Part shown: positions 1 to 51,762 of the stretch, in pieces
Numbering within the stretch: position 1 is the first letter of the stretch
Layout of the letters: each line of letters opens with the position of its first letter
Assembly: GCF_004010195.1 (NCBI RefSeq)
Contig: NC_057718.1
Span: forward strand, 74,444,210-74,495,971
DNA: 51,762 nt
Source of the DNA: Chiloscyllium plagiosum
Taxonomy: Eukaryota
Reading direction: 5' to 3'
Notes under the pieces: generated by a model
What the model saw: the letters and a program-made list of their open reading frames with translations, nothing else
The model's database searches: none
What the model was told of the DNA's origin: nothing
Made by a program: the position numbers and the translations under genes

Positions 1-167
1 TAGAGAGTCCAGCGCCCTCAGAGTCAGATCTCAAGTGTATCAGGATGTCTGACACTCCTGTCTATATCTATCAACCAGGGTTCTCTCCTTGGACCAGATT
101 TACAGCCCTATTCAGGGAACCCATATTCTAAGAGGTACACTTGGTTGACCTCATTACAATCGCTACA
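1..167 (-). repeat. 3' LTR of the Gypsy element (cut by window edge)
   Basis: 41-167 aligns without gaps to 6269-6332 + 7642-7704 (33 mismatches in 127 by hand). Minus strand starts TGTAGCG. Confidence 0.85.
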
Positions 168-180
168 TCCTTTCTCCCCT
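168..180 (-). promoter_or_regulatory. Polypurine tract
   Basis: AGGGGAGAAAGGA on the minus strand, directly before the TG of the 3' LTR. Confidence 0.8.
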
Positions 181-214
181 GAGTCTGAGGGCACAGGCTA
201 GTTTTTTTTGTAGT

Positions 215-316
215 TGATACTTTATTGCTGGAACAGCACACCTGGCCTGCTGTGCTGTTCCAGCAATAAAGTTTCAACTTTGATCTCCAGCATCTGCAGA
301 CCTCACTTTCTCCTCG
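215..316. mobile_element. Short inverted Penelope-pLTR-derived insertion
   Basis: 28-bp inverted repeat (1 mismatch) plus pLTR tail GATCTCCAGCATCTGCAGACCTCACTTTCTCC. Perfect 16-bp TSD TAG(T)8GTAGT at 199-214 and 317-332. Confidence 0.85.
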
Positions 317-2448
317 TAGTTTTTTTTGTAGTATCACCCAGAGTGTTATAGCACCAGGTCAGGTTCCTCTAGCTCTGTTATGGGCAGCATGGAACACACA
401 GTAACTTGTATCTTGCACTGGAGCACATAGGGAGAAATTTATTCTCTTCTTCAGGTGGCAAAAGTGTTGAGGCAGTGACATCTGCTGTGTCCATCTTGGA
501 TTCCAAGGTATCTTCAATGCTTGATGGACAGGGAGAACATATGGGTTTCAGAAGAGTTGGAAAGGCTGTTGAGGAGCCAGGCACCATTTGTGATTTTGTA
601 GCTTTCATATGGTCCATATGCTTATTTAGGACCGTTGAACGTACCCAAACTTTATATGTCACAGGTTGTGACCTCACATTGACTATGCCTCTTCTCCATA
701 CAAGGCCATTCCCGAGGTGCCTATACCAAACTTCATCCCTTGAAGTAAACTGTCTCTTTCATTTAGTGGAGTCTTATGTCCAGTATTGGCATTTCTGATG
801 CCATTTCAGCCTCCCCCGCCAGGTCCAGGAAGATCAGATTTAACCTGGTGGAGAGTCTTCTCCTCATTAACAACTCTGCTGTAACTATTATTGAAGTTGC
901 ATGAGGGGTGATCCTATAATCAAATAGGAACCAGGGTAGTTTAGTATCTAGTGAAATTGTAGGCTATTTCTTTAAGCCTACCTTCAAAATTTGGATTTCT
1001 TTTTCTGCCAGGCCATTGGATGATGGATGGTATGGAGTTGTTTTCTATTTCAAATACCATTCAACTTTAGGTAACACTTCAATTCCCTCCTGGTAAACAA
1101 TGGTCCTTTATCTGTGATCAACACTTCCAGGAATCTGTGTATCACAGAAGATGCATACAGTTTTTTTTTGTTGTCCCTGTGTTTGACGAATAATCTCTAC
1201 GCACATCCAGCTATTTTGAGTGGGCATCCACAATGAACATAGAGCTCATAAAAGGATTTGCATAGTCAGACTCCCAGGTTAACACAGCCACTCTCATGAA
1301 TGTGGGGGAGCTGCTGGCAGTAATCATTGTCCTTGAAGGCAAACTGGGCACTAACACTGCTATGTTGGCATTCAATCCTGGCCACCAGACATAGCTTCTC
1401 ACCTATATCTTCAGTTTGGAAACCCATGAATGACCCTCGTGGAGTTCAGCCCGTATCTGATGACGACCTTTGCTCAGAGCAATCACTGTTGCTCCCCATA
1501 CTATTATGGCATCCTGTACTGTGATCAGGTGTCTCTAAGTCCAAAAAGGTTGTAATGGCACTTTGGCTTCACCCATCACCACCAGCTGTTTCTGTTTTTC
1601 CAGGACTAGATCTTTGTTTCTAAAGTCTGATATTGTCAGTTGTGACTGGGAGTATGTCAGAAAATTTAAAATGATTACAGAGTTTTCCAGTAATGGTACT
1701 ACCTGTGGTGTATCTGCCAATGGGAGTGGCTCAATGAATCAGCATTTGCTTCCTGATGGTGTTCAAACTTGTAATTATATGCACTTAGTATTACAGCCCA
1801 TCACTGAATTTTCCCTGATGCTATGGGCAGTGTGGCCTTGTCCTCTTTACATAGACCTAGCAGGCAGTTGTGGTTTGTTAATATTACAAATTTACATCCA
1901 TAAAGATATTGGTGGAATTTATTGACTCCAAATATGACTGCCAAACCTTCCTTCGCTGTCTGGGCGTGTTTATGCTAAGCATTAGTTAAAGTCCTGAATG
2001 AAAAAACTATTGGGTGTTGCTGTCCATTGGGTCACCTCTGATGAGGTATTGCATGTCAATACCAGATTTCACTTTGGATCAGAATGGGCTAACACTTTAG
2101 AGGATGATAGCTGTTTCTTCATTTCACGGAAAACTTTGTCTTGCTTCTGTGACCATTTCCAAGGCCAAACTTTTTTTAAGAATTGATGAAAAGGTGCCAG
2201 GATGGAGACCAGGTTACGTTTGAACTTTCTGTAATAATTCATCAGCCTCAGGAAAGACCCAAGTTCTGGTATAGGCATGGGAGCTGGGGCAGCTTTGAGT
2301 GCCCTCACTTTATCTTCCAATGATTGTAACCCAATCTTGTTGATTCTGTAACCCAAGTAGGTCATTTCTGGTGCCTGGAACACATATTTTTCCTTTTATA
2401 AGGCATATGCCTGCTTGGGAGAAACATTTAAGGACTTTGCCCAAGTTC

Positions 2449-2508
2449 GGCGCAACATCGAGGGCCGAAGGGCCTGTACTGCGCTGTATTCTTCTATGTT
2501 CTATGTTC
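2449..2508 (+). mobile_element. 60-bp CR1 3'-tail insertion inside Gypsy RT
   Basis: GGGCCGAAGGGCCTGT...(TTCTATG)n tail. GTTC is duplicated at 2445-2448 and 2505-2508. Confidence 0.85.
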
Positions 2509-2689
2509 TCTAAGTGCTCCCCATTGTACTTCCCTGCTTTTAGCACATCATCTAGATAAATGGTGACCTGGGGTATAGCTTGTAAAATGTTCTCCATCGT
2601 CCACTAAAAAAATTCACAGACTGACAATACCCTAAAGGCAGTCTCCTACACTGGTACAAACCCTTATTTCCATGTTGGAACCACAACTA

Positions 2690-4444
2690 TTTAGTCAAAG
2701 TCATGGAATCATACAGTACAGAAACAAACCCTTCAGTTCAACCAGACCTTGCTCATCATAATCCTGAACTAAACTAGTCTCACCTTCTTGCGCTTGGCCC
2801 CTATCCCTCCATTTCTTACTCATGTACTTATCCAAATGTCTTTTAAATGCTGTAACTATACCCACATCCACCACTTCCTCTGGAAGTTCTTTCCACACAC
2901 GAAGCACTTGTGTGAAAAGTTGCTTCTCATGTCTTTTTCAAAACTTTCTTTTCACACTTTAAAGATATGTCCCCTGGTCTCGAAATCCTCCACCCTAGGG
3001 AAAACAGACCTGCCATTCACCTTATCTATACTGCTCATGATTTTCTAAACCTCTGAGGTCATGCCTCAACCTCTTTTGCTCCAATAAAAACATTCCAGTC
3101 TGGCTAGCCTCTCCTTACAACTCAAACCCTCCATTCCTAGCAATCCTGGTAAATCTTTGCTGAAACCACTCTAGTTTAACAACATACTTCCTATCATTTT
3201 TATATAAATTGTTTGGATGAGAATATAGGAGGCATGGTTGATAAGTTTGCAGATGACGCCAAACTCAGTAGTATAGTGGACAGTGAAGAAGGTTACCTCA
3301 GAATACAAGGGGATTGTGATCAAATGGACTGATGGCCTCAAAATGGCAGATAGAGTTTAATTTAGATAAATGTGAGGTGCTGCATTTTGGTAAGGCAAAT
3401 CAGGGCAAGACATATATACTTAATGGTAGGGTCCTTGGGAGTGTTGCTGAACAAAGAGACTTGGAGTTACAGGTTCATAATTCCTTGAAAATGGAGTCAC
3501 AGGTAGACAGGACAGTGAAGAAAGCATTTAGTATGCTTGCCTTTTTTGGTCAGTGCATTGAGTATAGAAGTTGGATGCAGAATACTGCATTCAATTCTGG
3601 TCTACCTGCTATAGGAAAAATGTTGTTAAACTTGAAAGGATGCAGAAAAGATTAACAAGGATGTTGCTGGGGTTGGAAAGCATGAGCAATAGGGAGAGGC
3701 TGAATAGGCTGGGGTTATTTTTCCTGGAGGATTAGAAGCTGATGGATGACCTTATACAGGTNNNNNNNNNNNNNNNNNNNNNNNNNNNNNNNGGGGGGGG
3801 GGGGAAGGCATGGGTAGGGTGAATAGCCAAGTTCTTTTTCCCAGGATAGGGGAGTCCAAAACTAGAGGACAGAGGTTTCCGAAGGGATTTAAAAAGGGAC
3901 TAAGGGGCAGTTTTTTCACACAAAGGATGGTGCATGTATGGAATGAGTTGTCAGAGGAAGTAGTGGAGGCTGGTACAATTACAACATTTAAAAGGCATCT
4001 GGATGGTACATGAAGAAGAAGAGTTTAGAGGGATATGAACTAAATGCTGGCAAATGGAATAAGATTAATTTAAAACATCTGGCTGGCATGGATCAAAGGG
4101 TTTGTTTCCATGCTGTACAGCTCTAAGACTCTAACTGGACAGAGTACTCCAGAAGAGGCCTCATACATGTCCTGCACAACCTCAATATGACATTGCAACT
4201 CCTAGACTCAATGGTGTCAGCAACGCAGGCGTGCATGTTAAATGTCTTCTTAACCAATCTCTATACATGTGACGCACAGTTCAAAGAATTATGCCATTGA
4301 ATGCCTACATCAATTTGTTCTACAATACTACGCAAGGCCCTATGTTTAATTATATAAGCCTTGCTCTTGTTTGTCTTATCAAAATGCAATACCTTATAGT
4401 TATCCAAACTAACTCCATCTGCCACTCCTTAGCTCATTGACCTA
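2690..4444 (-). mobile_element. CR1 LINE 3' fragment, split by a second CR1
   Basis: Tail and FKRHLDKYM motif at 2690-3195. The minus-strand CR1 sequence resumes at ~4134-4444. It interrupts Gypsy RT between NTH and KGLYQ. Confidence 0.85.
3195..4133 (+). mobile_element. CR1 LINE 3' fragment (RT C-terminus and tail)
   Basis: KFADDAK; WQIEFNLDKCEVLHFG; FFTQRMVHVWNELSEEVVEAGTITTFKRHLD; tail ending CTAAGACTCTA. Confidence 0.9.
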
Positions 4445-6185
4445 ATGGGTATTGAGTGCAGCATACTTCTGGAAATCCTCATCTAACTGCAATTGCAAGA
4501 AAAGATGGCTCATGTCCAATTTCATGAAGGACTGCCTCTCCTTGCCCCCAGCCAGCTTTGCATATAAATCTTCTTTGCGAACAATCGGGCATTTACCCAG
4601 CTTAGAAAAGCCGATTATCGTTTCTTTAAAATCCCCAGAAAGGCAAACCCCACTTCGGTTCACAATCTGTACAACCGGTCCTGCCCTTCCTCAAACTGTA
4701 CTGGTTTGATGATTTCTACGCTTTCCAACTTTCTGATTTCTGCTTTTGCCTGTAATGCAAATGGTACTGGATGGGCCTTGCAGAATCATGGAATTGCTTC
4801 CTGGTCAACATGCAAGGTGGCTTTGCTCCCTTTGATAGTCCCAAGCCATTCCTGAAAAACCTCCGGATATTTAATTAGGACTTTACTCAGGCAGTTATTT
4901 TCTAATCGAAAAGTGTTGAGCCAATCAAGTTTAATCTTTCTCAACCAATTTTACCCATATCAGGTTTTTGCCCGAGCCTTTTACTACATACAATCAGTGG
5001 TAACTAGACCAACTGCTTCTCATACAAGACCAAACCCAAAGTTGTACCCTTAGTCTGTAAAAGTTCCTAAGTGTAGGTTCTCAGTTTAACTGAAGTCTGA
5101 TGCAACTTACAGGTTGGAGTCTGGAATAAATTTTGTCAATGACTGGTTCTGCAACCACTGATATAGCCACATTGGTATCAACTTCCATTAGAACTGGGTG
5201 ACCATTAACCAGACATTTACTTTGATTAATTCTGATATGGACATTGCTAAGCAATTTAACTGTTCCAAGCTAAATGTATATGGGCTTTCCAGGATATGCA
5301 TTCTACTGCATACTGCCCTATAAGTTCTCTTACTCAGTGCAGATCGAGTTAGACTCTTTTGCTCTGTCATGTCAGCAAACTGGCAACAACTACAATGGTT
5401 TGCTGACCTGAAACCTGAAGAAAATGTAAACTGTTTGGCTGAGGCTTGGCTTTGTTTTGGGGTTTTGCTGTGGGCTGACCTTAGAGTCCCTCTGTTCAGG
5501 ATATGTCCTGAGTGAGGCTATGCAATTGTCTTCAGTCAAGTGGGGTCAGCCTGGCGAAGGTGTCCATTTCTATCGGTATACCCTAGAACTCATAAGTTCC
5601 ACTTGTTGCATTTTCCAATGATAATGATAATTATCATGTTTGCTTGAAATCCAGTTGGCCTTCAGCGAGTAGGCACTTTTGCATGGTTATGTCATTAATC
5701 CCACATACCAAACAGACTCTCAGCAACTCTTTTAGGGTCAAATCAAAGTCATGTGCCTCTGCCAGTTGTCTTAACATAACCAAATATTCTGATATGGATT
5801 CCCTTAATTCTTGAATTGCCAAGTAGAACTGACAGCATCTCAGAATTAGAGGAGGCTTGGTGTCGTATTATTCCTTAACCAGGTCTGTCAATTCTTGAAA
5901 GGTTTTAGCTTCTGGTGCCTCAGGAAAAGTTAAGCTCCTATAACTGAAAAAGCTTCAGGTTCACAAACTGTCAGGAGAATTTCTTGGTGCATTTCATTTG
6001 CTCCATTATCATTTGCCTAGAAAAATAATGCATTCTTTCCACATACTGGGTCCAGTCTTCAATGCGGAATTGATCGAGTTGATCTTCCCAAGTAGTCACA
6101 TGATGCCTGAAATGCTTACCTCAACACAAAGATGATTGTTGCAAGTGAATTTCTTCAGGAGGGTACTTTTCTCTTAAAGTCACTA

Positions 6186-7704
6186 AAATAACTAGTTTCC
6201 CATCACCAAGTCACCCTTTACTTACGTACTTTATTTTATAGCTCTCTCAGAGGCAGCTGTCAGAGTGTCAGATTGTCTGATACTCCTGCTCTAATCTGTC
6301 AGCCAGGGCTCCCTAATTGGACCAGATTAACAATAGACAATAGACAATAGGTGCAGGAGTAGGCCATTCTGCCCTTTGAGCCTGCACCACCATTCAATAT
6401 GATCATGGCTGATCATCCTTAATCAGTATCCTGTTCCTGCCTTATCTCCTTAACCCTTGATTCCACTATCCTTGAGAGCTCTATCCAACTCTTTCTTAAA
6501 TGAATCCAGAGACTGGGCCTCCACTGCCCTCTGGGGCAGAGCATTCCACACAGCCACCACTCTCTGGGTGAAGAAGTTTCTCCTCATCTCTGTCCTAAAT
6601 GGTCTTTTCCTCAAATTTGGAGACCAGAACTGCACACAGTACTCCAGGTGTGGTCTCACCAGGGCTCTGTACAGCTGCAGAAGCATCTCTTTGCTTCTAT
6701 ACTCAATTCCTCTTGTTATGAAGGCCAGCATGCTATTCGCCTTCTTCACTACCTGCTGTACCTGCATGCTTGCCTTCATTGACTGGTGTACAAGAACATC
6801 CAGATCTCTTTGTACTGCCCCTTTACATTAATTGATTCCATTTAGGTAGTAATCTGCCTTCCTGTTCTTGCCACCAAAGTGGATAAGCATACATTTATCC
6901 ACATTAAACTGCATCTGACCACTCACCTAACATGTCCAGGTCACCCTGTAATCTCCTAACATCCTCCTCACATTTCACCCTGCCACCCAGCTTAGTATCA
7001 TCAGCAAATTTGCTAATGTTATTACTAATACCATCTTCTATATCATTAATTGTAAAAAGCTGCTGTCCCAGCACTGATCCCTGCGGTACCCCACTGGTCA
7101 CTGCCTGCCATTTCGAAATGGAGCCATTTATCACTACTCTTTGTTTCCTATCAGCCAACCAACTTTCAATCCAAGTTAGTACTTTGCCCCCAATACCATG
7201 CGCCCTAATTTTGCTCACTAACCTCCTATGTGAGACTTTATCAAAAGCTTTCTGAAAGTCCAGGTACACTACATCTACTGGATCTCCCTCGTCCATCTTC
7301 AGAGTTACATTCTCAAAAAATTCCAGATTAGTCAAGCATGATTTCCCCTTCATAAATCCATGCCTATCCTATTACTACTATCCAGATGTGTCGTAATTTC
7401 ATCCTTTATAATAGACTCCAGCATCTTATCCACCACTGAGGTCAGACTAACTGGTCTATAATTTCCTGCTTTCTCTCTCCCACCTTTCTTAAAATGTGGT
7501 ACAACATTAGCCAACCTCCAATCCGCAGGAACTGATCCCGAATCTATTGAACTCTGGAAAATAATCACCAACGCATCCACGATTTCTGGAGCCACCTCCT
7601 TCAGTACCCTGGGATGTAGACCATCAGGTCCCGGGGACTTAACCTCAATCAGGGACCTCATGGTCCATGAGATCCACCTGGCTGACTTCGTTACAATCAC
7701 TATA
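6186..7704 (-). repeat. 5' LTR of the Gypsy element, split by a CR1
   Basis: Segments ~6186-6332 and 7642-7704 rejoin into a homolog of 1-167. The inner boundary is approximate. Confidence 0.8.
6331..7641 (-). mobile_element. Relatively young 5'-truncated CR1 (HER1-like) with internal deletion
   Basis: KSPGPDGLHPRVLKE, NYRPVSLTSVV, YLDFQKAFDKV, GVPQGSVLG, KFADDTKL, RPHLEYCVQFWSP; (CTATTGT)n tail at 6331-6350. Confidence 0.95.
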
Positions 7705-7839
7705 ACCTCTATTGTGAAGTATACTTTTTCACACTCACTGTCATGTTACAGAAAGACTGCTGCTCACTCAGCACTATCTCCGTCAGTCACTGACCTTAAC
7801 TGTATTGTTTCAAAAGATAGAGGATTGAACATTCCACTA

Positions 7840-8205
7840 GTCCATAAAACCATGCAAAATAAGAGCAGGGGTAGGCTGTCCAGCCTCTCGAGTCTGTTCT
7901 GCTATTCAATAGGATCATGTTTAATCCTACATTCCTCATGTCCACTTTCCTGTGTTTTTCCTGTAACCTTTGCTTCACTGACCAATCAAAAATCTATGTA
8001 TTTAGCTTTAAATATAAACAAGGCCCCCCAATGGTCAATGTGACAAAGTGTTCCAAATGCTCACAACTCTCTGAGAGAAGAAAAACCTTCCCATCTCAGT
8101 CTTAAATCTGAGACTGTGACCTCTAGTCTGCGACTCTCCCATTAGGGGAAACATCCTCTCATCTTATGTCCTATCAAGCCTCTTCAGAATTCTATATGTT
8201 TCAAT
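7840..8205 (-). mobile_element. Old CR1 3' fragment
   Basis: Degenerate CR1 3' end (MFPLMGESQTRGHSL-like region at ~8110-8160). Confidence 0.7.
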
Positions 8206-9142
8206 CCTGTGATCTCTAACTGGTTATACTAAGATTGAAATTCATATAGTCACCTTCAATGCGATGTTACCATCAAACAAAAAGATGGTCTACCTATTAT
8301 ACAAATGAGTAAATTGATATATGGTGTGATACCAGGTATGTAGATCATACATCCCAAAGACTGGTGCATCATATCAAACATCATATCCCTTCAGCTGTTT
8401 GTGAGAAATATATTCCTGACACGTACCCATTTTTCACTTGCAAACCTCACTACACAGCTCCAGTGTAGATGTGATTCTTCATTGGATAACATTTGCAGGA
8501 TAATACTGAAAATGCAAAGAATTGCAGTGATAACTAATTTGGCTCACAGTGTGGTACTGTCTGCTTGTACTGGAAGCTACATATGTTAGTACAAAGGATT
8601 CTGTTCTTTACACGTCAAACAATACAGCACTCTGTCAGTTTCAATCGGCAATAGCCATTCACTGATATGTTTTTCAGGGCAATGCCTTGCTCAAAATCCA
8701 CTTACCAACCAGTCAGTACTCCCTTCTCATTCACTATAAATGTTGGTCTTCCCACAGAATTGTATTCTTGTGAGTACTATTTGTACTGATGAATGCAAAA
8801 TGAAAGACTTTGAAAAATATGTATTCTTACAGCAGTTGTGTTACTCGTGGTTCAGATGTAATTTCTACTTTTAAGCATTTAAAATGTGCTTCTTTGTAAT
8901 ATAGTATCTCTGTACTACCTTAAGGGATTTTCTACTCTAATCAGATGTCTAACATCATTTTAACAATAAATATCATGGTTACCCACTCATTTTACTATCT
9001 CCCTATCTCTATAATAAAATTGAGACTTCTTGCTTCTTTCTGGGTAAAATGGAAATTTTGTCACTTTTCAGAGTTGAAAATATCAAACACTGTTTCTAAA
9101 CAAATTTTCAAATAACATTCACTGGTTGTAGCATTTATACAT

Positions 9143-9317
9143 AGAAGAACAAACTGCGGATGCTGGAGATCTGAAACACAAACTGAAATTGTTGGCAAAA
9201 CTCAGCAGGATTGGCAGCACCACAACTGATGAAGAGTCACTAAACTCGAAACATTAATTCTGCTTTCTTCCCACAGATGCTGCCACACCTGTTGAGTTTT
9301 GCCAGCAATTTCGGTTT
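9143..9317. mobile_element. Inverted PLE-pLTR-derived element with hammerhead-like core
   Basis: Inverted arms; CTGATGA-A-GAGT-CACTAA-ACTC-GAAA at 9226-9251; ~17-bp TSD (2 mismatches) at 9126-9142 and 9318-9334. Confidence 0.75.
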
Positions 9318-11835
9318 TTGTAGCCTTTATAAATCCATCCTTTGCAATTGCACCTTCATTAAAGTCACAGTCCTTTTAAACGTGTTTTCTTTAAACCCTG
9401 ACTTTTACTTTTCTGACAGAATCTTTCACTAGATTTCTTTAAATGGGCTTGTTTCAGCTTAAATAAATTCTGAAGCTTTCCTAATTCCATTGCTCCAGCC
9501 CACTATTTTTCTGGCACTTTTAATATTCTTTGCAGCTGTCTTTCTGGAGCCTAATGTTAATCATAATGATGCCTACTGAAAGAAATGGGAACTCTCTTTC
9601 ATACTTCGTTGTCTTCCCTTTCTGGTCTTACACTACTTTTCATAATATTATTTTCTTTTTCTTTAAGGATCTCTAATTTTACTTCCTGGAACCTTCAGTA
9701 ACTCTTAACAGAGTCTCCTTTGCTAATATCTCTGTATTTTTGAGATTTGGATGGCTTTTCTCTCTTTTCCTAACTGTTAAAGTGCTCTTAAAGTGCTGAA
9801 CTCACTTCCTTGAAAACCCTTCTTCTGGTATTCTTTTCCCTTCAAGGTAGGGGATCAGATACACACTGCAGAAACCACGTGATAGTTTCCTAGGTGACCA
9901 CTTTGTGGTATTTTCTACCTCTACCAGGAGTTCAATGACACCAATTATCCTTTATTTTTGCTTTGTCTTGGGGTCCTTGGTTTAGTATAAACCATTGAAG
10001 AGTGTCTTCAGAAGAAGCATAATTCTTACGCAACAGATAACTTTGGATAAGGATAAGACTGGTTCTCGGGTGAATGCACCAAATTTGGGGATGACTACTT
10101 ACAAGAGTATTTTAAGGAGGAACTGGAGAGATAAATTAGAGGGTGGGTGTTTAAGCGCAAGCACACATCTGACATGGAGGAGCCTTTTAAAGGCTGCTCA
10201 GAGTTTAAGACTGGCATGTTCCAATGAGGTTGAAAGATAAGGATGGCAAGATTCAGGAACCCTGGATGACAAGAGACATTGAAGGTTTATTCAGAAAGAA
10301 AAAGGAAGTATACGCATGGTTTAAGAAACTGAAATCTGACAAGGGCCTTGAGAATTATAATGCAATACTTAAACACAGAATTAGGATGGCTAGAATGGGT
10401 CATGAAATATCCTTGGTCAGTAGGATTACGGAGAATCCCAAGGTACTTTATCCACATATTAGGGCCAAGACGTTAACTGGGGAAAGGCTAAGTCCTTTCA
10501 AGGACATAGGAGAGATTTTATGTGTGGAGCTGGAGAAAGTGGGTGAGGTCATTAATGAGTGCTTTGCATCGGTATTCACCAAGGAGAAGGGCATGGAGGA
10601 TAGTAAGCTTAAGGAGTGGTATATTAATATTCCAGGGCATGTCGATATTAAGAAGGATATTGTCCACCCTTAAATCTCCAAGGTCTGGTAAGCGCTATCC
10701 CAGAATGCTGAGGGAGACAAGGGAAGAGATTGCTGGAGTCTTGACAGAGATCTTTATACCCTCTTTCGCCAGAGGCAAGGTCCCAGAACACTGGAGAACA
10801 GCCAGTGCTGTTCCTTTGTTAAGAAAGGTAATGGCATAATCCAGGAAATTATAGGCCAGTGAGCCTAACATCAGTGGTAGGGAAATTATTGGAGAAGATT
10901 CTTAGGGACAGGATTTATTTGCATTTGGAAAAGAATGAAGAATTAAGAGTAGTGGGGAAGTTTTGTCTCACAGATTTGATTCAAATTTTTTAAAGAAGTG
11001 ACAAAGATGATTGGTGAGGGTAAGGCAGTGGATGTTGCCTATCTGCACTTCACTAAAGCATTTGACAAGGTCCTGCACAGTAGGCTGGTCCAGAAGATTA
11101 AGTCACATATGATCCACAGTGAGTTGGTAAGTTGGATGCAAAATTGGGTTGGTCATAGAAATCAGAAGGTAGTTGTGGAGGGGTGCTATTCTGACTGGGT
11201 GTCTGTGACCAGTTGAGTTCTGTGAGGATCTGTACGATGTTGTTTGTAACATAGCTAAATTATGTAGTTGAAAATCTAGGTGGTCTGATTATAGTAAGTT
11301 AAAATACATCATAAAAATCAATGGAGTTGTGTATAGTGAGGATGGTTGTAAAAGGATATTATGGGATATAAATCCATTGGAATGTTGTGCACAGAAATGG
11401 CAGATGCAGTTTAATCTGGACAAGTGTGAGGTGATACATTTTGGGAGGTCAAATGCAAGAGGAAAGTATACAGCTAATGGCAGGATCCTTGGAAGCTTTG
11501 ATAATGAGAGGGATCTTGGGATGCAAGTCCGTAGCTCCCTGAAATTGTCAGCACAAATGGAAAAGGTGACAAAGAAGGAGAACAGTATGCTTGCTTTCAC
11601 TGGTTGGGGCACTCTGTATTAAAGTTGGCAAGTCATGTTGCAGCTGTATAAAACTTTAGTTAGGCAACATTTGGAGTAATGTATGCTGTTCTGGTCTTCA
11701 CATTTTATGAAGGATGTGAAGATTTTGGTGAGGCAGCAAAAGAGATTTACTAGGATTTTGCCTGGATTGGAGTGTATTGGACAAAATTCGAATGTTTTCC
11801 TAAAGCACTGGAGACTGAGGGGTGACTTGATAAAA

Positions 11836-12098
11836 GATTAGATTAGATTCGGCCCAACAAGTCCACACTGACCCTCTGAAGAGCAACCCACCCCCTTACA
11901 TTTACCCCTTCACCTAACACTATGGGCAATTTAGCATGGCCAATTCATTTTTAGACTGTGGGAGGAAACCAGAGCACTTGGAGGAAACCCACGCAGGCAC
12001 GGGGAGAACTTCCAAACTCCACACAGACAGCTGCCTGAGGTGGGAATTGAACCGGGGTCTCTGGTGCTGTGAGGCACCACTGTGCCACCGTGCCACCC
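11836..12098 (-). mobile_element. HE1-type V-SINE
   Basis: tRNA-derived head with B box GGTTCAATTCC, V domain (GTGTGGAGTTTG...GGGTTTCCTCC) and (AATCT)n tail. Confidence 0.9.
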
Positions 12099-12393
12099 AC
12101 AAAAGTATATAAAATTAAGAAAGGCATGGATTGGGTGGATAGTCAGAGTTTTCTTTCTCAGGGTGGAAATGTCAAAAATTTGGGGGAGAAAAGGTTGAAG
12201 GTGAGAGGGGGAAAATTTAAAGGAGATGTGTTCGCCAAGTTTTTTGCACAGAAGAGGAGCAGGTGCCTGGAATGCACTGCCCGGGGAAGTGGTAGAAGCA
12301 GATATAATAGACATGTTTAAGAGGCATTTAGACAGACACGTGAACAGGCAAGAATATGAGAGATATGGACCACATACAGGCAGATGGGATTAG

Positions 12394-12465
12394 ATTAGAT
12401 TAGATTAGATTACATTACAGTGTAGAAACAGGCCCTTCGGCCCAACAAGTCCACACCGACCCGCC
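12394..12465 (-). mobile_element. 5'-truncated HE1 SINE tail
   Basis: (GATTA)n plus AACAGGCCCTTCGGCCCAACAAGTCCACACC. GGATTAG is duplicated at 12387-12393 and 12466-12472. Confidence 0.85.
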
Positions 12466-13547
12466 GGATTAGTTTATTTAGAATAGCATCATGGTTGGTG
12501 CAGACATGGTGGGCTGAAGGGCCTATTCCTGTGCTGTACTGTTCTATGTCCTATTTGATAAAACCCTCTAACAAGATGTTTAATTGCAGGGGTAGCAATA
12601 AGCTACAACTATAGTTTGTCAGTCTAACTACTAAGACCTTTGGGAGTTAGTACAGATATATCTGCTCCCTCTGAAAGTGAGAGCAGAACCCATCCACAGA
12701 CTGTATAAGACATCAGTAGAATGGGTGGAACTAATGTAACATGAATATTAATCCCCTCAGAACCATTATCTGATACAATAGATGGGTGTGGCACTGATAT
12801 AAAGAGGGTGAGCGTTAATGATAATTGGAATAAGAGAAGGTACCTTGACAGAGATTGATAGATGCACCTACAAAGTATATTGGTTTCAGCAGTGATGTAC
12901 AAGAGAAAGCTGACGAAGGAAAAGTGAGTCATTTTTCTTTCTCTGATCAGTTCATTGAACCTGTTGGAGCTCTGTACCCTGGAGGGTGGCAATTTCTAAC
13001 TGATGCCACTTTCTCACTGGGTGACTGGTGAAGAACTCCAGATTTCCATCAGGCATTACTCCTGAACAACCTAGCTCTAAATTTATTGTATGCCTTCTTG
13101 ATTATCTTAAACTCCTAAAATTAAGTCGCCTTTAAAATGTTCTAAAATTCAAATAAATGTATCGTCTATATACCCAGTCTTCATACCTTACATTCTTACA
13201 TATTAGTCTGATGAATAGATGCTGCATTCACTCCAAGACCTGTGTATCCTTTTTGGGATGTAGTGCCCAAAATGGAGTATATCGAGAACTTTATGTAATT
13301 GTAACTCTATTGGAAATTCTATTCTAATCTAATGTCGGTGCTCTAAACCTTGAAAACCCCTAACTGGGAGGTGGGCTCGCAGCATGTTAATTATGGCTAA
13401 CACAGTCTGATGCAGATAGCTGGCCTCCAGGACTAGTGCATACACTAAAGCTATACAGATATTTTTGAACCTTTACTCCAATCTACTAACTTTATCTTGG
13501 GTAAAAGTGAGGACAATTTGGCTCACTTGATTGCACTTTGAGACAAT

Positions 13548-13871
13548 ATCATAAAATCCCTACAATGTGGAAACAAGTCCACACAGACCCTCTGAACAGT
13601 AACCCACCCAGACCCATTCCCTGTACCCTATATTTACTTCCGGCTAATGCACCTAACCTTCACATCCCTGAACACTAAGGGCAATTTAACATGGCTAATT
13701 CACCTAACCTGTACATCTTTGGACTGAGAGAGGAAACTGGAGCATCTAGAGGAAACCCACGCAGACACAATGAGAATGTGCAAACTCCACACTGTCACCC
13801 GAGGCTGGAATCAAACTCAGATTCCTGGTGCTGTGAGGCAGCAGTACTAAACAATGAGCCACTGTGCCATC
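13548..13871 (-). mobile_element. HE1-type V-SINE (older copy)
   Basis: Collinear with 17401-17716 in reverse complement. Confidence 0.88.
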
Positions 13872-14399
13872 AGATAACACCAGTTAAACATCACAGTCCT
13901 ACAGCAGCTTGATAGGCGATACAGCCATTAGAGGTTAGGACCACTTAACTTGGTCTAATGCACTTGCCAATGATCATTAATCATTCATTGTGCTGAATTA
14001 TGAGACATCCACTGCATCTGTTACTGAGTTTATAATTACTTGGTGATAATTGATAGCTCACTGCATGGAGTCAGTGGATAAAGATGCTGACAGATTTACC
14101 ATTACTACAAACATGAAATCCAGGCAATAGATTTTATTTGGCAATTATCTTTTTCCATATGGTTCATAATTACCATGGAGGATATAAACAGGATATTTAG
14201 CTCAATCAGCTATCGTTGCATCTATGCTCCCGTCATTCAGCAACTAACTAGAACAGTGTATCTTTTTGCCCCTCATTTTCCCTCAAAATTATCCAGCTTC
14301 CCTTTAAAAACATATATGTTAGTTGCCTCACCAACTCCCCATGATACTGAGTCCCCCATCTCACTATTTCCTGGGTAAGCAAGTTTATTCTGAAAGCTG

Positions 14400-14690
14400 T
14401 ATCTGATTTCTTGGTTACTATCTTATATAGGCAGCCTCCAAGTTTATTCTTCCCCACAGGTGGAAATAATGTTTATGTCATTCAAATTTTAAAGCCTTTG
14501 TATGATAACCTCTTAGTTTTCTTTTTCAAATATAAAACAGACCCAGTGTGTATCCTTTCTCATAAGATATATGCCCACAGTTTTCCTATCATCCTTGTAA
14601 ATCTTTATGTACTTCTTCCAGTGAATCTATATCTTTTTTATAATCTTGTTTTTAATAAAGAAATCTCAGGAGGTGTGCACCAATAATGTT
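14400..14690 (-). mobile_element. Highly decayed CR1 fragment
   Basis: ATCCTTGTAAATCT and flanking motifs shared with other minus-strand CR1 copies. Confidence 0.5.
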
Positions 14691-15006
14691 TCATCACTAT
14701 GACTAGATTTTTGTCACATTCACACCTCCACTTTCCTTGAATATCCTGCTTCTCTACCATCTAGCAATTTTACCAATGAAATATCAACACTGCTTGTATC
14801 CAACACCATTGTGTACTGAGTTACCTCTATTCCTTGGTGATTTCAATTTTAACTTATTATGTTCTCTCACCATTGAGTTATTCAGTTACTGTCCCCTCAT
14901 TTCTCCCTCCATATAAAAACGTCTTAGTTACTTTCATAGCCACGCTCTCGATCTTGCCATCTCTCACGGCTTTACTAATTTCTTCATGCCAATCTCATGG
15001 TAAGGC

Positions 15007-15235
15007 CAGAAAGTGTTGGAGAAACTCAGCAGTCGAGCAGCAGCTGTGGAGAGTGAAAGGTGTACTGCTTTGAATCTCATGACACCTCTTCAAAACTTCC
15101 AGATTCCAAAGAAGAGTCATGGGACTCAAAATGTTAATACTGTTTCTCCTCCACCGATGCTGTCAGACCTGTTGAGTTTCTCGAGCAGTTTATTTTTAAC
15201 TCAGATTTCTATCACCCACAGTATTTTGCTTTTAT
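15007..15235. mobile_element. Decayed inverted PLE-pLTR-derived element
   Basis: Inverted AAACTCAGCAG / CTGTTGAGTTT arms; decayed core AAGAAGAGTCATGGGACTCAAAA; possible 12-bp TSD at 14995-15006 and 15236-15247. Confidence 0.65.
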
Positions 15236-16149
15236 TCATGCTGAGGCTTTCTTTGATCCCGTCCCTACACCTGTTTCCATTGACTTTCCCTCCTCTTCCC
15301 AATCCCACTTTATTCTGTGTCTGCTCCTGATAAAAACTCCCTGAATTCACTCACAACATCAATATCAAAATTCCAGCTGCCTAACCTTTGAGCCTCCATT
15401 CACTAGAATATTTCTTCAGTGACTGATCTGTTCAATTACGCCTCCCACCTCTGCCAGTAATGCCCTCATTCTTTCATCTGCTTTATTCTCCCTGTTATAG
15501 CATACATCTTCACTTCCTTATGTCTAACATATGTTTACTTGAATACTGATGACGACAGCTTGTTTAGACATTCATCACATGACCTTGCTGCACCAAATGA
15601 AGCACAAATGTGTTCTGCTCTGTTCTGGCATGAGTATTATCTCGGGATAACCAGCTGTCTTTGTCCACTACAAACAATCATCTTAAATCCCACTCACCAA
15701 CACTTTATTCCAACAACAATTGAATTCAATTCTATTTGTTTCCTATTCCCCGATACATCCACTGAATTTATTTTCTCTGAGATTAACTTCCTGCTCCCAC
15801 AAGTCTATTTCCGCCAAATTACTGACCACCCAATTTGTATTATTTGCTTAACAATAAACTCTCCTTAGATGAAAGGGCAGATGATAAAGAAACACAAAGG
15901 GAAATATAATTTATCACAATTAACTATTAAAATGAAATGGTGAAAAGTAATTTTTCATATTTGTATTAAGCATTGCTGTGATATGACAGGCTACTTTGAA
16001 AATTATGTGTGGCAAGAAATTTATGAAGATCACATTTTCTGAACGACATTATTACTTTGAGTTAATATTTTAATACAGTCATTCAAAAGCCGCCTAAATT
16101 AATTGAGGAAGATCTGATGTACTTCCAGTGATGGAAGTGTGTTACATCA

Positions 16150-16965
16150 TTAAATAACACCAAAATTGGCAGAGTTGCAGATATGATATCAAAATTGGCA
16201 GCGTAGCAGATAGTGAAGAGGAATGTCAAAGGATACAGTGGGATATAGATAGATTGCTGATTTGGGCAGAGAAATGGGAGATGGAGTTTAATCTGGACAA
16301 ATGTGAGGTGATGCATTTTGGAAGGTCAAATTCAAGTATAAATTATATGATAAATGGTAGAACCCTTAGGAGTATTGACATACAGAGGGTTCTAGGCATA
16401 CAGAGATCCCTGAAAGTGGTAACACAGGTGGATAAGGTTGTAAGAAGGCATATGGCAAGCTTGCCTTCATCAGCCAGGTCATCAAATATAAAAGTTGGCA
16501 AGTTATATTACAGCCATGAAAAACATTAGTTAGGACGTAATTGGAATATTGTGTGTCGTTCTGGTCGCTATACTCCCAGAAGCCTGTGGATGTTTTGGGG
16601 AGGGTGCAGAGAAGGTTTACCAGAAGGTTGCCTGGTCTGGAGGGTTTTAGTTATGACAATAGTTTGGATAAACTCAGATTGTTTTCACTGGAAAAGTGAA
16701 GGCTAAGGGGGGACCTGATGGAGGTCCACAAAATTATGAGAGGCATAGCTAGGATGGATAGTCAGAGGCTTTTTTCCTGGGTGGCAAGGTCAACTACAAG
16801 AAGGTACAGGTTCAAGGTGAGAGGGGAAAAGTTTAGGGTAGAAGTGTGGGAAAAATGTTCACACAGAGGATGGGGTTGCCTGGAACACAGCCAGTGGAGG
16901 TGGTGGAAGAAGGCATGTTAACAGTGTTTAAAACGTATCTTGATAGACATATGATTGGGAGGCAT
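16150..16965 (+). mobile_element. CR1 RT C-terminal fragment
   Basis: WAEKWEMEFNLDKCEVMHFG; FKTYLDRHM. Confidence 0.88.
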
Positions 16966-17108
16966 AAAGAGACAAAAACTGTACACAGTGCTCCAGCTGT
17001 AGTCTTACCAATGCCCCGTACAACCGTAGCAAAACTTCCTTACTTAACTGCAGTCTGTTCTTCTTTAACGCGATGGTTACATTCTTGTACAACCCTGCAT
17101 TACAGAAA

Positions 17109-17322
17109 TGATTTGGAGATGTTGGTGTTGTACTGGGGTGTACAAAGTTAAAAATCACACAACACCAGGTTATAGTCCAACAGGTTTACTTGGAAGCACT
17201 AGCTTTCAGAGCACTGCTCCTTCATCAGGTGACAACCACCTGATGAAGGAGCAGCGCTCCCAAAGCTAGTGCTTCCAATTAAGCCTATTGGACTATAACC
17301 TGGTGTTGTGTGATTTTTAACT
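17109..17322. mobile_element. Palindromic element carrying a hammerhead motif on each strand
   Basis: 86-bp inverted arms (17146-17231 and 17237-17322) with a 5-bp spacer. 14-bp TSD (1 mismatch) at 17095-17108 and 17323-17336. Confidence 0.85.
17197..17231 (-). ncRNA. Minimal type I hammerhead ribozyme motif
   Basis: CAC-CTGATGA-A-GGAGC-AGT-GCTCT-GAAA-GC-TA-GTG: helix I CAC/GTG, helix II, palindromic AGCT in helix III. Confidence 0.75.
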
Positions 17323-17400
17323 CTGCATTATAGAAAAACTGTGCTTTAGAAACATCGCTTAAAGTGTTGGCACTGTAATCGCATTAAAGCCAACACTAAT

Positions 17401-17716
17401 GGGCAGCACGGAGCCACAGTGGTTAGCACTGCTGCTTCACAGCGCCAGAGACCCGGGTTCAATTCCCGCCTCAGGCGACTGACTGTGTGGAGTTTGCACA
17501 TTCTCCCCGTGTCTGCGTGGGTTTCCTCCGGGTGCTCCTGTTTCCTCCCACAGTCCAAAGATGTGCAGGTCAGGTGAATTGGCCATGCTAAATTGCCCGT
17601 AGTGTTAGGTAAGGGGTAGATGTAGGAGTATGGGTGGGTTGCGCTTCGGCGGGGCGGTGTGGACTTGTTGGGCCGAAGGGCCTGTTTCCACACTGTAAGT
17701 AATCTAATCTAATCTA
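17401..17716 (+). mobile_element. Full-length HE1-type V-SINE
   Basis: tRNA-like head, B box GGTTCAATTCC at 17456-17466, V domain, CR1-like 3' end GGGCCGAAGGGCCTGTTTCC and (AATCT)n tail. CpGs retained. Confidence 0.93.
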
Positions 17717-17919
17717 AAAAAAAACTTGTTTTAAAAGTTTGCGCTGTAGAAACAGCATTCCTAATTTGTCAATTGCATTATAGCAAAATCATGTTGACAA
17801 AATGCACATTATAACAGAATAATCTGTATCTCATTCCCATTGCAATAAACAGCAATGCTCAGTTTGCATTCCTAGTCATGTGCTGTACCTGCATCCATAC
17901 TTATTAATAAAATTTATTT

Positions 17920-20900
17920 CAAGAACAAAGAACAGTACTGCATAGAACAGGCCCTTTGGCCCACTCAAGTGTGTGCCAACATATGATACCTTTCTAAAAT
18001 AAAAATCATTTGCCTCTACATTGACCATACCCCTCTCTATCCTGCCTATTCATAAATCTGTCAAGATGCTCCTTAAAAATTGTTATTGTAGTTGCCTCCA
18101 CCATCTCCTCTGGCAACACATTCCAGGCACTTACTATTCACTGTGTAAAAGTACCTGCTTCTTTAAACTTGCCCTCTTTTACCTTAAACCTATGTCCCCT
18201 AGTAATTGTCATTTCTTCCCTGGGAATAAGACTCTGGCTATCCTTTCTATCCATGTCTCTCATACTTTTGTAAATTCCTAAACATCCTTTGATAAATCAG
18301 GCAATATCCTGGTGAATTGTTTCTGTACCCTCTCAAAAGACACCACGTGTCATGACCAGAACTGTACACAATATTTCAAATGTGGCTTGACTAAAGTTCC
18401 TCATAGAGGAATCAATGATTCTATGATAAAGTTCCAGTCAGCTGCAACATGACTCGACAATTTTTATACCTTGTGTTGCTATTTTCAGGGAGCTGTGGAC
18501 CTATATGCTTAGATCCCTCTGTACGTCGATGCCACTAAGTGTATGCCATTTACTGTATATTTCCCTTTATTAGCTCTCCCAAAGTGCATCACCTCACATT
18601 TGTCTAGATTAAACTCCATCTACCATTTCTCCTCCCAAGTTTCTCGTGTATATCTTGCTGTATTTTTTTGGTAATCCTCCTCACTATCTGCAGCTTCCCC
18701 CAGTTTTGTTTCATCTACAAACTTACTAATCAGACAGCCTACATTCTTCTCCAAATCATTTATATAGATTAGAAACAACAGGGTCCCTGCACTGACCCTG
18801 CGACCACCACTAATCACAGATCTACTATTTGAAAAACATCCTTCCACAGCTACACTCTGTCATCTATGATTAAACCAGTTCTTTATTCATCTTACCAGAT
18901 CACCATAGATCTCATGTGAGTTCACCTTTCGTATCAGCCTGCTTACGGGACCCTATCAAAATATTTACTAAAGTCCACATAGACAACTTCAACCATCCTG
19001 CCCTCAATCATTTCTGTTACTTCCTCAAAAAACTCAAACAAGTTTGTGAGGCATGACCTCCTGTGCACAGAGACATGCATTTCACTAATAAGTCCATAGT
19101 TTTCCAAATGTGAGTAAATCTTATCCCTAAGAATTTTCTCCTGTAATTTCCCTCCCACTGATATAATCTCACTGGCCTGTAATTTCCTGGATAATCCCTA
19201 TTGTCTTTCTTAAACAAAGGAACAATGTAGCTATTCTCCAGTCATCTGGGATCTCTCCTGTGGCTAAAGATGTCAAAAATTTCATACAAACCCCAGGAAT
19301 TTCCTTATCTGCCTCCAGAACATTCTGGGAAAGACCCCATCAGGTCTTGGTGATTTGTCCAACTTAATCCTTTACAAAACATCCTTCACAACTCCTTTCT
19401 TATATTATTGACATGCCTATCAATGCACCTTCCAGAGACTCACCAATCACCATGTTGTTCTCCTTGTGAATACTGATACAAGGTATCTGTTAAGGGCCTC
19501 CACAAATCTCTTCTGTCTCCATGCATAAATTCTAAGTTCTGTCCTTGAGTGAACCTATCCTTGTTGCTCCTTATATATACATAAAACGCCTTGGGATTTT
19601 CCTTAATCATGTTTGCCAAAAACATTTCATGGTCCTTTTCAGCTCTCCTCATTCCTTGTTTGAGTTGTTTCCTACTCTCTTCGTATTCTTCGAGTGTCCT
19701 GTCCATCTTCAGTTTCTTAAACCTTATTTGTGCCTCTTTTTTCTTTTTGACTAAACACAATTTCTCATGTCATCCAAGGTTCCCAAATCTTGCCAACCTT
19801 AGCTTTCATTTTCAAAGGAATATGCTGGTCCTAAACTAGCCTTTAAAAGATTCCACATGTCAGATGTGGATTTACCACCAAACAGCTAACTCAACGTGTA
19901 TTCCCCCTGCCTAATAATGGTTTTTAGTCCTTCCCCAATTTAATATGTTCACTCAAGTCTACACTTGTCCTTATCCATAAATAACTTAAAACTTACAGAA
20001 TTATTGTCACTGTTCCTGAAATGCTCCTCCACTGAAATTTCAATCACCTAGGAGGCTCACTCCCCAACACCAGGTCTAGTATGGCTCCTTCCTAGTTGGA
20101 CTATTTACGTATTGTTCAAAAAACCATCCTGGACATATCTAACAAATTCTCACTGGCACTAACCAAATCCAAGTTAATATAGGGAAATCACCCACCACAA
20201 CAATCATGTTTTTTTACACACTTTCTATAATCTTCCACATATCTGTTCCCCTATCACCTGCTGGTTGTTGGGAGGTCTGCAGCACAACTCCAAATTGATT
20301 GGACCCTTCCTATTCCTGAGCTTTTCCCATATAGCCTCACTGCATTAGCTCTCCAAGTTGCCCTCCCTCAGTACAGTTGTGATATTCTCCCTTATCAGTA
20401 ATACAACTGTCTCACCTCTTTTACATCCTTCTCTATCTTGCCTGAAACATCGAAATCCGGGAATGTTGAGCTCCAGTTTTTGTCCCTCTCTCAACCAAGT
20501 CTCTGTAAGAACTATAATATCTAGTTATGTGTATTAATTAAGCTCTAGATTTATCTGCCTTACCTGTTTCACTCTTCACACTAAAACAAATACACCTCTT
20601 ACTGTCAGTCCTGCCATGTTCAATAACCTCTCCCTGTCTGTTCTTCCTCTTAGTCTTACTGGCCTTGGTCTCTGATTACTCCTCGGTAGTTTTACATGCT
20701 AACCTGCTGCTCAGATTCCTACCCTCATGCCACACTAGTTTAAATTTTTATGAATAGTATTAGGAAACCTCCCTGCCTCGATATTTGTGTCACTCCAGTT
20801 TAGATCCTTCTTGTGAACAGACCCATCTGCCCTAAAAGACATCCCAATGATCCACATTCCTGAAGCTCTCCCTCCTACACCAGTTCTGTAGCCAAATATT

Positions 20901-21105
20901 TAACTGTACTATCTTCCTACTCCTAGCCTCATTAGCGCGTGGCATGAGAAGTAATCCCAAGCTCACAACCCTAGTTATATTAGTTCCTATTATATAAACT
21001 TCCTACCTAACTCCCTGAACTCCCTTTGCAGAACCTCATCTCTCTTTCTGCATATGTTGTTAGTAATAATAAGGACCACAACCTCTGGCTGTTCACCCTC
21101 CTCCT
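17920..21105 (-). mobile_element. Near full-length decayed CR1 (ORF1 esterase C-terminus, EN, RT, tail)
   Basis: ORF1 VVVLIITNNI (~21050-21080); EN TETWLREGQ/IPGFRCFRQDR (~20430-20510); RT SCLTNLFEFFEEV, ISKFVDETKL; tail at 17920. Confidence 0.88.
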
Positions 21106-21239
21106 TCAGTTCAAATGTATATGTGTTGTGCATTTTCAAATACAGAGTCTTTAGTTCTGTCTTTTTACTATGTTTTTCAAACTCTGGCTTATTTGTTGGA
21201 GCAATATTTGTACCTTAAAAGCATGATGAGGAAGTAACA

Positions 21240-21259
21240 GGTGTGTGTGTGTGTGTGTG
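21240..21259. repeat. (GT)n microsatellite
   Basis: About 9 GT units. Confidence 0.9.
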
Positions 21260-21873
21260 AAATATTATGAGCAATTCAAAAATAAAATGGATTTAAGACC
21301 ATAAAGGATACAATAAATTTCACTGAATGTGTTCACGCACTGTTAGATTTCAGTCTGTATAGTTCCCATTATATAAAAGGCCCATATTAGAAATAGGATA
21401 AATGGCACTAATCAATTACCATCAATATCAATTACGAATTCAGCACTTAGCATATCTACAGAAAGTCTTGAGCAGGTTTAAGTGCTCAATAAATAATTTG
21501 CGGCTCGATTGTATTTCCTTACCTTTAAATTCAAACATCACGCATAAAATCCATCTGATTCAAGCATTGTTGTTTACAAATTACTATCTGCCCTTCCAAC
21601 CATCCATCTTTCAACAAGTATCATTTTACTAATCACCTCGCTCCATGTCTATCATTCTCTTCTCCCCACCAGGATTATTATTGATCACTTATATCCTGTG
21701 TTGCATATAACTGGTGGATTTTCCTGCCCCACAACAGATGTTAACATATGGACCGTGATAGGAAGATTGGGTATATGTTTGGGAAGAGAGGTTGTTGGGG
21801 GTGGAGAAAGAGGAAAAAAATAGAATATTAAATATGTGCAAATTAGGTTTACAGTAGACCTTAGAAAACAAAC

Positions 21874-22003
21874 ATTCCTGAAGAAGGGCTTATGCCTGAA
21901 ACGTCGATCCTCCTGTTCCCTGGATGCTGCCTGACCTGCTGCGCTTTTCCAGCAACACATTTCCATCTCTGATCTCCAGCATCTGCAGACCTCACTTTCT
22001 CCT
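21874..22003 (+). mobile_element. Solo PLE pLTR fragment beginning at a hammerhead motif
   Basis: ATTC-CTGAAGA-A-GGGC-TTAT-GCCT-GAAA-CG-TC at 21874-21905, followed by the pLTR tail. Confidence 0.8.
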
Positions 22004-23519
22004 CTAAGTTTTCAAACAGCCTTCTGAAGGTGTGGCCAAAGTTCTTACAGTGCCCTAGGGCGTCTGTTGTGTTTTTGTTAATTTCACGAGGTATTTTGAG
22101 ATATTTATGGAACATTCCACATTTTAGATTACAAAGCTCTATGGTTGTGCCATTAGGAGTTTAATTAATTTTCTCTATTTCACAACCATCAATCATCAGA
22201 GATGAAAACACTATATAACTTCGTTTTTACTGTAGACACTGCTCAAATACATGCTTAGAATCACAGAATTTTACAGTACAGAAGGAGGCTAGTCAACCCA
22301 GCGTGTCTGTACTGACTCCTGAAAGAGCTACCCAGCTGGTCCCTCTCTCTAGCCCTATCTTTGTAGCCCTCTACTGTTATCACTTTCAAATATATATCAA
22401 GTTCTCTTTTCAAACATCAAGTAATCTGACCAAATCAAACCCCTTCAAAATATATCAAGAAGAAACCATGATCCTAACTTTTACTTTATTTATACCTGTG
22501 CCAATTTTAGAGGGTTAAGCCAATAAGGCTTAATTGGAACAGCTTTTCCAAATCTACATCATGCGTAATTAGTTTAGTATTTCCCAACATATTCCCACAT
22601 ATCTCTCCATGTGATTGTAATAACTCCTTAAAGTTATTTTGATTTTCTTCTGGAAGATAACTGAATGATTTATCCCAATCTTTCAGAACCTCTTCGTTGT
22701 CTAATTTAATTTGAGGAATATAAAATTCAAAACCTTCTGGATTTGGTTCTTTACTCTAAGTTGTATCAAGTAATACATTCACTTACCTTCCCAACCAAAA
22801 CACCATTTGAGCATATTCACATGACACATTCTGTGAGGTTTCTTATCAAATAATTCACCTCACTCAATTTTCTTTTGATTTGTTAAGGCCTACTAAACCT
22901 TGCTTTTCAAGGTTCACCTACCACTAGTTGTAATATGAATACATTATTTCCATTAGCAAAACTATAAACTTTTGATCACTTTTCTACTGCCTGTATTGCC
23001 ACATATGGTGCTTTAAACACTCTCTATCCAATCAGCCACTCTGTTTAATCTCACCCTAACATTTGACACATTCTCCAATAATGTAGTCTCTGAATCTGGC
23101 TCACCATTCTTTCCTTAATTAATTAAAGTGATTTTCTCATATTGAATCCAAAAACTAATTCAAATGCACTGAACGTAATTGATTCATTAGGTGCACCCCA
23201 ATTGCAAAAAGTACAAATAGAATTCCTTTATCCCAATCTTCTCAACTATCAGCCCTTAATACGGTCTTTGCAATTGCTAATGCTCCTTGCAATTCTGGGT
23301 GGTACACAGTTCATTTAAATTGTTTTACTCCTAAGATATCAAATTTCCTTGAATAACTTTGATGTCAAATTTATTTGATTGTATCTCTGTGAGCAGTCTG
23401 CATTTAATAAAAGTTTTGAATAACTCTTCTAAAATCCTTTTAGCCATGATATTGCATCATAAAATGGCTTCTGGAAATCTAAGAGACACATCCATTATGG
23501 TCAACAACTACTGAATGAC

Positions 23520-25347
23520 TGTGGACTTCATGAAGTCTTGTGGCTTCTGGTAAACAAGGGCAAGGAAACCTCCTGTTGATCACCACGTATCATCCTCCCT
23601 TGACTGATGAATTCATAATCCTCCATGTTGAACACCACTTAGAAGAAACTCTGAGGATGGCAAGGGCACAAAAATGTACTCTGGATAGAGAATTTCAATG
23701 TCTACCACTGAAGGTCTGAAACCTGAATATAGGCTGAGGTAACTAGTTGTTGTCAGGGGTATGCTGAGGTAATTAGTTGTTGTCAGGAACAACCACTTAA
23801 TACATGCTCTTACTAACTTAGGTGGCAACAAAATGGCTTCCTAATGCAAATAACATGACAAAATGGCTCCTCGGCTGCAAATTGACAATTCTGCTCAAAG
23901 CTGCATAAGATGGCTTTTAACCCTGCTATAGCTGCATAATTGATTAACCACAGTCTGCCTCAACAAAGATTACCAGACAGTGCTTCCTTTACAGCACAGA
24001 AATAACTAGACTAGATAAGACATTACTGGCTATCCTATAACTGACCTTCAAGTGCAGGTTCGTGAGATAAGAATGGCTTGAGTATTGGAAAGCAAAGTTG
24101 GTTCCCAGAAAATATCATTGGGTTTAGTTGCTGTCAATAAAACTATTCCGTCAATTGATTGGTCATTATATACGATTATGGCCTGTACCTCTCTTTAAGA
24201 AAAGTATAAAAGTCTAAGGAACACAGAAGTATTTAACCTCTGTCTTTCTGGACTATCTGTGCCCGGCCATATGAGAAATAAAGTGTGAAGTCTTAAAGAA
24301 CCAGACCAATTGCTAGTGTTTATTGACCGATCGCGGAAACAAGAGACTCCACAGAGGGTTGAGATCTTCACCACTAAGAGTCGCTTGGTATCAGTACTAC
24401 TGATCAAGCTGGTCGGATCCAAAAGGACTGGTCTGCAGCAGGTGGTTAGGGAATTGACAAGAGAGGAAAACATATAGCAATGTGCTGCAGATGCATCTAT
24501 CCATGACAGTATTAGTAAGAGTGACCACTGCATTGTCCTTGTGCAGATGAAGTCCTGCCTTCACATTTAAATTAACCTCCATTATGTTCTGTGGCACTTT
24601 CACTGTGCTAAATTGGACAGACTTCCAATCTAGCAACTCAAAACTAGGTATCCAGGAGCATTCATCAACAGCAGCAGAATTGTACTCCAGCACAAACTCT
24701 AACCTTATGGCCTGGCATATCCCCCACTCAATCATTACCATCAAGCCAGGGGATCACCCCTGGTTCAATGGTGAGTGCAGGTGGGCATGCCAACTGCAGC
24801 ACCAGGCATACCTGAAAATGAGGTGTCAACCTGGTAAAGCTACCAAACAGGAGTACTCGCATGTCAACAGCATACGCAACAAGTGATACACAGAGCTAAG
24901 CGATGCCACAACCAATGGATCAGATCTCAGCTCTGTAGTCCTGACACATCCAGTTGTGAATGGTGGTGGACAATTAAACAACTCACTTGAGGAACAGGTT
25001 TCACAATTATCTCCACCTTTAATGATGGAATGGCCCAGCATTTCAGTGAAAAAGGTAAGGCTGAAGCTTTCACAGCAATCTTAAGCCAGAGGTGCTAAGT
25101 GGACAATCCATCTCAGCCTCTTCCAGGGATCCTTCAGTCAATTCGATTCACTCCATGTTATATCAAGAAATGGTTGGAAACGCTGAATACTGTAAAGCTC
25201 TGACAACATTTCAGCAGTAGTACTAGAGAATTGGTCTCCAGAATTTGCCACTTCCCTCGCCAAGTGCTTCCAGTACACTTACAACAGTGCCATCTACCTG
25301 TACATAAAAAGCAGGATAAATCCAATCCAGCCAATTGCCACCCCATC
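23520..25347 (+). mobile_element. Non-LTR retrotransposon (CR1/L2 group, distinct family) EN-linker-RT start, split by a solo LTR
   Basis: LLITTYHPP; FNVYH|ESLG (GDFNVHH-like); IKPGDHPWFNGECR; KKQDKSNPANCHPI. Confidence 0.75.
23709..24370 (+). mobile_element. Solo LTR, ERV-like
   Basis: TGAAGGTCT...AGATCTTCA termini; CCAC TSD at 23705-23708 and 24371-24374; ATTGG 24158; TATAAAA 24205; AATAAA 24277; tandem repeats in U3. Confidence 0.85.
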
Positions 25348-25349
25348 GT

Positions 25350-25616
25350 AGAGTCATAGAGTCATAGAGACAACCCAACCCAATCTAGTCCCACCTGCCA
25401 GCACCCGGTCCATATCCCTCCAAACCCTTCCTATTCATATACCCATCCAAATGTCTCTTAAATATTGCAATTGTACCAGCCTCCACCACTTCCTCTGGCA
25501 GCTCATTCCATATACATACCACCCTCTGTGTGAAACAGTTGCCCCGTAAGACTCTTTTATATCTTTCCCCTCTCACCCTAAACCTATGCCCTCTAGTTCT
25601 AGACTCACCGACCCCA
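25350..25616 (-). mobile_element. CR1 3' end
   Basis: FTQRVVCIWNELPEEVVEAGTIAIFKRHLDGYM; (CTATGACT)n tail. Confidence 0.9.
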
Positions 25617-26740
25617 GGAGAAAGTGAGGTCTGCAGATGCTGGAGATCAAAGTTGAAACTTTATTGCTGGAACAGCACAGCAGGTCAGGCAGCATCCAGG
25701 GAACAGGAGATTCGACGTTTCGGGCACAGGCCCTTCCTCAGGAATGAGCAGAGAGTGTTCAGCAGGAGAAGATAAAAGGTAGGGAGGAGGGACTTGGAGG
25801 AGGGGAGTTGGAAATGTGATAGGTGGAAAGAGGTCAAGGTGAGGGTGATAGGTCGGAGGCGGAGAGGTCAAGAAGAAGACAGCAGGTCAGGAAGGCGGTG
25901 CCGGGCGGGAAGGATCCGGCTGAGACAAGGTGGGCACCTTCCCTTGCAACCGCAGGAGGTGCAACACTTGCGCCCACACCTCCCCCCTCACTTCCCTCCA
26001 AGGCCCCAAAGGAAACTTCCATATCCGCCACAGATTCACCTGCACCTCCACCCACATCATCTACTGCATCCGCTGCAGCCGGTGTGCCCTCCTCTATATT
26101 NNNNNNNNNNNNNNNNNNNNNNNNNNNNNNNNNNNNNNNNNNNNNNNNNNNNNNNNNNNNNNNNNNNNNNNNNNNNNNNNNNNNNNNNNNNNNNNNNNNN
26201 NNNNNNNNNNNNNNNNNNNNNNNNNNNNNNNNNNNNNNNNNNNNNNNNNNNNNNNNNNNNNNNNNNNNNNNNNNNNNNNNNNNNNNNNNNNNNNNNNNNN
26301 NNNNNNNNNNNNNNNNNNNNNNNNNNNNNNNNNNNNNNNNNNNNNNNNNNNNNNNNNNNNNNNNNNNNNNNNNNNNNNNNNNNNNNNNNNNNNNNNNNNN
26401 NNNNNNNNNNNNNNNNNNNNNNNNNNNNNNNNNNNNNNNNNNNNNNNNNNNNNNNNNNNNNNNNNNNNNNNNNGGGGAGAAAGTAGCATAGAGTACAATA
26501 GGTGAATGGGTGTGGGGACGGAGGTGATAGGTCAGAGAGGAGGATGGTGGAAGGTAGCAAAGAGTACAATGGGTGAAGGGGGGGTGGGAATGAAGGTGAC
26601 AGGCCAGAGTGGGGGGTGGAGTGGATAAGTGGAAAGGAAGATAGGCAGGTAGGACAGGTCATGGGGACAGTGCTGAGCTCGAAGGTTGGAGCTGGGGTGA
26701 GGTGGGGGGAGGGGAAATGAGAAAACTGGTGAAATCCACA
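25617..26740. mobile_element. Penelope-like element remnant (inverted pLTR plus GIY-YIG), containing a gap
   Basis: Minus-strand pLTR at 25617-25925. Plus-strand GTFPCNRRRCNTC...FTCTSTHIIYCIRCSRCALLYI at 25930-26100. N-gap at 26101-26473. Confidence 0.85.
25710..25745 (-). ncRNA. Minimal type I hammerhead ribozyme motif (best-preserved copy)
   Basis: ATTC-CTGAGGA-A-GGGC-CTGT-GCCC-GAAA-CG-TC-GAAT: full core, perfect helices I and II, palindromic ACGT. Confidence 0.8.
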
Positions 26741-27240
26741 AAGTACAGGACCCACCACCGATCCTTGTGGCATTCCACTGGTTACAGGCTTCCAGTCTGA
26801 AAAGCAACCCTCCACCACCACCCTCTGTCTTCTACCTTTGAGCCAGTTCTGTACGCAAATGGCTAATTCTCCCTGTATTCTATGAGATCTAACCTTGCTA
26901 ATCAGTCTCCCATGGGGAACCTTGTTGAACGCCTTACTGAAGTCCATATAGATCACATCTACTGCTCTGCCCTCACCAATCTTCTTTGTTACTTCTTCAA
27001 AAAACTCAACCAAGTTTATGAGACATGATTTCCCATGCACAAAACCATGTTCATTATCCCTAATCAGTCCTTGCCTTTCCAAATACATGTACATCCTATC
27101 CCTCAGGATTCCCTCCAACAACTTGCCCACGACCGACATCAGGCTCACCGGTCTATAGTTCCCCGGCTTGTCCCTGCCACCCTTCTTGAAGAGTGGCACC
27201 ACATTAGCCAACCTCCAGTCTTCCGGCACCTCACCTTGAT
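26741..27240 (-). mobile_element. CR1 RT N-terminal fragment
   Basis: VPEDWRLANVVPLFKKG...YMDFSKAFNKVPH...GMPQGSVVGP. Confidence 0.92.
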
Positions 27241-27718
27241 TTATTAGTCCTACCTGGTGCCTGCCTGCCCTGACTGTCTGACTCGCTTCTGTTCTCAACT
27301 GTACCAGTCTCAGATTGATCTCTTTCCTCACTATCTCCCTGGATGCCACCACTCCCCTCCCCCCCAATTTTATTAGTTTAAATCTTCCTGAGCAGCTCTT
27401 GCAAATCTCCCTGCCAATATATTATTCCCCTTCCAATTTAGTTGCAATCTGTCCTTCTTGTACAGGTCACTTCTACCCCAAAAGAGATTCCAATGATCCA
27501 AAAATGTAAATCCTTCCCCTATACACCAGCTCCTCAGCCATGCATTCATCTGCTCTATCCTCCTATTCCTGCCCTCACTAGTTCTTAGCACCGGGAGTAA
27601 TTCTGATATTACTACTCTCGAGGACCTTTTCAAATTTCGGCCTAACTTTCTGTAATCTCCCTTCAGAATCTCAACCTTTTCCCTTCCTATGTCGTTGGTT
27701 CCAATGTGGACAATGACC
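27241..27718 (-). mobile_element. CR1 ORF1 SGNH-esterase C-terminus and spacer
   Basis: VVIVHIGTNDIG...VVISELLPV...DLYKKDRLQLN...GRFARAAQEDLN*. Confidence 0.85.
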
Positions 27719-27882
27719 ACTTGCTGGCCCCATTGCCAGACCATAGCAACACGACGATTGGAGGAAGAATACCTCATCTTCCGCCTAGGAACCCTCCAAC
27801 CACAAGGGATGAACTCAGATTTCTCTGTTCCTTGGATGCTGCCTGACCTGCTGCGCTTTTCCAGCAACACATTTTCAGCTTT
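27719..27882 (+). mobile_element. PLE GIY-YIG C-terminus fused to a pLTR piece
   Basis: RRLEEEYLIFRLGTLQPQGMNSDF followed by GGATGCTGCCTGACCTGCTG. Confidence 0.8.
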
Positions 27883-27884
27883 TG

Positions 27885-28130
27885 TCTCTGGACAGTACCC
27901 AGGCTTGGGCTAACAAGTGGCAAGTAACATCGCAAACTCCCCTCCAAACCACACACCATCCTAAATTGGAAGTATATCTCTGTTACTCTCCAATTATTCG
28001 ATCAAAATCTTGGAACTCTCACCTAACAGAAGTGTGGGAGTACCTAAACTGCAAAGATAGCAGTTGTTCAAGAAGGTAGCTCATCACCAGCTTCTCCAGG
28101 GCAATTAGGGATGGTCACTAAATGTCAGTC
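27885..28130 (+). mobile_element. 3' part of a LINE, probably the same family as 23520-25347
   Basis: LDSTQAWANKWQVT; FKKVAHHQLL-like terminus. Confidence 0.6.
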
Positions 28131-28137
28131 ATAGAGT

Positions 28138-29571
28138 CAAAGAACAAAGAATAAAGACAGCCCAGGAACAGGCCCTTTAGCCCTCCAAGCCTTAGCTGAT
28201 CCAAATCCACTGTCTAAACCTATCGCCCAACTCCTCTGCTCCCCACCTATTCATGCATCTGTCCAGACCCACCTTAAAACAATCTACTGTGCCTGCCTCT
28301 ACTACCTCTGCTGGCAATGCATTCCAGGCACCTACCACTCTCTGTGTAAAGTACTTTCTGCATGTATCCTCCTTAAACTTTCCACCTCTCACCTTGAACA
28401 TGTAACCTTTCATTATTGAATCGCTCACCCTGGGAAAAAGCTTGTCTCTATCCACCCTGTCTATACCCTTCATGATTTTATAAACCTCAATCAGTCCCCC
28501 CACAATCTCCTAACCTACTCAACCTCTCTTTGTAGCTATCACCTTCTATACCAGGCAACATCCTCGTAAGGGGAAAGTGAGGTCTGCAGATGCTGGAGAT
28601 CGGAGCTGAAAATGTATTGCTAGAACAGCGCAGCAGGTCAGGCAGCATGTAGGGAACTGGAGAATCGACGTTTCGGGCATAAGCCTTTCCTGAAGAAGGG
28701 CTTATGCCCAAAACGTTGATTCTCCTGTTCCCTGGATGCTGCCTGACCTGCTGCGCTGTTCCAGCAACACATTTTCAGCAACATCCTCGTAAACCTTGTC
28801 TGCACCCTCTCCAAAGTATCCACATCCTTTTGGTTATGTGGCGACCAGAACTGTACACAGTATTCTAAATGCGGCCGAACCAACATCTTGTACAATTTTA
28901 ACATGACCTGCTGGTTCTTATACTCAATACCCCATCCAATGAAAGCAAGCATACCATATGCCTTTTTAACCACTCTATCCATCTGTACAACCACCTTCAG
29001 GGTACAATGGACCTGAACTCCCAGATCTCTCTGCTCATCAACTTTTCTCAAGGCTCTTCCGTTTGCTCTGGTATGAGACTTCCCAAAATGCATCACCTCA
29101 CATTTACCTGGATTGAACTCCATCTGCCACTTCTCCGCCCAACTCTCCAGTCTATCTATATTTTCCTATATTCTTTGACAGTCCCCTATACTTTCTGCTA
29201 CTCCACCAATCTTCGTGTCATCTGCAAACGTACTGATCAGACCAACAGTGCCCTCTTCCAGATACTTTATGAATATCACAAACAACAGTGGTCCCAGTAC
29301 TGATCCCTGCAGAACACCACTGGTCACCTTTCTCCATTTCGAGAGCTCCTTTCAACTACTACTCTCTGTCTCTTGTTGCTCAACCAGTTCTTTATCCTCC
29401 TAGCTAGAACACCCTGCACACCATGTGACTTCACTTTCTCCATTAGTTTACAATGGGGAACCATATCAAACGCCTTATTAAATTCCATGTATATGACATC
29501 TACAGCCCTTCCTTTATCTATCAACTTAGTCACTTCCTCAAAGAACTCTATTAAGTTGGTAAGGCACGATC
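28138..29571 (-). mobile_element. CR1 RT-to-tail fragment
   Basis: SCLTNLIEFFEEV, EFNPGKCEVMHFG, RPHLEYCVQFWSP, FTQRVVGAWNALP. Confidence 0.92.
28570..28777. mobile_element. Inverted PLE-pLTR-derived element inside CR1
   Basis: Two opposed pLTR arms meeting in the hammerhead region. Perfect 15-bp TSD GCAACATCCTCGTAA at 28555-28569 and 28778-28792. Confidence 0.88.
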
Positions 29572-30480
29572 TCATAGTCATAGAAACATACAGCACGGAA
29601 ACAGACCCTTCGGTCCAATTCATCTGCATTGATCAAACATCCCAATCTGACCTAGTCCCATTTGCCAGCACTTGGCCCATATCAGTCTAAACCCTTCCTA
29701 TTTATGTACACATCCAGATGCCTCTTCCTCTGGCAGCTCATTCCGTACACACACCACCCTCTGCGTGAAAAGGTTACTCCTCAGGTCTCTTGTAAATCTT
29801 TTCTCTCTCACTTTAAAACTATGCCCTCTAGTTTTCGACTCCCTCACCCTAGAAAAAAGACCTTGGCTACTCACCCTATCCATGCCCCTCATGACTTTAT
29901 AAATCTTGATAAGATCACCTCTAGGTCTTCAACAGTTCAGCAAAACAAAGCCCCAGCCTATTCAGCCTCGATAGCTCAAACCCTCCTGTCCCAGCAGCAT
30001 CTTTGTAAATCTTTTCTGCTCAAGTTTAACAACATCTTTCCTATAGAAGGGTGACCAAAATTGTACTCAGTATTCCAAAAATGGCCTCAACAATGTCCTG
30101 TACAGGTGCAACATGACATCTCAATTCTATACTCAATGTTAAGACCAATGAAGGCAAACATGCGAAGTGCTTTCTTCACCACCCTGTGTACCTGCAACCC
30201 CACTTTCAAGGAACTATCCACTGGCATTCCTCAGTCTCTTTGTTTGCAACACTCCCCTACCATTAATTGGATAAGTCCCGTATTGGTTTGCCTTACCAAA
30301 ATGCAACATATCACATTTATCTAAATTAAACTCCATGTGCTGCTCCTTAGTCCTTTGGCCCATCTGATCAAGGTCCCATTATATTCTGAGATAATCTTCT
30401 TCACTGTCCTCTACATCACCTAGTTTGATGCCACCTGCAAACTGACAAATCACCTCTGCTGTATTCACATTAAAATCACC
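29572..30480 (-). mobile_element. CR1 3' fragment
   Basis: ESKTRGHSFKVR...FTQRVVCVRNELPEE; tail. Confidence 0.88.
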
Positions 30481-30644
30481 AGTCCCAACCATTGATTCTC
30501 CGATAATGAAAAAAAATTGCAAATGCCCATGTATACAGTTGAATTGATATAGGTCTAATTCTTAAATTTCTATACTGTAGGCTGAATTCTATTGAGAAAA
30601 GTACTGTCATTCATAAATTATTCAACCAGGCAAGCAGAGAATTC

Positions 30645-30746
30645 TATCTGAAGAAGGGTCACTACAATCAAAATCTTAACTCTGCTCTCTCTCTCCACAG
30701 ATGCTGCTGGATCTGCTGAGATTTTCCAGCAATTTTTGATTTCATT
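30645..30746 (+). mobile_element. Decayed PLE pLTR fragment
   Basis: CTGAAGAAGGGTCAC...CCACAGATGCTGC, homologous to 33309-33410. Confidence 0.7.
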
Positions 30747-31384
30747 TCTATCATACTCTTGGACTATGACTTGTAAATAGTGGGCAAATATTAAAGAGTC
30801 AGGAAGTGAGTTACTCACCACAGAATTCCCAGCCTCAGGACTTCTGCTGTAGCCACAGTATTGTAAAGCTGGTTTTGTTCAGCGTCTGGCCAGTGGGAAC
30901 AATTGTTAATTATCATTGCAAGTAGCTATTAGATCCAATCTAGGAAAGTGCTTTTGAGGAATATCATATGTACAGCACACATTTTTAGCAAATATTGCTT
31001 TTAACAGGAAATTGAATTGGAAACAATTGTGTGGATGAACTTTGGTGAAATACTGAGTCTTAATTTGGATTTAAAATACATCATTGGCAGATTGATCTTA
31101 ATGATGTGGACTATGGCAAGAAATCTGGGAGAGGTACATAGGAAGTTGAGCAAAGTATTTCCCAACATTGCCATTAACAAGGAGCATTTCCCAACAAAGT
31201 TCTGGGCAGTGAGACTGGATTCTTGCCAGTGGGAAGTGGCAAGTGACCTAGTAACGGGGATTATTATTCATTATCACATTCATTACTACTTGATCTCACC
31301 TCCCTACTTCAAATCGATTTTTTTCTCCCCACATCCAGTCCCTTCCTACTTACATCCGCAATTCCTCTGATGCTTTATAACACA

Positions 31385-31847
31385 GAGTCATAGAGAAGTA
31401 CAGCACAGAAACAGACCCATCGTTCCAACTCATCCATGCCGACCAGATATCTGAACCCAATCTAGTCCCACCTGCCAGCACCCAGCCCATATCCCTCCAA
31501 ACCCTTCCTATTTGTATACATATCCAGATGCCATTTAAATGTTGCAATTGTACTAGCCTCCACCACTTCCTCTGCCAGCTCATTCCATACACGTACCACC
31601 CTCTGTGTGAAAAAGTTGCCCCTTAGGTCTCTTTTATATCGTTCCCTCTCACCCTAAACCTATGCCCTCTAGTTCTGGACTCCCCCACCCAAGGGAAAAG
31701 ACTTTGTGTATATCCTATCCATGACCCTCATGATTTTATAAACCTCTATAAGGTCACCCCACAGTCTCCAATGCACCAGGGAAAACAGCCCCAGCCTATT
31801 CAGCTTCTCCCTGTAGCTCAAATCCTCCAACCCTGGCAACATCCTTG
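31385..31847 (-). mobile_element. CR1 3' fragment
   Basis: RMLPGLEDLSYREKLNRLGLFSL...GDLIEVYKIMR; tail. Confidence 0.9.
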
Positions 31848-31849
31848 CG

Positions 31850-33437
31850 GGTTCCAGCTGCCTCTTCTTTGCCATGGATATGCAATCCCTTTGCAGATTC
31901 TGCTCCTGTCAGGTTGATTCTGCTTCTTCCTGGAAAAACGGGCTTGAAATGTCCCCATCCACTAGCACTCTGCTCCACCTGTCTGAGCTCACCTTCACTG
32001 TATGCCTGTCTCTTTGTGGGGTACATGGAAGATTCCTAATTTCAGTTCTAGTCCAACCATCCAACCGTCACCAACAACTTTTTTTCTGGTATATTAATAA
32101 TAGCATCAGTGCTGCTTCTCTCTCTCATCTAGAATTGAAAACGTTTATCATTTTCGCGTCCAATTTCCACCCCTGTCTCACTTTCACCTGGTCCATTTCT
32201 GAATTCTTCCCTTCCTCAACATCTCTGTTTCCAGTTTTGGGGATAGGCTGGCTACCAATATCCACTTGGTACACTTTTGACACCTCACACCTTACTTCCT
32301 ATAAAGACTCTATTCCATTCTCCCAGTTCCTCCATCTCTGTTGTGTCTGTTCTGATGATGCCAGCTTCCACAAGAGAGCCTTCAAAATGTCCAATTTCCT
32401 CCTCAATTGAGAATTCTCCAGTACTGTAGTTGACCTGGCCCTCAGCAAGGTATGACCCATCTCCTGCACTTCAACCCTCACTCCCTCTCTTCCCTCCTTC
32501 AACAGCGATGTGACCAACCTTGTCCTTATCTACCATCCCACCAGCATCCAGATCCAGAAGATCGTTAGCCACCTCCAGTGGATGCAGTCACCAGACATAT
32601 TCCCCTCCCCTCCCTTGCCAACTCTCCACAACGACTGCTCCCTCCAGGACAACTTGGTCCACTCCTCCATCATTCTCATCACCTCCCCCACAGCCCACAG
32701 CATCTTCCCCGGCAACTTCAGAAGGTGTAACACCTGTCCATTTACTTTCTCCCTCCTCAGTATCCAAAGGTCCAAACATACATTTCAGGTGATGCAACAC
32801 TTTATCTGCACTTCACACAATCTAGTCTACTGCATTCACTGCTCGCAATATGGTCTCCTCTACATTGGGAGAATGAAGCATAGACTGTGTGACTGCTTTG
32901 CAGAACACCTATACTCCGTCCACAAAAAAGACCCTGAGCTTCCATTTGCCTGGAATACACCACCTTGTTCCCTGGCCAAAATCTCTGTCTCAGGCTTGCT
33001 GTAGTGCTCCAGCGAAGCTCAGCGCAAGGTGGAAGAACAGCACCTCATTTTCAACTTGGGAACTTGACAGCCTTCTGAACTCAATATTGAGTTCAACAAT
33101 TTGAGGGCTTCAGGCATCTTCTCCCTTGTCCTTACCCCAACTCCCACACACCAAGCCATTCATTTTCCTAGCCTGACAGTTATTTCCTCCTTTGTATGTC
33201 CAACTGTTCTTCTTTGTCTTTGGGCTATATCTCCACCAATCATTTATTCCTGAATTCTTCCCTCCAACCTATCTTCTGCATAAAAAACAACTATTTCCAG
33301 CTACCTTTAGTTCTGAAGAAGGGTCACTGGATCTGAAATGTTAGCTTTGATTTCACACCACAGATGCTGCCAGACCTGCTGAGGTTTTCCAGCAAATTCT
33401 GTTTTTGTTTCAGATTTCCAGCATCTGCAGTTCTTTC
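31850..33437 (+). mobile_element. Penelope-like element (partial RT, Cys-rich linker, GIY-YIG, pLTR); probably Neptune-type
   Basis: FFWYINN (decayed YIDD), SIPFSQFLHLCCVCSDD, RRCNTC...NLVYCIHCSQYGLLYIG; pLTR with hammerhead at 33309-33346. Confidence 0.88.
33309..33346 (+). ncRNA. Minimal hammerhead ribozyme motif
   Basis: AGTT-CTGAAGA-A-GGGTC-ACTG-GATCT-GAAA-TG-TT-AGCT. Confidence 0.65.
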
Positions 33438-34698
33438 AGGTTTGTTTCACCTTGTCAAAATGCAGGCTCCTATCCAGCCATGTGCTAGATAGAAACTAGA
33501 TGTGAAGAATTTCTGATCTGAAAGTCAGACCATGTACCTGGCAATTCCAGCTCACCACTTCCTCCTCCAAACTTCCAACATGAATATCTAGGACCAGCAT
33601 CTCAGAGCATGTTCAAAGAGAAGCAGCCGCACACATCCCAGATCCATAGATCTTGGCATACAACAATTATTAACATCTCAGCATTTCATGATTCATTCTG
33701 ATCCATTTACAAAAGCTTCTGAACTTTAATACTGCACTTTGGAGCACACTAGCACCTCCCATTGCAATGCTGCTGCAAGGACATTTTGCAGCAGAGAACT
33801 ACAGCAGCTCAAGAATTGGATTAGATTATATCTCAGGGCTTTTTGCTTGCTCTCTTAATGCTGATGTACATACCCAGATACTCACAGCCTCTCTACCTGG
33901 TCCTGCCTTGCCTTATCCTGTCTTGCCATTTTGCACTTTGCCACCTCAGAGAGAACCAACAGGCACATTGTATTTCGTTCTTTCCTTGTCTTTCATCATA
34001 TCTTATCATGCTTGTCAGCAACATTCCCACTCCAAGGTTCCTCCATTTTCCATGCATGCCAATTCACACATCAGCTATTGTCAGTAAAGGGGATGGGCAT
34101 CTTGCTGTATGGCAATCGCACAACAGCACCATGCACCAGCAGTGTTCACAGAAAACAAACACGTATTCCAACAAAACAGGTACACTTCAAAGTCTAAGGG
34201 GATGTAATCCTCAGTCAGGAACAGTAAGTCAAGGGCAGCCTCTGAAACCAGTCCCAGGGCTTGATCATGGTCAATCAGATGTTCAGGGAGGTTGAATTCA
34301 GGATCCTCTCCTTGTAGCGGGTGAGGAGGCAAATGTTGTGCACTATACCACCTGTGTTGACTCTTTCTGCCTTAACATAGGCTGTTTTTGCCTGGTATGA
34401 GAAAAGGGGAGGGATTGAGTGAATTGAAAGTTGTTGGCACAGCTGTTAGTGTTGGTATAGGTGGAGGAAAAGTGGCAAGGGGTAGTCCAAGTGAGTGAGT
34501 AGGCAGCATAGAAGCCCTGTAGTGTTAGTGATGTGTGTGCCTTGCATAAGAATGAGCGAAGGAAGATGTTTACTGCAATGGTAAGAGTCATAGAGCATGA
34601 AGCTTGGTGAAGGTGAGTTCAGTAGCAGAGATAGAAGAGTATGAAATAGCAGAGAGAAGATGTGCATGGCAGTTTCAGAATCCGCATTTTGACAAGGC

Positions 34699-34797
34699 AA
34701 AACAAAACTGGAAGAACTGGAGATGCTTGAAATCTGAAACAAAAACAGAAATTGTTGGAAAATCCCAGCAGGTCTGGCAGCATCTGTGGAGAGAAAT
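34699..34797 (-). mobile_element. PLE pLTR tail fragment
   Basis: Reverse complement of 33357-33436. Confidence 0.75.
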
Positions 34798-34799
34798 CG

Positions 34800-35334
34800 C
34801 ATGACAGAGCAGAGAAAGTCATTGTGTTTCTTCCTACATTGTTGAGCATTCCTCCAGGCAGCTGAGACTGCATTGACCTGGGCAGCAACCTTGGTCAAGG
34901 CTGGCACTTCAGACATCATGATCTCCTTTCCTCATTCTGGAGGAAGAGGAGGGGTCCTCCACTGTATCAGCTAATCTACCAGGACCTTCAGGTCCCTGTC
35001 CATAAGTAGGTTCCAGTTCCCCTTTCTCTGCCATATATGGGGCAAATATCACAAACCATGCAGAGCCACCCCAGACTGACCATGCTTGACATGTGCCCAA
35101 TACCTTTTAAAAATAGCACTGTTGCCAAAGATCTATATTCCAGCACCACCTTTGGCAGCAGTGAGTAGCAGAATTAGGCTAGAATCAGAAATCAGGGGTG
35201 CCATAGGGTGAGATAGTGAGGCTTGTTTGGGATGATACTGCAAAGAAACCTTATTAGGGCCCTGGGGGAAAACACCTTTATGAAAATTCATTTTTCCATT
35301 AACCACTTTGCTAAAATGTCTTAAGATTCAGTCC
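34800..35334 (-). mobile_element. PIF/Harbinger-like remnant: Myb/SANT exon and upstream end
   Basis: KVAAQVNAVSAAWRNAQQCRKKHNDF; start MAEKGELEP at ~35034. Confidence 0.6.
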
Positions 35335-35379
35335 AATGCCGCAATAATTCCAACCTGAGTTTCTGATACAGAAGCTGGG

Positions 35380-36690
35380 CCTCTTGCTGAGATATTTGTA
35401 TCATCGATAGTCATAGGTGAGATGCTGGAAGACTGGAGGTTGGCAAATGTGGTGCCACTGTTTAAGAAGGGCGGTAAAGACAAGCCAGGGAACTATAGAC
35501 CAGTGAGTCTGACCTCGATGGTGGGCAAGTTGTTGGAGGGAATCCTGAGGGACANNNNNNNNNNNNNNNNNNNNNNNNNNNNNNNNNNNNNNNNNNNNNN
35601 NNNNNNNNNNNNNNNNNNNNNNNNNNNNNNNNNNNNNNNNNNNNNNNNNNNNNNNNNNNNNNNNNNNNNNNNNNNNNNNNNNNNNNNNNNNNNNNNNNNN
35701 NNNNNNNNNNNNNNNNNNNNNNNNNNNNNNNNNNNNNNNNNNNNNNNNNNNNNNNNNNNNNNNNNNNNNNNNNNNNNNNNNNNNNNNNNNNNNNNNNNNN
35801 NNNNNNNNNNNNNNNNNNNNNNNNNNNNNNNNNNNNNNNNNNNNNNNNNNNNNNNNNNNNNNNNNNNNNNNNNNNNNNNNNNNNNNNNNNNNNNNNNNNN
35901 NNNNNNNNNNNNNNNNNNNNNNNNNNNNNNNNNNNNNNNNNNNNNNNNNNNNNNNNNNNNNNNNNNNNNNNNNNNNNNNNNNNNNNNNNNNNNNNNNNNN
36001 NNNNNNNNNNNNNNNNNNNNNNNNNNNNNNNNNNNNNNNNNNNNNNNNNNNNNNNNNNNNNNNNNNNNNNNNNNNNNNNNNNNNNNNNNNNNNNNNNNNN
36101 NNNNNNNNNNNNNNNNNNNNNNNNNNNNNNNNNNNNNNNNNNNNNNNNNNNNNNNNNNNNNNNNNNNNNNNNNNNNNNNNNNNNNNNNNNNNNNNNNNNN
36201 NNNNNNNNNNNNNNNNNNNNNNNNNNNNNNNNNNNNNNNNNNNNNNNNNNNNNNNNNNNNNNNNNNNNNNNNNNNNNNNNNNNNNNNNNNNNNNNNNNNN
36301 NNNNNNNNNNNNNNNNNNNNNNNNNNNNNNNNNNNNNNNNNNNNNNNNNNNNNNNNNNNNNNNNNNNNNNNNNNNNNNNNNNNNNNNNNNNNNNNNNNNN
36401 NNNNNNNNNNNNNNNNNNNNNAAGATATAAAAGAGACCTAAGGGGCAACTTTTTCACACAGAGGGTGGTACGAGTATGGAATGAGTTGCCAGAGGATGTG
36501 GTGGAGGCTGGTACTATTGCAACATTTAAGCGGCATTTGGATGGGTATATGAATAGGAAGGGTTTGGAGGGATATGGGCCGGGTGCTGGCAGGTGGGACT
36601 AGATTGGGTTGGGATATCTGATCGGCATGGATGGGTTGGACTGAAAGGTCTGTTTCCATGCTGTACATCTCTATGACTCTATGACTCTAT
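35380..36690 (+). mobile_element. CR1 spanning an N-gap
   Basis: EDWRLANVVPLFKKGGKDKPGNYRPVSL before the gap; 3' end with (CTATGACT)n after it. Confidence 0.88.
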
Positions 36691-37078
36691 AACATGGAAC
36701 AAAACAAGGTCAATGTTCACATCAAAACCACTAGAATGTTCCAAATTATTGAGGGACAGAGTAAGGAGGTTTGATATGCCCTAACAACATTTAAGATTTT
36801 GTTTTATACATTTCATCCGGCAAATGTTCCAGAACAAACTTCTGTATGCAACTAAAGTCAGAGTGAATGTTCCAGCCAACAATCCAACCAACCTTCATTA
36901 AATTCTGACAAGCAGAACATAATTAGAAGGTGGTAATGTAAAATTATGCAATGTCATGCTTCTCTGCTAAGATCAATACTGCACTTCGGAGACAAACAAA
37001 GAGAAAATATAAGTTGAGCACTCTTAGTCACTCTATTTCACTTCAATAGTTACTGTTGTGTACAATGCAATAGGGTGT

Positions 37079-37286
37079 GCCTATCGCATTCCCAATGCCC
37101 CTCCCCCAAGTCTGTCTCCCTACCTTTTATCTTATCCTGCTTGGCACACTCTCCTCATTCCTGAAGAAGGGCTTATGCCCGAAACGCGATTCTCCTGCTC
37201 CTTGGATGCTGCCTGACCTGCTGCGCTTTTCCAGCAACACATTTTTCAGCTCTGATCTCCAGCATCTGCAGTCCTCACTTTCTCCT
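37079..37286 (+). mobile_element. PLE pLTR fragment with damaged hammerhead
   Basis: CTGAAGA-A-GGGC-TTAT-GCCC-GAAA-CGCG (cleavage triplet damaged), followed by the tail. Confidence 0.8.
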
Positions 37287-39439
37287 AGTCAGTGGACTGG
37301 GCACTTAACATTTGGAGTTGTCCAGTTCATTTACTAAGCGGTGACCACAGTGAGTCCATTGGGTATGTCCACAGATAATAAGGGGGTTAGGGTTCGAACA
37401 AGGGGTGCATCTAATGGAAATAGACTCAGAAACTTCTTACTTGGGTTAGAAGGCTGCAGGTTGTGGAGAGAAAGGCATCAAGCAGGGTCACATCATATGC
37501 CAGGGGCTTGGAGGGGAGGTGGATATGTGCAGACTCTTGTAGTTGGGTTTGTGGGGACCCAGGGACATGCCAAGTTTACGGAATTTACAGGGATGACTAT
37601 GATGAGGGGAATCTGAATCATTGCAGCCTCATCGATGTTTAGTGGTGGGGGCTGGAAGCCACTGGTCAAACAGCGCTCACTTGCCTTCCATCATGCTGGA
37701 AATCAAAAGTACACAATGGGGAAGAAAATAGCTATGACTACACCAGGTGTGGGTGGATAAGTGTCTTGACCTGTGAGGGAGGGTGTCATAGAACCCAGTG
37801 ATATGAGGACTTTTAAAAGGAACATCATAACACACAGACCCAACACTGTACAGGACACAGACTTGGATGGTCCCTAATGACTGGCCATTGTAATGAACTG
37901 GCTCCCTGTGCAGCATACACCTCTCTACCCAAAACAACATCACCCATCTCATTCACATCAAACATTTGGACAAAGTGGTCAGAAACAGAACAGGGATGGT
38001 TTAGGATGCGGTGCAATGCTGTCAACAGGATAACTGCCCGATATATACCTTGTTCATTGTTGTTTCAAAAGCTGCCACTGCTCTCACCACAGACATCGAA
38101 CCGCATGTGGACATGAATTTAGATATCATGCTGGCACAGTCACATTTGGGGTTACACAGAGACTCAAACAAATAAATGTAGAATCAAAACAATTACACTT
38201 ATACAGACTTGAGAATTGACATATAATGCAATGTCACCCGCTCCTCTATAGTGCCCTCAGTAGATTTTCGACTTTTTCTCCCTCCACTAAGTCTCAGTGT
38301 AATCCCTGATTCTGCAGCTGGGGAATGAAGGGGGCATGCTCAGCAGTGAAGCCTGCTGGCCCCAAAGGTTTGTTTGGGTGATCTGGGGGCACATGTGTTT
38401 TGATGGCATAAACATGCCTTGTCTTCTTGCCAAAGGCTGATTAATTCCCTTTGACTCGACCTTCCTAAGGTCAAAGGGGAATGAATAGGGAGGGGCTTGA
38501 GGGCCTGGCCACTTTTGGAATGTCAGAGATAAGACTTCTGGGAGACTTGCATGTTGTTCCTTCTCAGGTTGGGTGCCTCCTGGCATTGCCTTATCTGCTT
38601 GTGAGGAAGAGGCACCGGGAATGCTCACCACATCCCTCATACCTCTATTGCTCTGACTTTGGTCCTGAAGTCCAATAGCTGTAGTATTAACATGCAGATA
38701 TGTGTGCCTCTAGAGCAGATCCTGAGGCTGCTGGACTGGCTCTACATTGCATCTGCTAATCTATCGTTGGAAGTGAGCAGATGATTGTTTGAATCATTGC
38801 ACAATTGCAACTTCTGGGTAATGAGATCCAAAACACTCCATATGCTTGCCTGTAGTTCATATTGCTCTCTGTGCATTCTAATGAAGTCCCTGATTTTTGA
38901 CATCACAGGGTCCTCTCCCTGCCTTGTACTGGGAAGGTGCCTGCTCCCTACAATCCTCCAGTCTTCTGCCAGTTGCTGGGGCATTTGATCCTTGGCTTCG
39001 AAGTTGTCATAGACTCTTACTAGATTCTGTTTCTAAACATCGTAACGCTAATATTCTCACCAAGGTATCAGTGCTTGAGCTGGTGGGAAGTACAGGAGGC
39101 AGCCTTGCTAATGCTTTCTCTGAGGACTCTAAACTCTTATTCTCAGAGATTGAGGAGGTAGCTTTTGGCTGAGTTGGGTGTGGTTGATATCCCTGATGTA
39201 CCTACAAGACTACAGAGAGAAAAGGCAGAATGGTCTGCTTTCAACAGCAAAGTACACTGACTGACTGACAGTGGGGTCACTGTGAGAGTTGCAGTGAAAT
39301 GAAGAATGCTACATGCTTGTTTGACAGGTGATGATGAGGCCTTAAAGGAGCGAGGGCCAGGATTTACTGCTGTTTGAGCATGAAGACTTTGAATGTTGGC
39401 TACAACTCCACTCATCTGAGCCTTTTTGGCCCAATTACA

Positions 39440-41600
39440 GAGTCAAAGAGTCATAGAGATCTACAGCACAGAAAAAGATCCTTTGGCCCATTGTGCTGTG
39501 TTGGTCAAAAGCAATCATCTAACTATTCTCATCTCATTTATCAGGATGTGGCCTGTAGGTTTGTATTCCTTGGTACCACAAATGTACATCTATATACTTC
39601 TTAAATTTATGAAGGTTTCTGCCTCTACCACTTCTACAGGTAATGAGTTCCAGATTCCCACCACCCTCTGGATGAAATGGTTTTTCCTCACATCTCTGCT
39701 AAATCTTCTGCCCTTCACCTTAAATCCATAGCCTCTGGTCACTGATCCCTCCATCAAGGAGAAATGTCTCGTCCTAACTACCCTATCTCTGCCCCTCATA
39801 ATTTTATACATCTCAATCAAGTTCTCTCTCAATCTCCTCAATTGGAAGGAAAGCAATCCCATTTGGTGGCTGGGGTGGGGGTGGGGGGGGAGGAGGGGAG
39901 TGCGTGGAATGGGTGGTGTTACTATACTTGCACATCAGGAACCCTCTAATCCTCAGTGCTTCCCAGGGTTCTACCATTCATCATGTATTTCCTTTCCTTG
40001 TTTGTCCTGCCCAAATGCATCATCACACATTTATCCAGATTGAATTCCATTTGCTACTGATCAGCCTGTCTGACCAGCTGATCTATATCCTCCTGTTATC
40101 TAAGGCTATTCTCCATACCCCATATGCAAACTTGCTGATCAACATCTATACATTTAAGTCCAGGAGCAAATTACTGCAAATGCTGAAATCTGTACTGAAA
40201 ACAACAAATGCTGGGGATCACAACGGGTTAGACAGCATCCATGGAGTGAGAGCAAGCTAATGTTTCGAGTCTAGATGACCCTTCATCAGAGCTGAAGTGC
40301 AGTGTGGAGGGGGCAGCATTTATTCCATAGTTAGGGGCAGGGATTGGAATGTAGAGTGCTGGGGTGATAGTTCAGATTAAGTGATTGGAATGTGAGAATG
40401 ACATAACAATGGTGTCTAACTGCCAGACCTGAAAGAACAGTCCCACTGGAATGGGGGAAGGGTAGAGAGGACATGCTGACAAAGAATGTAACAACTAAAG
40501 CTAAAAGAAGGAGAAGGCACGGTCATTGGTTCACAATTTGAAGGTGCTGAATTCACAAATATGAAGTCCAAAAGGCTGTAATGAGCCTAGTCTGAAGATG
40601 AGACGTTGTTCCTCCAGATTTTTTGCACTGTGATTCACTGGAGCATTGTAGCATGCTGAGGACAGACATGTGGGTGTGTTAAAATGATTGGCTACAGGAA
40701 GGTCGGGGTCTTGCTAGCGCACAGGCTGGAGATGTTCTGCAAAGCGGTCACCCAGTCTGGGTTCTCCAATGCACAGTAGGCCACATTGGGTGCAACAAAT
40801 ACAATACACAAGATTGGAGGCAGAAATGGTGAAAAGCTGCTTCACCTGGAAAGACTGTTTTGGCCCTTGGATGGTGAGCAGGGAAGAGGTAAAAGGGCAG
40901 GTTGAACCTTCTGTGGTTACATGGGAAGGTGCCGTGGGAAGGGGGTTAGTGGCTAAGGAAAGGACTAGGGTGTCTTAGAGGGAACGATCCCTGAATCATT
41001 GATATAAACCAGAAACAGCAAGGGCCCCAATACCAATCCCTGTGGGACTCCATTGGATACAGGAATTCCAGTCAGAAAAATACACCTCAACCAACACTTT
41101 CTGCTTCTTGCCACCCAACCAAATATGAATCCCATGGCTATTATCCACACAGGCCCTTATCAAAAGCCTTGCTGACGTCCAAGTAGACGACATAAAAAAC
41201 ATTGCTCTCATCTACACAGCTGGTTACATCTTGGAAAAATTCCATCAAATTGGCCAGACATGGTTTTCCCTTAACAAACTTGCTGACTGTTCTTGATTAA
41301 TTCCTGGGATTAATTCTGTTCTTCAGAATTGCTTCTAATAGCTTCCCCACACTAAGGTCAGACTGATTGGCCTGTAGTTCCCTGGTTTATATCTAACTCC
41401 CTTCTTGAACAATGGTACCACATTGGCTGCCCTCCAGTTCTCTGGCACCTCTCCAGAGAGGAACAAAAATGTTTGCAACCATCTATGTTATTCTCTCCCT
41501 TGCTTCACTCAACAAACTGGGATACATTTTGTCCACCCCTTGAGATTTTTCTGTTTTTAAGGCTGCTGGATCCCTCAAAACCTTCTGTCAGTGTTAATTT
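39440..41600 (-). mobile_element. CR1 fragment split by a PLE
   Basis: HFIQRVVGIWNSLP at 39590-39862; GVPQGLVLGPLLFLVYIND at ~40995-41070; RT N-terminus to ~41600. Confidence 0.85.
40162..40995 (-). mobile_element. 5'-truncated PLE (GIY-YIG plus pLTR with hammerhead)
   Basis: GPKQSFQVKQLF...NLVYCICCTQCGLLCIGE; AGCT-CTGATGA-A-GGGTC-ATCTA-GACTC-GAAA-CA-TT-AGCT at 40255-40293. Confidence 0.85.
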
Positions 41601-41617
41601 CTTTAATTGTATCCCAA

Positions 41618-41804
41618 GTTGATAGAGTGTGGTGCTGGAAAAAGCACATCAGGTCAGACTGCATCCGAGGAGCATGAGAGTCACAGTTTCAGGCAGGACC
41701 CTTCGTTAGGACTGCTCCTCAGATGCTTCCTCATTTCCTGTGCTCTTTCCAGCGCCACACTCTATCGACTCTGATTCTACATCATCTGTGGTCTTCACTA
41801 TCTC
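41618..41804. mobile_element. Inverted PLE-pLTR-derived element
   Basis: GATAGAGTGTGGTGCTGGAAA / TTTCCAGCGCCACACTCTATC arms; 15-bp TSD (1 mismatch) at 41603-41617 and 41805-41819. Confidence 0.8.
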
Positions 41805-42119
41805 TTAATTGTATCACAAACCTTCTGGGAAATCTTCTCTTGAAATGAGAGAAAGCGATCAACTGAATGAGATGGAATTGGGTAGCAGGCTATATGTGCT
41901 GGTGCAGATGGTTGAAAGATTTTGAAGTGTCAAGTACGAGTGCATATTAGTTCAGAGACAGTGCAAAGGTTAGTTAGAGGGAATATGAGTGAGTGAAGGA
42001 AGATGATACAGGCAATCATGAGAGTGGCAGAGCATGATCCTAGGTGGGGAGTGGGTATAGTAAAAGTGAAAGAATGAGAATGAGGTAGCAGAGAGAACAG
42101 TATGGTCCTTTTCCGAGTA

Positions 42120-42649
42120 GAGCGCAGAAGGTCATTGACCTTTTTATGGAACTATTGGTAGTTTCACTAACCATTGAGCAGAGCCAGCTTGCAATCTGGA
42201 ACCAGGCTGTCAGGGTCTGATGGCATGGTTTCTTCTGCTGGTCTTTGGGAAGAAGACATTCTTTATTTGCATCACCCTGTCCATGATGACCTTAAGTGCC
42301 TTGTAGAGAAACATGCTGCCATGTTCCCTTTCTCCAACATCTTCAGATTCTGTTCATCAATGAGCAGGACAGCTTTGGAATGTTAGTGTTCTTGCAGTGG
42401 CCCTTTAAATATGGTAATGGTGCCAGGGGTGTTTATGTTTCAACAGATATCGAGTGAGTGGCAGATTATTCGGGGATCAATGGGTGGTGACCTGGAGATA
42501 TAATGAGGTATGAAAAGGTGATATGGGTGGAGTAGGTAGTTAATGAAGAGTGTGTGTTATAACATGATACAATATCTTACTGAGTCTTGTGGCAAGAATA
42601 CTTCCCTCAATGCAACTGGCACATGGCCAAAAAAGCACAAGAATCAGCC
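42120..42649 (-). mobile_element. Second Harbinger-like Myb/SANT remnant
   Basis: MLEKGNMAACFS start at ~42340; AWFQIA...KKVNDLLR in shifted frames; upstream motifs match 35101-35334. Confidence 0.5.
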
Positions 42650-42829
42650 AGAAGGTGGTTGACAGAAATCACCAGAAAACTGAACTGCAAAGGCCAGACA
42701 GTAATGCTGGTACAGTGAGCAATGCCCATGAGTGAATAAACAAAAAGATTGGTCTTGTTGGTTCTTTGTGGCTAAAAGCAGACAGACTGATGTGTTACCA
42801 CTATCTCAATCATAAATTATTATTTTTTT

Positions 42830-43098
42830 TTAGATTACTTACAATGTGAAACAGGCCCCTCGGCCCAACAAGTCCACACCGACCCTCCGAAGAGCAACCC
42901 ACCCAGACCCATTCCCCTACATTTACCCCTTCACCTAACACTACGAGCAATTTAACATGGCCAGTTCACCTAACCTGCACATCTTTGGACTGTGGGAGGA
43001 AACCGGAGCACTCGGAGGAAACCCACGCAGACAAAGGGAGAATGTGCAAAATCCACACAGACAGTTGCCCGAGGCAGGAATTGAATCCAGATCTCTGG
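42830..43098 (-). mobile_element. HE1-type V-SINE (head truncated)
   Basis: V domain and tail collinear with 17401-17716. Confidence 0.9.
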
Positions 43099-43560
43099 AT
43101 ACTCAGCATGGTTTTGTCAGGGTCAGATAATATCTAACAGATTTGACAGAGTTTCAAAGAGATGACTAAGCATGGAGATGAGGGTATTGTAGTTGACATA
43201 GTCTAAGTAAACTTAAGTAAGACTTTTGACAAGATGTTGCATGGGAGACTTGTCTAGAAGGTTACAACCCGTGGGATCCAGGGCTGCTAAGATTGTTTTA
43301 GTATCAGGAGGCAGATTGTTTTTTTTGTGACTCAAAGCTTTTGCCAGTGATATACTGTTGTTGTGTACATAAATGATCTAAATATAGGAGGTTTGATCAA
43401 TAAGTTTACAAAAAAATTGACAATATGGTAAACAGTGAGGAAGAAAGCATTACATTGAGGATTACATAGATGGGCTGGTCAGATGGGCAGGATTGTGGAA
43501 AATGGAATTTAATTTGAGGAGTAAGAGGTAATGCATTTTGGGAAGACTAATAGAGGGCAT
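43099..43560 (+). mobile_element. Decayed CR1 RT fragment
   Basis: QHGFVRVR, SKTFDKMLHGRL, MHFGKTN motifs. Confidence 0.7.
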
Positions 43561-43599
43561 TGCTGAGAAGCAGAACAGAGGATGTTGTTGAGAAGCAAC

Positions 43600-45254
43600 T
43601 GAGGAGGATTCTGGGAGGAGTTGTCTCAGTCACTGAGACTGAGGAGGGGAGCGCAGAAGAGCTGATATCAGCAAATGGTGAAACGGCATCTAACAGAGGG
43701 CGCTGCTGAGAAACGACTCAGGAGGGTTCTGGGGGGACTCATCTCAGTCACTGCCCATGAGCGAACAAAAGTGATTGAGGAGTGGCCATTTTTGGAGTGG
43801 TCATTTTGAGACAGGCAGTTTTGTGGTTGACGAGCTACTGGGCATTTAAGTATAGTCTTAAGTGAATACAAGGCTTTGGTGAGGAGGGTGATCAGCAGCA
43901 AGGTAAGGCAGTTGGAGGAGGAGTAAATTATTGCAGCTGCTGAAGGCCATGAGGGTAAAGGTTAGAAGAAGGAAGTTGAAACATGAAGTCACAGGGAGGA
44001 GGTATATGAGTGGCTGATGACTGGTGAGTAGCTTTTCTTTTGTCTTATTTTCTCTTGGCTGTTGTTGTTAAGTTAATTTAAGAGTTAAGTCATGGCAGGA
44101 GATCCTAGACCTGCGTCATGCTCCTCCTGTGCAAAGTGGGAATTCAGGGGTCCTTCCGATGTCCCTGACTCCTTCATGTGCAGGAAGTATGTCCAGCCGC
44201 AGCTCCTGTCTGAAGGCTTGACAACTCGAAAGTCATAGAGTCATAGAGATGTACAGCACAGAAACAGACTTTTCGGTGCAACTTGTCGACACTGACCAGA
44301 TATCCTAAATTAATCTAGTCCCATTGCCAGCACTTGGCCCATATCCCTCTAAACCCTTCCAATCATATACCCATCCAGATGCCTTTTAAATGTTGTAATT
44401 GTACCAGCCTCTACCATTTCCTTTGGCAGCTCAGTCCATAGATGCACTACCGTTTGTATGAAAAAGTTGACCCATGGGTCCCTTTTATATCTTTGCCCTC
44501 TCACGCTAAACCTATGCCCTCTAGTTCTGGACTCCCCCACCTTGGGGAAAATGGTCTATTTATTCTATCCTTGAAGGTCATGATTTTATAAACACCTATA
44601 AATGTTACCCCTCAGCCTCCGATGCTCCAGGGAAAATAACCCCAGCCTATTCAATCTCTCCCTATAGCTCAAATCCTCCAATCCTGGCAACAGCATTGTA
44701 AATCTTTTCTGAACCCTTTCAAGTTTCAGACCATCCTTCCAATGAGAGAGAGACCAGAATGATACACAATATTCCAAAAGAGGTCTAACCAATGTCCTGA
44801 ACAACCACAACATTGAACATCCACAAGGCTGCGGGAATCATGGATAGCACAATCAGTAAATTGGTCACAGCGTAGATAAAAATTATTGATGAATATAAGG
44901 AATGGGTGACCAAAAGACCAAAAGACAGAGGAGAAGTAGGAAGGTAGTAGTATAGAAATCCTCTGCAGCCATCTCTCTCCAAAACAAGTATACTATATTA
45001 GATACTGTTGGGGGGAGATGGCCCACCAGGGGCAGGCAACTGCAGCTGGCTCTGCTGCACAGGAGGGCAGGAAAAAGAGTGGCAAAGCTATAGTAATAGT
45101 GGATTCAATTTGTGGAATAGTTCTATTCAATAGTGGAATAGACAGGTGTTTCTCCGGCAAGAAAAAAAGGAATGGTATGTTGCGTCCATGGTGCAAGGAT
45201 CCAGGATGTCTCGGAGCAGCTGCAGGACATTCTGGAGGGGGAAGCTGAACAGCC
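43600..45254 (+). mobile_element. CR1 5' region and ORF1 (Cys-rich N-terminus, esterase start)
   Basis: ATG at 44092: MAGDPRPASCSSCAKWE...FMCRKYVQ; KAIVIVDSI; MVCCVHGARIQDVSEQLQDILEGE. Confidence 0.78.
44232..44812 (-). mobile_element. CR1 3' fragment nested in CR1 ORF1
   Basis: RPLLEYCVSFWS...TFKRHLDGYM; (CTATGACT)n tail. Confidence 0.9.
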
Positions 45255-45754
45255 NNNNNNNNNNNNNNNNNNNNNNNNNNNNNNNNNNNNNNNNNNNNNN
45301 NNNNNNNNNNNNNNNNNNNNNNNNNNNNNNNNNNNNNNNNNNNNNNNNNNNNNNNNNNNNNNNNNNNNNNNNNNNNNNNNNNNNNNNNNNNNNNNNNNNN
45401 NNNNNNNNNNNNNNNNNNNNNNNNNNNNNNNNNNNNNNNNNNNNNNNNNNNNNNNNNNNNNNNNNNNNNNNNNNNNNNNNNNNNNNNNNNNNNNNNNNNN
45501 NNNNNNNNNNNNNNNNNNNNNNNNNNNNNNNNNNNNNNNNNNNNNNNNNNNNNNNNNNNNNNNNNNNNNNNNNNNNNNNNNNNNNNNNNNNNNNNNNNNN
45601 NNNNNNNNNNNNNNNNNNNNNNNNNNNNNNNNNNNNNNNNNNNNNNNNNNNNNNNNNNNNNNNNNNNNNNNNNNNNNNNNNNNNNNNNNNNNNNNNNNNN
45701 NNNNNNNNNNNNNNNNNNNNNNNNNNNNNNNNNNNNNNNNNNNNNNNNNNNNNN

Positions 45755-46000
45755 CAACTCGGTACTGCCCTCCTGACCTGTCCATCACCTTTCCCATCTA
45801 TCCACTCCACCCACCTTTCCGACCTTCTCCCCCACCTTCATCTACCTATCGCATTCCCAGCTACCTTCCCCCCAACCCCGCCCTCTTTCTATTTATCTAT
45901 CAGTCCCCTGGCCCACAAGCCTCATTCCCTTTGAAGGGCATATGCTCGAAATGTTGATTCTCCTGTTCCTCGGATGCTGCCTTATCTGTGCTTTTCCAGT
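45755..46000 (+). mobile_element. PLE pLTR fragment
   Basis: Homologous to 37079-37230; hammerhead core mutated. Confidence 0.75.
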
Positions 46001-48005
46001 GTATACAATACACAAAATTGGAGAGATACAGGTGAAATGCTGCTTCACCTGAAAAGACTGTTTCAGCTCCTGGATGGAGCTGGTGAGGGGGCAGGTATTG
46101 TCCCTTCTGTGGTTATATGGGAAGGTGTCGTGGGAAGGGGTGGTGGTGTTGGTGGTCAAGGAATGGACTAGGGTGTCACAGAGGGAATGATCCCTGCAAA
46201 ATGCAGACAAGTGAAGCGAGGGGAAGATGTGTTTGGTGGTGACAATCTGTCAGAGTTGACTGAAATGGTGGAGAATGACGCTTTGAATGCGGAGGCTGGT
46301 GAGGTAAAACATGAGAACAAGGAGGACCCAAACATGCTGTTGTGAGTGATGGGAAGGGACAAGGATGGATGCACAGGTGATAAGTTGGATGCGGGTGAGG
46401 GCCCTGTCAACCATAGTGGGCGGGAAACCCCGGTTATGGAAGAAGGAAGCTATATCAGCAGTGCTGTTTTGGAAGGTGGCATCATCTGAACACATGTGGG
46501 CGGCATGGTGTCACAGTGGTTAGCACTGCTGCCTCACAGTGCCAGAGACCCGGGTTCAATTCCTGCCTCAGGCGACTCTCTGTGTGGAGTTTGCACATTC
46601 TCCCTGTGGGTTTCCTCCGGGTGCTCCGGTTCCCTCCCACAATCCAAAAATGTGCAGGTTAGGTGAATTGGCCATGCTAAATTGCCCATAGTGTTAGGTG
46701 AAGGGGTAAATGTAGGGGAATGGGTCTGGGTGGGTCGCGCTTCAGCGGGTCGGTGTGGACTTGTTGGGCTGAAGGGCCTGTTTCCACACTGTAAGTAATC
46801 TAAAAAAACAAACATACGACATAGGCAAAGGAACTGAGAGAATGAGGTGGAATTCTTGCAGGACATGGGGTGGGAAGAGCTGTTGTAAAGATAGCTATGA
46901 GAGCTAGTGGCTTTGTAGTAGATTGCAGTGGAACATTTGTTTCCTGAAATGGAGACAGCGCGGTCAAGGAAAGGAAGGGAAGTGTCAGAAAGGGACGATG
47001 TGAAAGTTACAGAGGCATGGAAACTGGAGGCAAAATGAACACATTTTTCAAGGTTCTGGCGGGAGCCACTCCTTTGATTTGGCAGAAGTGAGATGAATTA
47101 AAGGAGAAATTGTTCAGTGAGAGAACAAGTTCAACCAAGCGGAGGAGAGTGGTGGTGGATGGGGATTGTTCAGGCATCTGGTTGAGGAAGAAGCTGAGAG
47201 CTCTCAGATCATCCTGCTGGGGAACGCAAGTGTCAAGGGATTGGACATCCATGGTGAAGAGGAGGCAGTTAGGGCCAGGGAACTTGAAATTATCAGTATG
47301 GTAGAGGGCATCTGAGGAATTGCAGATGTAGTGGGGGCAGGGTCTTGACAAGTGGAGAGGGGATGGAGTCAAGGTAGGAGGAAAAGAGCTCTGTGGGGCA
47401 GGAACAAACTGATACAATGGAACTACCAGAACAATCCGGTTTGTGGATTTTGGAAAGGAGGTAGAAGCAAGCTATCCGGGGTTGGAGGCAGTTGGGGCAA
47501 GATCTCAATGGAGGTGATGGGATTGGTGACAGTCCTGGTAAAAATGGCTTGATGTTTGGATGTGGGGTCATGGTCCGGGGGAGGTAGGAAGAAATGTCTG
47601 AGAGTTGGTGTTGATCCTCCACAAGGTAAAGATCAGTGCGCCGGACTATAACGGCACCATCTCTGTCAGCAGATTTAATAACAAAGTTAAGGTTGGACCT
47701 GAGAGAGCGAAGTGCTGCAACTTCAGAAGTGGACAGGTTAGAATGGGTGAGAGGAGCAGAGAAATTGAGACAGATGATTCATACCAGTAGTTTTCAATGA
47801 AGAGACTGAGGGCAGGTAAGGGGCCAGGGAAAGGGGTTCAAGTGGAGGGTGAATATTGGCGGTAGGTGAAGGGATAAGTGCAAGTCCTCCCCAAAGAAGT
47901 CAGCATGGAGACAAAGGCAGGGGAAGAACAGTTCAATGTCAGGGTGAGTCCGAAATTCATTAACATGGGCACATGGGTGTAGGAAGCTGAGTCCTTTGCC
48001 GATAA
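46001..48005 (-). mobile_element. Penelope-like element RT and linker remnant
   Basis: PRIACFYLLSKIHKPDC, LLFTMDVQSLDT, LVLSLNNFSFN...QIKGVA, SFSQFLCLCR|MCSDD, QSFQVKQHFTC. Confidence 0.9.
46498..46802 (+). mobile_element. Full-length HE1-type V-SINE inserted in PLE RT
   Basis: tRNA head, GGTTCAATTCC B box, V domain and tail. Confidence 0.92.
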
Positions 48006-50380
48006 CTCAGGATCGTTCAACTTTCAGGAAAGATAGATGGAAAGCAAAGGGAGGTGGAGTAGTGATGCTGGTTAGGGAGGAGATTAACACAATAGTAAGG
48101 GAGGACATGAGCCTGGGCAAGGTGGAATCAGTATGGGTGGAGCTGTGGAACAGCAAAGGGAAAAAGACATCAATGGGACCTGTGTCCAGACCACCGCAAA
48201 GTAGTTGTGAAGTTGGGGATTGTATCAAACATGAAATTAGAGATGCATGTGGTAAGAGTAGAGCAGTTATTATGGGTGACTTTAATCTACATATTGATTG
48301 AACTAACCAAACTGGTAGCAATGCAATGGGTGAGGATTTCCTGGAATGTTTGAGTGATGGTTTCCTTGACCAATATGTCAAGAAACTGACTAGAGAGCAA
48401 GCCACACTAGACAGGTTATTATATAATGGCAGAAGATTAATTAACAACATTGTGGTGCAAGATCATTTGGGGAAGAATGACCATAGTATGGTAGGATTCT
48501 TCATTAAGATGGAGAATGACACAGTTAAATCTGAGACTAAGGTCCTGAACTTAAAGAAAGTTTTGATTGTATGAGGTAAGCATTGGCTAGGATAAGCTGG
48601 CCAAGGAAATTTAAGGTGTTGACGATGGTAGACATTTAAAGAACACATGGATGAACTTCAACAATTCTGGGTCTCCCTCCTACAGGAAGAATGTTGTGAA
48701 ACCTGAAAGGGTTCAGAGAAGATTTGCATTTCTATGAGTCTAGTTGTACATTCCTATCAGGTATACGAGTAAAACAAGGAAGATAGCTGAACCATGGCTA
48801 ATGAGCAAAATCAGGGATAGTATTACAGCCAAGGAGGAAGCAAATAAATTAGTCAGAAAAAGCAGCAAACCCGAGGACTAACAGAAATTTAAAATTCAGC
48901 AGAGGAAAACAAAGGGTTTAATTTGGATAGGGAAAATAGAATATTAAAGTAAATTTGCAGAAAACATAAAAACTGACAACAAAAGCTTCTATAGATATGT
49001 GAAGAGAAAAAGACCGGTGAAGACAAACGTTGGTCCCTGGCAGTTAGAATCAGATGTATTCATAATGGACAACAAAGTGATGGCAGACCAGTTGAATAAA
49101 TACTTTGGATCTGTCTTTACTAAGGAAGACATAAGTGACCTTCAGGAAATGCTAGGGGACAGAGGGTCAAGCATGAAGGTGGAACTGAGTAGACAATGGT
49201 GAATTGGTAGATGTTATGTATCTGAACTTTCAAAAGGCTTTTGACAAAATTCCACACAAGAGATTAGTAAGAAAAATTAATATGGTGTTGATATGGATAG
49301 AGAACTGGTTGGCAGTTAGGAAGCAGTTAGTATAAACCAGTCCTTTTCAGAGAGACAGGTAGTGACAAGTGGGGTGCCGTAGGGTTCAGCGCTGGGATCC
49401 CAGCTGTTCACAATATATATTAATGATTTAGATGAAGGCATTGAAATGACATATCTCCAAACTTACAGATGACACTTAGCTGGGTAGTAGTGTGTGCTGT
49501 GAGGAGGATGCTAAGAGGCTGCAGGGTTACTTGGACAGACTGGCTGAGTGGGCAATTACTTGGCAAATGCAACATAATGTGAATAAATGTGAGGATATCC
49601 ACTTTGTTCACAAAACAGGAAGCAGATTATTATCTGAATGGTGCAAGTTTAGAAAAAGGTGAGGTTCAATGAGACCTGGGTGTCATGGTGGATCAGTCGC
49701 TGAAGGTTGCCATGCAGGTGAAGCAGGCAGTGAGGAAAACTAATGGCATTTTGGCCGACATAGTGAGAGGATTTGAGTTTAGGAGTAGGGATGGCTTGCT
49801 GCAGTTATACAGGGCCTTGGTGAGGCCATACTTGAATATTGTGTGCAATTTTGCTTTCCTAGTCTGAGGAAGGACATTCTTTCTGTTGAGGGAGTCCAGA
49901 AAACCAGGTTGATTGCCGGGATGGCAGGACTGACATATAAAGAAAGACTGGATTGACTGGGTTTGTACTTGCTGGAATTTAGAAGAATGGGGGGATTGCA
50001 TAGGAACATATAAAATCCTATTGGGACTTGACAGGTTACATGCGGGAAGAATGTTCCCGATGTTGAGGAAGTCCAAAACAAGGGGTGACAGTCTAAGAAT
50101 AAGGAATAAGCCATTCAGGACTGAGACGAGGAAGAATTTTTTCACTCAGAGAGTTGTGAACCTGTGGAATTCTCTACCACAGGAAGCTGTTGGGGCCAGT
50201 TCATTAGATATATTCAAGAGGGAGCTGGACATGGCCCTTGCCGCGAAAGGGATCAAGGGTACAGACAGAAAGAGGCAATGAGGTAATGAAATTGTATGAG
50301 CAGCCATGATCATGTTGAATGGTAGCGCAGGCTCCAAGGGCCGAATAGCCTACTATTGCAACTATTTTCTATGTTTCTAT
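48006..50380 (+). mobile_element. CR1 ORF2 remnant (EN to tail)
   Basis: FRKDR..KGGGV, VIMGDFNLHID, LNKYFGSVFTKED, NFFTQRVVNLWNSLP; TTTCTATG tail. Confidence 0.9.
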
Positions 50381-50389
50381 ATATTATAT

Positions 50390-51103
50390 GGTAGGAACCT
50401 TGGAAGGACTAAGGATCAGACAGACCTTTGTGTTCTTGCCCACAGATCCTTTAAGGCAACATGGCAGTAGATAAGGTGATTAAAAGGCTCATTGAGTATT
50501 TGCATTTATTAGTCAAGGCATTGAGTAAAAAAAAGGTTATGATGAATCCTTGTAAGCTGGAATACTGTGTGAAGCTCTAGTCATCATACTAAGGAAAGAT
50601 GTGATTGTGATAGACAGGGTGCGAAGAAAATGCACCACGATGATGCCTGGAGTATTTCCTATAAAGAGAGATTAGATAGGTCAGAGTTGCTTTCCTTAGA
50701 GCACAGAAAGATGAGTGCGTGCCTGATTGAAGTGTACAAAGTTATGAGCAGCATCAGGGTTGGTAGGAAGAAACATTTGACGTTAGTAGAGAGGTCAATA
50801 ACCAGCAGCATAGATTTAATGACAAAGGCAGGAAGTTTAGAGAGGACTTAAGGAAGAGCCTATTCAACCAGAGAACAGTGGAACTCATTGCCTTAGAGGG
50901 TGAGAGAGACAGGAACCATCACAGCAATTAAAGAATATTTAGATGAACACATATAGAATATGAACAGAACATCGAAAGACATTGCACAAGCAATGAGTGC
51001 AGTGCTGGGAAGTGGGAGTGGAGTAGATTGATTCTTGAGTACCAGCACAGACATGATAGGCTGAAGGGTCTCTTTCAGTAGCTGGAAAATTGCATGATTC
51101 TAT
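50390..51103 (+). mobile_element. Decayed CR1 3' fragment
   Basis: SYKERLDRSELLSLE...LIEVYKVM. Confidence 0.8.
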
Positions 51104-51148
51104 ACCTTCAATTTTAATCTACTGAAAAACGCAGAACCTTGCAATGTT

Positions 51149-51258
51149 CTTTAGGGTGCAGGACCTGGAGTGTAGGGAGGTTGTAGCTTTAGGGTGCATG
51201 ACCTGGAGTGTAGGGAGGTTGTAGCTTTAGGGTGCAGGACCTGGAGTGTAGGGAGGTT
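51149..51258. repeat. 38-bp tandem repeat, about 2.9 copies
   Basis: CTTTAGGGTGCAGGACCTGGAGTGTAGGGAGGTTGTAG starting at 51149, 51187 and 51225. Confidence 0.92.
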
Positions 51259-51762
51259 AGGAACATGGCATCAATTTCAAAGGAGGGTGCCCGTAAACAG
51301 GAAAGTGGCTTGAAGTGTGTATACTTCAATGTAAGAAGTATACGAAATGAGGTAGGTGAATTTGCAGCGTGGGTTGGTACCTGGGACTTCGATGTTGTGG
51401 CTATTACGGAGACATGGGTAGAACAGGGACAGGATTGGCTGTTGCAGGTTCCAGGGTTTAAATGTTTTAGTAGGGGCAGAGGTGGGGGAAAAAGAGGGGG
51501 AGGTGTGGCATTGCTTGTCAAAGATAGTATTACAGCTGTGGAAAGGACGATGGATGAAGACTCGCCATCTGAGGTAGGTTAGGAATAGGAAAGGTGAGCT
51601 CACCCTGTTAGGAGATTTTTACAGGCCTCCTAATAGTCCTAGAAACGTAGAAGAAAAGATTGCGAGGATGATTCAAGAGAAGAGTGAAAGTAATAGGGTG
51701 GTTGTCATTGGGTCTTTAACTTTCCAGATATTGAATGGGAAAGCTATAGCTCGAGTTCGTTA
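51225..51762 (+). mobile_element. CR1 ORF2 endonuclease N-terminus (runs off window)
   Basis: LKCVYFNVRSIRN...DVVAITETW...RGGGVALLVKD; YRPPNS. Confidence 0.9.

Follow-up and report, generated by a model that had tools for sequence, protein, structure and literature searches.

Minimal hammerhead ribozymes have been known in Penelope elements since 2014, and the anatomy of inverted copies with a tail since 2013–2021; as a class, the motifs described below bring little that is new. Dimer cleavage was reportedly the subject of work by Lunse et al. in 2017. According to Cervera and de la Pena (2014, PMC4209133), Penelope motifs are characterized by an extra base after A9, a G10.1-C11.1 pair, a palindrome at 15.2-16.2 and a division into consensus families. 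In the published accounts, cleavage by these ribozymes is weak and depends on protein, and insertion in vitro does not require them (PMC4209133, PMC11167929).

We analyzed a stretch of shark DNA of 51,762 nt, hereafter the window, and all four features listed in PMC4209133 were found in its copies. The motifs also share with the minimal hammerheads of that paper the type I topology, the lack of helix III, a short helix I, a majority of solo copies and some close pairs on opposite strands. Three points differ. The host is a cartilaginous fish, which is not named in the text of PMC4209133, helix II has 4-5 bp vs. 7-8 bp in the schistosome set, and the commonest helix I of family A has a U-U mismatch.

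Other described systems are also close. Complex insertions of endonuclease-positive Penelope elements show, as here, strong 5′ truncation, an inverted 5′-truncated copy, a 30-40-nt tail at one end only and a duplication flanking the inverted units (Arkhipova et al., 2013, PMC3846280; Craig et al., 2021, PMC8557442). However, target duplications are about 15 nt here vs. 8-10 in the rotifer paper (PMC3846280), and whole insertions here measure 100-230 nt. In PAc, a Poseidon element of the green anole, the hammerhead lies about 100 nt upstream of two reverse transcriptase (RT) start sites that define the tail, and no RNA ends were seen at the cut site, two traits shared with the shark copies (Frangieh et al., 2024, PMC11167929). 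In contrast, the PAc ORF starts inside stem II, whereas the ORF remnants of the window have a CX4CxxC linker of Neptune/Nematis type. Finally, non-LTR retrozymes are likewise type I, derived from Penelope pLTRs and reported from one chondrichthyan genome (Cervera and de la Pena, 2020, PMC7229834; Li et al., 2026, bioRxiv 10.64898/2026.07.22.740005). Their units, which measure 51-972 bp and in many cases have canonical motifs, follow one another head-to-tail in tandem, whereas the shark motifs are minimal and dispersed or head-to-head. Head-to-tail hammerhead units are absent from the window, and rare tandem joints occur elsewhere, in contigs.

Hammerhead motifs and their stems

The window holds 15 hammerhead-motif arms in 12 insertions (Table 1). 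These motifs are real and above chance, because a strict descriptor, made up of the full core (CUGANGA ... GAAA ... UH) and a helix II of at least 4 bp, finds six intact cores vs. a mean of 0.017 (maximum 1) in 60 dinucleotide shuffles of the window. With at least three of four helix I pairs added to the descriptor, four matches are left, vs. 0 in shuffles. The core is intact in 6/15 arms and accompanied by a complete helix I in 4/15; core or helix I is broken in the other 11. The 22 Rfam matches at E up to 10 include no hammerhead family, and the features of canonical type I hammerheads (6-bp helix I with loop contacts) are absent, helix I having 2-4 bp.

The original prediction had counted at least nine dispersed copies, all with a conserved core and paired stems. 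All nine sites are present, with C3, the first core base, from which arm starts and ends are numbered here, at 9226(+), 17228(-), 17240(+), 21878(+), 25741(-), 28690(+), 33313(+), 37161(+) and 40289(-); for six of them the position given had been the low end of the motif. As a census of intact copies, this was an overcount. The core is kept at six sites but broken at 17240 (G12>C), 28690 (G12>A) and 37161 (no U16.1), and core and helix I are both complete only at 17228, 25741, 33313 and 40289. At 9226 the 5′ strand of helix I is gone, with the inversion junction at C3, and 21878 has two of its four helix I pairs left. Six decayed arms had been missed (15094-, 15106+, 28694-, 30648+, 41709- and 45928+), none with a full core.

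Among the 14 arms tabulated for stem features, the extra unpaired A after A9 is constant (14/14), and the first helix II pair (10.1-11.1) is G-C or G-U in 13. The helix II pairs GGGC/GCCC, GGGTC/GACTC, GAGT/ACTC and GGAGC/GCTCC are as predicted. The palindrome of helix III, expected as ACGT or AGCT and as ACAT/ATGT in decayed copies, has these forms in the four complete motifs (ACGT, AGCT, ATGT and ACAT, one each), but over the 14 arms it is perfect in six, of the G-U form in three and broken in five. The helix I pair ATTC/GAAT occurs at 25741, but in only one of six family A copies; in four of the six the 3′ strand reads GATT, which gives the U-U mismatch. The GAAT form (place 37190) appears in 110/1443 RNA reads and in 0.5-14% of DNA depth. 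At least three sequence groups can be told apart, A (with variant D), B and C; C is a single insertion, which has no detectable homology to the others, the A/B/D model matching it only at E=4.

As predicted, stem changes between families look compensatory, but they are few and not independent, and they do not establish the selection for self-cleavage that had been proposed. Among 11 related sequences, 5/11 stem pairs change on both sides, a count that 132/500 shuffles reach, whereas slid controls give 0-2 pairs. Two other covariation measures beat the shuffles (1-2/500) but are inflated by relatedness; the count of pairs changed on both sides, which is robust to relatedness, is not significant. 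Isolated single copies do not fold better than shuffles (z -1.65 to +0.80), the hammerhead is the lowest-energy monomer fold in only 1/5 copies and co-folding of two copies gives a palindrome-centered duplex in only 1/5, results of little weight in that energy models miss the hammerhead core. The anatomy of the insertions is a more informative signal than stem covariation.

The host element and the anatomy of its insertions

The motifs are minimal type I hammerheads in the pLTR of Penelope-like elements, a class already described in 2014. The Penelope-like identity proposed originally is borne out by RT and endonuclease remnants lying upstream in the sense orientation, and the anatomy of the insertions, with tail, inversion and target duplication, bears it out as well. 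For family B, hammerheads 33313 and 40289 sit 220-270 nt downstream of Penelope endonuclease remnants in the same orientation; for family A, the ORF link is provided by the fusion at 27677 and the neighbor at 25933; for family C, it is absent within the window. Pfam gives family matches in 0/7 non-CR1 fragments, and therefore the Penelope link rests on homologues, which bear RT and GIY-YIG or PLE-type domains. The four remaining decayed fragments are pieces of CR1-type LINEs (Pfam). A CX4CxxC linker is found at 25945 and in 53/55 homologues; a CX2-5CxxC linker between RT and endonuclease is described as a Neptune trait common to Nematis (Craig et al., 2021, PMC8557442). In metagenomes, a 19-nt pattern taken from the 3′ portion common to the copies occurred at 119 loci, where similarity extends over at most about 40 nt and the motif is in none; these were rejected as chance matches.

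Table 1. Penelope-derived features of the window (positions in the 51,762-nt stretch; arm starts relative to C3)
Feature	Position	Strand	Remarks
Head-to-head family A insertion without hammerhead	199..332		arm starts near +52 and +60; 16-nt target duplication
Head-to-head family B insertion	9126..9334		~17-nt target duplication (15/17 match); plus arm begins at C3 9226, with intact core but without helix I; tail-bearing minus arm begins near +50
Old head-to-head family B insertion	14979..15241		both arms start near -4; motifs 15094-, 15106+ decayed; target duplication weak (10/11)
Head-to-head family C insertion	17091..17336		~14-18-nt target duplication; both arms start -3
Complete minimal hammerhead, family C	17194..17233	-	C3 17228, predicted cut 17200/17199; tail-bearing arm of 17091..17336
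Family C motif, G12>C	17235..17274	+	tail-less arm of 17091..17336
Solo family A pLTR with tail	21873..22003	+	begins 5 nt ahead of C3 21878; intact core, 2/4 helix I pairs; target duplication not found
Complete minimal hammerhead, family A	25708..25746	-	C3 25741, predicted cut 25714/25713; arm of complex insertion, opposite-strand endonuclease fragment adjoining
Penelope-like linker (CX4CxxC) and endonuclease start	25933..26100	+	inverted relative to 25741 arm; runs into assembly gap
Endonuclease C-terminus fused directly to family A pLTR	27677..27888	+	joint at about +29, near predicted cut site
Head-to-head family A insertion	28555..28792		15-nt target duplication; minus arm with tail, start +5, core truncated; plus arm without tail, start -3, C3 28690, G12>A
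Solo family B pLTR without tail	30647..30748	+	start -1; decayed motif with G12>A and without helix I
Decayed Penelope-like ORF (RT thumb to GIY-YIG C-terminus)	31850..33094	+	upstream of hammerhead 33313; homologue match E 2e-53
Complete minimal hammerhead, family B	33308..33348	+	C3 33313, predicted cut 33342/33343; ATGT as decayed form of the palindrome; 219 nt past Penelope ORF remnant
Family B pLTR fragment without hammerhead	34685..34798	-	start +36
Family A pLTR with tail	37080..37286	+	82 nt upstream sequence; motif 37156-37193 without U16.1
Complete minimal hammerhead, family B	40253..40294	-	C3 40289, predicted cut 40259/40258; ACAT as broken form of the palindrome; ~270 nt past endonuclease remnant
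Decayed Penelope-like endonuclease region	40558..41058	-	upstream of hammerhead 40289; homologue match E 5e-24
Head-to-head variant D insertion	41603..41819		15-nt target duplication (14/15 match); minus arm start -5, its motif at 41677-41714 decayed; tail-bearing plus arm, start near +40
Family A-like pLTR after assembly gap	45755..46001	+	motif 45923-45961, core broken
Decayed Penelope-like RT region	45953..48006	-	broken up by another repeat

The end module (pLTR) measures about 90-130 nt and has two fixed 3′ ends, at about +90 and +125; most copies are 90-130-nt units without ORF. In the six head-to-head insertions, family C included, a tail of about 35 nt is carried by one arm only. Target duplications of about 15 bp flank five of the six, again with family C, and each is matched by 0-1 of 2870 random flank pairs. 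Around single-arm insertions, no convincing target duplication was found in 4/4 cases, wider windows included. Close motif pairs are inverted and therefore do not allow dimerization in cis; neighbors on the same strand are 1.4-11.6 kb apart.

The best explanation, to which we give a probability of roughly 0.85, is that these are pLTR minimal hammerheads of Penelope-like elements, left in truncated and mostly broken insertions. In the active ancestors, the motif likely cut its own RNA, though weakly and with help from dimerization or protein. Stem pairing would have been kept by selection on replicating source elements, while the inserted copies would decay neutrally; any selection acted on active sources, and the window copies are decaying.

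5′ ends, insertion and ribozyme activity

In 10/21 arms, the start lies within 5 nt of C3 and not at the cut site. Counted over the arms and insertions in range, 5′ ends fall at -5 to +5 in 10/17 and 7/11, respectively, and this clustering is significant against a uniform null (p 0.0001-0.0009, counted per insertion). Six other arms begin further in, at +29 to +60; the starts at +29 and +36 are close to the cut site. Such clustering at the front edge of the hammerhead was not found in the passages of PMC3846280 and PMC8557442 that we consulted. Loose 3′ ends pile up at 37240-37245 and 37285-37289 in all four runs. Sequencing depth rises 1.9-3.0-fold across the front edge of the motif in 4/4 runs, a rise confounded by upstream subfamily divergence. 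RNA starts show no pile-up at the motif edge or at the cut site, in a library poorly suited to this. Reads were aligned to the 37161 copy, which is one base short at the cut site, and alignments break there; apparent starts at 37187-37189 are therefore unreadable as cleavage ends. A splice acceptor at helix I was also considered and was rejected as a general cause, AG preceding helix I in two family B copies and in none of three family A copies.

5′ ends at the front of the motif rather than at its cut site suggest that the reverse-transcribed RNA was uncut and began at the ribozyme. Copying that passed an intact ribozyme and stopped at one fixed position directly ahead of it would fit the in vitro work on the anole element, which nicks and extends both strands, uses two internal start sites and accepts uncut RNA (PMC11167929). 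In the mechanism that we propose, the element endonuclease would nick the two strands about 15 nt apart, and from each nick a cDNA would be primed at either of two fixed sites about 35 nt apart, on an uncut template whose 5′ end is the 5′ strand of helix I. When the first pLTR is copied, synthesis would run off at this end and leave promoterless 90-130-nt stubs, and joining of the two cDNAs at their far ends would give the palindromes. In a bolder version, which we think less likely than not, the hammerhead would form the first 36 nt or so of a capped transcript, with helix I beginning at the start site, uncut RNA would be inserted and each palindromic insertion would be a record of twin priming, with a different one of the two fixed sites used at each nick. 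The ribozyme would then serve to take the RNA out of use, as a switch that cuts off the capped end, and not to process it for insertion. In Drosophila Penelope, transcription begins 46 nt upstream of a 75-nt intron, and it is the end of this intron that maps to helix I (PMC4209133); that the start is not at helix I is a point against the proposed start site.

It is also possible, although we regard it as doubtful, that the clustering arose from junction microhomology or from polymerase fall-off past helix I, with no transcript start involved. At 28690 there is a 3-nt inverted match where the two arms overlap, and palindromic overlaps are known at Penelope junctions from Arkhipova et al. (2013, PMC3846280), who attributed the palindromes to self-priming, a point against the twin priming proposed above. 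However, the non-inverted solo copies 21873 and 30647 share the same start, the cluster holds in three families with differing helix I sequences, and 5/5 copies with intact upstream sequence have an AT-rich patch some 30 nt ahead of this start (by eye, no control).

The four complete copies keep a shape predicted to permit self-cutting, and family A is transcribed (3574 reads among 12.96 million records). Even so, it is highly improbable that the dispersed copies are active, selected ribozymes cutting host transcripts. Most motif arms (11/15) are broken, and the wide spacing on the same strand and the inversion of close pairs also speak against it. The family A reads come from both strands, and 96% extend into unlike flanks, as expected of passengers in host transcripts; in published tests, monomeric minimal hammerheads showed no cleavage (PMC4209133). 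The inserted copies are unlikely to cleave. That catalysis was lost in these lineages altogether, the motif being retained at the RNA 5′ end for its structure or for protein binding, seems unlikely. The weak helix I of family A and the failure of 5′ ends to mark the cut site would agree with such a loss, as would the normal insertion of anole ribozyme mutants in vitro (Frangieh et al., 2024, PMC11167929) and the proliferation of Naiad elements without canonical hammerheads (Craig et al., 2021, PMC8557442). Yet the catalytic core, UH site and palindrome are retained across three divergent families while stems and loops vary, and the anole motif does cleave with protein, a C3G/G8C double change rescuing it (PMC11167929).

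The size of the ORF-less units is in keeping with SINE- or retrozyme-like non-autonomous elements replicating as 130-nt units via ribozyme-made monomers or circles; the contigs hold some tandem joints, a few of them restarting near the cut site, and retrozymes have been reported in one cartilaginous fish (PMC7229834). We consider this very unlikely, because the window has no tandem motif array, the units begin in front of the motif and not at the cut site, their pLTR module also sits on ORF-bearing remnants, and the canonical helix I and loop 1 are absent.

If the proposed insertion of uncut RNA is correct, the very many genomic stubs would offer a convenient record of how Penelope elements insert. 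The numbers of copies mean that start and end points can test the role of the hammerhead in Penelope elements and the origin of inverted insertions: for one family, matching assembly fragments exceed 100,000 in each run.

Hammerhead copies and their families

The motifs in the window are real Penelope minimal hammerheads, a class already known in fishes, coelacanth, frog, and reptiles (PMC4209133). In chondrichthyans, hammerhead retrozymes have been reported from one genome (PMC7229834 and bioRxiv 2026.07.22.740005). No paper on shark Penelope hammerheads was found, and none appear in the searched part of the PMC4209133 supplement; further supplements of that paper and of the bioRxiv study may list such species.

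Copies are named here by C3, the first core base, followed by the strand. The nine sites of the original prediction are all present (9226+, 17228-, 17240+, 21878+, 25741-, 28690+, 33313+, 37161+, and 40289-), and their helix II pairs agree with those listed. The count of nine copies following the pattern was too generous, with core or helix I losses in five: G12 is absent in 17240 and 28690 and U16.1 in 37161, the 5' strand of helix I is gone in 9226, and helix I is down to 2/4 pairs in 21878. Complete hammerheads are found at 17228, 25741, 33313, and 40289. Requiring a full core and at least 4 bp in helix II, a strict descriptor recovers six motifs, whereas 60 dinucleotide shuffles average 0.017; when at least 3/4 helix I pairs are also demanded, four are recovered vs. 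none in the shuffles. Another six arms, decayed or truncated, came from profile searches, an arm being one copy of the pLTR, the Penelope end module of about 90-130 nt. The window thus totals 15 motif-bearing arms in 12 insertions.

Family A, with its variant D, and family B are homologous and have about 100 nt 3' of the motif in common; young family A copies are 84-95% identical. The ATTC/GAAT pair listed for helix I exists in family A, but as a minority form (one of six copies, 110/1443 RNA reads), most copies carrying a U-U mismatch in this helix. Family C is a single insertion with two arms, only one of which is matched, at E=4, by a covariance model trained on 11 copies of A, B, and D. 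Its stem differences are therefore not demonstrably substitutions at homologous positions. Covariation was measured on these 11 copies, leaving out both C arms, 15094, and 28694. Paired cells reach 80% and 5/11 pairs change on both sides, vs. 13-45% and 0-2 pairs in slid controls. The both-sided count was matched by 132/500 shuffles; the cell count and covariation score were matched by 1-2/500, values that relatedness alone can produce. The compensatory changes between subfamilies are real, though they come down to a handful of events between lineages.

Penelope ORF remnants

The fragment 32456-33001 matches a PLE-type domain protein from a stingray, which as a query retrieved 54 longer RT proteins, several with a GIY-YIG annotation. 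These proteins were then mapped onto the window.

Penelope-like remnants in the window
Positions	Strand	Basis
31850-33094	+	homologue mapping
40558-41058	-	homologue mapping
25933-26100	+	homologue mapping
27677-27826	+	homologue mapping
45953-48006	-	homologue mapping

Two hammerheads lie on the same strand downstream of an endonuclease end, at 219 nt (33313) and about 270 nt (40289), the same place as the known pLTR hammerhead of Penelope elements; the Penelope identity had been recognized correctly. A CX4CxxC linker at 25945 suggests an element of the Neptune/Nematis type (PMC8557442).

At 27677-27888 (+), an endonuclease C-terminus is fused directly to a family A pLTR at about +29 from C3, beside the predicted cut site, via a short near-match. 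Two origins would suit this single case: a deletion through microhomology, or a jump of the template to cut RNA. At 45755-48006, beside an assembly gap, the 3' end of a plus-strand pLTR arm meets that of a minus-strand RT-endonuclease remnant; the remnant is broken off where the endonuclease begins.

Ends of the copies and a possible insertion route

Copies have two fixed 3' ends, at about +90 and +125 from C3, and the same two points are pile-ups of loose ends in four public runs. Six insertions are head-to-head, with two inverted arms, and in 6/6 exactly one arm carries the tail of about 35 nt. Target duplications, scored at 15-18 nt including overlaps with arm ends, flank five of them, and among 2870 random flank pairs 0-1 do as well as any given one; the sixth insertion is old and its duplication weak. 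No target duplication was found around four of four single-arm insertions checked. An inverted copy, a one-sided tail, and a duplication have already been described for Penelope elements (PMC8557442 and PMC3846280).

The 5' ends of 21 arms, read by hand from alignments, fall at -5 to +5 from C3 (10 arms), +29 to +60 (6), -82 (1), and past -100 (4, excluded from the clustering test). Seven of 11 insertions start inside an 11-nt window (p 0.0001-0.0009, under a crude uniform null and with profiles seeded with motif-bearing copies). Read depth rises 1.9-3.0-fold across the front edge of the motif in 4/4 runs, a step confounded by upstream subfamily divergence. Starts near +28 to +31, expected from a cut-RNA template, number two at most (27818, 34798). 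About 30 nt upstream, 5/5 intact copies have an AT-rich patch; together with a pyrimidine-A step at -5/-4, this patch, scored without a control, would fit a core promoter.

The element RNA would begin at helix I. Two nicks about 15 nt apart would each prime at one of two start sites, and the two cDNAs would then be joined head-to-head. Such joining after two-nick priming resembles L1 twin priming; a literature search for twin priming with Penelope found nothing relevant. In an anole element, both strands are nicked and extended, and the tail is defined by two internal sites where reverse transcription starts; the template is uncut RNA, and the hammerhead needs protein in order to cleave (PMC11167929). 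Alternatively, self-priming has been proposed to produce the palindromes (PMC3846280). Against an RNA start at helix I, Drosophila Penelope transcription begins further upstream (PMC4209133; further sources, PMC6765202 and PMC2377424). Minimal hammerheads from schistosomes show weak cleavage as dimers but none as monomers (PMC4209133). Cleavage by the window copies is unlikely given their arrangement: same-strand neighbors are separated by 1.4-11.6 kb, and copies that lie close together are in inverted orientation.

Short tandem units do occur elsewhere in these genomes: in contigs of the public runs, the tail end is joined head-to-tail to 37162-37166 and to 37188-37199. Family B copies at 33349-33482 (+) and 34665-34798 (-), 1.2 kb apart, have about 20 nt past the tail in common, containing ATG; a further tandem unit may begin here, which would add a third start point. 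A palindromic insertion without hammerhead at 199-332 has a T-rich target and a perfect 16-nt duplication. Its two arms start near +52 to +60, as do those at 9219 and 41720, so there may be a second preferred stop in this region.

Transcripts and other repeats

A single-cell polyA run gave 3574 matching reads in 12.96 million records, with strands at about 40:60, and 96% of them continue into unlike sequence. No pile-up of RNA starts or ends was seen in this one run, whose library cannot see 5'-OH ends and whose reference, the 37161 copy, lacks a base next to the cut site. The pattern looks like that of passengers in host transcripts. A>G changes at 37216 and 37255 reach 20% and 32% in RNA reads of one orientation vs. 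1.4% and 5.4% in DNA labeled as the same species. This excess could come from A-to-I editing of hairpin insertions, or may come from a few expressed loci, since other change types are strand-skewed too.

Most other repeats are CR1-type LINE remnants (RT, esterase ORF1, AP endonuclease), at 6450-7745, 26534-27909, 51214-51582, and elsewhere. A tandem repeat at 51149-51258 (38-nt unit, 2.9 copies) lies directly ahead of a CR1 endonuclease fragment. A second dispersed family, SINE-like and 82-92% identical, occurs at 11903-12082, 13671-13867, 17427-17616, 42848-43098, and 46489-46784, the last copy splitting a Penelope RT remnant. Finally, a weak Rfam match to the C/D-box snoRNA sR17 at 39295-39351 (+) (35.2 bits, gathering 36, E 0.00018) is probably due to chance.
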